A stretch of 63,675 bases of DNA, counting the filler, from Reticulomyxa filosa (taxonomy: Eukaryota; Protista; Foraminifera): NCBI GenBank assembly GCA_000512085.1. It is 20 parts of 20 records of this genome, joined end to end, with 100 filler letters (N's around TTAATTAATTAA, not from the genome) between each part and the next. Parts side by side here need not be neighbours in the genome. Positions count along the whole stretch, not along the records: positions 8,538 to 11,610 come from ASPP01048822.1; positions 11,711 to 12,909 come from ASPP01041777.1; positions 13,010 to 15,243 come from ASPP01003985.1; positions 15,344 to 16,597 come from ASPP01033580.1; positions 16,698 to 24,272 come from ASPP01016607.1; positions 24,373 to 25,520 come from ASPP01006311.1; positions 25,621 to 27,749 come from ASPP01005312.1; positions 27,850 to 30,767 come from ASPP01018339.1; 12 more parts are not named here. One strand, 5' to 3'. Position 1 is the first letter of the stretch; every line of letters starts with the position of its first letter. The position numbers were made by a program, and so were the translations under genes. Below, in pieces: positions 1-63,675 of the stretch. The notes under the pieces were generated by a model that searched no databases, was not told the origin of the DNA, and saw only the letters and a program-made list of their open reading frames with translations.

Positions 1-35
<35 letters not shown>

Positions 36-323
36 GAACTGTATTTATCGAATCGAGACATGGACCACGATGTTTTGTATTTATGGACAGAGTATATATT
101 GAAAGAAAAACAAAATTTGTTGAAAGTGAATGAGTTTGAGTTTTTAAACGGTTGGTGGAGGTTTGGACCATTGCCCTCCATTCAAGACCGCTCACGAATC
201 CGAAGAGAGTTGATTGAGAAATTCTCTGCTGACAAAGCCAAGGCAGAGTCTATGGACAAACAAGACACCATGCAAGATTCTAATCTTGATTATATTCAAA
301 GTATTTCTAAAGACTCCAAATAA
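36..323 (+). CDS. 3' terminal exon of an unknown protein (5' partial)
   Basis: Open frame follows an A-run+AG acceptor at the contig start and ends in TAA before AT-rich sequence. No recognisable motif. Confidence 0.55.
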   Translation, partial: ELYLSNRDMDHDVLYLWTEYILKEKQNLLKVNEFEFLNGWWRFGPLPSIQDRSRIRRELIEKFSADKAKAESMDKQDTMQDSNLDYIQSISKDSK

Positions 324-980
324 TTTGTAGCTCCGTTTTGATCTTTCTATCTCTCTTCTCTCATGCCTATTTCATTTCAAATTTATAGATTAAAAAAAAA
401 TAAAAATCAACAAAAGTCAACTTAATTTAATCACAAACATAAAAATTCCAACTTGAATTAATTCGTAGAATTTGTTTGGGACTTACTTTCTTGCAATTAT
501 TTGGCAAAATTTAATCAATTCAAAAAAAAAATCAATCAAAATTATACTTTGCCATGTTTACAAATTAAACACAGTCTACATAATTGGCAATGTGTCCCTT
601 TCATTATTACAATTTGTTTTTTGTTTGTTTGTTTGTACAAGAAATTTTTGATTTTATTGTATCTTTATTCTTGTGGCTTGCCTATTAATTATCGTCAATT
701 ATTATCACTACTATTTTCCTTAGACAAAAAGCTTGCACATGTTTTTGTTGTTCGGTGTTTCCCTCACAATGTTTACAATAACCTCTCTGTAAAAAATGGG
801 TTCCTTCGTGATGTGAATTAGAATGAAGAGAGTCAATATGTTACGAAAAAGAAGTGTTCAATCTCTTTTTCCATTAATTCCTCCCTCCCCCCCCGCTTGA
901 AAGTTTAACTTAAAAAAAAAAGAACCACACAATACACACTATACTTCACTGCAAAATTTTTTTTTAAAAAAAAGAAAAAT

Positions 981-2036
981 TTAGACATTGGGGGAATGAA
1001 GGGCAGCAGAATCAATATTAAAGGCAAAAATACGATGATTCAAGTGGCCTCCGTTAATAAAATAATAGAGTCGTGAGCAAGGCAAGCAGCAGCGGTCATA
1101 CAAAGAATCTCCAAATTTGAACAGACAAAAGACACAGATACTATGAATCGAACATTCAATAGGCAAAAAGAAACTGAGGTCGTACCACAACAAAGTCCCA
1201 ATCAAAACAAAAGTCAAAGTACTGAATGAGGAGACAAATGTCAAAACAACGGCTCGATTGCAAGCCGAATATAAGTGGGATCCCTTTTCAAAAGAAGCGG
1301 GGTCTTTTAACAGGGGCTCAATCACTTGACGCATTCTTTGCAAGAACAACAGCAACAACACAAAAGTTGTAAATATATCAGACAACGGGAACAATATCCA
1401 CATTATTCGATTCTTTGTTGTCGATTTTGGTGTGCAGAAATAAATATGCCAAGTCTTTGTCATACAATCTCTGACATCAATATTCACCAAATATAGTGAT
1501 TCCATCACAATACTTGCAATCCAAATGTATACTCGAAAAGATATGAGTATACGTTTATTGATGGCATATGCACTTTCTTCAAATACTACCTGCAATCTAT
1601 TAACCAACAATGTATATAAAGTCATCTTGCTTAGTGCATATGCTATAGACGATGCAATATATCCTATTTGACAGTTCTCCATCGTTTTTGCACGATGAAG
1701 AAATGAAAATATCCAGGTCGTTCGCCATGTCCATGCACCAATACAAACCACACAGCTGCTCAATATCGATGTTACACACAATCCATGCATCGACCAAGTC
1801 ATTGATACATCCGAACTTTTGGATCGAAATGCCCTCAACAATCCACCTGCCAGGAACAGATGTAACACTGTTCCAAAGAAGCCACTTACTACCATTGCGA
1901 TAGGTGGCCAAGTAGCCCAGATTGTAACGGGCTGGTCTGAACTAAATGTTTCTTGATGCATGGTAGAAAAAACGTTTTCCAGTTTTTTTTTAAAAAGGTA
2001 CAAGTTAAAGTTATTTGTCAGGTTGGTAACATACAC
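981..2036 (-). CDS. Divergent 7-TM (GPCR-like) membrane protein, intronless
   Basis: 351-aa ORF (probable Met at about 1961) with about 7 hydrophobic segments, an NRLQVVF post-TM3 motif and a Cys-rich segment (LYDRCCLPC) after the last helix. Confidence 0.75.
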   Translation of the reverse strand: MYVTNLTNNFNLYLFKKKLENVFSTMHQETFSSDQPVTIWATWPPIAMVVSGFFGTVLHLFLAGGLLRAFRSKSSDVSMTWSMHGLCVTSILSSCVVCIGAWTWRTTWIFSFLHRAKTMENCQIGYIASSIAYALSKMTLYTLLVNRLQVVFEESAYAINKRILISFRVYIWIASIVMESLYLVNIDVRDCMTKTWHIYFCTPKSTTKNRIMWILFPLSDIFTTFVLLLLFLQRMRQVIEPLLKDPASFEKGSHLYSACNRAVVLTFVSSFSTLTFVLIGTLLWYDLSFFLPIECSIHSICVFCLFKFGDSLYDRCCLPCSRLYYFINGGHLNHRIFAFNIDSAALHSPNV

Positions 2037-2297
2037 AAGACTGCCAGTTCTTCGTCAATGTTTGATTTTTATCAGCAATTTTTTTCTTTACACATGTCTA
2101 ATTTCGGAAAAAAAAATTGAAATTATTGATTTGCAAAAAGATATCAATGAAACTAATAGCATTTTGTAAAATTGTTTTCTGTTTCGAGTAAAAATTACAT
2201 TTACACATCTATTTTGTGCTAACCTTACAAAACACTTTGTTTGAGATTATCTCACAAGCAGGAAAGTTTTTGGAAAAAATTTGAAGTTACATAGATC

Positions 2298-4030
2298 ATG
2301 ATGTCAACTAAAGTTACAGAGCATAATATTACATCTTATGATTTCCCATTTGTGTGGAAATGTTTATGGAATAGGCAAGTGAAGCAAAGAAACGCGGTAA
2401 TACTTTGTTTCCAGCTAAAGAACATGAAAAGTCAATAAAAGCATACAGTGATGCGATAATATTTGAACCGAGAGGTTCAGATTCACACTTATTTCAGGTA
2501 CAAATCCGTTTGCCATTTAAACAAGGAATAGTGGCTATTCAAAAAAAAAAAGGGGAGAGGAAAAAGGGGAGCCAACGCACTGTCGTAAAGCACACATTTC
2601 GATCAAAAAGTTTGATGCTAAGATAACTATTTAATCTGTTGGGCATATGAACCGAAGTGCTTGCTTTGCTGTGATAAACAAATTCGAAGAAGTGTTGTTA
2701 GACGAGGAAAAGTGTTTGAAGTTGAAGCAAGATTTTCCAAAGTTTTGATTTTTTTGTTATTGTTCTTAAGAAGCTGCACAGAACATGAACACTTAAAAAA
2801 AAAAATTTAAATTCAGGGGTATTCTTGCAAATGATTTGCTTTGTCCAAACTGAACATGTTAGATGAAGCAAAAAAAAGCTTGTCAAGAAGGTTAACATTT
2901 TATGTTATCGTTTGTATGAATTTTTTAAAAAAGTACACCTTTTTTTTTCTTTACTTTTTACATCCACACATTTTAGTTTGTTATACACAAGTGCTTTTTT
3001 TTTTTAATTTGTATCTACTGAAAAATGAACACATTGGCACATATATATTTTTTTTAATTAAAAAAAAGGACTGAGAATTGAACTGAATAATAGCAGTTCG
3101 AAAGAAGTTTTGGAAGAATGCGAAGCAGCACAAATTAGTGGATGTGGTAGTTTGTTTGGACCGGAAATATGGCCAATGATCCATGCAAATCCGAAATTGC
3201 GAGCGTTTGCAGATCCAAAAAGGTGAACATGACGCAACCCAATCATCAAATGGCAATTTAAATAAGATTATTGCAAGATCCAAAAGTTGTTTGATGTTAT
3301 GCTATGCATGAAAATGAGTCACTAAGCAGTTTTTTTTTTTTCAAATCTGTTTTTTTGTTTGTTTTTGACAAACAAAACGTATAAAACAATTTTATGTGTA
3401 ATTAATACGGGTATATGTGCTTGATGGTTATGTGTATATCCATATACATGTATGCTGGATGACGGGCTGTAGTGAGACAATGAGAACATAGCACAAGAAA
3501 CTAAGAAAGAGAAAGCAGACACAAATAATGACCATGGTGACGACAAAGACTGAAAGCGACAAAAAAAAAGAAAATATTCGCAAAACTCATGAATAGTTAG
3601 AACAAGATTGAAGGGAAGTCGAAGAACATAAAAAAGTTGAAAAAGATACATTATGTCAAAAAACCAAAGGAAATATGTTTTTAGCTAAAAAAACTTTGAT
3701 GAAACCATGCAGTGTTATTAAAAGGGATTTGAAATCAACACAAAAAATATTGATTATTTGCTTAACCAAAGTGGTAAGTTGATCCAAGTGTTTTTATTTT
3801 ATAATTGTTCAAAAAAAAAAATGTCATTGATAAGATAGAAAAAATAGAACATATGTACTGTTATGCAAGAAAAGTAGATTGCATGTATTGAAAAATACCA
3901 AGAGATAATTGCATTATGTCGACAATACTTTTGCGACTTGAAATGGACATTTAAGGCCTTCAATCGGATAGTCAGCTTCTAGGAAAATCGATGGAACAAG
4001 GGAAAGCATTACTGGCTGCTGGACAATATG
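2298..4030 (+). pseudogene. STI1/HOP-like TPR co-chaperone pseudogene with introns
   Basis: Exons read ASEAKKRGNTLF..SIKAYSDAI / NRSACFAVINKFEEVLLDEEKCLKLKQDFPK / GYSCK*FALSKL / LFGPEIWPMIHANPKLRAFADPK (TPR1 plus DP1). In-frame stops and indels are present. Confidence 0.7.
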
Positions 4031-4429
4031 TTTATGTTATCTTTTTTTTTATTAACGAATGTTTAGTTATTCATAACATGACATTATCGGTTTTTTTAAT
4101 TTGTTTCATTATATGATGATAGCAAGACAAAGAGTATTGAAAATCTAGATGTTAAATCAGCGATAAATGGTCATGAAGTTTCAAGTTTAAAGTTTTGATC
4201 AAAGTATCATCTTCTGTGATACGCTAGGCAAACCAAAAATTGCTGAAAAAATTTAATTATTGATTGGTGCTGGAGTTTGCGCAAAGTTGTAAAACAATTT
4301 TGTGTAAGTCATGAATGTGCGTAAATCGAAGCTGACATTAATCATTAAAATATCAAATTGATAGTGGAAGTATAATTGTGTGGTCTTACTTTGTAGTATT
4401 AAGATCTGTTTATGTATGTTACATTAATT

Positions 4430-4820
4430 GATGTGTAAATGAATATATTACAAAGAAATTCTAGTTGATGAAATGCTCAAAAAGTATTAATTGGGGTTTG
4501 TAAGATAATGAAAATTGTATATTTCAGCAAGATAATGCTACAAGCAACAAAGATATTACATCAAAAAAAAATTTGAACAAAATTCTATCAAATTATTGAA
4601 TTTCACTATAAATTCTACAGACCTGAACTAAATCGGAATATATGGTGGATAGTGAAAACGAAAGTATTCAAAAATAGACTATTTTGATCAAAAGAAGAAG
4701 TCCGAAACAATTTAATTAAAATGGAAAAAATAACATAGAAACATACACAAACTTAACAAAATCAATACAAAAAAAAATACAAGCAGTATAAAATGCAAAA
4801 ACTAATGAACAAAATGGTAA
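4430..4820 (+). mobile_element. Tc1/mariner transposase remnant
   Basis: CIFQQDNA at about 4517-4540 and NSTDLN at about 4611-4628 match the Tc1 FQQDNA...SPDLNPIE catalytic region. Heavily decayed. Confidence 0.7.
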
Positions 4821-5228
4821 TTTTTATTAAAGACAATCTTATAATGCTTTTGAATTAACTTGACTTAATTGGTATTAGACAAAAAAAAAGCAAAAAAACC
4901 AATAATAAATAAAAACAAAGCAAAAAGTAGTCAAAAATCATCATACTTTCACAATGTACAAACTTTGGAAAATAACATTAAATTATGCAAGAAAAATTTT
5001 TTTATTAATAAAAAATTAAGCTTTCTCAAAAACTACGCAACGTAGAAGACTAATTATTTTTTTACAAATATCTACGTATTGAGACCTTTCTGAAAATGCT
5101 TAAAAAAAAGTTGGCAAGTTTCATGGTTACTACGTAGCACGATTATCAGCTTTTTCTCGAAAATTTTCAAAATCAATAAAATATTCACATTTTTTAAACA
5201 ATTAGGAAAGATGTAATAAAAAACCAAA

Positions 5229-5361
5229 ATGATATTTAAAAAGTACATGATTTGTAGATATTTTTTTAAAAAATTAGGTCTGAATGTTGTTTTTCATGTA
5301 GAAAATCAATCATCTCTATAAGGTGCCGTTTTAGGTATCAACTTTACTTTGCATTCTACTG
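5229..5361 (-). repeat. DNA-transposon terminal repeat copy (CAGTA end, flanked by TA)
   Basis: Close match to 39461-39593 and, in reverse complement, similar to 16445-16597 and 30620-30767. Ends CTACTG|TA. Confidence 0.7.
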
Positions 5362-5576
5362 TACTATGACACTTGATGTGCAAATCAAACATGACTAACT
5401 TCAATTACCAATTTACCTTTTTTTAAATTATAGCTAGTCATAAGACAATATTGCAATTCATCAATATTTTGAAAAAATATTAAATTTCAGTTTCGAATCA
5501 CTTTCATTATATTTAAGCAAAATAAATGATTTCTTTATAAAAAATGCAAATTTTTATCAATTTTCGCATAAATTCT

Positions 5577-5676
5577 NNNNNNNNNNNNNNNNNNNNNNNN
5601 NNNNNNNNNNNNNNNNNNNNTTAATTAATTAANNNNNNNNNNNNNNNNNNNNNNNNNNNNNNNNNNNNNNNNNNNN
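5577..5676. other. Artificial contig spacer N44-TTAATTAATTAA-N44 (first of 19; others start at 7242, 8438, 11611, 12910, 15244, 16598, 24273, 25521, 27750, 30768, 32507, 33875, 37648, 39361, 41266, 44697, 46514, 60208)
   Basis: Identical 100-nt unit whose core gives stop codons in all six frames. Confidence 0.98.
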
Positions 5677-5699
5677 AGTGACGTAGCCATATTTGAACG

Positions 5700-6060
5700 C
5701 GCATTTTGAAGAGGACTACAAGTGATAGACACAAAGGAAAAGTGATATTTATTGGCAAAGTCAAGTTTTCGCCTGAAGAAATGGCAGGCGGGATCCAAAT
5801 GGACATAACAGCAACATGTGCGTGATGTGTGGGAAAAAATACTTTGACACTCCGAAAGAATATGAAAAGAGGGTCCAAAAATAAAAAGTCGCGTCAATAC
5901 ACGGATCGATTCACTTTTTTTAATGGCAAAGCAGACCGTTCAACTGCAATTTGATCCACTTGTTTATCCAAAAAAATTGGCATTACAATGATCACGACGG
6001 TACTGTGAATAACAAGAGATACTTTGTTCGACCAGAAAGCATAAAGATGACAAGAAGTAG
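5700..6060 (+). pseudogene. CAP-Gly domain protein remnant (two decayed domains)
   Basis: HKGKVIFIGKVKFSPEEMAGGIQMD..YFD and WHYNDHDGTVNNKRYFVRP resemble the CAP-Gly GKNDGSV..RYF signature. Stops and frameshifts are present. Confidence 0.6.
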
Positions 6061-6899
6061 TTCAAATGTAACGTAAGATCGACAATGTCAAGAGAATACT
6101 TTGCCAAATTGAAATATTCGAAACGATTTCCAAAAGAGACAACAGATGCAATAATTGAAAATAAAGGAGTTGGAATAAATCAGAAGCAAGAAGAAAGCCC
6201 AAAGAAACACCAAAACTTGTTGAAAATGTTTAAAAAATTTTCTTGTCATGTTATTGTCAACATTTTATCATGTTTAGTACAATTAACTCCATAAAAGCTC
6301 CAACGTTTTCTCCATGTAACTGTTAATTTATAATTCGAGTGCAAATCATTTCACATAACAAAAAAAAGAAATAAACAATTACGTGCAAAAAAAAACAAGC
6401 GCTTTCAGAGGATGTGGATTGACAAACATAAGTATCTGAGTACGTTTCCTTAAAAAAGGACGATTTGCCATTGATATCCATTGAAACATATACTGCCACC
6501 TAAGAACACATTCATTTCATGATGACCGATCAATTTGCAAATTATTTGCAACATCCTTACGACATGCTTATGAAAAGATTTACAGCAACGAGTTGCTCAA
6601 TCGAACACTTTCTCAAAAGTATGCAAATCTTTGCTATGTTGTCATCACAGCGTATTACATCTTTTGCTTTGCTTGAATGACTAAGATGTAAAAGAGACCA
6701 GCACATTGGATAAGTGAATATTATTGCTATTTGAATACACATATCAGATCATATCGTTACTGTAATCGAAATATAGTTTGATGCCTACATTTGAATGTAA
6801 TTTGATCACGATACCACTTTCGCCATACTTTTGATTCTTTTTTCACTTAAATAGATATTTTGGGAAATATCTTTTTATCACATATATTCCTTCTTATGT

Positions 6900-7120
6900 G
6901 AGCATTATTCTTACCATTGCTCACACACAATATACAATAATTTAGATGTTTTGATGTCTCATAAACGAACATTATTGTTATGTGAGGCGAACATAAATAT
7001 CGGTCATTATTAAATGTTGATCATTTAATTCCAACAACACTACTAGTATTAATTGAATTGATGAAATTTGTGATTACTTTCAATATTCCAAACACAAATG
7101 ATTTTATTATCACGACTGTC
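6900..7120 (-). pseudogene. WD40-repeat remnant
   Basis: DNKIICVWNIES and SASHNNNVRL*DIKTSKLL resemble WD-repeat ends. Confidence 0.45.
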
Positions 7121-7559
7121 ATTGTCATCATTGTTGATCTCTCTTCATTTGTTTCTTATTTCTATACTTTTTAGTTTTCTTTTTCCTTGTCTTATTTCCA
7201 TCATCTTCTTTTTTTGGGATTTCCTATTTTTGTTCTCATTGNNNNNNNNNNNNNNNNNNNNNNNNNNNNNNNNNNNNNNNNNNNNTTAATTAATTAANNN
7301 NNNNNNNNNNNNNNNNNNNNNNNNNNNNNNNNNNNNNNNNNTTCTCTCGATGTTATGGCTCCAATTTGGTGGATGAGTTTTGTAAAACTCAAGTCAAGGT
7401 CATCGGCGAACAAGAAGAGGATGATGATGATAAAGAATGTTCCAAGGCCATACTATCGTTGAATTTGTTTTAAAAAGAAAAAAAAAAGAATCGCTGTTAC
7501 TTTAGTTATTGCTCTTTACACACATAAATAGCGACTTTGCGCATTTTTAAACATAGAAC

Positions 7560-8420
7560 AATTTCATATAGTGCACCCCCTTCAATGGAAGCTATTGGAT
7601 GGACGTGACAATGTCAAGCGCGGTGCCCGCCATGATGATGATGACGACGACGATCACGAAACGCAGTCCATATTCTCCTCTATTCATTGTCAATTACTTC
7701 AATACATTGGACTGGTGTTGTGTGCACCAATATCTGGATGCCGCTACTGTTGATGTGTGTAGAAGAGAACTAATGTTGTTATGTGCTATTGATTACAAAA
7801 AACAACAACGTCGTGTCAATCAATCGATAATTGGATCGACGACTCAAAAGTCGCTTCATTATTTGGCAAACCAAAACAAAGGTTTAGATATTGACAATGT
7901 ATTGGTGGCGCTGGGCCCTGCTGAATGGATATATTTGGACAATATTTTATATCAGCAGTCGAGCCCCTCTCTCTTATCTCAAAGAAATCGGCATTGTGGA
8001 TACGAACGAATTTCTCGGTTACCAAGAACCGAATCCCTCGAATTCTAAAAGTTGAATGGTCTGCCATTGACAAGACCTGCCACTCAAAAAAAATGGTAGC
8101 TCTAGGGAAAGAGCCTTTCAATGATAATAGCTTCCACCAAGTCATTTCAATTGTCCAAACAATAGAATACTTGACGGAGGCATTATTATTATTGAAATCA
8201 ACGCGCATTCCAACACAACAAACTCAAGGGGCTGTTGTTATTTGGTTGATTTTTGCGCGTCTGTCCTCTTTCCTGTTCCTGGTGCTATCATTCGTTCTTG
8301 GGTCCATTGCTTGAAAAAGTTTTTTTTTATATGTACATATTTAATAAAAAATATCTTTGTAACGTATATTTATTTATATGTGTATGGTATGCGTTGTTTG
8401 AAATTTTTAAATAGATATTT
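7560..8420. repeat. Dispersed repeat or decayed multicopy gene, copy A
   Basis: Homologous in reverse orientation to 12270-12909 (shared GCGCTGGGCCCTGCTGA; GYERISRL vs GYERIVRL). Confidence 0.75.
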
Positions 8421-8537
8421 GAAGGTGTGCAAATGGANNNNNNNNNNNNNNNNNNNNNNNNNNNNNNNNNNNNNNNNNNNNTTAATTAATTAANNNNNNN
8501 NNNNNNNNNNNNNNNNNNNNNNNNNNNNNNNNNNNNN

Positions 8538-8960
8538 TGGATATTTAAAAGCTTCTTGCTACTTCTATCAACAAAACAAACAGAAAAAGGTGCAACGACA
8601 TAAATTTTGTACATCACATTTGCTCAACTGAGGTTTGGAGGCTTGCTGTAAAAGCAAGCGACAGTAACTTTCGAATTCATCTTCAATTCGAGAAGAATCT
8701 TGATGAAAAATTTTAGTGACACCGGTAAATGTCTGATTTATGGCAGCGATTTTGCCCAACATGTGTCTGATATGGCTCACAAAAGAAGACCTTTTTCAGG
8801 TTCAAAAAAGAAAACCCAACAGAAACCTTTACGAAATAGTGAATTTTAAACATTCAATAAATTTTATCTACATTTCTCTTAAGTAATCCTGCGCAGATAC
8901 TCTTTCATACAAACGGTAAAAAATCTTGTGATCATCCTTTAACTGAACAACAAGTTCTTA
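8538..8960 (-). CDS. Fragment of an unknown protein with one GT-AG intron (partial)
   Basis: LVVQLKDDHKIFYRLYERVSAQDYLRE splices in frame to MSSFVSHIRHMLGK. Both ends are unresolved. Confidence 0.4.
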
Positions 8961-9423
8961 CTCTCAACAAAATGATAAATTCATTAGATTAGAAATCAAA
9001 GTCAAATATGTAGCTTCATAAGCACTTACACGTTTTCATATATTTGCATCTGGAACAAACAAAAATGCACTAAAAAATTTACTATTTTTTGTCCAACGAG
9101 ACTTTCCCCCCTGCGCCCCCTTTTGGTGAGTTTTAGTTTTGTTTTTAGCTCCGTTGCCTTATTTTTATGCTTTATTGTACCGTTTTATTGTAGTTTCTTC
9201 CCTTTTTTTATTTCCATTCAACTTTTGTTTATTTTGAACATTAACAAAAGTTGTTTCTCGTTGCGTTGAGAAGTGTTTGCAAAAAAAAGAAGAAAACGCT
9301 TTAATGAATACAATTCTTTTGTCACTATTTAGCATTGCAATCAGTTAACTTACAAGAATTTTTTTGTGTTTTTTTGTTTTTGTATACGCACTTTTTTTAT
9401 CTCAAAAAACTTTTTGGAAGACA

Positions 9424-11610
9424 ATGGTGTTGGGAAAAAAAAATTATAGCTTCCACATAAAAATTGGTTTTTTTTTTTTTAAATAGGTTCTGCAAAGCAA
9501 CTCATAGCAACCGGTTCACAACTAGACACCGATGATGACAACTGGTGGGTAGACTGGTACAACCGATTATCATTCCACAGTTTGACGACTCTTCTTCCAA
9601 CAACTTGCGATTCACAAAGTTAATGAACGGTGTTCGTTTCATGTCCTCAAAAAATTTCAAGGGGTAGCCAAAAAACGTACAATGAAAAAAAAAGAGGATA
9701 ATTTTTTTTTTTTGCCACCAAAATGTTACATGTGTATAAATATAATTTTTTACTAAAAAAAAAAAAAAAATAAAATTTACTAGATACGGACCAAGACCTA
9801 GGATTCAGTTGGGCATTTGTGACGGGGATACGCGACAAATGCCATAATCAACATGATCGAACTGATGAAATTGCTGAATCAGAAAAAGAGATTTGCAGAC
9901 TGGAATCACTGCTGGGAACGAGTGCTGTCGCACAAGGAGCAACAGAAATTTGTGGAAATGTATTTGAACGCTTACAAGGATCGTGTACAAAAAGACAACC
10001 CAGAATTTATGATTAGTGTCGAAAGCAAGTCGCAATACTTGAGAATTCTGTTTGACGTGTTGGGCCGAAATTGGAGCAACAGCAAGGTGATGGCAGACTT
10101 GATTGATCAAATGTTGAACGATTTTGTAATCATGGACGTGGAAAATCTTAACGACAATATTATCAGTCGTTTGAAATCGGAAGAAAAGCACGAGAGTGTT
10201 GCTATGGCCTTCCGCTATATACTGAAATTCATCGACGAGACTGGCACATGGTCGCAGTCGTTGGCAAATTTGTAACGAGAGCCTTTGACTTATTGAAGCA
10301 CTCGCGCACGCAAAAGAAACACGACCTGTTCTATTTCATCGCAAGCGTTGCTTATCATGTTCTTACGTAACGTTTTGCGCGATGACCAATGACGCAACGA
10401 AGAAGACAGGCCAAGGGCTGTATACATCGTCGTTTATCGCTCAATTTATCGACAAGAGCTTGATATATTGAAACCCAGCTATCCAAAGAACAATGACAGA
10501 CGAATGTGGACCGTTGAATGGGAGATCTTTAAGTCTTTTTGCTGTTCGTCGCAAAGGCAGATGAACAGCTCATTCAAAAGTTCCGTCGCGAGGTGGCCAA
10601 CGAGAGAAGACAGCAGCGTTTCGAAGAGAAGAAAGCACGCAAGTTGGCTTTGATTACGGCCAAAGACAAACACGAAAAGAAAAGCGACGACAACAAACAG
10701 GACGAAAGCAAGAAGAAAACAACAGAGGAAAAGAAGCAAATAGACGAAGAGGAAGAGAAAAAGAAACAGAGAAAACCTATGATTGAGTGGTCAAAGTTGC
10801 CATCGTTCACATGGGGGTCCGTGTTTACCAAGTATTTGGGAAGTGGTGTTGTCCTGCTTGAAACAAGTAACCGTGGAAGCGTGCAATTGTGGAGCATAAG
10901 ACGGGAAGCGCAACCGATACAATATTGTTGTTCCGTGAAGAAGCAGTCCGTCGCGAAAACGCTCGCAAGCAAAATGAAAAATCGGCAGTACACCCTTGCT
11001 ATTCAGGACGGACGCTGAATGAGAATGTTGGGCGACAGAACAAGGCATTTGATGCGCGGATATGTTGGAGCAATGGATTTAGGGAGGACACACTGGGTCG
11101 AGGCCAAAGTAAGCAAAACCAGCACACATTGCTCAAGTTCAATTTGGACAAGGGACCTTCCAATGAAATACCGGAAGACAAGTTGGGTTCCAAAATTGAA
11201 GGACTGCTCTTGACGGGAACTCAAATCGTATACAACACAACACCACCTATCGAGAGTCGTTGCGATATCGTTGGTACGAAGTCCCAATTGTCAAACAAGG
11301 CATTCAATATATCTTGCAAGCCTTGAAGAATGTGAATGTGGTGGACAATGAAGGTTTGCGCATAATCGAAAATGACCATTGCGCCATGTTATTGTTGGAG
11401 AAGTTGGTAAGGAAATACCACAGCAAGTATTCGAATTGCACTCGACAACGCTATCCTCGTGCGTTGTTGTGGAAAGAAATTGACACTTTGAAAGAATACC
11501 ACGATGTAATGCTGCATAGCAGACAAGCGCCGCGAGTGCTATGGCGATGGTACCACTACGAACTTATGCATGGAGACGAAAACAAAAGCGCAATTACGAA
11601 GCGAGATGAA
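9424..11610 (+). CDS. Large unknown protein (3' partial) encoded as a chain of overlapping ORFs linked by successive -1 frame breaks
   Basis: GC-richer coding-like DNA. Frames (position mod 3) step 1>0>2>1>0>2>1 from 9853 to 11610, giving a continuous stop-free path that includes a K/E-rich coiled coil. Confidence 0.7.
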
Positions 11611-12269
11611 NNNNNNNNNNNNNNNNNNNNNNNNNNNNNNNNNNNNNNNNNNNNTTAATTAATTAANNNNNNNNNNNNNNNNNNNNNNNNNNNNNNNNNN
11701 NNNNNNNNNNAATGAATATGATTTGATGCGAAAAAAATTAGGTGAGCTGGAGAGACATTGATCTTATTATTTTAAAAAAAGTCAAAAGAAATAACAATTG
11801 AGACAAAAACAATATTTGATGCAAGTATCAAAACTTGCAATTGGGTATGCCACAAACTTGGCATTATTTGACTTCACCGCAACCACCACTTTCAAATGTT
11901 CGATTGACATGTATTGATTCTTTGAAACCTATGTTATATACATGTGTATCCATCATACATGTTTTAAATTTTTTTCAATCATATCATAAAAAAAATATTA
12001 TAACTTGAACATAGGTTGCGCAGCTTACCACCTTCAATCAATCATGAGCACATTACAGTGATTTGGATTTTTGTTTTTCAGATTATACGATATTCAAAGC
12101 ATAATATCGTGATCCATAATCGATGCACTCAATTGCTATTGCCATTACCATTTTTTCTGGGGATTCACTTCAGCACCAATAGTAATATTAACAGCAACAA
12201 CTTGCACACTTCCATTTGCAAACCTTTAAAGATCTATTCAAAAAGTTCAAGCAACACACAACACACATA

Positions 12270-12909
12270 TATAAATAAATAATAAATATACGTTATAAAG
12301 ATGTTTTATACCAAATATGTACACATAATAAAAAACTTTTTCAAGCAATGGACACAAGAACGAATTATAGTGTCAGATCACGGAAAGAGACAGGCGCACA
12401 AATTACCAACAAAATACCATGGACTCTTGTATTGGAATGCTCGCGTTGGTTTCAATGATATGCTTCCCATCAAGTATTCCATTATTTGGAACAATTGAAC
12501 TTGCTTGGGGGAAGCTAGCATCACTGAAAGGCTCTTCCCTAGAGTTACCATTTCTTTGAGTGGTTTTGTCAATGGTAGACCTTTCCACTTTTCGAATTGG
12601 GATGATTCGATTTTTGATAACCGAACAATTCGCTCGTACCCACAGCGACGGCGTCTTTGAGGTGAGAGAGGTGAGATGAGAGAAGATAGAGGGGGCTCCA
12701 CTGCTGACATAAAATATTGTTAAATATCCAATCAGCAGGGCCCAGCGCTACTAATACATTGCAAATATCCAAGCCTTTATTTCATTCGGCAAATAATGGA
12801 GCGATTTTTGAGTCGTCTATCCGTTTATTAATTGGCACGGCCTTGCTTCTTTTTTAATAAATGCACAACAACATTAGCTCTCTTCCGCACACACCAACAG
12901 CAGCGGCAC
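12270..12909. repeat. Dispersed repeat or decayed multicopy gene, copy B
   Basis: Reverse-orientation homolog of 7740-8380. Confidence 0.75.
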
Positions 12910-13009
12910 NNNNNNNNNNNNNNNNNNNNNNNNNNNNNNNNNNNNNNNNNNNNTTAATTAATTAANNNNNNNNNNNNNNNNNNNNNNNNNNNNNNNNNNN
13001 NNNNNNNNN

Positions 13010-13182
13010 GGATTACCTTCGATCGGATACTGTTCCCAATATACATTCGACGCCCAAGGATTGATGTCCGTTGCACGGCCCTCAATATTATCTGTCTGAG
13101 TCGGTACTCGTTCTCGTGGGGCCGTTGCTCGTATATTGCTTTGGCTAACTCGACGAGCGACTTTGGAACCTTGACCTCCCAT
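13010..13182 (-). CDS. N-terminus of a probably N-myristoylated protein (3' partial)
   Basis: MGGQGSK fits the MGxxxS consensus. The frame is open to the contig edge. Confidence 0.6.
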
Positions 13183-13467
13183 TTATTATTTCTATTTATG
13201 TATTAACTCAATTTTTTTTTTTTAGCATTTCCTTCCTGGACACTTTCGCTCTTTTAATATTTTCATTAAACAATGATGATTTTTCAATTCCTACCGCAAA
13301 CGTCATGTTTTCATTTCTTCCCTGGGAACAATAATTTTCACATATTTCTTTCGTCAAGCGAAAGACAATACTGTCCGAAATTTCAGAGAAAATCAACAGA
13401 ATAAAAACATTGTCTAGAAAGGGGAATAAAAAAAGTGGTCTGATATATCTATTATCTTAAATGACAG

Positions 13468-15029
13468 GGGTGGTGGCTTGCCATTTCCTTTGGCAATACC
13501 AACATGCGTGTCTATGCTTGTAGCAGGGAAACAGTCATAAGTATTCCCTGTGAAAATGACGACAACACAATACAAAGTTGTGTATGGTTGTGCCAAAGTG
13601 GAGAGTTATTCATTGGAAACCATGCAACAGATGAATTGATTAGAATTACCACTGAAAAGATTGAAGACATAATATTTTTTATCGGAAAAAAGTTCCTAAT
13701 TATTTGTTTGCCATTTTATTTTTTTTAAAAAAAGTCCGACTCCAAACTTTTTTTTAAAAAGACGATGTGACGAGCTAGAAGTGAAGTCTGAAAGAAAACA
13801 ATGAAGATTTGACGTAGTGAAAGACTGGGAAAATAGGCCAGTAATTGAGATAATGAAGAAAGATAAAAAGCAAAGATACTTTGCGGAGGAGATAATATAC
13901 TGGTGGTTAAAGAAAATGAAGATGAGTGCCGAAAGGCAATCAATCACAAATGTAATGATTGGAATCCCTGATGACTTTAATGATACACAAACTAGAGCTG
14001 TCGTGGATGCAGCAAGAGTAGCTGGGTTCAAAGAAGGATTGCAGCTCCGGCGCAATAGTGTAGCTAGTGGATACCTCTACAAATTAGGAGAGGGATATAC
14101 GTGTATAATAAAATGGGGTGGCACTATGTTGTATGTTGCATTATTGCAAATATCAGGCCACAGTCGAGAGTTACGTGAGTCGTTCAGACAGCAGCTTGGA
14201 GGGAGAGATTTAGACGTTCTGTTGGCACGCTATTTAGTGAAAGAGTTTGTAGAGAGTCATAATCAACAAAATCTCCCTTCGCAACGTATGGTTGCCAGAG
14301 ACAGACTCCTTTTTTTTTAGTCGACATTTAAAACATCAATTAACATTTCAGAGCCAGGCATCTGTTCATATCCCTTTGTTCACAGGTGGCGTAGACTTGA
14401 CATTGGCCATGACTCAGAAAATTTTAGAAAAAGTGGAGCCAATACTTCTTCAAATTTCTCTTGAGTTTGTGAAAAGCTCAGTCCAAAGATGTCAAGTTTC
14501 TAATGTCATTTTATCTGGAGGAAGCTGTTTTATTCCAAAAGTGAAAGATATTATTGCCGGCATTTTCCCTGGCAAAAAAATACACAACTCTGTTCTCCCT
14601 TCTCAATGCATTGTACGTGGCTGCACGAAAATGATCAAAGAGTGAGGTTTTTTGAATTCATGTAACGATATCTTATTAATTGATTTATCACATTTGTCCA
14701 ACCTTGGGATCGAAGGTAAAGATGGGACGATGTACGCCTTCCTTTCAAAGTATTCTTGTATCCCTCAGCATCGAAGTGGCATTTGTGAATTTTTAACTGA
14801 CTATAATTGCAATCTTGCAATTGCCATTTACCATGGAGATAAGCCAAAGGCCAAAGATAATGTTTTTTTAGGAGAAATGCGTCTGTTGAATGTGTCCAAA
14901 ACCCCGTTTCAATTAGTCAAAATCGGACTCTTATTTAAGTTAGATGATAATGGACAGTTCACTGTTACAGCTACGGACACAGACAATCCAAGTAATGTAG
15001 ACATTGCATCTTTCGAATTAAATAAATAG
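13468..15029 (+). pseudogene. Divergent Hsp70-family gene with two in-frame TGA codons and one +1 break (pseudogene or recoded)
   Basis: LAISFGNTN, VMIGIPDDFNDTQTRAVVDAARVAG, LGGRDLD, VILSGGSCFIPKV, LGIE, IYHGDKPKAKDNVFLG and FKLDDNGQFTVTATD are Hsp70 NBD and SBD-beta motifs. TGA at 13802 and 14643; extra T at about 14310-14318. Confidence 0.8.
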
Positions 15030-15417
15030 CGGTTCAGTCAGATTCTACATACTTTTTTGTAAAATCTTTAACTGAATAATATTATATAATAGAAATGTTT
15101 ATGTTCCAATTTGTAATAAATATGTTGTAACAACATTTTAATTTAAATACAGTTGCGACAAAAAAAAATTAGTCACCATTAAAATATGAACTTTTTATGT
15201 TTCTAACTAAAATTTTAGTAGCAAATTGTGATTATTTTTTCTGNNNNNNNNNNNNNNNNNNNNNNNNNNNNNNNNNNNNNNNNNNNNTTAATTAATTAAN
15301 NNNNNNNNNNNNNNNNNNNNNNNNNNNNNNNNNNNNNNNNNNNAAAAAAAAAAAAGAAAGTTATTATAAGAAAATTATTACGAATTTTCTTGTACTGTTA
15401 TTATAAATAAACACATA

Positions 15418-15959
15418 CCCTTTTTTGTGATTTCCTTTCGCAATCGAGGTTTCAAATTCATCTTTGTTTGCAGATACCATTAGTAAAGCGACATCAGTTT
15501 GTATAACTCCAGTGATCATGTTCTTAATAAAATCTCTGCATTATTTTTTTAAAAAAAATAAAAATATTTATACATTCAAATAATTTTAACAATTCACCTG
15601 TGATAAGGGGGATCAATAATTGTGTAATTCCATGTTGGAGTAAGGAATTCTCGTGTTGTGAAAACAATTGTCACACCACGTGCTCTGTCTTCCTTTAATC
15701 CGTTCAAATAAAATTCAAACAAAGTTGAATCTTGTCCAGACTCTTGAGCTTCTTTCTTCAATTTTTCCAATTTTCTGTCAGTCAAACCTGCTAATTCGAA
15801 TAATAAACGACCAGTAATTGTGAGTTTGCCTGCACCGGCTTGTCCTGTGAAAAAAAAAAAATCATAACATTTTTTTATTTGTTAAAAAAAAAGAAAAGAA
15901 AAGAAACCGATTATGACAATTCTCAAATGTTTTTTTTCTTGTTTTGGATCAGCTGACAT
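15418..15959 (-). CDS. EFL: Elongation factor-like (EFL) GTPase, divergent paralogue, 3' partial, 3 exons seen
   Basis: EKKHLRIVIIG / RARGVTIVFTTREFLTPTWNYTIID / RDFIKNMITG / FETSIAKGNHKK. The TT(K/R)EF.T..W.YTIID and IAKGNHK segments are EFL-type rather than canonical EF-1alpha. Confidence 0.8.
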
Positions 15960-16444
15960 TATTGTCGACTAAACAGTGGAATGTAAATTATAAAAAAAGG
16001 TAGAACAAATCGTAAAGATTTTTTAAAAAATCCGTCCAAACTTGTCGAGTTTTTGCACAACGTCACCAAGGTCAATATAAAAAAGGTTGCTTATGAAAAA
16101 TATATACTGTGTATACAAATTTTAATGTCCTATTATGAAAATATACTGAGAAATATGACACAAACACGTCGTTGATGTCAGATCAACCCCATTCTCCAGT
16201 TTCGAGAAACGAGACAGAAGTGAAAGACGACAATGCTGATCTCGTGGGAGATAATAGCACCAATGCGAGTGTGGTGATCCATCACAACGCTCTTTCTATG
16301 AAATCCCAAAGACAGATCAATTAATTATCGGTTTACAAAAAGAAAATATGAAGTTGCAATATCTTTAAAAAAATTTATGAAGAAAAAATACATGATTTGA
16401 CTCAAGTTAATTTTTTTTTTTGTGTTCATATGCATATACACATA

Positions 16445-16597
16445 CAGTATATTGCAAAAAAAACTGCCATAACTAAATGGTACTATATGAATAGAATCGA
16501 TTTTCTCCATGAAAAATAAAGATTTAAACCTAATTTTTTTTTTAAAAAATATCTACTAATCTTGTAGTTTTTAAATATGAAATTGGTTTTATGATAA
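16445..16597 (+). repeat. DNA-transposon terminal repeat copy (TA|CAGTATATTGC)
   Basis: Close match to 30620-30720. Confidence 0.7.
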
Positions 16598-16788
16598 NNN
16601 NNNNNNNNNNNNNNNNNNNNNNNNNNNNNNNNNNNNNNNNNTTAATTAATTAANNNNNNNNNNNNNNNNNNNNNNNNNNNNNNNNNNNNNNNNNNNNAAA
16701 AAAAAAAAACAACGCAACGGAATTATCCGGAATTTGTAAGCTGATGACGTTGATGTCTACGTGCATACAAAAATGTGTATTTGAATAG

Positions 16789-17773
16789 ATTCGATCGGCT
16801 AGTGCAATGTGGGGTGCATGAAGCGCTACTTCATTCTGGAGCTGATGTAATAACGGGGGCGGACATTGCCGCAATTGAAAAAAAAGAAGACCTTTTGTTG
16901 TTGAAATGCCAAGACAAGAGGGAGTTCAAAGGTTATGACTGCGTCATTTACGCAGTTGGCAGAGGTCCGTTGTCGACGGAACTGGGATTGGAACATACCT
17001 CTGTAAAACAAGATAAACGAGGCTTTATTATTACAAATGAATGGGAGGAAACACATCAAAAGGGAATTTATGCCTTGGGGGATGTCAACAATAAAGTCCC
17101 GCTTACACCAGTTGCCATTCGCGCTGGGAGAAAGTGGGCTGATCGCGTGTTTGGAAGCATCAAAGATGCAAAAATGGAGTACGATCTTGTTCCGTCCGTC
17201 ATTTTCAGCCATCCGCCTATTGGGACTATTGGTCTTACTGAAGAGCATGTGCGTGAACAAGTGAAAAATAAGAAATTGCCCGAACCTATCAAGGTATTTA
17301 ATTGCTTGTTTGTTCTTTTTTTTTTTTTCATTTATTTATTTAATTGACAGTTATTAAACTGCTCGCTCAATTTTGTCATTTATATAAGACCCCCTTTGCG
17401 CATTAATACTATCAATGAAAAGGGGAGGGGGCGGCGGGGTAAAAAAAAAAAGATTTATGAAACCCATTTTCGAGACTTAAAGTATGGAATGTATTCAAAT
17501 CAAAGTGAAAAAGTCATGACTCATATGAAACTAGTTTGTGTAGGAAAAGAAGAAAAGATAGTGGGTTTGCACATGATTGGTGACGGTTGTGATGAAAGCC
17601 TTCAAGGATTTGCCGTTGCAATCAAAATGGGTGCTACTAAAGAAGATTTTGACAACATCACAGCAATTCATCCAACAGCAGCTGAAGAATTAGTCACAAT
17701 CAAAGTTGCTCGTGGGGATGAAGACAATTACTCTTACAATTGTGGACCAGATCAGAAAGTAGACTTAAAATGA
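16789..17773 (+). CDS. GSR: Glutathione reductase (5' partial; intron 17294-17452)
   Basis: [77 protein letters not shown]. Confidence 0.95.
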
Positions 17774-17898
17774 AGTCGTTGATTTCTTTTTTTGAATTGT
17801 CTTGAATAAAATAATAATGTTCAATCTTTTGATCAAAAAAAGTTTTTTCCTCTCGATAAAAAATAAAGCAAAAAACAAAAAAGGCAATTTTTTATTAT

Positions 17899-19061
17899 TT
17901 AGTCAACCTCAACCTTTTTTTTCCAAATTTTATTCTTAAAAAATTCTAAGGCTGTTTCAATGGGAGCAACGGAAGAACGTCTATCCCATATAACTTCTCC
18001 TGGGTGCCCTTGGTTGAAAGTTGCAATTTTCCAAATAAATTCGCAATTAATATATCCACGCTCATCACCAGAACACAAAATAACGTTGTTAGTTGAAATT
18101 TGCATTTTCAGACCATTCTTAATGCATGCAATCGGTCCACATAAAGAAGCAGCTGACAGTTTTTTCTTAACCCTGATTTTACATTACCGATTTGGAATTG
18201 ATCTCCACATGCAAAATGGACATGTGATCGTTTCATGCGACTTAATCCACCACTCTTGATAATCAATTCAAATGTATTGAAATACGTTCCATGGCAAATG
18301 ATGTCACTCCATTGTTTTTCAATGATTTCTTCAATAGTTAAATCTCGCAGCAAACAATCAAAATCCAGTTCTACTGTCCCTTTACTTTTCAGGGAATGTC
18401 CTTGATTTGCCCGAATCCACAAGTCCTTCTTCATTTTTTCCGTCGTGGTACTAGATTCCACACATTTCAACGAATATCTTTGCTTATCATCGTTTGCCAC
18501 CATCTAAAGACAAAGATTTCATTATAACAACAATCAAAAATCAATTTTCATTTTTCCAATCATATCGTAAAGCGCTTATTATATATGTATACGTAATACA
18601 TGTATATAACACAAAAGTGCAAGAAAGGAAAAAAAAAGAAGAGAACTAACATTTTGGATATCTTCCAAAGTGACCTGCCCTTTTTGCATAGCTGGAATAG
18701 TAAGTAATTCAGACACTCTTACATACCCTTCCTTGTCCATGTGAAGTTTTAACTTGTCTGCAGTGTGTCTAAGAATGCGGGACGTGGTTTTGCTCAATTG
18801 TATACCTTGCAACTTGCGTTGTTTCTGGCCTGCATTTTTGTTCGATTTTGGTTGTTTAGGAGTTTTAGAATAATCTTGCTTCTTTTGACTAGATTGTTTT
18901 TTCTTTGTTTGATTTTCCTTGTGCTCATCATGACTGAGAAGTTCCAAATACGACAATGGTAAGGTATTGTTATTATTCTCATTTTTATTATTGCCGCCAA
19001 TCGCCTGAATTTGTCGTTCGCAAATTAATTGCTTTTCTTTCGAATCACGATTCCAAATTTT
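17899..19061 (-). CDS. TPT1: Tpt1/KptA RNA 2'-phosphotransferase domain (C-terminal half of a NUDIX-Tpt1 fusion); intron 18504-18651; -1 break at about 18121-18135
   Basis: LSKTTSRILRH, DDKQRYSL, IRANQGHS, CHGT, GLSRMKRSHVHF, SGLR, STNNVILCSG. There is no in-frame ATG upstream of the LSK..RH motif. Confidence 0.9.
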
Positions 19062-19915
19062 TCATACGCTTGACAGAGCGCATCTTTTGTATTTTCGTAT
19101 CGAGCCGGAATATATTTTTGACATTCCTTAAATGCCAGCCATTGGACAGCCGCAATTTCCTTAGGACGTATAATTGAAGGGATGCACTTTTCATTGCAAT
19201 GTGCCAAAAATATTGTCGTCCGTTTTAACTTCAGAGTTTTGTAGGTTTTATATTTGTACTCGATTATCAATGGGTCGTGCCAATCACAGGTTATCACATC
19301 TTTGAAATAATTGCATCCAGTCTCTTCTTCAAATTCACGAATTGCCGTACTAAACCCATTCGGATTTTCTGTTCTTTCCAATCTACCCTTTTTTTTTTTT
19401 TTTTTTAAATAAAAAAAAAGTAAATTTGAAAGAAGCAAAAAATTAATTAATTAATTAATTAAAAAAAACGTACTTTTGGAAATCCCCACTCCGAGTTATA
19501 CTTGTTTTTAATTAATAGAAATTCCAAATCATATTGCTGAGTGATCTCATTTACATTGTATTTACTCGCTTGTGTCAAGCCTTGGACTCGATAGCATAGA
19601 AGTCCAAAAGAGTATACGTACTCTTTATACTCTATTCCTTCGCTTATTGTTTTAAATCAGTCATTTGTTCTTTTCTTGGCTGTCCCATTGCTTTAGGGCT
19701 TACTCCTTCCCATTGCTTTAACAATTGCTCTAATGCAGTGACCGAACTATTGCGCTCAGCTCCCTCACCGCTGCTTGGATCGTCGCGATTTTTTGTTTCA
19801 CGTTTTGTACTGTTTGTTGTTTGTCCGTCAATACAAATGTTTAATAACGCATTGATCGCATTTATTTGCAATACCTCAAACCATCTTCTTTAGTTTCAAC
19901 GAGATTTGCCGACAT
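19025..19915 (-). CDS. NUDIX hydrolase domain (Ap4A-hydrolase-like) with N-terminal extension; intron 19388-19473; -1 breaks at about 19647-19656 and probably about 19865-19889
   Basis: YSFGLLCYR...EFLLIK..WGFPK|GRLERTENPNGFSTAIREFEEETG (Nudix box). Confidence 0.88.
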
Positions 19916-20330
19916 TTTTATTTGTATTCAAAAGTATCAAAGGGAAAGTTTTTTGAACTTGTGGAAGTTCAGACCAATTTTTTTAAACGATAAGAAAGTC
20001 TTTGCATGTGATTTTTTCCGTTTATACTTAAAAATGGATATTTTTCCCAGAAGTTCAAAATCAAACATTGCGTTGATAAAACTCGTCCAATGTTGATCGA
20101 TAGTAAAAGGTTATAAATGTACTTAAAAAAAAAATATACGGCCTAGAAAAAAGATAATTTTCTGACATTTTTTTCTTTGCATAAGGATTAAAATGCCTTC
20201 GTTGCCAGTAAATCCTTCCAAAATAGCCGTCCATTTCCAAGATCCTTCTCAATGTGTGTGTAATTTTCATATGTTTCTGGGAAACTTGCAAAGCTCTTCG
20301 ACAAATATTTCAAAAAGTGGGAAAATTCGC

Positions 20331-21897
20331 GAAATGTGTTCAAATTTTTTTTCCTTCAATCTGTTATTTTTGGCAGTGTCGTGGCTACTAATAATTGGCC
20401 CCTTGGTGGTCTCATTAGATCTGCTTGCGATTCACTTCACAAACTGGTATTTTGACAATAATTTAGAATACTTGCAGCATACATTAATGATTTGCGTGTA
20501 CGGGTTGAATGCATATTTCATTTTGAAACATATAGTGCTGGACAAAAAGGATGCTGCCCCGAAATTGACAAAATCAAAATTAGGCCGAATATTATCTCTA
20601 GGTATGCTATCAACGGTTGCATCGCTTTTGAACCTGTTAATAACAGCGACAACATGGATAGCTCCAAACAAATGGCTTAAAGGGGGATTCCTTTGCGATT
20701 TGGTGTATTGCGAGTATATGTCATATAATTTGTATTATTTGGAGATATTTGGTCTGATTATGCCCTGTTTCATAGCATTGTTTCTCTATCAAGTCACGGA
20801 CAAATGGAGGAAGAATCGATCTGATGTTATTTTCGATGGGAATATCAATAGCACGAAAATAACGACGACACCCAATGAATTGTCAGTCTCATTGCTATCG
20901 TCCGATGTTAATGAAACGGATCAATTTGATAACCTGAACAATAACAATACACCCGTAATGTCCATTTTTTGGTATAATGTGTATGCATATTTGTGGATTT
21001 TCTTGTACGGCTTGGCCTTGTTTGTATCCTATTGCTATTCTCAAATTCAGTCTTCCTATACCAATGACCACTTTGATTTGGTGTATCTGTCACTATTATT
21101 TGCCATGTTTACATTAAAATTGGCCATCAAAAGAGTCTCACGAGGCTTGGATATGTGTCGAGCACATTGGCAACACAAACATTACACTAACTCATCAGAT
21201 CCGGAACAAACATCCATTGAATTAATGACTGAGTTTATCATGTCCTATATTTATTGGGACGTATACCGATATTTGTTCATTTGCGAAAAGATCAAATGGG
21301 AAAGTTTCATTATTTCCAAAATAATGCACGTTCTTTCAGAATTATTCGAAACTGGGTATGTTTCCCCTTTTGCAATGTGTACGTATTATTTGTTTACTTT
21401 TTTTTGCAAAAAACATGCACAAAATAAAAAGATTTCGTCCAGGTAATTGGTATTTTAAAACAACAACAGTATTGCTTAACACAAGGCTGTCAAATGCCTA
21501 TTTGATACCTTATGGAATCATACAAGATGTTTACACATCAAACAATGAATGGAAGCAGCGCTTCTCAGCAGATATCATGTTGCATTTCATGGCATCGTTT
21601 TTTGATGGATTTGGCTGGATTGTTACCTTGAACGTGCAAAGACAATATTTTAACACCAGTTTAGGAATTGACGTGTCTGACTCTTTTGTCTTTTTAGTTG
21701 TGAGTATGTCCATTGATGCGATCCTTTTACTTATTCATTATATCTGGTTTTTATTCGCTTATGGCATTAATGTTACCGAGCTGGCTTCTGTTTTGTTTAT
21801 ATCCCCAAAGCAAAATAAATTTCGTTGGGATTTCATTTTGACTTTGATTTTCCTGTATTGTTCATCTGCTCTACAATGGTTGTTTTTGGGAACGTAA
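20331..21897 (+). CDS. Unknown polytopic membrane protein (intron about 21356-21431; start uncertain)
   Basis: Long hydrophobic ORFs join in frame as ETG|FRPGNW. No frame breaks. Confidence 0.75.
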
Positions 21898-22209
21898 TCT
21901 CAACAAAATATATTTATTATTTTTTTTTTGGTCAGAATTTTTATTTGAAATAAGTTATTTTTAGCGATCAGATTTTGAAATATACTTTATGTCTTCTTGA
22001 AAACAACACTGCAACTAAAAAAGACCTATCGAATAGAAATGCTGTTTTGTCCCAAAAACTAAAAATGTTCGGGACATAACAAAATAAGTCATAATAAATA
22101 ATTAAAAATAAGAACAAAAAATATCAAAAATAATAACCTAGATATTGTCCTTTTATTTGTAAAAACACAAACACAAACTCTTATCCAAAAAACATTAAGG
22201 ATTGTCAGA

Positions 22210-23221
22210 TTATTTTTGGTAGTCAGTTTTTCCCTTGTTATCATTTTTTGCTAAAGTATCAGATATCGTCTCATCATTCTTTTTTGTTCCGGTTACAACT
22301 TTTGATGAGATTTCTTTTCCACTGTTCTTTATGGAAGCCTATGCATTAACCCCTTTTTCTTTGGGAAAAGGGGGTACACAATAAAATAAAGGTTTCGCAG
22401 ATCAGTACTAAACTTGAATAAATCCTAAAAAGGGTGGCGAATTTCGTGTAGGACCTGACTTGAATTCAGGATGAAACTGGCATGCAAAATAAAAGGGGTG
22501 TTTGTCTTTTGGTAACTCGACAATTTCCATTCGTTCCCCTGATTCGTCTTTGCCAGTGAACAGTAACCCTTGACTTTCCAATTCTTTTACAAACTTTGGG
22601 TTTACTTCATACCTGTGACGATGTCGCTCAGAAATTTTGGTCTATGATCAAATTCCAAGCATCGGATACAAAAAAAAAAAAAAAAAAAGAAATTCTTGTC
22701 ATATTGTATTGTCTGTTATGAATTGGTACAAAACTGATTGATAGCAATCATAGGCAATCGAGTCCGATTGTAAATGGCATGTTTTGGCTCCCAGTCTCAT
22801 GGTACCGCCCAAATGTGAGGAAGAGATATCCGGCATACAGATTACGACCTTGTTTTGCGTCGTTGGGTCAAACTCCGCACTGTTGGCATTCTTTAGATTA
22901 CATATGTGTCGAGCGTATTCAATAACTGCGCACTGCATGCCAAGACAAATGCCAAAAAACGGTTTTTTATGAGTACGAGCATATTCGATCGCAAGGATCT
23001 TTCCCTCGATGCCCCGATCGCCAAACCCTCCTGGTATCAATATTCCGTCCACACTTTCCAAGCTTTTCCAAGCCCTCGCGTATTTTTGCAAAGGTCCATT
23101 GTCATTTTCCTCTTTGTTTTCCTCGCTTTCTTCTTTTGTCTCTGTTTCCGTCTTAGTCTCGGTCTCAGCCTTGGTGGTCGCTTATGTGTATTGTGATATA
23201 TATTTTGAATCAATAGCCCTC

Positions 23222-23257
<36 letters not shown>

Positions 23258-24090
23258 TTAGTATATTAACAAGACGCCTCTGTCCCTCCTCTTTCCAATT
23301 ACCAATGCAACATAGAGATGGAGAGAACATTTTTTACTTGAGGATATCTCTTTGGTCTTTTCAGGATGTTCGTTGGTGAGTTCCTTCGATGGGTCTGTGA
23401 TCAGGTCGCCATCGGTCGGCACAATTGGTAAAGACTCCAAATCCGTGCTTTCGATCCACATAAGAGTCAATTTCAAATCACAGGCCAATGCTGCAGTGGT
23501 CAATGCTTTTGTCAAGCTGATATAGCTATCGGACAAGCCTAGCACACAACCATCAATTTGTCATAATCATTATAATTTCTTTTTTTTTTTTAAAAAAAAA
23601 AAGGGGGTCGATAAAAAGAGAGAGAGAGAGAGAGACCAGTGTATTTGCCAACAATTCCAATGACAACTTCTTCGTGACAATGCTGAAGTTTAAAGTCTAA
23701 TAAATCAAAGTCTTGTACTTGCAGCGGAGGAGTGGCATCATGAATATGCAGGGACTGCAAGATCAACGAACAAATGTTTTGTTGCAGCAGCAGACGTGGG
23801 ACGGCGTAAATGTTCGGGACGTCATGGACACTGAGCACACGGTCAGGCGGCACCATGCTAAACAGTGAGATTTTTTTACGAATGCTCGCGCTGATGGGCT
23901 GCGTGCTTCGACAAACAATCATATCGGGGATCAGTCCCGCCTCTCGCAATGCCTTCACACTGTGTTGTGTCGGCTTCGACTTCATCTCGCCGTCCGCTCC
24001 CAACGCCGGGATTAGTGAAACATGAATCAAACAAAAGTGTTGAGAGCCCACGTCAAACTTCAATTGTCGCAATGTTTCTAAAAATATCAT
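22210..24090 (-). CDS. CTPS: CTP synthase (5' partial, six exons seen)
   Basis: [69 protein letters not shown]. All exons join by GT-AG in frame. Confidence 0.97.
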
Positions 24091-24226
24091 GCTTTCAATA
24101 TCACCTTTATATATGTATATTACATATCTATATATTTATATATATAAATATTTGCACAATATTTACATACAGAGACGACACAAAGTATACATAAAAGTGT
24201 ATATATTTTTTTCCCTCTTGGCAGCC

Positions 24227-24260
<34 letters not shown>

Positions 24261-24372
24261 CCCCCCCCCCCCNNNNNNNNNNNNNNNNNNNNNNNNNNNN
24301 NNNNNNNNNNNNNNNNTTAATTAATTAANNNNNNNNNNNNNNNNNNNNNNNNNNNNNNNNNNNNNNNNNNNN

Positions 24373-25480
24373 TGGACCACACAAGGGTCCCATGTGATCA
24401 GCATGGATGGCATGATCTTCTCTCAGCCACCGTTTAGCAAAGACATCAATTCGCCGATGTGGTGCTTCAGCGTGTCGAGCTACCAAGCGCTGCCAACGTT
24501 GCAAGGTGCCGTGTGTGCCATCGAGCCCGAGCCGTTTATCGCCGTTGTCAAGTCGGGGTATTTGTGGAAAAAAGGCCAAGAGTTTGTCAGCCAAAGGAAA
24601 CAGCGCTTCTGTGTGTTGGCCACAACAAAGATATTGTCTTATTACGATGGAATCCACCACAAAGGTTTGCCAACACAAAAAAGAAATTTCTATCTTTTTC
24701 TGGTTCAAACATTTTGCTATTCAATGAATAAAAAAAAAAAAAAAAAAAAGGACTCAGTCAATCTTGAAAAAATGAACGAAGTAGAGATAACCGACAATGG
24801 CAACCATCAAAAGTTTAACGTGGTAACGGATGGTCGAACCTATATGTTCGAAACGGACAACAAAGACGCAAAAGAATGGAAGAACGCGATCGACATGACC
24901 TCCAAACAAAATCGCGATGAGCTGACGAGTGCTCGCTTGCCGACGGACGTGAAGAGCTTGGCTGCGAAAGAGTACGGCGAGAAGAAAACAGAAGAGGAGT
25001 ACGTGCTGGAGTTCTTGGCGCTGTTCTTGGAAAAGGGAGAAAAACATTTGAAGAAAATCAACGAAGTCATCACCGACTTTGAGACTGACACCACCGTGTA
25101 CAAGGCTATTCAATGGTACGAAGAGTTGGCCAATTGGAAAGCTGGCATTGAAGTATTATTGAGTAAATGGCCTCTTGGATCTGTCTGTTTCGTTTTTTTT
25201 TTATGTTATTTAAAAAAAACTTGAAAATCACATTACAAATCCATAATTGCAAAAAAAAAAAAAAAGGCCCGCCAGAAGTAATGACGGTACGATCTGGAAT
25301 GGCGACGCTGATGGACGAGGCGGAAAATGTCATCATGAACGACATCATATGCTATGCGCAAGACAACATTGCCGAAAATACCATCGTTCGCTTAAACTCG
25401 GCGTGCTTGGCCATGGCAGAACTTCGAAAGGGTCAAATCAGAGTGTCCACGTATATTACAGATCAATTGGTAATCTTTAT
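24373..25480 (+). CDS. PH-domain protein (partial, spliced)
   Basis: VVKSGYLWKKG..RKQRFCVL..LSYY..GRTYMFETDNKDAKEWKNAI. Confidence 0.85.
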
Positions 25481-25769
25481 ATAAACATATACATATATAT
25501 ATATATACATATATATATATNNNNNNNNNNNNNNNNNNNNNNNNNNNNNNNNNNNNNNNNNNNNTTAATTAATTAANNNNNNNNNNNNNNNNNNNNNNNN
25601 NNNNNNNNNNNNNNNNNNNNAAAAAAAAAAAAAAAAAATTTTTTTTTTTTTTTTTTTTTTTTGTCTCTGAATTTCAATTGTAGAGCCAAAGTAATGAGTG
25701 GAAAAGGAAATGGGATAAGCTACGTATAAATTTTTTTTTAAAAAAACAAACTGGTCGAAGCGTGGGTAC

Positions 25770-26668
25770 GTACGACGCTGTAGTGACCGGACAAATGACG
25801 TCGATTTGCTCGCAGTTAATGGTATGACCACATTGTAGATAGACCTTGTTTGCATAAGAACCGTTGATTAATAATCCCAAACATTCTTTTGTGCTTGCAG
25901 TAGAACTGTCACAAATGACATTAATGTTACTAAAATCGGATTGACCGACTTGTGTAATTATATTTACGCCTGCTAGTGCTTGCGTGTTATCCGAACTGCC
26001 TTTTAAACTGACATTAAGAGTTCCCTTTTTTGGGGGATAAATTGTCGCTTGCGAAAAACAGGTGGATTTATAGGTCTCTATGTTCACAAATGTTGCATTT
26101 TGTCCATAAATTGCTGCGCTTGACGCTGCTCCGGAGTAAAAACACGTTATATACAGAGACTTTGCATTTTGTCCATATATTGTCGACGAACTAAATCCTC
26201 CACTTGATGTTGCATTAATTATGCAATTGAGTTCGGGGTTACTTGGACAGTACACCGTTGCATGTTTACAAGTGTTTTGCTTAGATCCGCTTGTTATCAC
26301 ACAATGTGACGTGTTTGAACAGTAGTACGTATGTGTTGACTGTTTGCAAACCGTCACACTAACGTTATATCCTTTACAGTTTTTCAGTAAAAACAATTGA
26401 AAGTGCAATAAAAACAAAAAAAAAACAATTTCATTTCACTTTGAGCTGATGCTCACTGGGTGTAATTTAAAAAAATTCTACGCCCCAAGGCTTTAAAAGA
26501 CTCTCAACAAAACGTAATTGTCTCATTTTTTTTTTGGACAGAAGGAGATGACATATTTAGTGTTGCTGATATTTTCATCATGTACACATTCACTCCCCAA
26601 GCTTCTCTTAGGCAAAAAAGAAATATGCAAAACTCAAGATACAATATCTTTTTGCTTATTTTCATATA
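25770..26668 (-). CDS. Secreted or surface Cys/Thr/Ser-rich repeat protein (3' partial)
   Basis: Signal-peptide-like MKISKKILYLEFCIFLFCLREAWG, then repeated ATVYCP / STIYGQNA / AAIYGQNA / ATIYPP units. Confidence 0.65.
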
Positions 26669-27086
26669 TGGTTCGGATTGGCAAAACGTGTGCATCCTTT
26701 TTCTTTTTCAAAAGCGTTCTGTATTGTTTCTAATTCCTTTTCTTAAGAACATTTCTTTCAGTTTTAATTTGAATGGAGTTAAAAAAATGAAATCTTCAAA
26801 AATGGACAAGAGGGACTGATGGAATTCCTTTATGCATTAACTGTGGTACATTAAACGGTCGTCGACGGAAAAATTTGTAATTTTTCCCAAAATAGAAAAA
26901 AAGACCAGAAAAAAAAGATTGAGAACAAACAGTTTACAAAAGAAAAAAAGTGTACACAAGAACTAACTAAAGGATAAGAAGAAAGAAAAAAAAAAAGGGG
27001 ATGTGAAGCAGTGATTAATTTCTGCTAATCACAAAAAAATTGGAGGGAAGGAGGAGAGTTGACGGAAAACAAAACAAAACAATTGA

Positions 27087-27749
27087 TTAAACGAGATCTT
27101 TCTTGTAGACAGTGTCACAAGAGTTTTGAAAAGATACAGAACTGTGCGACATTGTTTCGTCATCATTACTATGGTGTGAACGCTTGCGGCGATGATGGTG
27201 ATGATGACGAGGTTTGTCATCATTGGCATTGCGATTGCGAGTGTGATTGTGATTGTGATTATGGTTGTGATTGTGAATGTGATTGTGATGATGATCATTG
27301 TCTTCATCACTTGTGTGAGAAATTTCAGATTTGGGTTGAGCAATCACACGTTCACTTGCCATAGCAAACAGATTCCAATGTTCTTCAATGAGTCTATCTT
27401 TGTCGTTCAAATTGCAACAGGGGTCATCATCTCCACGATACACATGGTGTGGATTAATACACGAGACAACAGGAGTGGGCTGGGTTTCCGTCGCGACTGC
27501 GGTATTTCCATGTGCTTGAGTTTTTATGACATCAATGGAAACATCGCGACCTTTCGGATGAAGGTGCGCGGAACGACGTCCATGTTCACTCCGATCCTTG
27601 CCACTTCCATTTGCACCGTTTTCCTTCGATCTACTATCGTCAACGTTTGAAGTGGCAGCCATATTTGTCAATCCTGTATGTCGACTGCTATTTTTGGGCC
27701 AGCTGTTTTTGTTGTTCCCATTAGTGTTTGAATGATTTTCACATTGCTG
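27087..27749 (-). CDS. C-terminal low-complexity (HN-repeat, poly-His) exon of an unknown protein
   Basis: Frame is open from the contig edge to TAA and contains a CACAAT-type hexamer repeat. Confidence 0.6.
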   Translation of the reverse strand, partial: QQCENHSNTNGNNKNSWPKNSSRHTGLTNMAATSNVDDSRSKENGANGSGKDRSEHGRRSAHLHPKGRDVSIDVIKTQAHGNTAVATETQPTPVVSCINPHHVYRGDDDPCCNLNDKDRLIEEHWNLFAMASERVIAQPKSEISHTSDEDNDHHHNHIHNHNHNHNHNHTRNRNANDDKPRHHHHHRRKRSHHSNDDETMSHSSVSFQNSCDTVYKKDLV

Positions 27750-27908
27750 NNNNNNNNNNNNNNNNNNNNNNNNNNNNNNNNNNNNNNNNNNNNTTAATTA
27801 ATTAANNNNNNNNNNNNNNNNNNNNNNNNNNNNNNNNNNNNNNNNNNNNTTGTAAAAGTGTAAAATACACTCACACAAATATACATAACAAAAGAAAAAA
27901 AACAAAAC

Positions 27909-28443
27909 TCGGGAGCATCGATGCATGACCTCGACGTGCGACAAGTCGGAATACGAAAAAATCACTTGATCTACGTTCTTGTCGACAATCAAGTGTTCCA
28001 GATCCTCTTCTGGAACTATCGGAATACCTTTTGGATATTGTGATCCACTCAACTCTGATGGGTATTTTCTTCCTTCAATTCCTATTCGTTACAACAAAAA
28101 ATGTATGTTTAAAAGTGCAAAACACAAAAAAATTTTTTTTTAAAAAAAAAAGTTTGATATTGTTGTCCATAGTTGCTTCTTTTTTTTTTTTTTTTGCAGA
28201 AGATCCTCAAAGACCTGGAATTTGGGTAGCAGTGAAAGCCACGACGTTGAATCTTGGATTATCACGGAAATACATATTGAAGTTGTGAAAGTCTCGTCCT
28301 GCTGCACCCATTATGGCTACATTTTCGACGGGTGCTTTTGGAGGAACTGACGAAAAGGGTTTTACAAATCCTCTCGAAACTCCCCTGTGAAATCTCAAGT
28401 TTCGATTCAAATATCCTGTCTTTGATAAAAGTCTTCGATACAT
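27909..28443 (-). CDS. COG2403-type predicted GTPase / cyclic 2,3-diphosphoglycerate-synthetase-related protein with a mitochondrial-type presequence (3' partial)
   Basis: IMGAAGRDFHNFN..FRDN..VVAFTATQIPG|IEGRKYP..YPKGIPI..FSYSDLSH..VMH. N-terminus is Arg/Ser-rich and acid-free. Confidence 0.8.
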
Positions 28444-30619
28444 GACGTCGCAAAAAAAGCCAAAAATAGATATTTATCTTCCTTTTTATCAGTATCAACC
28501 CTTGAAACAGCTCAGTTGGTGAACCTTTTTTTTAGAGAAGCAAGTCACTGCGACTAAAATTTGTCTATCCTCACACAAGACAACAAAAAGCATAAGTTGT
28601 TCGGCACCACACAAACCATAATTTCTACAATTGATAATAAAACAAAAATAATTTTTAATTACAACACAAAAAATTTAAGTATAAGTCGGCTATACAATGG
28701 TGGCACAATGTGTACTATGATATGATTTATTAACTTGTATTCATAATTATGAGATTAAATTTTGTTTTCTAGTCCTTGAAAAATTAATTGAAAAAAATCA
28801 GCAATTAAATAGAAAAAACGAGATAAAAAGAAAGTAAGTTTTGTGAAAAGATATTAGTTCGATATTTGAGATTTTTAATCATTTCGATTTTTTTTTTAAA
28901 TGACTAAATAAGTTTAACAAATGATTTGATGAGCTGTTGAGTCAGTGCTGGAGTTTGCGCAAAGCTTCAAAAAAATTTAGTATAGTCATAAATGCATACA
29001 TAAATTGAATATTACGTTCAAGACCGAAAAAGTTATCACTGTTGATAGTTATTATTAAATGTGTTAATGCTGAATAAGTGAAAAGATTACTGGAAAAAGA
29101 AGGTTTGCTTTATATCATATGCAACAATAACAATTACGATTAGAAAAAACAGATTGAATGATATTACTTTGAAGAAAAAACTATTTTTAATAAAAAAAAA
29201 TTAGAAGCAAGACTTTATTTTTCAAAGAAGTACAAGTAATTGACATCTAAGTCTTTAATGTACAAAGTGCTGACAACGCCACATAGATATTGTACGATTT
29301 GCAGTCTATAGTGATGTCGTTGTGATAAGATAATGTACACAGCCATTCCAAAATGATAGTATGCGATATACAATGTTTCAGCTAACACTATATCGAACAA
29401 TGACAGAAGTGATAGATTCGCATGTTAGTAAGAAAAGTATATGTCGACTGTAGCAACAGTTAGCATACTGATACAACGATATTATTTTTCTATTTCATAT
29501 ATGAAATATTTTCGTACTTGTTATTATGTCAAATGTGTTTTTGAAATCTATCTTTGCAGCTACATTATTTGAGTCAGTATTAGTCTATTTAATTGCAAAT
29601 TTGAATTTGTGTGCAAGGCAATAAATACTGAATTTCAAATATATTCCAAATTGTTTGTGACACAATATCTGTATGATGTTGTCTTTATGCATTTGGTACA
29701 GTATTGCGACTGCTGTCCTTCGAATGAGACTTCTGATTGCGATGTATCTAGGAAACAGATAATTCTTGTGTATTGCTATTAATCGGACGCAATATGCAAT
29801 GAATCGCATTCTGTATCGTTTTTGCCTTCTCTAATTAGGTTTACCACAATATCATATTGCGTAATTGCTCATATCTGATACTTTGCTTTAATTGCGTTTA
29901 TTGTAGTGTAATTATATTTTAATTGCACTGTTCAATTCAAAGCGCTTATTACTTTGAAAAAGTAGTCAACTAATGATATTTCCTTGCAGTAATAGCGATT
30001 AGTAGCTTTTGATTTTATGTGTCATGCTTCGTCGCTAAATCAGCAATTACATTGATTGATATTGTAATTTTTACAATATAAATTGTAATAAATTTTGTTT
30101 CTACATTTGCAACATGTCAAGTATAATACTTGTGATTTTTTGTTATTCGATTTACACACTATTTATAGCTTCCAAATGATAATCTTGGTAAATATAGACA
30201 ATTTACTCCACGATATATTGTATATGTACATATCTACTGCAGAAATCTTGCTGCAAATTAAGGCATCAAACTTAGTGATAATATAGTGATTATAATTGAT
30301 TGAAATTCTGCTATTGCTATTGACGAATTTATTTTCCAATTTGATGTCAGTTATGATATGTCTGCATTAGTGTTGATATTTTATCAGTGACTTTTGAGTC
30401 TATTGTTTAATATGTAATTGTACTATGAGAAAATTTGACATCGACTACAATTGAATTGTTTGTTTTATCGTGTTTGCTGCATCAATTTGATGTTGCTTCT
30501 TCGAAACACTTTTTGTGCATGTGTTTTATCAGTTGATAGTTAAATATTGTAGTCCTGTGACTGTTGCAAAAGATTATATAAAATTTTTGTAAATGGTAAA
30601 TATATAAGTCTACTTGTTA

Positions 30620-30767
30620 CAGTATATTGCAAAAAAAACTGACATACCTAAATTGCACTATATGAAGAGAATAGATTTTCTCCATGAAAAATAAAGATTT
30701 AAACCTAATTTTTTTATGATAAGTTTTTTCTAGGTTGATCAAAAATATGATTTTTTGAAATGATTTT
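30620..30767 (+). repeat. DNA-transposon terminal repeat copy (TA|CAGTATATTGC)
   Basis: Matches 16445-16597. Confidence 0.7.
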
Positions 30768-31214
30768 NNNNNNNNNNNNNNNNNNNNNNNNNNNNNNNNN
30801 NNNNNNNNNNNTTAATTAATTAANNNNNNNNNNNNNNNNNNNNNNNNNNNNNNNNNNNNNNNNNNNNACTTGTTTACACAAAGCATAATCTTAATTATGA
30901 AATTTTGTCATATCTTTCAGAAACATTACTTCATAAGTATAATACAAAAGTTTAAGAACTTTCAAAACGAAAAACAACGGTAAGGTAATATATAGTCAAG
31001 TAATTTCACATGTTTTCATTTTTTTTAATTGTGTCAGCCAAATCCATTGAAACCTACAATGTTGATATTATTTGAAGATATTTTAATTGAATAGTTTTGT
31101 CAAAAATTGATAAATTGACAAAATTGTCAACAATTAAATAATGAAAAAAGTCATTTTGTTAAATAAAAAATTATCAAATAAACACCAAAAAATTTCATCA
31201 TACAAGAATACATT

Positions 31215-32506
31215 TTACTGTAGTAAATAAACTTCTATTTCTTGCACCGTAAATGGACCTGATATTAACGCATCAAGTGGACCATCATATGAACATAATT
31301 TGCTAAAACTCTCAGTATTTTTGTTAGAATTTTCGCTAATGTAAAGATCACCTTTACCTATTAAAAACAAAACAATATAAAACTTTGAAACTTTGTATAT
31401 TTTTTTTTCACTTACCAAAGCATGGTCCACAATTTCCAAGAATAGCATTTTCTTCTTGCCCTTTTTTAATGTGAAATTTTTGAGGCACTATACTATTATC
31501 ATTTCTTAATAAAAATAAAAATGCATCTTTGTCATATGTATTTGTATTGCCCCCTCGACGATTCCACCAACTTACAGTTGTGTATCCACCAAAAACACGG
31601 TCTTTGGCTTTCACAATAACAACTGTTTTCCCTTTTCGATTGCAATTAAAATGAAATGCATTTGTATTAAATCCATCTCGACTTGCACAATACAATAATG
31701 ATCGTATTGTTTTGTTTTTAGGTAAAAGCGACAACAACACTTTTACTTCTCCATTTTTGATTATTCGAGATTCCATCAGTTGTTGGGATACATACAACAA
31801 AAATTCTGGAGAATACTGTGTAACTGTACATTTTGTTTTGCAAAAGCCATGAATTCTAAGTTTGTAAGTGTTTTCCCACGCGATTTCTTCATGGCAAAGC
31901 ACGAGAGATCCTTCGCTTGTACTTGGTACTATCTCAAATTCTTTTATTTTTTCCCATTCATAGTTAATATTATCGTTGCCACATTTTAAAATTTCCAATT
32001 GATATTTGGAAATATTTTGTTTATTTTTTATGTTCCATTGAATCAATACCATTGGAGTAGCCGAAGGAGTTAATTTGGCTGTAAGATCAATTTATTCATT
32101 TGAGATAATCTTCAAATGATTATTGAGCATGCAATTTAATGCATTACTTATATCTTGTATTCCTTTTTCTAGCGGATATGTATGTTTTTTGTTACTTTCA
32201 ATTTGTTGATTACAAGACAATTCTGTTTCTTGTACATGCACTGTTATGCCAAGTATTACTTTTTGACAGTGCTCCCGGATTTGTTCTATTAGTAATTCGC
32301 GACATTCTTCAATTTTTTTAATTCTAGTTTTTCGGTATTTTTATTTTCCAGTTTCTCCATTTTTATTGAATAGTCGTGAATAATATTTTGTAAATTATTC
32401 TCTTCTTTCTCATCTGAAATAGTGTATGTACTTGTTTGGTGATTTTGTACTTTTGCATCTTTTCTTACCGGATTGCATTTTGGTAACTTTTTTTTCAAAT
32501 TATCCT
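31215..32506 (-). CDS. Coiled-coil / FN3-like / TLDc domain protein (5' partial), one -1 break at about 32311-32320
   Basis: LLYCASRDGF..AFHFNCN.KGKTVVIVK..VFGGYT..AFLFLL..GPCFG..FTVQEIEVY. Confidence 0.88.
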
Positions 32507-32616
32507 NNNNNNNNNNNNNNNNNNNNNNNNNNNNNNNNNNNNNNNNNNNNTTAATTAATTAANNNNNNNNNNNNNNNNNNNNNNNNNNNNNNNNNNNNNN
32601 NNNNNNAAAAAAAAAG

Positions 32617-33046
32617 GAAAGATTGGTGATGTGTCTGATGCTCGGATGATAAGCTTCCAAATGAATTATTTGAGCTTCAAATTGGCGACGCTGTATAGTA
32701 TTACGTTTGTAACGACGATAATCGCGTACGTTATAATAATTAGTAATGACACTTACATTGCGTTGATCGCGTCGACGGATATTTTGATAAACACAATCTG
32801 CTTGCTATTTTCTTTCAAGTTTATGGACAAACACTATCGCAAGTGCTCTGCACTTTGTGGCTGTATGCATATCGGACGCCAAGAGTTTTCACAAATTCTG
32901 AAACTTGTCGACGCCAATAGCGATTTGCGTATGATCATATTGGTCGCAGTGGCCAATTTATGGACAAAATTGCTATTCCTGATACCGATGACGATGACAA
33001 TAATCAAAATATTGAGCTCAGCCAACATGATCAAGGCGATGTTTGA
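32617..33046 (+). CDS. C-terminal exon of a divergent 7-TM protein with a probable -1 break at about 32921-32930
   Basis: TM6/TM7-like STDILINTICLLFSFKF..YRKC. The -1 frame gives a natural acidic tail IPDTDDDDNNQNIEL ending TGA TAA. Confidence 0.65.
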
Positions 33047-33974
33047 TAATCTTTTTTTTTTCTATGTTTGTCTCTTGTCATTATCACTATTATATTACAT
33101 TTTTTAAAATTTGAAATATTTAGTGAATTCAAAAAGAATAACATAGAAAAGAAAGTTACATCATTCAAAATTATATTACATCAACTACAACGCAATACAA
33201 AAGTAAATATCCAACAGCTTTTATCTATATGGCAAGGCCCACTACTTTAATGTTGTTCGGTTTCTTTTTTGTGTCATTTGCGTTTGCTTTTGTTGAAAAA
33301 ATTGCTTAAGAAATCAATATCATATTCATTTTGAGCAAGCCTTATGGTAGTAGTCAGTACAAAAAGTATATCATTGCTTAAAATAGCTAAAGTAATAAAT
33401 TATATATTTACTAATTAATAATTATTCAACTTTTGCAATTTACCGAATATCAAGAATTTGACCAGCTTGCTTCTGACGCTGTTCAGAAGCCAATTACTTC
33501 ATTAACTGACTCGTGCCTATGTACATTATTTTATGTATAGTTTTTTGAAAAAATTTAATAAATAAGTGATAACAATTTTAACAATAAATACAAAAACCAT
33601 TTATTTTATGTAATAGCTTTGTATTGATTACTTTATATTATGTAGATACCGTTTCGCTATTTCGTCAGTATTGGCATTTGTTATTGTTGTAAACTAATTA
33701 TGTGTTTGTTCATCTTGCGATGTTGCTTGAATTTGATGCTTTGCACAGTCACTTTTGTGTTATTGTTTTCAACTGATTAGTTTGCTAGTTGACAATGTAG
33801 GGAAAGTCCCTATTATAAATCCCCAACTACTAACGGAACGGTGGGACCCCCAGTGGGTTAAAACCCTCTTCTCANNNNNNNNNNNNNNNNNNNNNNNNNN
33901 NNNNNNNNNNNNNNNNNNTTAATTAATTAANNNNNNNNNNNNNNNNNNNNNNNNNNNNNNNNNNNNNNNNNNNN

Positions 33975-36900
33975 GGTCCAATCATGCAGGATGATGTGCA
34001 TTCCAATCTCCTCCAATGGTATAATTCAGTGATTCAGATCAAGTTTTTTAGATGGGTTGCAGTGACAATTATTGGACTACTCTCTCGCTTCATCCTCAAC
34101 TTGCACTTCTTTTTGCCCTCTCTACCTGCACAAACTCAGGTCTTTCTAGATAAAAGAGCACCTCGTTCTAAGAAATAGAACACAGTACTCAAAAAAAGAA
34201 CACAAAAAACAAAAGAAAGACACACAAACCTTACAACGACCAAAAGGTCAATGCAAAAATAATTAAAAGAAAAACAGTTAAATTGAGATTTAAAATGAAA
34301 ACTTGAAAATTGTTCAAATCTTTCTCTTGGTATCGATTACGAACTTGGACGCTTGACAGCTTTGATTCTAATCCATGCTCGGTCTCCAACAATGAAATAT
34401 TTCGATAGGGACAATACATTAATATCTGGAAGCGATTCTTGGACATTGCGACGTAATTCTTGATACCGCAAACAATCTCTTCTTCACGCCAAATACAATA
34501 AGGAGAGTCTGATCTGATGTTGTATAAATAATCATTCAACCCAACTTTGCCAGTAATCAACCGACAAATGATTCTGCGTTCACTAAATGTCAATGAATGT
34601 TACATGTCTTGGATTATCCACTTCAATCCATGATTATTCAGCTGATCTATTTTGTGGGATAAGATCTAGTTGCAATTGCAGCGCTTTCCTGCGAGCATTA
34701 TTTGCAACAAGATCCACTTTATCATTACCAGGAAATAGATCTCTGGAACATTATCTTCATTAAATAATCTTAGGATCTTTTGACAATCCATAATTGGCAC
34801 TTTATAGATGTCATAATCCCATTTTTTGAATAACGCATTGATCACGAACTTGCAATCAGTCAGGATAATACCCTTCCACTATTGATCTCCGACATACTTC
34901 AATGCAAGATCCAATATTGGTCGTAATACCATTGATTGGATATTCCAATCCCAACTTGGCATACTTGGATCTTGAATTACAAGTCCTGCGCCTTCAATAA
35001 GCATAAGTATGTCAAATAACCAAGTTTTCTCGCTGACATGCTTGGAGTAAATCATGTGAGAATCAAGGAACAATCCAAGATACTTCACATGATCACATTC
35101 CATCAAATTACTGAATGTCAATTTCATCTTTGGGAATATCTTCTTGTTCTGGTGTCTGAATGTGATGCATTGCGTCTTATTTTAGTGAAGAGTTTTTGAC
35201 ATATTGTGTATTTTGTGTAAACATTTTAATTAATTTGGATTTTGAAATGAGATTTGATTAGATAAAGGCTTTGCATACGATGTTGGTTAACCAACAATCA
35301 CAACTTGACCCGACCAATCTCTTCTTTCCATCAATTTACCAACACTTGATAGCAATGCAATTGGTCGATGGATGGATGATTCTTAGCATATATCCCATCC
35401 AAATAAGAATACCCACCATTCTTAAGCATCTGGTTATCACGTGACCAAACACAATCATCCAATTCCAATGGTTTTGATATAGCCGCTTTAAATTTAATTT
35501 CATCTTCCACTATTTCATAATGCTTTTTCCACATCTTTTGGGCTGAGGTGGCTCTGCAAATGTCTTTGCCAATAGATACGCTTTATCAGCATCTGGTCTT
35601 GCCACAGAATTAGTTTCCTTGTTTACCAATGCTGAAATAATGCATATCTTATTGGTGTTTAAATAAATTCCTTGTGTTCTCTTCATGAATTAATGCTGTT
35701 AACCATATGCTGATGTTTCTCCAGCATCAAATTCTTGGTGTTCTTTGTTTACGAAATCTGTCAATAGAATCAATAGATTGCATCCAATTTTCAATATTTC
35801 TTTTCAATTTCAATTAAATTCTTCCCATTGCTTCTCAGATTCCATGTCTCAATCTTTTGTCGTTCGATTCGTGGTTGCATTGTCTTTCATAAATGTACAA
35901 TTAAATGGTAATGTGTTAATAATATTTAATCCATTGGACACAATGAAAACATCGTCAGTATTATGATCCAAACATGCAGGATGATGCGCATTCCAATCTC
36001 CTCCAATGATTTTTATAGCTGATGTAATTCTTGCTCAGGCACAGTATTAAATGATCGTGAAATGGAATGTAAATCTCTTCGGCATAACACTCCAGATCTT
36101 CCTATCCAATGATGATTTCACCATCATCTTTCCGATTATTTTGTGGTTTTTGAACTGGTTGTTGTTCTACCACCTTGTTTTTATTTTTGTTTCTATTCTT
36201 TCTCTTTGATTAGCCTTGTTTTGTTTGACTGTGTAAAATTGCTGATTAGTCTTATTTTCATGTCTCTTTTTAATTTGGATGGATTTCGGAGATGAACCCT
36301 TCTTGTGTCAACATTTCGATGCTTCGTGGTTTTTCAGGCCACAATACTTGCCAAGTCTTTTTCTGTGGGCATTCTTTAGCAATGTGGTTCAATTTCGATA
36401 TTGCTTGAAGTGATGCTTGGGTCTTGATCTATTCTTGTCAAATATGACTGCTTGTGCCATTGAGTATCCAATCTGAATGTTCTTGTCTTGGAGGATCTTC
36501 ATCACCTCTTCAGCTTTGGATAGCGTTATCATTACCATTTGCATTTTTTTGAACCTTTTCGCTTGTTCAGCTGAATATCCATATTCTTCCAATGTCTCTT
36601 TGATCTCCTGCTCACTTTCCTGCACTGGAACATTCTTAATAACACAATCTTATTCAGGATTGTATATCTCTTATTGCTTACGTTTTTTAATTTCATCAAC
36701 GTAATTTCGTCGATATATTTGGCTTGCTCTTCGGACTTTTCATTCCCATTTGAAAGCGGATTGTCGTTTCGTATAATTGCCGCAATTGTTGAGCATTCAC
36801 ATTGACAGCAAAATGGACGTACATTGTTTTGAGATTTCCAGAGCATGTCATTTTCTGGAAATTTCCGTTAGTTTTGAGAATTTGCTTGCTGCATCTTATT

Positions 36901-37560
36901 TTGAGTGCTCACTATACCTTTACTCAGCCGGCAAGCCTTGCTGAACGGCTTTCTTGTTATCACCACGCTCAGTAAAAGACTCTTTCTTTTAACCGCGCGC
37001 GCCTCAAAGTGTGGTGATATGTGCTGAATCGGTCGGAAAACTTCGAGTTTTTTATTTTTTTCACAATCTTTCGAAATATCTAGATGAGTTTTGATATCGA
37101 GATCTTGTTAATCTTACACAATGATCGTCGATAATGATGATATATTTTTTTTTTCATAGCAAGTTGTAATTCTTGTTCAAATACTGTCGTATTGAATTGC
37201 TTACACTGCAGATTTCGATAGAAACTGCAAAACAATAATGGTTTCTTTTGATCAGGACAAGAGATTTCACCCAACACGATTCATAACCAAATACATTAAA
37301 TGTATCCAGTATGTTATTGAATAATCGCAATGTTGAATGCAAATCTCTTCGACATAACACTATAGATCTTCCTGTCTCACTCCAGTGATGAACATAAAGA
37401 TACTGGAAATTATGATCGATATCCTTCTTCTTTGATCTAAATCCTTGCAATAAACAGATATGGGGCTGCTCTAATATTTGAGCTTAGAATAGAATCCGTT
37501 GATATTATTCTGGAATACCAATATGCTACCGATCATAGATCCATTTTCTTATTGATATTT
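33975..37560 (-). mobile_element. Decayed, rearranged non-LTR (LINE) retrotransposon(s) with zinc-knuckle ORF1, AP endonuclease, RT and RNase H
   Basis: IIGGDWNAHHPA at about 35975-36010 and about 33980-34020, HVKYLGLFLDS (RT), ILTDCKFVI and PGNDKVDLVA (RNase H), RLITGKVGLNDYLY..SPYC, KYCG..NHEASKC, LFCSFYRN. Confidence 0.88.
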
Positions 37561-37747
37561 GAATACTAATTTCATCTCTTGATCGATTTCCAATCCCCAT
37601 CTGAATCAATACTGGATTAATTGATTGCAAGAAGGATTGTAATTGTTNNNNNNNNNNNNNNNNNNNNNNNNNNNNNNNNNNNNNNNNNNNNTTAATTAAT
37701 TAANNNNNNNNNNNNNNNNNNNNNNNNNNNNNNNNNNNNNNNNNNNN

Positions 37748-38439
37748 TCTTTCAATAACATTGTTTTCTTAAATACTCATTCTAATTTCATTCTCTATGA
37801 GCTTCAAATACTATATAACTAATAAACTTGTTTTGTTCTTACATAATTTAATTTTCTTTTTTTCTTTTTGAATCAGGACAAGTGAGTTAGTCCCACACTA
37901 AGAGTTTTTTGGTGTTTAGATTTACAGTAGCTGTATTGAACGATAGAAAAATCTATTTAAGAAAATTGTTATTCTAATATATCAAAAAATAAAATGGTTA
38001 AAGAAAATAAAGGGAAAAGACTTGGATTTAAATATATACATAAATATTGATATGGAATGATATTTATTTTGTAGTATGTTTATTGAAGAAAGGTAATTAT
38101 GGCATTCCAAAAAAGATAGTAAAATACTGATTTTAAATAAACACATAAATATTATTTCGAGTTAGATGATTTTATTTGGCAGTATGGTTATTTAAAGAAT
38201 ATTATTGCAAAGTACAGTATACTTGAGTTTCCGATATGTAAAGTGTTTCTCATGTGCAGGGTAAAAGTTCAGGTGAAGTTCAGAAATCATAGTAAAATTT
38301 AAAATTCAAAGTGATTCAAAAAGAAAAAAAGAAAATTAAATTATGTAAGAACAAAACAAGTTTATTAGTTATATAGTATTTGAAGCTCATAGAGAATGAA
38401 ATTAGAATGAGTATTTAAGAAAACAATGTTATTGAAAGA
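37748..38439. repeat. Perfect 128-bp inverted repeat (37748-37875 / 38312-38439)
   Basis: The arms are reverse complements by inspection. The left arm runs into the contig edge. Confidence 0.92.
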
Positions 38440-39460
38440 AGTTTATTTAAATATTGGAGAATTGAAATAGAATATAAAGAACAAGATTAGAAAAAATAGA
38501 ACTGAAAATAATATAAAATTTCAAAGGAAAAAGTACATGAAGTTCAAAAGAAAAAACTTTGTTATTGTTTCAGTTTTTTAGTTTTTAGTTTATCTTTAAG
38601 TGCGCTTTTACGTGAATATAAATTCCGGTTTTTTAAAAGTTTGAGGTTTATTACGTTTTATTATAAAAGTAAGTAAAGGAAAAGATTACAAGAAAAAAAG
38701 GTTAAAGAAATAAGTATTAAGTTTTACTTACTAGAAATAATGCAAGGAGAAATAGTATATTTAAAAGCAAGTTCCCCGAACCAGAAGAAAATAAATTGAA
38801 AATTTGTGTCAGAATTCTAGAAATTTTATTCTGTAATTTCAGAATTTTAAAATATTTTTCACATTATATATTTATATATAAATATTGTTGCTGAAGTACT
38901 GGTAGGCCCAGTAATGATTTGCAAGTTTTACCTAATTTGAAGTATATGATCACAATCACTTACTACACAATCTTGGCAGGTCTCATTTACACTAGGTATG
39001 ACAGTATTAATTCTTTACAATATCTACTATGATTTTAGACATGTAACACAAAATAAATAAATAATTAATAACTTGCGTAATCCGCATATAAAACTTTACA
39101 ATATTTATTTTATTGCAAGTAACTTAAATTTTTTAATGAAAAAAACTAATTTTTCATCTTTATTCTCCAACAGTTTTATGAAAATAATTTTAAATGACAA
39201 ATGGAATGCCAAACAATGGAAGAAGATTATCGTTGGATTTGTCTTCCGGATTACGAGGAACAAAAAGACCTCTGTCAAAAGATGATCAAAGTGACGGAGC
39301 AGACTCGCCAAACAAGAAGTAAAAAAGAAGATGAAAAGAAACAAGAATTGAACGACGACANNNNNNNNNNNNNNNNNNNNNNNNNNNNNNNNNNNNNNNN
39401 NNNNTTAATTAATTAANNNNNNNNNNNNNNNNNNNNNNNNNNNNNNNNNNNNNNNNNNNN

Positions 39461-39593
39461 AATGATATTTAAAAAGTACACAATTTGTAGATATTTTTAA
39501 AAAATTAGGTCTGGATGTTGTTTTTTCGTGTAGAAAATCAATTATCTTTATAATATGTCGTTTTATGTGTCAGCTTTACTTTGCATTCTACTG
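39461..39593 (-). repeat. DNA-transposon terminal repeat copy
   Basis: Matches 5229-5361, ending CTTTGCATTCTACTG. Confidence 0.72.
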
Positions 39594-40179
39594 TTGTATA
39601 CAAAAAAATTTTCTAAGGCTTGAACGACAAACTTTACCAAAGTCAATTGGCTTGAGGCTTCTTTTTCATTCATAAAAGTGGTCATTTTTTAAATTTGTTT
39701 TCTCTTAAGTCTAATCTCAGATGATTCAATAAAAAAAATGTTTCAACTTTTTCCTTTTAAGGTCAATGAAAAGTTGAACATGAAAAGAATTATCGTGTAA
39801 TCTATTTGACAAATGATGTATTATCTATTTTACAACGCAACACATACTCCATTTGTAAATAAAGTTATTTTGTTATACATTAATCATCAAATACAAAAAA
39901 GTCAAATAATCAAATATAATTGGAAAAAGAATTAAAAGTTTAACAGATATGCATATGTATATGTAAATAGTGTTATATTATTGAATGTGTCTCAATTAAT
40001 AAAATTTAAATATGAAAGATATGGAAAATATAAAAAGGACATTCGAATAATGTAAAAGACGTAAAAATATCTTCCGGGAGGTTTATGCTGAAATTCGCTC
40101 TATAAGAAAATGGCCTTTTGTTTTTTAAATTTTGTCTGAAATAAAAAATTTCAGTTTTTCCAATCGTAAAGAACCAAAC

Positions 40180-41265
40180 ATGTCAAACCGAGTTTGTCTA
40201 GCAAACCTGCAAAAAAAAAGGGATATTGGAGCTACTGACTACACGTGTTTAAAACATGTGACTGACAAACAAAAAATAAAAGGAAAAATATTTTGTGATT
40301 GAACCTTATGGCAATGAAAAAGTAATTTTCAATGCAATTGATCTAAGCAACAAAGGACGAATAGAAAGATCAAAAGAGGCAAATTGGAAACATTTATTGC
40401 AAATAATCAAAGATCAACTAAAATTAACAGATACATCCACATTTCTTTTTATAAAAAAAGACAATCCAGACGATCAAATTGACAATGATGGTGATCTAAT
40501 GGACCTTTGGAATGAACTCAATAAAAATATAAAAGTAATGCATTACACGCTAAAAATGGTTAGACTAATTTGTATATTTTAATTATTAAATAAAATAACA
40601 ATGTGTGTATTATGTATGTGGTTCTACAAACAAGCGATGCTTACTAATAACGAAAGAAGATAAGCTCATGACATGGTGCCCAAAAAACTCCGATGATCCG
40701 AATTTCCGTCACGAAATGGAAACAAAAAATTGGAGCCAACACTTTGAGGATTTGAAACAATTTGTGGGAATATCAACAAATAATGAATGGTTAAGCGAAA
40801 GTGATCAAGACAAGAAAATACAAAGTGGTGAAGATTTGAAGGTGATTTGGGCAGAGCGATATAATGATAGTGAAACATGTTATTTGCGATTGAAAGTAAT
40901 TAGTGACAATATCGGCGAAAGTGGAGAGACCGGAGAAGAGCAAGCAGATGAGAACATAAAAACGAAAAAGGAAGAGGAAGAGAATGGAAGAGATTTCAAT
41001 CCAAGCGACAACAAGTTTGACACAGACAAGGAGACGAATGAAGAGGGCAAGGAAGGTAATATGACATCTCCACCCGCATCTGTGAAAGCTGAACACCACA
41101 AACAGCAAGAAGACGAGCCGACAAAAGACAAGGGCGTGCAAGGATACCCCGTCAATGAAGATGAGAAAGAGAAAGAAAAAGAAAAAGAGACAAAGAAAGA
41201 GACAAAGAAAGAGAAAGAAACAGAGAAAGAAAAAGAAAAAGAGAAAGAAAAAGAAAAAGAGAAAG
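40180..41265 (+). CDS. Protein with two tandem PB1-like repeats and a KE-rich tail (3' partial, spliced)
   Basis: NWKHLLQIIK..DDQIDNDGDLMDLW..YTLKM and NWSQHFEDLK..DKKIQSGEDLKVIW..YLRLKV. Confidence 0.6.
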
Positions 41266-41680
41266 NNNNNNNNNNNNNNNNNNNNNNNNNNNNNNNNNNN
41301 NNNNNNNNNTTAATTAATTAANNNNNNNNNNNNNNNNNNNNNNNNNNNNNNNNNNNNNNNNNNNNATGCTTTGAAAGTTAAATGTCAATCAAATTAAGAT
41401 GAATAAAATCTGTGCGCTTTAACTCGGTTGTGTTTGCATGTTTGTGGTTCAGAGTAAGATTGACTACTTGTTGTTTTCGTCATTCAATTATTCAAACATC
41501 TTTCACAGCCATCCCGGTGCAAAATCTTTATAAAAAAAAATCTACAATATCAAATACAATATTAATATCGTAAAAATGAATAAACATACTATTTAAATCA
41601 AATTATTTACAAGACGAGGCTTCCACAGTAGATATATAATAACTACCGTTACAAACAAATAAAAACACCAACAAAAATTC

Positions 41681-42570
41681 TTAATATTTCGTATGCCCAC
41701 CACTTGCTTTGATCACAGATTTTATCATATCATGCATGGATTCCACTAACTTTCTACAAATATCTTTGTCAATCTTCACATTCTTTCTCAAACACATCAC
41801 AAAGCTGCTCCAAAGATTTAACTTCATGGTTTTGGTGGATCTTCATCTTTATAATTCGACATAGACTCTCGATTGAATTGATGTCTTGGCTCTGCAGAAG
41901 ATGTTTTAATAGCGCTATTCGATGATTCTCCAAAAATTACATCGTTGAATTTGACTTGTGACAAGATGCATTGTCTTGATTAAAGATACTTTTCTTCGAG
42001 ACAATATTAACGAAATTTCAAGATTTCGTCATCGAGAATCTCTTTATACAACTCAGAGTTAACAGTCAATATGATTTTGGCAGCATCAATGACTCCTTTT
42101 GCCCCATGCATACCCAAATCATCATGCTTCCTCTACTACCTTTCACAGTAAGCTTAGTAGTACGATCGGAAATCATTTCATTAGGTCTTCGCCAAATGTA
42201 TTCTTTTACAGTCACTTCCAAAACGATTTATTTTCGTTTCATCAGAAAAAATCACTTTTCTCCAATCACTTTTACTGGGATTTTAAAATGTTCTTCACAG
42301 TTCTCACTGAGAACGCTCTTTTATATGTTCGTGCGAGTAATCGCTGTAAATTTACTGCTGTTTGTGCATAGAATCTCTCTATCAGTCCGCGTTTTAGGAC
42401 ATACAGAGTCTTTTTTGCGTGTAATCGTTCCAATGTTGAGGATGCTGATGTAAACTTTTTTTACTTTGTCATGATGATCCCAAATTGCTGGCCAGCATAC
42501 GATACGATATTCTCATACGTATTCTTTCAAATAAAATTCATTGTTGTATTCCAGACAGCTTGTGAGTCAT
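41681..42570 (-). mobile_element. Tc1-family (DD34E) transposase pseudogene
   Basis: WRKVIFSDETKINRFGSD, IWRRPNE, TVKGSRGSMMIW, IFNQDNASCHKS, SQDINSIE, GGHTKY*. Confidence 0.92.
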
Positions 42571-43451
42571 AACTAGAAGCCAAAGAATAACAATAAAAAC
42601 AAAAAACTTGAAAAAGAAAAGTTTAGATTGAAAATTGTGACCAACTAAATCAAGTCCAACAGGAAAACTGCCCTTCAAATCATTTTTAAAATTTTTTTTC
42701 TTACAACAACTTTTCTAAATTTTTGTTTATTGTTTTTACAAACTACTTATAAGAGTGTAAACGTATATCCAGTAAACCAGAAAAAATAATCACAATTTGC
42801 TACTTAGAAACACGAAAAGTTCATATTTTAGTTTTTGCTAATTTTTTTTTATCACAACTTTATGACTTAGTCTTGTGCATATTTTACACATTTGATATCC
42901 ATTGTCGATATATACTGACAGTTAATGAGCTTAAATACTGTTGAAGATACTATATTGACATTAATTCCAATCAGATAATGTCATAATATATTTACACATA
43001 TAATACTAACTAATATCGATGGAACCACCCTAGAAAGTTAAACACCAGTGACCTATATTATCTAGATCATCATATGTTAGTCTATTATCCATAATGTTTT
43101 TTGTAAGTTATATATCTAAAATTTTATGATATTATACTATATACTTAACATAATTTTTTGTTGTAAATTTTAAAAATGTATAATCATTTATTCAAAGATT
43201 TTTTGCATTTTAAACAATTTGTGTGTTTTTTTGACGTTATATTGACATATTTGTTCTTTATTTTAAAAATATTTATAACTTTTTTTGGGATTAATTTTCG
43301 AAAATGACATCTTAAATACTTAATTATTTTGTCAATATGATTATTTGATCTTTTTTATCAAAAGATCTGATATTGCGTGAACCAATCTTTGAAAATAAGG
43401 TAGAAGCCAGTTTTGAGAACAATAAGAAAACAAAAATTGGAATTAGAACAA

Positions 43452-44206
43452 TCAATATTCCCATTTTTTGACATCTTGCCCAGTGGGCAAAACCCTATCT
43501 TTTCCATCATAATCTTTATTTCTCACTTCGTCCCAGTTAGTTGACAGCACAGTGCCACCACTGGTTTGGAACGATTTATTCATGGCTTTCCTTTGCTCGT
43601 CTGTCGCATTTGAATATATCTGTTGAAATAATTTTTGCAAAGCCTCATCACCTTCCGGCTTTTCATTTTCTAACTCTTGGGTTGTCTCTTTTGATATCTT
43701 GTTCCAATCTCGACTTGTTGTCCAAGGAGCTTTTGTTCCTTGATTCGTCCCACTAGATGATACATTCTCTCTCGTTTTTACCGTGGTACTTGAGGCTTCT
43801 TGTTTTCTTTCTAATGAGCCCCATTCGTTACTTACTTTTTTCTTTTTTTTATTACAAAAAACACGTCTAAAACTTTTGTATCCTTTTTTTTTGTAAAACA
43901 AGTGCTCCTTTTCTGTGAGTATAAATAAATGGGGCATACTTGAAGGATGATGATAATTTTGTAAGCGTTTACTTCAAGCTGCGTTTTTTCTGGAATCACT
44001 TCTTCAAATAAATGTAAGCGTTCTATGTGTTCCGTGTTGTCTGCCATTGATAGCTTGATTTCCAATGTTTTGTTGTCTTCAAATCTTGTTGTCACGTTCT
44101 CTCGTTTCAAGTTTTTTAGATAAAGAACGTATGTTACGTCTTGTTTGTTTTGATACCAAGTTGTTCGATAGCTTGGTTTGTTAGCCACTTCAATATTCTC
44201 GCTCAT
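43452..44206 (-). CDS. SGT1: SGT1 Hsp90 co-chaperone (CS + SGS domains, one intron)
   Basis: YRTTWYQ (CS); [43 protein letters not shown] (SGS). Confidence 0.95.
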
Positions 44207-44861
44207 TATTGCACAGTTCTCAAAAACCTTTTTTTTGCTCGTACCCCCGTTCAAAAAAAAGGGGGGTGCGGTGTATGAAATTTTATATGAACTATACGAG
44301 CTAAACCAATAACAAGTTTACTACACTGGCACACAAGTGTGGCAGTAGACCATCCTTTCCCTTTTTTTTTTGCCTTGAAAACAAAATGAAAAGAATTTTT
44401 GTTAGTTTTTATTTTCTCTCTTTGTGTCAGACAATCTTATTGTTGCCTAAAAATTCTTTATTGAGTAAAGTATTTAAAGACGACATTTACAAGTGTTGTT
44501 TAACAATTATAATCTTTTTTCTAATTTTTGGAAAAATTAAACAAGGATTTAAAATGACATAAAGACAAAACGAAGGACCAATATAACAAAGAGATAAAGA
44601 AAAAACATGCCAAAACAAAAAAAGAAATGATATTGTTAACAATTGGGAAAAAGACACAAACTGTGTTTAAGCAAAAATTCTCAAATTGAAATCCCANNNN
44701 NNNNNNNNNNNNNNNNNNNNNNNNNNNNNNNNNNNNNNNNTTAATTAATTAANNNNNNNNNNNNNNNNNNNNNNNNNNNNNNNNNNNNNNNNNNNNAAAA
44801 AAAAAAAAACAAACAAACTATAGAAGGTAGTCAGTGCTTAATTAATCCAACAATAACACAG

Positions 44862-45173
44862 TGCCTCTATTCATCTGGTGCTTGTGACTTTTATTTTGTG
44901 CAAAAATCATTTTGGTCGATTTGCTTTTTAGGAACGATTATGTTCATGATTTGCTTGCCTTGTTGTTTATATCACAAGTGTGGGATTGATTGGGAGTCTG
45001 AATTTGATGATGCATACACTTTGCAAAGAGGGGATGGATATATATTCAAAGGTGGTGCTCCAATGACTGGGAGGTGTATGTATATTTCTTTTTTCATTTT
45101 GGGCATGTTTTTTCTAATTCTGGCCATATTTGGGTTCATTTTGGGACTATCATGTGCCGGTTCAGAAATGTGA
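44862..45173 (+). CDS. 3' exon of a small membrane protein
   Basis: Two hydrophobic helices flank a polar loop; ends in TGA. Confidence 0.55.
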   Translation, partial: CLYSSGACDFYFVQKSFWSICFLGTIMFMICLPCCLYHKCGIDWESEFDDAYTLQRGDGYIFKGGAPMTGRCMYISFFILGMFFLILAIFGFILGLSCAGSEM

Positions 45174-45698
45174 AAATCTCAAATCACACCCATACTTCAT
45201 AGTAAAGGACGACAACAACAATAAAACATCAATCACAACGAGTCGAACTGTAACAAAAAGCACACCATTTTTCTTACCTTTGTGCGATTGTTGAAACGTT
45301 TTATTTTAAATTAAAAATAAAAAAAATTTCTTCAACATTTTGAAGCCACTGTGATGTTATTATTGGAAATTTCTTTTATGTTACTGTTTTGTGATGACTT
45401 TTGCTTTCACATTTTTCCTTTGAGTGTAGATCGATTTCAATCGCGAACTTTGTTGAGACCACAAATTGAGACAAATGAGCTGTCCATACATAAACATTGT
45501 TTGCATTTTGTTTGTCAAATAAAAAATGAATTCGAAAGGATTCATTCCGATTGTTGCAAAGATAAAAATAAAAACTGACGTTGATTTCACTACCCTTTTG
45601 GGGGCTGAATTTTTTTAAAAGTTCATTAATTTTTCTGAAAAAATATAAAGTTCATTGGGATCTCTTCCAATAGTGAGGGATCATAAAATTAAGAAGCT

Positions 45699-46513
45699 AT
45701 GAAGAACGTTGATAATCTGGTTCACTTTTATGTTTCTCTTTGTATGATGTTATTACGGACATGTGTTGTTTGTAAGAAGAAAAATTTATATTACACATAC
45801 CTAGATCGACCCCCGACTGTTGTCTTTGGGAGAAGCCCGTCGAACATCGAAGCTATCTTCGGCGGGGGGAACAGGAAGCAATATGAATGCAAGAGAAATG
45901 AGTCAAAGAAGGAAGTCATTAGCGCAAAGTTATCAAGAGCTGCGAAATTCAATACGTCCAGCATCGGGTCTGTCAATAGCATCGACATTCACAGATGACA
46001 CAATTGTATTAGATATCGGAGGAAGGTTCACAAAAGCAGGAATTGTCGGAGAGCCAGCACCACGAGTGATATGTGACACAAAGTTGTATTTGGGTGATAT
46101 TCGAGTGTCCAACCCATTTCCGCACCAAGTGTTCAAAGAAGGAGCAAAGGTACCTTATTTCGAAGTCCAAACTTTAATCTTTGTTTGTTGAATCCCATTC
46201 ATTTCATTTGTTTATTTGTTGGTTTGTTTTGTTCATTTAAAAAAAAATACAATTTCGATTGAATCAATAAAAAATGGCAAATGTAATATGAATGGGGACA
46301 TTTGAAATGCGAAATCAAACTAACAACATCGGGGATTAAATGGAATAGCTGTTGCCAGTAATTTTATCTCTCTCGAAAGTCCAACTCTCCGCGCAAACAT
46401 GGAATGAAATTGCACACATACTAGTGCATGATCTGTTGTTCAGGCAAGACAGTGCAAAACAAAAAATAATAACAAAAAAAGGCCAAGGGGTTATCCAAGT
46501 GATTGTATTTTGC
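45699..46513 (+). CDS. Actin-related protein, Arp10/Arp11-like (3' partial, spliced)
   Basis: TIVLDIGGRFTKAGIVGEPAPRVI is the actin-fold N-terminal motif. Subfamily call is tentative. Confidence 0.75.
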
Positions 46514-46615
46514 NNNNNNNNNNNNNNNNNNNNNNNNNNNNNNNNNNNNNNNNNNNNTTAATTAATTAANNNNNNNNNNNNNNNNNNNNNNNNNNNNNNN
46601 NNNNNNNNNNNNNGG

Positions 46616-46653
<38 letters not shown>

Positions 46654-46705
46654 GGCATGTAGGGGACATGGACAAGAAAGATATTACGCAAATCCAAACA
46701 AAGTA

Positions 46706-47617
46706 CGTATATCCATCTTTGCATTGGCTGTGTTAACTGAAGAAAACGGTGACGTAGACAAAGGGTTCGGTGACAAGAGCGACTCATTTACTCCGAAAGA
46801 CCTTTTCCCACCAAGATAGCCATCTTGGTGTTGCATTTTAGGTGCTTGCTATTCGATAACGACAGATTAAAATGTTAAAAAAAAACTTCTTTTTTTTATA
46901 TGCATATCATAATCATAATGAGCATATTCAAATTATGGGTGCAAAAAAAAAAAAGTACGTGAAGGCATCTCAAAGTTTGTCCATGGATCAGAGATGGGTC
47001 ATTTATTTAAAAAAAAAAAAAAAAAAAACTTTTCTTTGCAACTCAACTTGCGACGGTAGGTCAGTGGCTTGCTGCACGTGGCCATATCTTGTGTAGCTGA
47101 CATCAGTCGGATGAATCCCATTTGTATACGACAAACCACGACTTGGTGTCGCAATATATGCTGGTGTGGCTTTATGTGCTGGCACTGTTGAGATTGGAAG
47201 TGATACTGGGCCGTTGGCTCTTTGCGAGTCACTGGTCATATTGCCGCCTTGTTGCCCGTGATGCTGAACGCTATGGTCGTGGGCTCGCATCGAAAAATTG
47301 TATGCGCTTTCGTCCGAACGCATCGGTGCACTGCCCATCCTCGCCAACTTTGGATTCACTTGCATTGTATTCGAATGCGCAGAGCTAAATGATACACCAT
47401 TATTGCTGGCCCCAAAATGAGGGTGAACTCCATTACTATTTATTGAAGTACTACGTCTTGCGACTGGATGCGACGGCTCATCGTAAGATACGTGTCCGCT
47501 AGGGACGCTTTGAGACTTGCTACTATCTTCGCTGCTTAAACTCGTTGTATGCACAAGAGTGCTCAACGATGAAAGTCCAGTTGCTAGTCCTTTTTGTGGT
47601 ATTGAATAGCTAGACAT
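46706..47617 (-). CDS. Ser/His-rich low-complexity N-terminus of an unknown protein (3' partial, spliced)
   Basis: An open first exon of about 195 codons is followed by GT-AG introns. Confidence 0.65.
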
Positions 47618-48416
47618 CACCCGAAATAACTATTTAGTTTTAGTTTCCCCTAATATGTTGAAGTTCTTCGCCGCAGGCGAACCAGTTAGTGGAAGAAAAA
47701 AAAATCCAATACAGTACACTGTCGTCATATTGAGCATAAAAATTAACCAGTATATATATTAATTAATATGGTGATGTAATATATTGTCTGAAAATATGTT
47801 GCTAAACTAAACAACTCAAAGCAAGAAGAAAAGACCGAACCGTAATTTTTTTAATTATGATGCAAAAAATTGCCTGTTCTATAAACGATACTATTTTGAC
47901 TTTTGGGAACGAATAAACATACTGTTTCCAAACTTTTTTCCTGTGCCGTGCTGGCGCGCTCTGTGAGGCTACCTTCCGGTCAGAACTTGTACATGCTCTC
48001 ATTATTAGCCATTTTGAGTTGGGTGAGTTTGTCAACTGGGACAATTTATTTCAAAGAAACGTTTGACATCAATTCTTTTGCAAATAATCTTGGGTTGCTT
48101 CTAAATGGTCAGTTTTTTTAGTACTACCATAAAAGATTGTTTTATGGCATGCAAATATAAAAAAGTTATCATAAAACTAATTTCATATTTAAAAACTGCA
48201 AGATTTATATATATTTTGAAACGAAAAATTACATTTAAACGTTTATTTTCCATGGAAAAATTCGATTTTCTTAATAGTGATGCCATTATGTATTACAGTT
48301 TTTTACAATATACTGTATTTACTACTTTACAAAAAGATCAAACTGAATCTGCATAAATCTTTTAGCTGCGGTCCTCCACCACAATTCAAAAAAAAAAGGG
48401 CACCAGCCCATGTATA

Positions 48417-49283
48417 ATGACCGACCCAAATGTTACCCAAAAAGCAAAAACATTAGCCTGTTTTGTGGAAATTTTATTGTTGATATGTGAATTAACAGTC
48501 GGGAACCATTTATGTACACATTTGAGTGCGTATCTAACACCAAAGCCAAGGAACGGTGAACCGATGATTATAGCGAAATGTGCCATGTATTCCATATTTC
48601 AAGTGCTGTTGATATTTATACTAACGTATTCAATGGCATGGAATTTTTGCACAAGACCAAGTGTGATTTTCAACAAAATGGGGCTGAGTCGATCAACTTG
48701 CAAAGTGAGCTGGAAGATGATAGCAATCGTGACCAGTTGTCACATCGTGAGCACGTATTTATTGGATTATTTACAAAACCATTATTTTTTATCAGCAATG
48801 AAAGTGGTTCAATTGGATGCCAAAAGACTAAGCGATCCGTACGCGGTAATTCGCATCATAGTGTTTGCACCTTTGATCGAAGAGATAGTATGCCGTGGCT
48901 TTATATTTTTGATACTAATAAAATATGTGTCTAATTCGAATCGGTTTAGATTAATTGTGATATCCTCGTTTATTTTTGCTTTGATTCATTTATCAAACCT
49001 GTTTCAAAGTGCAAATACAGTAAGCGATGAATATTTGGTTTTGCAAATTGTCTACGGGTTCATTGTTAGCATTTTTTATGGCACTCGAATGATGTGCAAT
49101 GACTTATGTATTGTTGAATGCATTATTTTGCATGTCTTTAATAACCTTATTTCTCTCTTTGCTATGCCTCCATTTCGATCTGTTGACGTGTGGCAAAATC
49201 CTATTGCCGTTTTTGGGGCTATTCAATCCATCTTTGTTTACTCTCTGTTGAGTGTCTATTCATGGAGGCTGTCTAAGCACTAA
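48417..49283 (+). CDS. CPBP (Rce1/Abi, CAAX protease II) intramembrane protease, intronless
   Basis: PLIEEIVCRG (EExxxR), SSFIFALIH (FxxxH), ILHVFNN (HxxxN). Confidence 0.92.
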   Translation: MTDPNVTQKAKTLACFVEILLLICELTVGNHLCTHLSAYLTPKPRNGEPMIIAKCAMYSIFQVLLIFILTYSMAWNFCTRPSVIFNKMGLSRSTCKVSWKMIAIVTSCHIVSTYLLDYLQNHYFLSAMKVVQLDAKRLSDPYAVIRIIVFAPLIEEIVCRGFIFLILIKYVSNSNRFRLIVISSFIFALIHLSNLFQSANTVSDEYLVLQIVYGFIVSIFYGTRMMCNDLCIVECIILHVFNNLISLFAMPPFRSVDVWQNPIAVFGAIQSIFVYSLLSVYSWRLSKH

Positions 49284-50562
49284 ATTTTTTTTTTGAAGCC
49301 TTTGTTGCTTCGCTCAATCTTTAAATTTGATTTTTTTTAAATGCAACTACTACACCAATCACGCCAAATATCTCTGTAGTTTTCAAAGAGTAAAGTGCTA
49401 CAATTCCTTATTTTGGTCAAAATCGAATTTAAAAATCTAATAGTTTTCTTTAAAATGTATGAATATTTTTTTTAAAACAAACGTTATTTATACTCGTAAA
49501 AAAGTTGTTTTATTTGTTCATTTTTTGGTCTGATATTCGAAACACGCGGGTCGGAAAGAATGGACCAAATAGAACATGGACGTACTTTTTAGAAGAGTGA
49601 TCGTATATGTCCACATAATTTTCCTGTTGTTTTGTTGTAATATTTACATCCATTTGATTTAATAAAAGCAGACAGTCACAAGTATAGCTTCTCTAAAACA
49701 AAAAAAAAAGTTGAATAGCCGAGTAAACAAGTTGATGTACACAACTTAAAAAAGGTTGCCCTGCTGGAATTTATGAACTTTTCTACCAGGAGTTAAACAA
49801 GGTTTTTGGCTTAAGGGATAAAAGAGTAAACTAACATAATCATGTTTTTGAAATAATTACCTAGTTTCGACCTGTTGCCCTACATTCTGGTGCTTGAAAA
49901 TTAGAAAAAAACGAGTCACCTGTAAGCACTGAAAAGTTGATATTTTTAAAAGGTAAAGAACGAAGACTTTTATTTTCCTTGGTTTGCGTACAAAATGAAG
50001 GTCTTTTTCTAACACAAAAATTGGCGATAATGGCGGTCACTATTTTATGAGGAGCACGATTCTTTTCCGTGATACACGATTAGTCAATATTGTCTTTGAA
50101 TTTAAATCAAAACAAGCAAACTTTGATGTTAAGGAAATGTGTAATAATAGCCCCTATTTATGGATTTTCTTTTTTACTTTTTGTTACTGTTTGCTTTTAA
50201 AAAGCTTTGAGCACACAACAAAAAAGATTAAATATCGATCTTTGCAAATTGTGCTATGTTTTTTAATATAAAAGATTCAATATGCACAATTTTTTTTTAA
50301 AAAAATTTTTTGCAAAGAGGAATGATCGTTGAAGCAAATTTTCATTCAATTTGGGGCAGTATTTTGACAATGGGTTTAACCTCATCCGACACACACATTT
50401 CTTCACATAAAAAAAGGGATTTACATACAGCGCTGTTCCTGCAAAAAAATTTTTGCTTTTCGAATTAAAAAAGTTCGCTTATGCTTTTGTTGAGCTTCAC
50501 CTCAAAGAAAGAGCCTACGTCTTGAACTTACAGCTCGACTAACTTTAGACATCGGAAAGAGA

Positions 50563-51753
50563 ATGTACCTAAACGTGGAAAAGTCAGGATTTAAATCTGA
50601 ATGGTCCTTCTTTGTCATGCTGGTGGTGGAGTTGCTATGCAGCTTGTACTGTGGATGGTTATTATATTGGTCATGGGGTTGTATGTGGGCATGGATACCC
50701 CCAAGAACACAAAGTGTGGAGCTGGGCCAAGAAATGCAAAATGTCTCTGCGACAGAAATGAGAGAAATTAGTATTAGTCTATCAAAGACGTTCGAGAGAA
50801 GGCCAGCAGTGTCTTTGGATAGAAAAATAAAATTAATAGTCACTTTGTATATTTTCAGTTGCATTTTGACTTGCGTTGGGACCATAATCGAGAGCCTTGT
50901 GTATTCATGGCCAAGCGTTTTTGCACACGCTTGTGACCAAACATTATACGTATCTTATTTGAGAGTGTTAACCGATAGTTTATTTTTTTGTTTTATGTTA
51001 TTCGAGTTATCGTTATGCTTCGAGGGAGCGCACTTGAGCTATCCAAATACCGTCAATTCACTTGTATAGTTATTCCAATCACCACCTTTACGACCATTTA
51101 TGTTCGGTTTCTAACATACAATAAAATCAGAGATTGCAAGCAACTTGATCTAGAAGGAGAGTTGCTGCTCTTAGTTGCTGTCATTTGCCAATTCTTTTGG
51201 AATGTTATTTTATTTCTTTTCTTGGTATACTATTTGCGCAAAGTTTTGTACTTTTTTTTACACACATAGTTAAGCAAAACAAAAAAAAGCGGTTGTTAGT
51301 ATTTTTTTGAAGTAGTAACCAGCAACCTTTTTTGTCGATTCTTTTTCTTTTTTATTTTTTTGCTTTGCTTGACTGACAATTCTTGGAAAGAAGAAAAGCG
51401 AGAGCTATTCTCAAAAAAGAGTACACACAACGTCTTTTAAGGAGCGAAGTAAATCGCTACGTTTGAGATGAGGCCCATTTGTGCCACAAAAAAAAAAGGT
51501 TGCGAACAATGACCTCCTTTCTACTCCGTCATGTCGTAAGGATTTGAGCGAATTTTTGAAAAAATTGCTACGATTATTTCTGGTGTCTGAGCTAACTGAT
51601 TTTATTGCATATGCATGCATGCTGATGCCCGCGTTGACCAATTTTGCTTGGCCCGTGGTCTCAATTGATCTTTGTATCAATTGCACAACCATGTTGCTAT
51701 CGCTTTCTTTTGCACAAGCAATGTTTGATCGTGTTTGTCTATGTCACAAGTAG
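50563..51753 (+). CDS. Divergent 7-TM protein; introns about 51243-51390 and 51421-51498; one -1 break at about 51040-51066
   Basis: Hydrophobic helices continue across ORFs 50563-51069 and 50988-51269 (frame 1>0). TM7 VSIDLCINCTTMLLSL..FDRVC parallels the other 7-TM genes. Confidence 0.72.
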
Positions 51754-53448
51754 CCTTTTTTTTTTTCAGTATTGTCGTGGCTAGTCTTGGGATAGAATGT
51801 AAAAAGTGAAAAGTGTTTACATTATTTTTTACTTGTCTGCGTTGTCTGTTTTCTATCTTTTTTTTGATTTTTTTTTGGTGAGTCCAGAAAAAAGACTGTC
51901 ACTATTTTAAAAAATCAGTTTTGTGGTGAGTATATAATTTGTTTGTTTTTGCCATTGGAGTGACTGTTGTGTTAATAGTGCTTATTGCATCAAATCGAAA
52001 TATTCGTTTCCAAAAATAGCCACTTTAAGTGTCAAATTTGTGTTTTTGGAGAATTGAAATCACAAGCCCAAATTACACAATCCCAAAAATACTACGTATA
52101 TTTTCTTTTTTTGTTCTTTTTGGACATAAAAAACTCCTAATTTGGAAAATTAGAGAAAAAGGGCTTGTTTCAAAAGCAAATGCGTCAATACACGATTGTG
52201 CAATTAAAACAGCATTGTTGAGCCAGTAGCTGACAAAAAATTTTAATAATGTTTCAGTGCATTCATGTGCCTTCTGAAATGTCATCAAGTGTCTATTTGG
52301 AAAATTATTAAACACAACAGGAAAAACTTTTCTTTTTAAATTTTGCTGTCACACTGGTTGTTCTGGATACAATGGGTCATGTGTTGAATTTAATCGTGAT
52401 ATATTCATTTTTTCTCACTCGAGTGCTTACGTATCCAAATTGTTATAATTTTTGGCAGAACATAAAAAAATAACCAGTTATAATGTCACTTTCATGAAAT
52501 TTCCAACTTTATTTTAATCTTGTTTATGTTATATTGGTTTGGTGCTCTCTGAAGGATTGGGACTTTTGTCCACTCGCTAACAGAAAAGAAGTTAATTCAG
52601 AATATTTGTCATGTGAGTTGTATTCGTCTTTTTGTCTTCTTTTTTTTGCAAAATTTGTGAACAACACTACGTTCGTTTTTAAAAATATGTAAGTTTGTTC
52701 AGAAAAAAGTATAAACAAAAAATTCAGTTTTAGAGTTGAACTATTTTGTTTTTGTCTCAGATAAAAATGTTCTGTAAGCGGTTACAAGCTAATATATCGT
52801 TTGCATCGATCTTTATATTGTATTTTATCAAATGAAAAACATGTCAGAATATATTTTTCAATATCTATTGCTTTTACTATTTATAATCGTTTTTTATTTT
52901 TAAATTTTACTTTCTATTATTGATTGACTGACATATTGTTCATGATGCTTTATATCACTGTTTGCTCACTTTAGTTTGTCACTAAAATCGTATTGATATA
53001 AATTTTTTAAAATATCTTTGTATTGTAATGTTGAACAGAATCTCAAGAGTTATTTTGGGTGGGATAATGAAAACTGACCATGAAATTGCTGTGAAGCTAT
53101 GAAATATCGGAAAGTAATCATCCGTGCATTGCTCTTAAAATGACAATCCTCAGATGACTACTTATTTGTTGCAGTGAAAATCTGCACACATTACATTTAA
53201 ACGCCATAAAAATTAAAATATAAATTGTTTTTTAAATGTGTGTTTGGTAAACACACTATCTTTCGATCAAGGCACAAAAAGAAAAAAACAATTCAGAGCA
53301 AAAAGAGCTCATTTTTCACAACACACAAAAAAATTTCGTTTGTTGAATAATGCAGTAAAACCTTAGACAGCATTAACGAAAAAAAAAGTATTCAACAAAA
53401 GTTATGTATGTAATTTATGTAATTTTCGTCAGTGGTCGAAAGAGTTAA

Positions 53449-54702
53449 TTATTTCGAACCAGAGCCTCCTTGGTTTGCCACTTCGTCAGCCAATTCATCG
53501 ACTAGGCGTTTGAACTCATCATATTGCATAGCATTATCGTCCCCAGCCAATTGTTTGAACGTTTTTCCCAAAGCTTGAAATCGCTTTCGATATTCAGTTG
53601 GCAAGGCATTTAAAAATTCATTAAATTCTTCTTCGCTCATATCTTCTTTATCGTCTTTATACTCAAACTTTGATGTTCGTGTACACCATCATACAAACAC
53701 AAGATCATCTCCATTCAAAACCTCAATTGATAATTGTTTCAAAAAAAAAAAAGTTAACCTGATCGTACACTTTATTCAAAATGGCTTTTTCATTTTTGAT
53801 TAAAGATTCTTTCCATCGATCCATAACAGCTTTGGAGGATTTTTGCAATTTTTCCAATCCTTCCAAATTGCTTCCGGCCAAATTTTTCAAATTTTCATCC
53901 AACTCTCGGAATTTCACCAAATTAACTTTCAGTCGATCGTTGGATTCTCGTAACTCGCCTTCTACGGTCTGGAGCTGCACGCGTGCACGTGTCAATTTGT
54001 CCACTTCTTGTCTCAGTGCTGCGTTCTCTTGTTTGAATTCACGATTCAAACGCGCCATTTTGTCAACTTCTTCTTTCAGCCCCAGTAACAATCGAAAATG
54101 GTTCGCTCCATATGCTTTTGTGTTTGTATGTATTTTTTCAATTTACTGTATGGCGTCCACATTACTCATATCCCCATTTGTCACACAAGTAGTTCAATGT
54201 TGACGTATTTGAACAATTTTCATATTTGCAATTATCAAAGTTTTGTTTGCAGAAACCCCCTTTTTTTTTATTCTCCTCCTGCCCCCTTTTGGACAAACAA
54301 AGAGCCGAGGGGGGAGGGTAGAAACAAAAAAGAAACAGTTCAATAAAAAAAATTCATGGTGTAAGACAATAGCTACCGGCCATGATGATCGCAGATAGAC
54401 CCGCCAAAAGATATCCTGTTGTCTGTCCCGCCAAAACCATAATCATCCAAATCACTGTTGCACCGGCAAATGCCAAAAACAATAAAAATGGCCATCGACT
54501 CAAAGGTTTTTCCATATACCATTGCCATGCACCTGTAAATCAAACACGGCCCCGATGTTCAAAGATAAATATGTCCCGTTAAAAACTGAATACCTTTGCA
54601 CCCGCCAGCCCTTTTCTTTTCAGGACGGTTTTCACCGTCTTTCACAAGCGACTCATTCATTGCTGCATTATTTTGACCCGCGGATTTGTAATCGTCAGCC
54701 AT
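53449..54702 (-). CDS. Membrane-anchored coiled-coil protein with C-terminal EF-hand-like motifs (4 exons)
   Basis: Two N-terminal TM helices, heptad repeats, DDKEDMSEEEFNEFL and DNAMQYDEFKRLV. Exons splice in frame. Confidence 0.8.
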
Positions 54703-55200
54703 GATGAATTCTTTGTTAGTTCAAATTTTTGGAGTAACAGTAAAACTAAAAAAAGTCTTGTAGCATACGGAAAGTATACATCTTTTTCTGAAGAAAATTT
54801 TGTCCTGAACAAAGTAACAAGTTGAATTCATTTTATGCGCTATCTTTTTTCTTGGGATGAGTGTTGCTTTAATTACTTAGAAGGTATGTTATCAAAAAGA
54901 AAATTTTGGGTCCTAATGTAAATATTGTGCTTTTTCATATTTGCTAACGTCTTCATCGGTCAATAGTTTGAAAACGTTTTTTATGTTTCCGTTAATGTTT
55001 CTGCGAGAGAAAAATCCATCAAACAAAAGAGGTCAGTCAACTTCTTCCGTAAAAATCGTGCGCGGAAATGCAGAAACCAATTTTTAGAGGTATAAAGTTT
55101 AGAGAATTAAAACAACTTCTTTTTATCACTCAATGTATTTTCTCTTATTTTTTGACATATCACTTGGAAGAAGAGAGGAAAAAAAAGGCCTTCGATGTGT

Positions 55201-58200
55201 CTACCTTGACTGTTCAGAGGTAGTTTGTGCATCTGTTGTTGTCGATAATTGTTCGCTAGGTTTCGATGTCTGAAGATCGTTTAGCTGCTGTGTGGGAACT
55301 TGTTGAAGATAAGAATACTGTTATGTACACACATATATTTCATAGCATTATTATTCAGATGTTTTAATAATACACAAACAAACATAACATTGACAGCGTG
55401 ACTAAACTTGTGCATATTGTTGGTAATGTGGATATTGTTGATAATAGGCTTGGTAGTTTGGGTCTATTGTAGCCGTGGTTGACATTTGTGAAATTTGTTG
55501 CAGTTGCTGGTTTTGTGGTGGAGGCATTCCAGGAGGTGGAGGTGGAGGCGGTGGTGGAATATACCCTTCTCCACTTTGTTGAGTGACCTGAGTAGGAAGC
55601 GTTTGAGGTTGTGCATAGATTGATGTAGAATAAGGCTGATACAATTGATACTGTTGAGTAGGATAGCCCCCATAAACTTGTTGAACAGGAGGATATCCAT
55701 ACATTATCTGTGGATATTGAGTTATCGAAGCGCCCAACTGAGTGTGATAATTGGTGTTTGTCTTTGTCTGTTCAATGTTAAAAAAAAAAAATAGAAAAGA
55801 TTTGCAAAAAAAATAAATTTGAGAATGCAATTAACATGGACAACTTTTGCCAGTTCATTTCTGGCGGCTTTGACTGATTCCACAGAACCGCGTAATGCAA
55901 CTAAGCGTGTTTTTGCATCTGGAGCAGCATCTTCATCTCTCTGGACACGGATATCACACATAGTCCGATCTTTCATGGCCTTAACGTTACTAGCAGATTT
56001 ACCGATCACCAATCCAACAATGTCACTGGGAATTTCAACTTCTACGTAGCCACTTTCCACATCTCCCGACCGAATTGGGGGCTGCATTTCTTCGGCGTAC
56101 TGAGGCAAGGACGGCTGTATAGGTCGCGGCATCAGACCCGGCTGTCCACCAGGCAACCCTCCACTATTGAATCGAGTGGGATCTGGAATAGGAGGGGGCT
56201 CAAATATCGACTGTGATTCGGGGTTGTGATGATTAGTTTGTAGCAGCTCTTTTTCTCGTATGTCTGGGGATTGAAGTTGGGAATGATGTATCGATTGTTG
56301 CTGCTGGGATTGGTGTTGTTGGTGCTGTTGGTATTGCTGGGATGGATGCGTCTCGAGTGAATGCGATTGCTGTTGGTGATGCATCTGCTGCTGTTGAGAA
56401 CTCGATGTTGGCGTTGGTGATGATTGATACATACTCGAGATATTGGACGGAGAAAAAAAGGACGTCATTGGCGGACGTTTTTTTTGTTGTTTTTCCAGCT
56501 CTTTTTGTCGGTAGCGGGACATTTCTTGTACACATCGGGCAATCTCGTCTCTGGCCGCGTTCATTTGTGACGTTCCCCCTTGTATTGTTATCATTTTCAT
56601 GTTTGGATTATTTGGGACATTGTGTGGGCTTACAACCACAGTTGCACCTGTCAATTCTTCAATTCGACGAATATTCCCTTCCCCTCTAATCATTTTTTCA
56701 AAAAAAAAAAACCGCTGCTTGGTTATTGCCCTTTGTTTTTTTTAAGACTATATATTGCAAAACTTGCCAATAACAACGCCCAAATGCGAATTTGGAATTT
56801 CAATGTCAATATGGTCGCCATAGTTGTGTTCTCTAATCTCCAGAGTATCGGTTTGCGCTGAGGTGGCTTGTTCAATCAGCGCCTTAAGTTTGGCAGCTCC
56901 ATTCTTTACCTTTTCTGGTGTGTCTGCTTGTATCCATGCATGCAGCATCTCGTCGGATGGCTTTTTTTTCCCACCCCATCACCAAAATTGCAAACAAAGA
57001 CTAAAATGTTTGACCATTTGTAAAGACATTAAGAAAGAACAAAAGACAGAGCAAATAAAAAAAGGGCTGACCGGTGACCCACTTCGCTTCGATGCACCCT
57101 TGCCTTTCAAAAGAATACGACATCCCGTTTCGGCTTGCATTCGCTTTTGGTTGATTCCTTTAGGTCCCAAAATTAAGCCAATGAAATTGATATGTGAATA
57201 CTCGTCTTGAGGAATAAACAAGCGCTCTTCATACTTTCCCATGGAAAAGTTGTTAAAGTTTAAGCCAAACGGATTGGAAGATCCACTGCTAATATTTAAG
57301 GACGTGGACACATTGTTATCAGAAGGCAGTCCAAATGACGAATATCTTCCTCCAAACGAAGAAGACGACCCACTACTTTGAGAAGAGCTGCCACCAGCAT
57401 TTGAGCCAGACGAGTGAGTGCCAAAAGCGCTTATGTCTGTCGAGCTATACAAAGAATTGACAGGAGTCGGAACGACAGAAGATACCGTGGGCGTCGTACT
57501 GATGACATCATTCGATTTGACCGTCGTGCTGTCGTTCGTGGTGCCGCTAGTATTGTTTGTGCCATTGAGAGGTAAAGTTTTACCTAATGAATTAGTTAGT
57601 TTAAGTGCAATCGCCAGAGCCGCCTGTTCTACTCTCCCCCCAATATGTCATTTATCCAAATACAAATATTAAAACAGATAAATAAAACAAACAAAACAAA
57701 GAAACTACAACTAATGAACAAACCCCTTCTTTTTCTCTCTTTCATGTGCTCATGTGTATTTGCAAAAAAAAAAAGAAAAAAATTTGAAAGATTTTACTTT
57801 TTAGATACTTTTTAAACTGTCTTTTTTTTTTTCCTTTTTCTTTCCCCTTGGAAGTTTTTCTTTTTTTTGTGAAAGTTGTGTATGCAAAGTATGGGATTGT
57901 GTCGTTTGCTTTTTTTTTTTTTTTTTTCTTGATTAATATGTCATATTTCGTTCTTTAGACAACAGACAGAAAAAACAAAAAAACAAAAGGACCACTAACT
58001 TTTTTCACACAGCAAACGACCGTTCAGTTTTCAACTGTTCTGTTGTGTTTTTCAATTTTCATTTGTTGGTCCAAAAAAGGAAAAGGAAAAAAAAAAGACA
58101 CACACAACAAGTGTTGTTGATGATCCATTGCATTTTAATCGGGAGAAAAAAAAAATTCGCAAAATCGGAATCAAGCAAATTATGAAAAGAGGAAGGAGAA

Positions 58201-58596
58201 GAAAAAAGAACAAAATTGTTTGGAACAAGAAAATAAATAAAATAATTGATTAATTACAAAAAAAAAAAAAAAAAAAATCTATCAAAGAAATTCAAAGTTT
58301 TATTAACTTGCACCAGGATTGTCTTTGACATTGCTATTGCTTCCCGTGGCTTTGGCAGTGTCATTTACAGATTTATCAGTGTCGTTTGTGATCTTGAAGT
58401 TATCATTTACACTCTCGCTGTCTGTCTCATTCACTACGACGCTATCTCGCTGTGGTACATCTTTGCTCATCTCGCCAGTCCCTGGACCGGGTTTGGCTTG
58501 AGTTGCTTGAGGCCCAAACCGAGATCTACGCTTTTTGGCTGGAGGTTCCTGTAAGTCATCTTGCAAATCCTCACTTGAGTGATAAGCGTCAGTCAT
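55201..58596 (-). CDS. Triple-KH RNA-binding protein (SF1/BBP-type KH plus two FUBP-type KH)
   Basis: KKRRSRFGP; INFIGLILGPKGINQKRMQAETGCRILLKGKG; IEIPNSHLGVVIG; VEIPSDIVGLVIGKSA; Q/P/Y-rich tail. Confidence 0.88.
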
Positions 58597-60307
58597 GTTT
58601 TTTTAAATTTGAAAGTTTCAAATAAAGTACAATGTTTTGATGAAAATTGGAATAAAAAACTTTTGTTGATGTCCAAAAAAAACGGTTCACTAACTTTCAC
58701 ATTATCACCGTGCCTAGTCCACCCATCTTTTTTTCTCTCGTTACGAATACAAAGTATTGACACTAAGAAGTATTCGAAAAAAGGACAAGTTAAGGGGGAT
58801 CTAAAGCGTACGAGATAATATTGGTAATAACAATGACAATAATACAAATAAATAGCTAAAGTGCATTGTCCAAAAACATTTTTGAACAATGCATCGATGT
58901 ATGGGACGTCTTCTGCTGATAAGAGACTGCACTAAATGTAATACGAAAAGGTTTATTCAAAAGAGATCAGTTTTCGGCAAAACAAAAGTTAATTAACAAA
59001 TAAAAGATGAATGACACGATAAAAGAAAGAGAAACAAACAAATAGTGAAGAAAATTAGTGGAGAAGTTTAACCTAATGGTGCTCCTAAACTCTTTCAGAG
59101 TTCAGCAATCTATAATAGGGCTTTCCACACATATGTGAAAGTTAACTTTAAAAAATATGTACATAATCTGTTTAAAAAAAACTTGTTGTTATTGTCGGAT
59201 ATTTTCGATGAAAAAGCCATTGCCTCTTCGGTAGCTGCAAGTGCACAATCTGCGATTTTGCTTGTAAATATTTTTGGTTTGAAATTGAACTGACATTGTG
59301 ATTGTTGTAGATCAATCCAAAACCAAAACAAAAAGAAAAAGATTGATGTATTGTGATTTCTATCAACTTTTTCATTGTAAATATCTTATTCAAAAAAAAA
59401 TGGATACCATAAAATAGTTTTATTTCATCGTCGACATATTTTAATGAAATATAATTTTTCACTTCAAAGTAAATTTTGTTTTTCATGTAAATATGCAACA
59501 CCTATTTCATCGAGTTCACAACTCCAATATGTTCTATCTTTATAAATTACAAAACAACTAATGATTAATTGCAACTTGGGGTTGTGTACATGAACATTTG
59601 CATTTATCATTAAATCACTATATCCAAATTCCTAGCCACATTGTGCTTATATTACTATATTTACATTTTTTTTGTTTTTGATATTGTCGCATATACATTT
59701 CTTTGTTCTTTTTCTCAAGGAACTTTTTGTTTTTTGTTATACGTTTGTCGCCACCGCATTGTTAGTCTGATCTTCACTAGACATTTATATTGGTTCGCAA
59801 ATATCACAAATTAAAATGAACAATAAAATAAAATGATCCACTATATCTCGCACAGTCTATATCACGTTTTCAATAATATCAAAATTGTATTATATATCAA
59901 ATAATTAAACATTGTTTTATTTTTATTTTAAAAAAATTTGTCAAAAAGAAAAAGTAAAAACAGGTCAAGCTCTTTTAAGTATTGCATTGCATAATGCTTG
60001 TGCTGCATTCAATTTCTGAAAGAAATACTTGCTAAAAGCTTTAAACTATGCTAAATATACAGCAAATGCTAAATTTTTTTTTAAAAAAATGGAACTAAGT
60101 TATACCTTGTTACGTTGTTTTTAGTTTATTATTTGACATAATTTTATTTGAATAACGCAATAACTAGAATAAATGATGATTATTGAATTTTAAAAAAATA
60201 ATTTTTTNNNNNNNNNNNNNNNNNNNNNNNNNNNNNNNNNNNNNNNNNNNNTTAATTAATTAANNNNNNNNNNNNNNNNNNNNNNNNNNNNNNNNNNNNN
60301 NNNNNNN

Positions 60308-60951
60308 AAATGAGCGTCGAAAGTGGATTCACCAGTTCGAAAATGTGAGTGTGGTAGTCTTTGTGGCGTCTTTAAGCAGTTTTGACGAACAAATGTACGA
60401 TGACGAAACAGTCAACAGTTTGCAGGATTCTATTGCCTTGTTCAAAGAGATCTGCGAGTTGCGATATTTTGCCCATCAGCACATGATTTTAATTTTAAAT
60501 AAACAAGACTTGTTACAAGAAAAATTAAATGCGGGTATGCGCATTTGTTTATGTGAAACAATTTTTTTTTTTTTTAAAAAAAAAGCAATCAAGCATTACT
60601 ACATACAATGTCTGTATTTGGCGGGGGGGGGGGGGGGAACATCAAAAAAAAAAAAAAAAAGGTAAAAGACTCAAAGATTTCCCAGCGACAGAAGACTATA
60701 CTGGGAAAGACGATGATGTTGAGGAAAGTGTGAAACACATTGAATCGAAATTCCAATTGGCGTTTCTACAAGCAATTGGACAGCTGCGCAAATCAACGGC
60801 GGTGGACATTCAAAGTGCAGCTGAAAAACGGCGATTGTTCGTTCGCTACACTTGTGCTTATAAAATTGAAAGCGTGCGGTCTGTGTTTGATGATATTGCA
60901 GGCATTTTGACTGGAAAAATTACCCCTAATGAAATACATTCTACTACTTAA
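60308..60951 (+). CDS. Heterotrimeric G-protein alpha subunit (5' partial; intron about 60535-60661)
   Basis: ERRKWIHQFENV, VFVASLSSFD, ILILNKQDL, YTCA. Confidence 0.95.
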
Positions 60952-61967
60952 AAGACTCAGGCGTGTGCTAACCACTGGTCTTGTGTTAGCTTGTTTTTCT
61001 CCCTTCCCTCACATATTCATTCCTCCGTCTTCTTCTTTATTCCTCTTTTTCTCTTCTTGTGACAACAGTTTATATTAGCGCCTGTATCCTCAGTGCAATC
61101 GAATGTTCATATAACTCAAATAAAAACAAAATACTACTTTTGACTTTTTGCAAGCGGATATATTTTATTTTTATTTTTTTTTTTTCCCGTAAAATTGTGT
61201 AGTTATCATTGTGGTCAAATTCCTTGTCTAAACCCATTTGAGAATTGTAAATGATTGATTCTTTTTTTGTAAAAAAAAACATAACTGAAGAAATCCATTT
61301 ATTAAAAACAATTCTGTAATTTATGTGTTATAGTTGTAAATAGTTGAAGAATAATTATATGATCCAACAGCCGATATATTATTATTGATCATATTTATAT
61401 ATAAAAAAAGCAAGCATTTTTTCCCAAAGTTGGATATCACTTGCAACACGTAGTTGAATAGCCATCTTTAGAAAGTAAATTTTAGGATATCATCTTTGTT
61501 ACTTCGGTAAGACGTCCTCAATTTGAAATTTTCACTCCGGTCCCAACTCCTGAACTGTATCACGCATGTACAACAGCTTGGCCGTCTTGCCAAAGTTAAG
61601 TACTTTTTAACAAATTTTGAAGTATTAACTTACCGCTTTATTGCTTATGCTACAACAACATGCTGCCTTCCAAATCAAGAGTGGCCCTTGTGGTCTTTAG
61701 ATAACATCATTACGTTCTACTCGTTTTTGGAACTATTTTTCTTTTTTAAAAAAATTTGGAGTAAAGTCAAAATCTTGGACAGAGTTATCAATACATTACC
61801 TTGACAAAGTTTATTATTGAATTGACTGCATTGATCAACTAAATATATAATTTATTTCTGATTTTTTAGAAAAAGAGTTCAGTTTTTGTAAGTGTTTTTC
61901 TTTCAAGTAAACTTGGTGTAGTTCTAAAAAAGCTTTAGCGTATATTCACTAGTTTAAAAAATTGAAG

Positions 61968-62799
61968 ATGGCAAAACACGAAGACGAGTGGGAGGTGTTT
62001 TATTATCATGAGACAGGACGTGCCGAGTACGCCCGCATACTGTTTGGCGAGGCTGGTGTGTCTTACAAAGAATCGACTGATGTTCGAGGAAAAGAGGCCA
62101 ACCATTTTGTGGCATTCGGTGGAAAACCAAGCGAATTAAATTTCCCAGGTTTTTTTTGTTTCAACTAGTTGAAAAAAAATTAAAATGGCAAACTTTTTTT
62201 TTATGTTCAAAAAGCATTCGCTCCACCAACGATCCGCCATAACAAAATATATATCGCTCAAACGAACACGATTGTGCGTTATGTGGCTACAAAGTTACAT
62301 TTGCTGCCTTCGAACGAAATAGATCAATTCTATTGCGATGTCCTCATGGCCAATATCCAAGATGTCAACGCTGAAAGTTTTGTTTTTTTTATTATGAACT
62401 TTTTTTTTTAAAAAAATCCCTTAATGTGGGCTATGTGTTTTTTTTTTTGCACGTTCAAAAGTGTATGGAAAATCAAAGGCAACCGATGAAGAAAGGGCTG
62501 AGTGGTTGAAAACGAGAGGAGCCAACTGGTTGAAATTGTTCAATGAACCCTTGACACGCGAGAAAAACCAGGAGTACTACTTTGGTAATAAATGCTCTTG
62601 CGCCGATCTCATTGTGACAGTGTTCTTGCAAAGGTTGGACTTCATTTTAGGAAAGAAATATGGAGAGTTTGTTGCCAAACCTTTCCCTGCTTTACATCAG
62701 TTGCGTGAAAGAGTTGAAAAACGACCTAACATCCAAAAATTTTTGGAAGAGAGACATAAAGCAAAACGTAATTTTGTAACCACACAATGGTTTAACTAG
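61968..62799 (+). CDS. Glutathione S-transferase (3 exons)
   Basis: FYY..TGRAEYARILFGEAGVSY, FAPPTI, IAQTNTIVRY, YYFGNKCSCADL, FPAL..LRERV..RPNI. Confidence 0.92.
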
Positions 62800-63675
62800 T
62801 TTTTAAGAATATTAGCATATGTTCAATTTTAGCACAAGTAGTGTGTTTCGTTTACTTTTGCTTTATGCCGTTAAATAACTAAAATTGAAAAGAAATCAAA
62901 AACCCACCTGCAAATTCCTTGAAAAATCTAGATCTTGTTCTTTTGTAATCTTTTTTTAGCTACATTTAGCTAGAAAAAATGTACTAATAATAAACTTTTG
63001 TGCTTTGATGAAAAAGAACATGATTAGTGTATTCTTGCACAATAAATTATTTAATTATATTATTAACAAAAAAAAAGAAATAATGATAAAATCAAATTTT
63101 ATTATATTATGTCACTTATGTTGGGTTATTTGAATATAATAAAGCTTATTGTATACGCACAAAATTAAAATTAATTATAAATTTATATACTATAGTTGAT
63201 TGATAATAGTATTCAGATTGATTTTGATCATTAATATAAAATATAATAAGTTATATTATTCTAACAACAAAACATGTATTGGCTAAATAAAAGAAACTCA
63301 CTTCATAATAAATTTAAAGTAAAAATATATTTCATGTAATATTTCAAAATAAAAATAATTGAATACAATGTATGAAGAACAATTTCAACACAGTATAAAA
63401 TTTTTAAGTATTTGCATTGTTATAATAAAAAGTATGTAAATATTTTTCTTTCTAAATAATTGGAAACAATTTTAATAAGATTTTATAAAAAAAAACAAAT
63501 TGATTTACTAATTTGAATAAAATATATCAATATTTCATATTTAAAATAAAAAAATCAAAATTTTCTATTAATATTCATCAAAGATATAACAATATTACGT
63601 AAAATAAGTTGAAATAATGTTATAAATGAAAAAAAATGGTTGACATCCAGCTGGAATTATTTTAAAAAAATATTT

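Follow-up and report, generated by a model that had tools for sequence, protein, structure and literature searches.

One-base frame breaks in genes of a Reticulomyxa filosa draft assembly and their possible origins

Do spliced genes of the foraminiferan Reticulomyxa filosa lack single bases, and if so, is the loss a matter of the assembly, of gene decay or of the way in which the messages are read? The question comes from a window of 63,675 nucleotides, made of 20 R. filosa draft-assembly contigs joined end to end, in which the original prediction saw five genes broken only by missing bases and proposed nuclear insertion editing, transcriptional stutter or −1 frameshifting. The present analysis reveals that frame breaks do exist in the deposited sequence and lean to one missing base. 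The observed sequence does not require editing to explain them.

Frame breaks in the deposited sequence

Breaks were called with a direction-neutral codon DP in which −1, +1 and stop events carried equal costs (penalty −6). In the five predicted genes it gave 12 −1 events, 2 +1 events and 2 stops, and a sixth gene (54709-53449) contributed 2 additional −1 events. The same procedure returned no call in 31 hand-picked stop-free exons of 13,131 nt (leave-one-out; exons chosen as clean), and it recovered a single −1 in 225 of 240 simulated deletions and a single +1 in 226 of 240 simulated insertions. Fourteen of the 16 frame changes are thus of the −1 class (P=0.002 at 50:50). About 9 to 10 of the −1 breaks are path-independent, and homology pins only two, both in the NUDIX-Tpt1 gene. 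The genes concerned, apart from NUDIX-Tpt1, are the following.

9424..11610, plus strand: gene of no known family, truncated at the end of its contig, with −1 breaks around 10268, 10890 and 11255
9540-9960, plus strand: within the 5′ region of the 9424 gene; either two −1 events or a single +1
10290-10614, plus strand: three path-dependent events in the 9424 gene
31215..32506, minus strand: 5′-truncated TLDc-domain gene with a −1 break at 32289-32342, whose break window holds an A7 run
32607..33104, plus strand: end of a membrane-protein gene (32617 gene); optional −1 break at 32919-33041
50563..51753, plus strand: membrane-protein gene; frame change at 50977-51069
53449..54709, minus strand: gene absent from the original prediction; −1 calls at 54559-54621 (T5) and 54500-54541 (A5), which leave aside the middle part of the gene

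Frame changes are therefore present in NUDIX-Tpt1 (four), the 9424 gene (several), the TLDc gene (one) and the 50563 gene (one), but the view that all are −1 and none involves a stop was overstated. Most calls are indeed repaired by adding a base, whereas for the 5′ region of the 9424 gene a parse with one +1 (score 11.3) does as well as one with two −1 events (10.7-11.7); at 10290-10580, three −1 events score 3.8 against 5.5 for the combination of −1, stop and +1. The TLDc gene carries an in-frame TAA at 32092-32094, where one stop versus three −1 events gives 4.8 versus 6.7 before any event cost, contrary to the statement that no stop needs to be read through. Nor need all five genes be broken: the 32617 gene has a single open frame to 33104 with zero calls at penalty −6, and the change in the 50563 gene could be a 29-nt GT-AG intron (50978-51006, GC 0.21) instead of a −1 at a T7 run.

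No homologue was found for the 9424 gene (148-aa piece, searched against longer proteins only; Pfam; Atlas best score 0.86, low recognition) or, among longer proteins, for the TLDc gene's N-terminal portion. In the 9424 gene, GC3 is 0.52-0.70 versus 0.25-0.64 in clean exons. The membrane-protein gene at 984-1961 gave no alignment with the 50563 gene.

The NUDIX-Tpt1 gene and its clean neighbours

The best-defined breaks lie in the NUDIX-Tpt1 gene, which shares its contig with three clean genes.

17899..19915, minus strand: NUDIX-Tpt1 (2′-phosphotransferase) fusion gene, deposited as RFI_19877; four −1 breaks
19388-19473 and 18504-18650, minus strand: introns of NUDIX-Tpt1
19862..19891, minus strand: break 1 (−1), called by the codon model only; longest run 3
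19644..19658, minus strand: break 2 (−1), a 15-nt break window with T3 and A4 runs
19025..19063, minus strand: break 3 (−1), in the stretch that separates the NUDIX domain from the Tpt1 domain; approximate site, with an A5 run touching the break window
18125..18135, minus strand: break 4 (−1), within the Tpt1 domain; pinned by homologues to a doublet-only stretch
16754..17770, plus strand: GSR-like gene (label from the original prediction); clean, same contig
20334..21897, plus strand: membrane-protein gene; clean neighbour
22411..24135, minus strand: CTPS-like gene (label from the original prediction); clean neighbour

Break 4 is the best site, because homologues pin it to 11 bases without a long run; as candidates for the missing base, the four nucleotides differ in score by about 2 bits at most. 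In alignments with relatives and with Tpt1 chains of solved structure, the Tpt1 stretch keeps the shared motifs. Four relatives (P0002, P0003, P0060 and P0079) read across the same positions in one ORF, and P0003 is itself a NUDIX-Tpt1 fusion in a single ORF. At break 2, the spacing to relatives is consistent with a one-base gap, and the upstream motif match is weak by itself (E=0.017). The deposited RFI_19877 model skips over all four breaks.

The metagenome scan with P0001 gave no match, and that with the Tpt1 alignment A3 gave 80 Tpt1 loci (best 40% identity), none of which matched the NUDIX part; thus no related DNA locus for NUDIX-Tpt1, foraminiferan or other, was found in these scans. 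Exact protein look-ups found one of 5 and two of 10 sequences in the collection, each only from its own contig (cluster size 1; contigs of 7575, 3073 and 1639 nt), so that no independent copy of a break-bearing protein came from these 15 look-ups.

As predicted, the GSR, CTPS and 20334 genes are clean over 3,633 nt. On this one contig the count is four breaks in 1,781 nt against none in 3,633 nt (P ~0.012, calculated by hand and post hoc).

Some sites, though not the whole set, could be explained by short introns of length 3n+2 or by a wrong choice of frame, and it is very unlikely that these account for most breaks. There is a 20-nt intron at 9468-9487 and a 29-nt candidate over the 50563 break; at least one GT-AG candidate is present at 11 of 11 breaks tested, and several calls are path-dependent. 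However, the other ten best candidates have a GC of 0.31-0.44, versus 0.10-0.31 in 11 accepted introns, and candidate introns at breaks 2 and 4 would delete residues kept by the relatives.

Consensus errors or young pseudogenes

We favor, tentatively, the reading that the one-base gaps are consensus errors of a fragmented draft and that the real genes are ordinary, spliced and single-frame. The gaps sit in deposited contigs, and the host genes keep intact-looking motifs, splice sites and codon bias. Single bases may have been lost where few reads or the joins between pieces underlie the consensus; the gene predictor would then have masked the gaps with invented introns or shortened genes. Part of the predicted list would be no break at all, namely the optional break, the possible short intron and the stop. 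Damage confined to indels (0-2 stops versus 12-14 −1 calls) is what such errors predict. For the R. filosa assembly, 50,809 scaffolds and an N50 of 3,609 are given (PMC13746701). Pyrosequencing errors concentrate at long A/T runs, and frameshift errors of low-GC drafts from the 454 era resemble the present breaks in being indel-only, in leaving genes otherwise intact, in affecting a similar share of genes and in falling at A/T runs at several sites (PMC3277595; PMC3599269).

In contrast to those errors, which prefer long runs, at least four sites here have runs of 3 or fewer, while long runs in neighboring genes are correct. The claim that no long homopolymer lies nearby holds for some sites, since three of the 14 stop-bounded break windows have no run longer than 3 and break 4 falls among doublets; at others an A7 or T7 run is present. 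Runs of 4 or more occur in 11 of the 14 windows versus 10.0 expected at random and are thus no commoner than chance, in a test powerless to separate uniform from run-weighted deletion. Furthermore, clean exons hold long A/T runs in frame (five of 7-8 bases and 16 of 6 bases), breaks cluster by gene, and they lie no nearer to contig ends or to long runs than clean exons do. The assembly reportedly rests on 454 and Illumina data, and the contigs contain runs of 31-35 bases, which suggest Illumina-type data. Such data contain few indels, which also speaks against consensus error. The literature searched reported no one-way undercall bias, and both undercalls and overcalls are named (PMC2905547).

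It is also quite possible that the bases are truly missing from the DNA and that these are young dead copies, which gain one-base deletions before they gain stops. True relics are present in the window (Hsp70-like, STI1-like and LINE-like):

13463..15029, plus strand: Hsp70-like relic, which carries a +1 at a T9 run besides two stops

The 2014 R. filosa genome paper is said to describe gene amplification and many pseudogenes. Between the members of a paralogue pair (7739-8310 versus 12908-12340) there are 90 substitutions and about 19 internal gaps, of which 11 measure 1 nt; indels are thus common in this DNA. Seven gaps occur where one of the copies remains open, and by eye six of them represent losses from its partner. 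A five-copy dispersed repeat also occurs and is too short to polarise indels. Gene-wise clustering is natural for pseudogenes, and a stop is present in the TLDc gene. Among the indel events of three groups of eukaryotes, 64-68% were deletions (PMC2817411). The decay described there resembles the present case in its excess of small deletions, in damage limited to single genes and in relics nearby.

On the other hand, stops and +1-class breaks are fewer here than the central expectation from such decay (PMC2817411), although statistically within reach. With 5 substitutions for each frameshift, 3-4 stops would be expected alongside 14 breaks; 0-2 are seen, and the probability of 2 or fewer is 0.21-0.39. 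It falls to 0.015-0.043 for zero stops if both stops are explained away, and with a −1 share of 0.6-0.7, the probability that 14 in 16 fall one way is 0.018-0.10. Nor was a second, intact NUDIX-Tpt1 found in R. filosa, in an assembly that is incomplete.

Editing and recoding as alternatives

Gene-specific nuclear mRNA editing would leave the DNA one base short and add a nucleotide during or after transcription, by analogy with the mitochondria of Physarum or of amoeba BB2. It is unlikely that R. filosa adds single non-templated bases to some of its spliced nuclear mRNAs at intervals of a few hundred bases, with genes such as NUDIX-Tpt1 lacking one base in the DNA at every site, even though editing would predict all that is observed here: breaks of a single direction that need no long run, a scarcity of stops, a concentration of breaks in certain genes, and motifs that stay intact. 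In BB2, one base is added beside an identical base, without long tracts, and the editing of BB2 and Physarum is like the present case in DNA that is one base short, in the lack of stop read-through and in the dispensability of a long tract (PMC5421314). However, BB2 and Physarum editing is organellar, RNA-proven and reaches nearly all genes (39 of 40 in BB2; PMC5421314). Here, the break-bearing genes have GT-AG introns and lie on nuclear-type contigs, they are a minority known from DNA alone, and the 31 exons chosen as clean are free of calls. In miliolid foraminifera, a conserved frameshift in mitochondrial cox1 has been described, for which insertional repair was proposed (PMC10127745; PMC8589990). 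This, too, is a foraminiferan gene mended on paper with one inserted base, but it is mitochondrial, has one site and is conserved across several species (same sources), whereas for the present sites no conservation was found.

Against editing, too, no break was found conserved in a relative; each relative's protein is encoded by a single ORF, on a contig that may be DNA or RNA. No sequence context common to the break sites was found, and the four candidate inserted bases are near-equal at the best site. Literature searches gave no report of insertional editing in foraminiferan nuclei, and we know of no earlier case of such editing in nuclear mRNA.

Mending by pervasive −1 ribosomal frameshifting or by polymerase stutter at slippery runs, both part of the original prediction, is highly improbable. 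In-frame X XXY YYZ heptamers occur in four of the 14 break windows versus 1.6 expected, but they are absent from the other ten, and that of the break-4 window lies upstream of the homology-pinned site. At usual efficiencies, four to seven serial shifts would leave almost no full-length protein. Transcriptional slippage calls for a homopolymer of about 8 or more at each site, and no break-window run exceeds 7. Euplotes likewise has nuclear genes with serial frame changes; its shifts are +1/+2 at stop codons, in contrast to the −1 class found here, without stop context.

The likely readings amount to a warning that protein models of this assembly mask frame breaks with false introns or stop early, the affected models being of 552, 140 and 214 aa. 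Such false introns and shortened models cause conserved residues to be lost from the reference foraminiferan proteome. If the editing reading were true, insertional editing would reach from organelles to nuclear mRNA, and many R. filosa "pseudogenes" and unusual short introns would in fact belong to live genes with a wrong annotation.

Frame breaks and their count in the window

The frame breaks proposed by the original prediction are visible in three-frame translations, and the deposited 552-aa model of the NUDIX-Tpt1 gene (RFI_19877) omits all four of its break sites. To the five genes named at the outset, a sixth was added.

9424-11610 (+), 9424 gene
17899-19915 (-), NUDIX-Tpt1 gene, breaks 1 to 4 at 19862-19891, 19644-19658, 19025-19063 and 18125-18135
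31215-32506 (-), TLDc gene
32607-33104 (+), 32617 gene
50563-51753 (+), 50563 gene
54709-53449 (-), sixth gene

Because path choice by eye was to be avoided, we used a codon DP with equal cost for a missing base (-1), an extra base (+1) and a stop. A set of 31 exons lacking stops (13,131 nt) served to train its score. At a penalty of -6, leave-one-out runs gave no call in these exons, which is a test of the method and not of the genome, as the exons had been selected as clean. Simulated deletions were called as a single -1 in 225 of 240 cases and simulated insertions as a single +1 in 226 of 240. A penalty of -4 produced nine false calls and was discarded.

The DP called 12 -1, two +1 and two stops in the five genes, and two further -1 in the sixth. 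Thus, "all -1" is too strong a description, and the directions are not balanced within the window either: 14/16 frame calls are -1 (P=0.002 at 50:50), stop-bearing genes having previously been set aside as relics. These calls, together with the method checks, indicate that the -1 excess is real in the window, with genes carrying stops excluded beforehand. About 9-10 breaks are independent of the path, and two are fixed by homology.

The observation was therefore partly confirmed. Contrary to the claim that no stop read-through is needed, the TLDc gene carries an in-frame TAA (32092-32094); to bypass this stop, a path would have to place three -1 events in 50 nt, and its score would rise by 1.9 units with event costs left aside. 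Repair by an added base is not the only solution in the 9424 gene, whose 5' part fits one +1 as well as two -1. Of the three-event paths across 10290-10580, only the one with all events -1 is free of stops, yet it scores 3.8 against 5.5 for -1/stop/+1. If the all -1 path is correct, four loosely positioned breaks at 10268-10545 lie ~90-95 nt apart, approximately a short-read length. The 32617 gene needs no break, with 166 codons open in one frame. In the sixth gene, the -1 calls lie at T5 and A5 runs and the middle part is parsed ambiguously; the clean KH and CPBP genes occupy the same contig. Elsewhere, 27850-28443 (-) is a gene with introns, presumably resembling a bacterial-type GTPase.

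Homologues of the NUDIX-Tpt1 gene

With P0001 as the query protein, 1,878 matches were obtained among 1.84 billion representatives.

Useful relatives of P0001
P0002: 52%, Tpt1
P0003: 39%, 527 aa, ENA, complete NUDIX-Tpt1 fusion as a single ORF
P0060, P0079 and P0114: NUDIX

The fusion is not an isolated case, since P0003 combines both domains in a single ORF; P0079 is a Bolivina argentea protein. At break 4, solved Tpt1 chains follow the first frame up to the YVD motif, directly after which relatives match the other frame with no gap. When all single-base insertions were scored against a five-protein profile, the top 20 distinct readings fell at 18125-18135, where the sequence has no run beyond doublets, and the inserted base is not named. 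For break 2, stops delimit a window of 15 nt, and the spacing to P0079 is consistent with one missing base, the upstream motif match being weak on its own. A frame change is required between the two domains at break 3, its position not being fixed, and break 1 is based on the codon model.

The NUDIX piece as query returned a single protein match, RFI_19877. Exact protein look-up matches (1/5, then 2/10 sequences) each came from one contig of this assembly, and a foraminiferan-like locus was absent among the matches of two metagenome scans. Word searches (of longer proteins only) found no homologue of the 9424 gene piece or the TLDc N-part, and Pfam and Atlas searches found none of the 9424 piece.

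Sequence context of the breaks

Of the 14 stop-bounded windows, 11 contain a run of at least 4, where random placement predicts 10.0; simulation was unable to separate uniform from run-weighted deletion. Breaks free of a long homopolymer, as originally described, exist in 3/14 windows, whose runs do not exceed 3. In-frame slippery heptamers were present in 4/14 windows against 1.6 expected, one of them away from the homology-pinned site. Compared with clean exons, breaks lie no closer to long runs or to the ends of contigs. Therefore, ribosomal frameshifting and stutter fail to cover the set, and as a cause they are judged, without computation, to be scarcely credible.

Short introns or misparse are, by the same kind of judgement, a very improbable main cause. 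A candidate GT-AG intron, T-rich and 29 nt long, does extend across the frame change claimed in the 50563 gene, but at the ten other breaks tested the top candidates have a GC of 0.31-0.44, above that of most of 11 accepted introns (0.10-0.31). An apparent 20-nt GT-AG intron, nearly all T and A, lies at 9468-9487.

Error, decay or editing

The 2014 R. filosa genome paper reportedly used 454 and Illumina sequencing, and is said to describe gene amplification and many pseudogenes. Consensus error and decay each have a high prior and each leave something unexplained. The window comprises 20 contigs of 1.1-13.6 kb with spacers between them; the assembly has an N50 of 3,609, 50,809 scaffolds and 101.9 Mb, according to the available part of PMC13746701. 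Very long runs, mostly contig-end, are A33 (1-33), T31 then C12 (24230-24272), A35 (46616-46650) and G15 (60623-60637). A perfect 128-nt inverted repeat (37748-37875/38312-38439) beginning at a contig end may be a small mobile element or an artefact of fold-back. An AT-rich repeat of ~150 nt is dispersed in five copies (5228, 16443, 30618, 39461, 48166), often near contig ends.

Judged by fit against prior and not computed, consensus error has a nearly even chance of being the cause. It would give indels without stops. In the accessible portions of the sources, 454 assemblies of low-GC genomes had at least 20% of genes affected (PMC3277595) and a yeast 454 assembly had frame errors in more than 700 ORFs (PMC3599269), a scale comparable to that seen here. 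However, published 454 errors favor long runs, whereas here 21 A/T runs of 6-8 stay in frame in clean exons and contigs contain runs of 31-35 bases. Furthermore, the NUDIX-Tpt1 gene has four breaks in 1,781 coding bases, against none in 3,633 in the GSR-like, CTPS-like and 20334 genes of the same contig, which are clean as predicted (P ~0.012, by hand, post hoc).

Such clustering by gene fits young pseudogenes, a tentative but quite possible explanation, again by uncomputed judgement. The paralogue pair 7342-8311 (+)/12340-12908 (-), which has no Pfam family, is 76% identical with many small indels and gives ~1 indel per 5 substitutions; 14 breaks therefore predict 3-4 stops, with P(2 or fewer) of 0.21-0.39 and P(0) of 0.015-0.043. 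In three eukaryote groups, deletions account for 64-68% of indel events, as far as the excerpted text of PMC2817411 goes, so that 14/16 has P=0.018-0.10. At the implied 1-2% divergence, a functional gene and one that died recently cannot be distinguished by intact motifs and GC3. Against decay, protein searches with the NUDIX piece and P0001 found no second intact NUDIX-Tpt1 copy, the assembly being incomplete. Separately, an EF-1alpha-like copy at 15420-15960 (-) (Pfam GTP_EFTU), with open frame, introns and GTP-binding motifs altered by eye, reads as probable substitution decay without frameshift.

Insertional editing of nuclear mRNA fits all features best but has the lowest prior, and in our uncomputed judgement it is unlikely. 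The nearest system, in the part of PMC5421314 available, is that of amoeba BB2 mitochondria, where one base is added beside an identical base in 39/40 genes, as shown by RNA; in contrast, the R. filosa genes are nuclear, spliced and mostly clean. A cox1 frameshift recorded as a candidate in miliolid foraminifera is conserved (PMC10127745, PMC8589990, in their available parts), whereas the R. filosa sites are known from R. filosa sequence alone. At the level of titles, the searched literature, mostly outside subscription journals, showed no report of insertional editing in foraminiferan nuclei, and the available parts of PMC11980380, PMC13466520, PMC4374526, PMC5784254, PMC5715807, PMC6133090 and PMC2905547 do not describe frame breaks in R. 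filosa. Most likely, the finding does not represent a biological system of R. filosa.

Follow-up and report, generated by a model that had tools for sequence, protein, structure and literature searches.

Tpt1/KptA proteins (PF01885) are NAD-dependent RNA 2'-phosphotransferases, and the family includes yeast Tpt1 (7YW4), TRPT1 (7YW2/7YW3), and CthTpt1. The catalytic tetrad of CthTpt1 is R18, H19, R68, and R121; its Arg139, along with Arg121 and Arg140, cages the phosphates of NAD, and a mutant of the equivalent residue in RslTpt1 (R137A) fails at low NAD (PMC6333775). The enzyme is dispensable in both E. coli and mouse (PMC6333775). Fusions with Nudix domains have been described as well. Bodo saltans virus encodes a KptA-Nudix fusion, and it was suggested that the Nudix domain processes KptA's ADP-ribose derivative (PMC9503650). 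In a search of the ESM Atlas, we saw clusters of NUDIX/Tpt1 fusion proteins in Myxococcota.

Here, we consider a gene from Reticulomyxa filosa with the same two domains, in which the NAD lobe of Tpt1 is split between two reading frames. We argue that this break is most likely a recent DNA lesion or an error in the draft sequence rather than a new mode of reading genes.

The locus and its two predicted domains

The gene lies in what we call the window, the entire 63,675-nt stretch of joined R. filosa sequence (GCA_000512085.1) that was analyzed. Its host contig is ASPP01016607.1 (7,575 bp; window coordinate = contig coordinate + 16697). GenBank has the gene as RFI_19877 (ETO17444.1, or X6MUG2 in UniRef), annotated as a hypothetical protein of 552 amino acids, so the NUDIX-Tpt1 locus was already on record. 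The contig carries four genes: a glutathione-reductase fragment (+), RFI_19877 (-), RFI_19878 (+), and CTP synthase (-). The 417-aa ORF that adjoins RFI_19877 is RFI_19878, another hypothetical protein (100% identity in a protein search). A search of 1.84 billion representatives turned up no other Tpt1 from R. filosa, and RFI_19877 is the sole one in the assembled proteome.

Three-frame translation of the minus strand gave the following map, in window coordinates. P0054 and P0050, which are described below, are the two closest relatives.

17899-20068, minus: span of RFI_19877 in GenBank; the model starts at 20068
19875-19915, minus: candidate first exon of the preliminary description, with an ATG at 19915-19913 (MSANLVETKEDGL...); start uncertain, without a homology anchor, and the GenBank ATG is at 20068
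19865-19889, minus: site 1, overlap of frames 2 and 1; bridgeable by a GT-AG pair at 19874-19810 (65 nt) or by GenBank's at 19958-19885 (74 nt)
19657-19810, minus: open frame-1 segment 5' of the NUDIX domain; GC up to 61%, no homolog, ATGs near 19683 and 19659
19647-19656, minus: site 2, overlap of frames 1 and 0 (GATTTAAAACAATAAG); one-base deficit, or an intron from 19703 (GTAAGC) or from 19722 (GenBank, 80 nt)
19474-19656, minus: N-terminal half of NUDIX, frame 0 (YVYSFGLLCYR...EWGFPK); aligns with P0054 residues 52-92
19388-19473, minus: anchored intron, 86 nt, GC 10.5%, with an A18 run; GFPK is joined to GRLERTEN
19028-19387, minus: NUDIX box (REFEEETG) and C-terminal part of NUDIX, frame 2; terminates at TAA 19027-19025
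19028-19061, minus: site 3, overlap of frames 2 and 1 in a Lys-rich linker; 44-nt GT-AG intron (19048-19005, GenBank) or one-base deficit
18651-19027, minus: low-complexity linker and Tpt1 RNA lobe, frame 1; tetrad Arg-His at 18770-18765
18504-18650, minus: anchored intron, 147 nt, GC 25%; Tpt1 profile positions 60 and 59 abut across it
18111-18503, minus: Tpt1 core, frame 1; tetrad Arg at 18479-18477 (KQRY) and 18230-18228 (MKRSHVHF); runs into TGA 18110-18108
18165-18167, minus: NAD-phosphate Arg of SGLRK, within the Tpt1 core (frame 1)
18118-18125, minus: site 4, one-base frame break (GCATTAAG); frame 1 reads ..HAL and frame 0 reads IKNG...
17899-18123, minus: C-terminal NAD-lobe strands and the C-terminal extension common with P0050, frame 0; stop codon 17901-17899

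The preliminary description of this locus had placed its breaks at about 19865-19889 (tentatively), 19647-19656, 19028-19061, and 18121-18135, all of them -1, and the translation agrees: at all four zones, the frame changes by -1, that is, one base is missing. Homology puts the last one at 18125-18118. It had also observed that there is no ATG ahead of the conserved motifs, which holds both for the NUDIX frame (open from 19656; YVYSFGLL) and for the first Tpt1 frame (open from 19061; SRILRH).

The C-terminal part of RFI_19877 is predicted to be a complete Tpt1/KptA enzyme. Pfam's PTS_2-RNA model (PF01885) matches the two frame-1 pieces with 50.1 and 92.7 bits (the cut-off is 26), and the Arg-His-Arg-Arg tetrad falls in invariant columns (LRH at 18770-18765, KQR at 18479-18477, and MKR at 18230-18228). 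The HGT and SGxR-K motifs and the order of the two lobes are also those of the family (PMC6333775). RFI_19877 differs from other family members in that its frame breaks, by one base, before the last NAD-lobe strands; in that its Tpt1 domain is preceded by NUDIX and by a long linker rich in Lys, Asn, and Gln; and in having a C-terminal extension that is common only with P0050.

For the NUDIX domain, the Pfam model (PF00293) gives 21.7 bits on 19387-19028, as compared to a cut-off of 21.1. The REFEEETG of the Nudix box is present, with a G-to-RE spacing of 15 residues versus 13 in the consensus GX5EX7REUXEEXGU and 17 in P0054. Among solved structures, the nearest to the NUDIX domain of P0054 are Chlamydia CT771 and Ap4A hydrolases (E 2.5e-8), while the piece from the window itself reaches only E 0.27. 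The N-terminal domain appears to be an Ap4A-hydrolase-like NUDIX, by a likeness that was found through P0054.

P0054 is encoded by a metagenome contig (ENA ERZ893790) from an uncultured, eukaryote-like source. It is a single uninterrupted ORF of 527 amino acids, NUDIX then Tpt1, and the window has matches to the two domains (E 2e-20 for the NUDIX parts and 1e-32 for Tpt1). Because one ORF aligns in both domains, we conclude that the predicted fusion is real, as had been proposed. P0054 has the same NUDIX-first order and a lengthened Nudix box, and only in the R. filosa copy is the frame broken. We also considered two separate genes, one for NUDIX and one for Tpt1. We rejected this because the Tpt1 frame contains no ATG from 19061 to the RH motif and because P0054 is a single ORF. 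The fusions of Bodo saltans virus and of Myxococcota combine the same two domains in one polypeptide, a likeness of domain content without alignment; the Myxococcota proteins are about 335 amino acids and do not have the long linker of RFI_19877. Given the viral, Myxococcota, and P0054 fusions, the domain architecture and its likely logic were already known. A word-index search with P0054 found no further fusions, and 10 more long relatives of Tpt1 have no NUDIX domain. A scan of metagenomes with the Tpt1 alignment gave 80 loci, all at or below about 40% identity, and no closer ortholog.

The closest relative of the Tpt1 domain, P0050/P0195 (54% identity), comes from two mRNA-like JGI contigs, L003 and L004, each from a different sample. 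Upstream on these contigs is a 146-aa ORF that encodes an MJ1316 RNA-end-recognition domain. The ORF for Tpt1 is in a different frame and shares about 140 nt with it, and an A9-G-A10 tract, at which the two contigs are identical, marks the crossing of the frames. This offset could reflect a fusion by poly-A slippage, a pair of overlapping ORFs, or a miscounted run of A.

A one-base break in the Tpt1 NAD lobe

We built a Tpt1 profile from 41 homologs and searched it against all three frames. Frame 1 covers profile positions 4-60 and 59-167, and frame 0 restarts at 163-203. Since the two alignments overlap at positions 163-167 with the same residue index (618-622 in both), there is no room for an intron at site 4, which is what the preliminary description had argued. 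The overlap of the ORFs extends from 18183 to 18111, and homology trims the break to 18125-18118. For site 4, a one-base break within conserved coding sequence is proven.

The frame that follows the break is open for 73 codons, a length with a chance of about 0.002 given the composition, and it has 51% identity with P0050 over 63 amino acids, including the C-terminal extension that is peculiar to these two proteins. P0050 (..YVDAIQAIKDGVRFQISTNNVIL..) and P0054 (..YVDIVQCIKDGIKFYISSNNVVL..) are uninterrupted at this position, and so is P0195. The deposited ORF halts at TGA 18110-18108, so profile positions 166-203 are absent and the NAD lobe is not complete in one frame. If site 4 is read through with an X (built and scored in our scripts), the result is a single domain that covers positions 4-203 with 204 bits, which is within the 196-213 bits of intact relatives (P0054, 196; P0050, 212.7). 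The truncated product scores 166 bits, and the GenBank model, whose match is in two pieces, 162. The LRH, KQRY, RANQGHS, HGT, and RSHVHF motifs are all intact, and the -1 frame restores KNGLKMQISTNNVIL, both as first described.

Two other ways to cross site 4 were discarded. A 23-nt intron would delete conserved residues, and the anchored introns on this contig are at least 76 nt. Readthrough or reassignment of the stop codon does not fit either, as homology resumes in a different frame.

The GenBank model crosses site 4 with an intron. Exact spliced mapping of ETO17444.1 onto the window yields an open frame of 552 codons and six GT-AG introns:

19958-19885, minus: GenBank intron 1, 74 nt
19722-19643, minus: GenBank intron 2, 80 nt
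19469-19369, minus: GenBank intron 3, 101 nt
19048-19005, minus: GenBank intron 4, 44 nt
18650-18504, minus: GenBank intron 5, 147 nt
18182-18118, minus: GenBank intron 6, 65 nt, GC 38.5%; encodes VKSGLRKNCQLLLYVDRLHAL

This model has the same locus, stop codon, and most exons as our map. It differs in starting at 20068, in splicing out 22 residues of Tpt1 and 7 of the Nudix box, and in laying a 44-nt intron across site 3. If GenBank were right, then all six introns would be spliceosomal and the protein would be a 552-aa variant of Tpt1 that is short of 22 residues of the NAD lobe. All six introns are GT-AG and of the right length class, the 552-codon frame is open, and the mean annotated intron of this genome is 87 bp (PMC13746701). 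Nevertheless, we consider this explanation to be highly improbable. Intron 6 takes out VKSGLRKNCQLLLYVDRLHAL(K), 22 residues in a stretch that is conserved in P0050 and P0054. The 65-nt segment is exon-like in composition, and 21 of its residues match the family profile. Without it, the model is missing profile positions 140-165, loses 42 bits, and has its domain split in two. Because the segment encodes residues that are conserved in these relatives, intron 6 is an annotation device and not an intron. The Arg that is lost with it is probably the equivalent of CthTpt1 Arg139, which binds the NAD phosphates, judging from the alignment to the SGMR of yeast and from the spacing to tetrad Arg121. 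Intron 3 is also misplaced, because P0054 supports the GFPK|GRLERTEN junction (intron 19473-19388); as annotated, intron 3 deletes GRLERTE, which are seven residues of the Nudix box that P0054 keeps. Finally, the model needs six introns, whereas the average in this genome is two (PMC13746701).

Introns or breaks at sites 1-3

The other three sites do not have a homology anchor: the alignment with P0054 starts only at YVYSFG, and the linker between the domains is of low complexity. GT-AG pairs of length 3n+2 are present at each of these sites, so introns are formally possible. The preliminary description had stated that the gene needs three or four single-base insertions. Site 4 bears this out, but the full count is not proven, since sites 1-3 are unanchored and each can be bridged by a GT-AG pair, albeit with introns that would be atypical.

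To see how atypical, consider the seven introns on the contig that are anchored by homology. RFI_19877 itself has two of them and CTP synthase three; the reductase has one, and so does RFI_19878, where a paralog served as the check. All seven are 76-159 nt long with a GC content of 10.5-31.4%, and each contains a run of 8-25 A or T. For the four breaks there are six candidate introns, with lengths of 44-80 nt, a GC content of 29.7-38.5%, and a longest run of 6, versus 34-38% GC in the local exons. Those at sites 2 and 3 in particular are 44-80 nt, with 34-38% GC and A/T runs of at most 4. By comparison to the seven reference introns, sites 2 and 3 are rather likelier to be breaks than introns, and there are probably deficits like that of site 4 at 19061-19028 and 19656-19647. 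We also considered a 17-nt intron at site 3, which is far from the anchored introns here (at least 76 nt), and rejected it. Site 1 may be irrelevant if translation begins further downstream. If sites 1-3 are all real introns, then a single sequencing error becomes as likely as a lesion.

Lesion, draft error, or recoding

We tentatively favor genuine single-base deletions, in a young pseudogene or in a defective allele or copy, as an explanation that has somewhat less than an even chance of being correct; that the lesion is genomic is what we infer. RFI_19877 would then encode, or would recently have encoded, a two-domain RNA-repair enzyme: an Ap4A-hydrolase-like NUDIX, a low-complexity linker, and Tpt1/KptA. 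By analogy to other KptA-Nudix fusions, the NUDIX part would degrade the ADP-ribose-type product of the Tpt1 reaction. One base would have been deleted from the conserved NAD lobe at site 4, probably with similar deficits at sites 3 and 2, too recently for the motifs to have eroded. Translation would end at TGA 18110-18108, the product would be missing the last strands of the NAD lobe, and the 552-aa model would be masking the lesions as short GT-AG introns.

The three neighboring genes (about 1,340 codons in about 4 kb, with five anchored introns) are free of frameshifts, which speaks for a cause specific to RFI_19877 and against random error. Should sites 2 and 3 be breaks too, the gene would have three deficits within 1.6 kb while the adjacent 4 kb has none, which again points to a gene-specific cause. 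(A second R. filosa contig, L085, has only one called gene and gives no estimate of the error rate.) Also, the break at site 4 is not in a long homopolymer; the run there is of only 2-3 bases. The deficits are all deletions, which is the usual bias of mutation. And some lineages can tolerate the loss of Tpt1, as E. coli and mouse can do without it. On the other hand, the gene shows no positive sign of decay: its profile score is undiminished, and we saw no premature stops in the correct frames. Only one break is anchored by homology, an error in the consensus of a highly fragmented draft (N50 of 3.6 kb) would look alike, and a lesion would mean that R. filosa is losing its sole assembled copy of Tpt1.

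It is also quite possible, though we would not bet on it, that the gene is intact and that the draft is in error. The consensus would be one base short at 18125-18118 (AA for AAA, or A for AA), another base may be missing from the A-runs at sites 3 and 2, and the remaining frame changes would be ordinary introns. The assembly has been termed "highly fragmented" in the literature. It has 50,809 scaffolds and an N50 of 3,609 (PMC13746701). There is a short A-run beside every break, and every break is a deletion, as would be expected from undercalled homopolymers. The gene is otherwise flawless, with a profile score that equals those of intact relatives and with its 73 open codons after the break, and it is the only Tpt1 in the assembled proteome. 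Against this, the adjacent 4 kb of coding sequence on the same contig does not contain such errors, and a run of 2-3 bases, as at site 4, is not error prone. The exon-like composition of sites 2 and 3 suggests that they are breaks as well, and in that case three errors in 1.6 kb versus none in 4 kb would be unlikely at random.

Whichever of these two explanations is correct, they undercut one claim of the preliminary description, which was that the intact motifs imply purifying selection. A lesion that is only a few mutations old would leave every motif in place, as would a one-base error in the draft, so the intact motifs are not proof of selection for a recoded product.

What about recoding? 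Euplotes-type genes undergo +1 frameshifting at AAA-TAA/TAG, while classical -1 frameshifting involves an X_XXY_YYZ heptamer plus a pseudoknot. RFI_19877 resembles both in having several frame changes in the same direction within a conserved gene. In contrast to the Euplotes type, its shift is -1 rather than +1, and at site 4 the shift is at least 8 nt upstream of the stop codon. Because the shift precedes the stop (TGA 18110-18108), it is not Euplotes-like, and here we agree with the preliminary description. Unlike classical -1 frameshifting, it involves no slippery heptamer, downstream structure, or common motif. In a programmed scenario, ribosomal -1 frameshifting, transcriptional slippage, or editing by base insertion would act at three or four places and yield the full-length NUDIX-Tpt1 protein. 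There are up to four breaks in one direction with all of the catalytic residues intact, and no neighboring gene is broken, which makes the pattern specific to RFI_19877. Also, the mRNA-like contigs of the closest relative show a frame offset of Tpt1, at A9-G-A10. But the offset on L003 is +1, not -1, and P0050 and P0054 are continuous at site 4. None of the four overlap zones contains an X_XXY_YYZ heptamer in the right phase. The only in-frame heptamer, A_AAA_AAC at 18165-18159, is about 35 nt upstream of the break as defined by homology, and because about 12 conserved residues of the old frame follow it, it is not where the shift occurs. The RNA that follows sites 3 and 4 is predicted to fold about as stably as shuffled sequence does (z of 0.15-0.6), no homopolymer that is long enough for polymerase slippage is found at any break, and the stop contexts of the four sites have no common motif. 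So we view programmed recoding as unlikely. The broader idea would be that Reticulomyxa, and perhaps its relatives, restore the frames of nuclear genes at the level of the RNA or the ribosome at non-slippery sites, with a full-length enzyme as the product here and the offset MJ1316 and Tpt1 ORFs of L003/L004 as a second example from this gene family. We give this slightly less credence still. If frame restoration were true, it would be a notable case of recoding in Rhizaria.

If instead the breaks are lesions or errors, then the public protein (ETO17444.1 / X6MUG2), which is also in EukProt, is mis-modeled: frame breaks were converted to short introns by the gene predictor, at the cost of an NAD-binding strand of Tpt1 and a portion of the Nudix box. 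Other intron counts in this foraminiferal proteome, which is widely reused, may be too high for the same reason. As for the enzyme itself, the fusion of NUDIX with KptA, which was known from a giant virus and from Myxococcota, is seen here in a free-living eukaryote. This fits the suggestion that the Nudix domain disposes of the ADP-ribose product that is formed when 2'-phosphates are removed from RNA.

The heptamer and the Nudix box of RFI_19877

The Tpt1 frame of RFI_19877, the NUDIX-Tpt1 fusion gene, contains a single slippery heptamer of the kind used in programmed -1 frameshifting:

18159-18165, minus strand: canonical slippery heptamer A_AAA_AAC, in phase with the Tpt1 frame

The heptamer lies about 35 nt upstream of the one-base frame break in the NAD lobe. 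The old-frame residues that follow it are conserved, so we see no sign that it is used.

At 19369-19473 (minus strand), GenBank's intron 3 (19469-19369) removes GRLERTE of the Nudix box. The metagenomic homolog P0054, which encodes NUDIX and Tpt1 in a single ORF, favors an 86-nt intron at 19473-19388 instead, and the public RFI_19877 protein is therefore also in error at the Nudix box. Upstream of the NUDIX domain there is a local GC peak (19740-19790, minus strand; up to 61% versus about 35% in the surrounding region). It lies within an open frame-1 segment that is only putatively coding, and we found no homolog of the peak segment.

Introns on the contig and in a neighboring gene

All seven homology-anchored introns on this contig (16698-24272) are very AT rich (GC 10-31%), and each contains a run of 8-25 A or T bases. 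In other annotated R. filosa gene models, a short intron with the GC content of an exon may be the mark of a concealed frame break.

The neighboring gene has a paralog on a second R. filosa contig:

20193-21897, plus strand: RFI_19878, multi-pass membrane protein
L085:6405-8003: RFI_39275, R. filosa paralog of RFI_19878

RFI_39275 (39% identity) is the only detectable relative of RFI_19878 among 5.8 billion clusters. Where RFI_19878 has a 76-nt intron, the RFI_39275 model has LFFFFFFKFCTFFFFEMKS, and it appears to read through a retained intron there.

Relatives of the Tpt1 domain

The closest Tpt1 relative is found on two mRNA-like contigs:

L003:60-520 (JGI sample 3300030741): MJ1316-domain ORF and Tpt1 ORF
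L004:20-480 (JGI sample 3300030624): the same two ORFs

On both, the reading frame of the Tpt1 ORF differs from that of the 146-aa MJ1316-domain ORF (+1 offset), and about 140 nt belong to both ORFs. An A9-G-A10 tract, the same in both samples, marks the point where the two frames cross. This offset may reflect a fusion by poly-A slippage, overlapping ORFs, or a miscounted A run.

Several of the nearest relatives (P0051, P0052, and P0060) have two tandem Tpt1 domains per protein; P0090 has a fused RNase_T exonuclease domain, and P0116 a fused R3H domain. Fusions involving Tpt1 are frequent in these uncultured eukaryote-like sequences.
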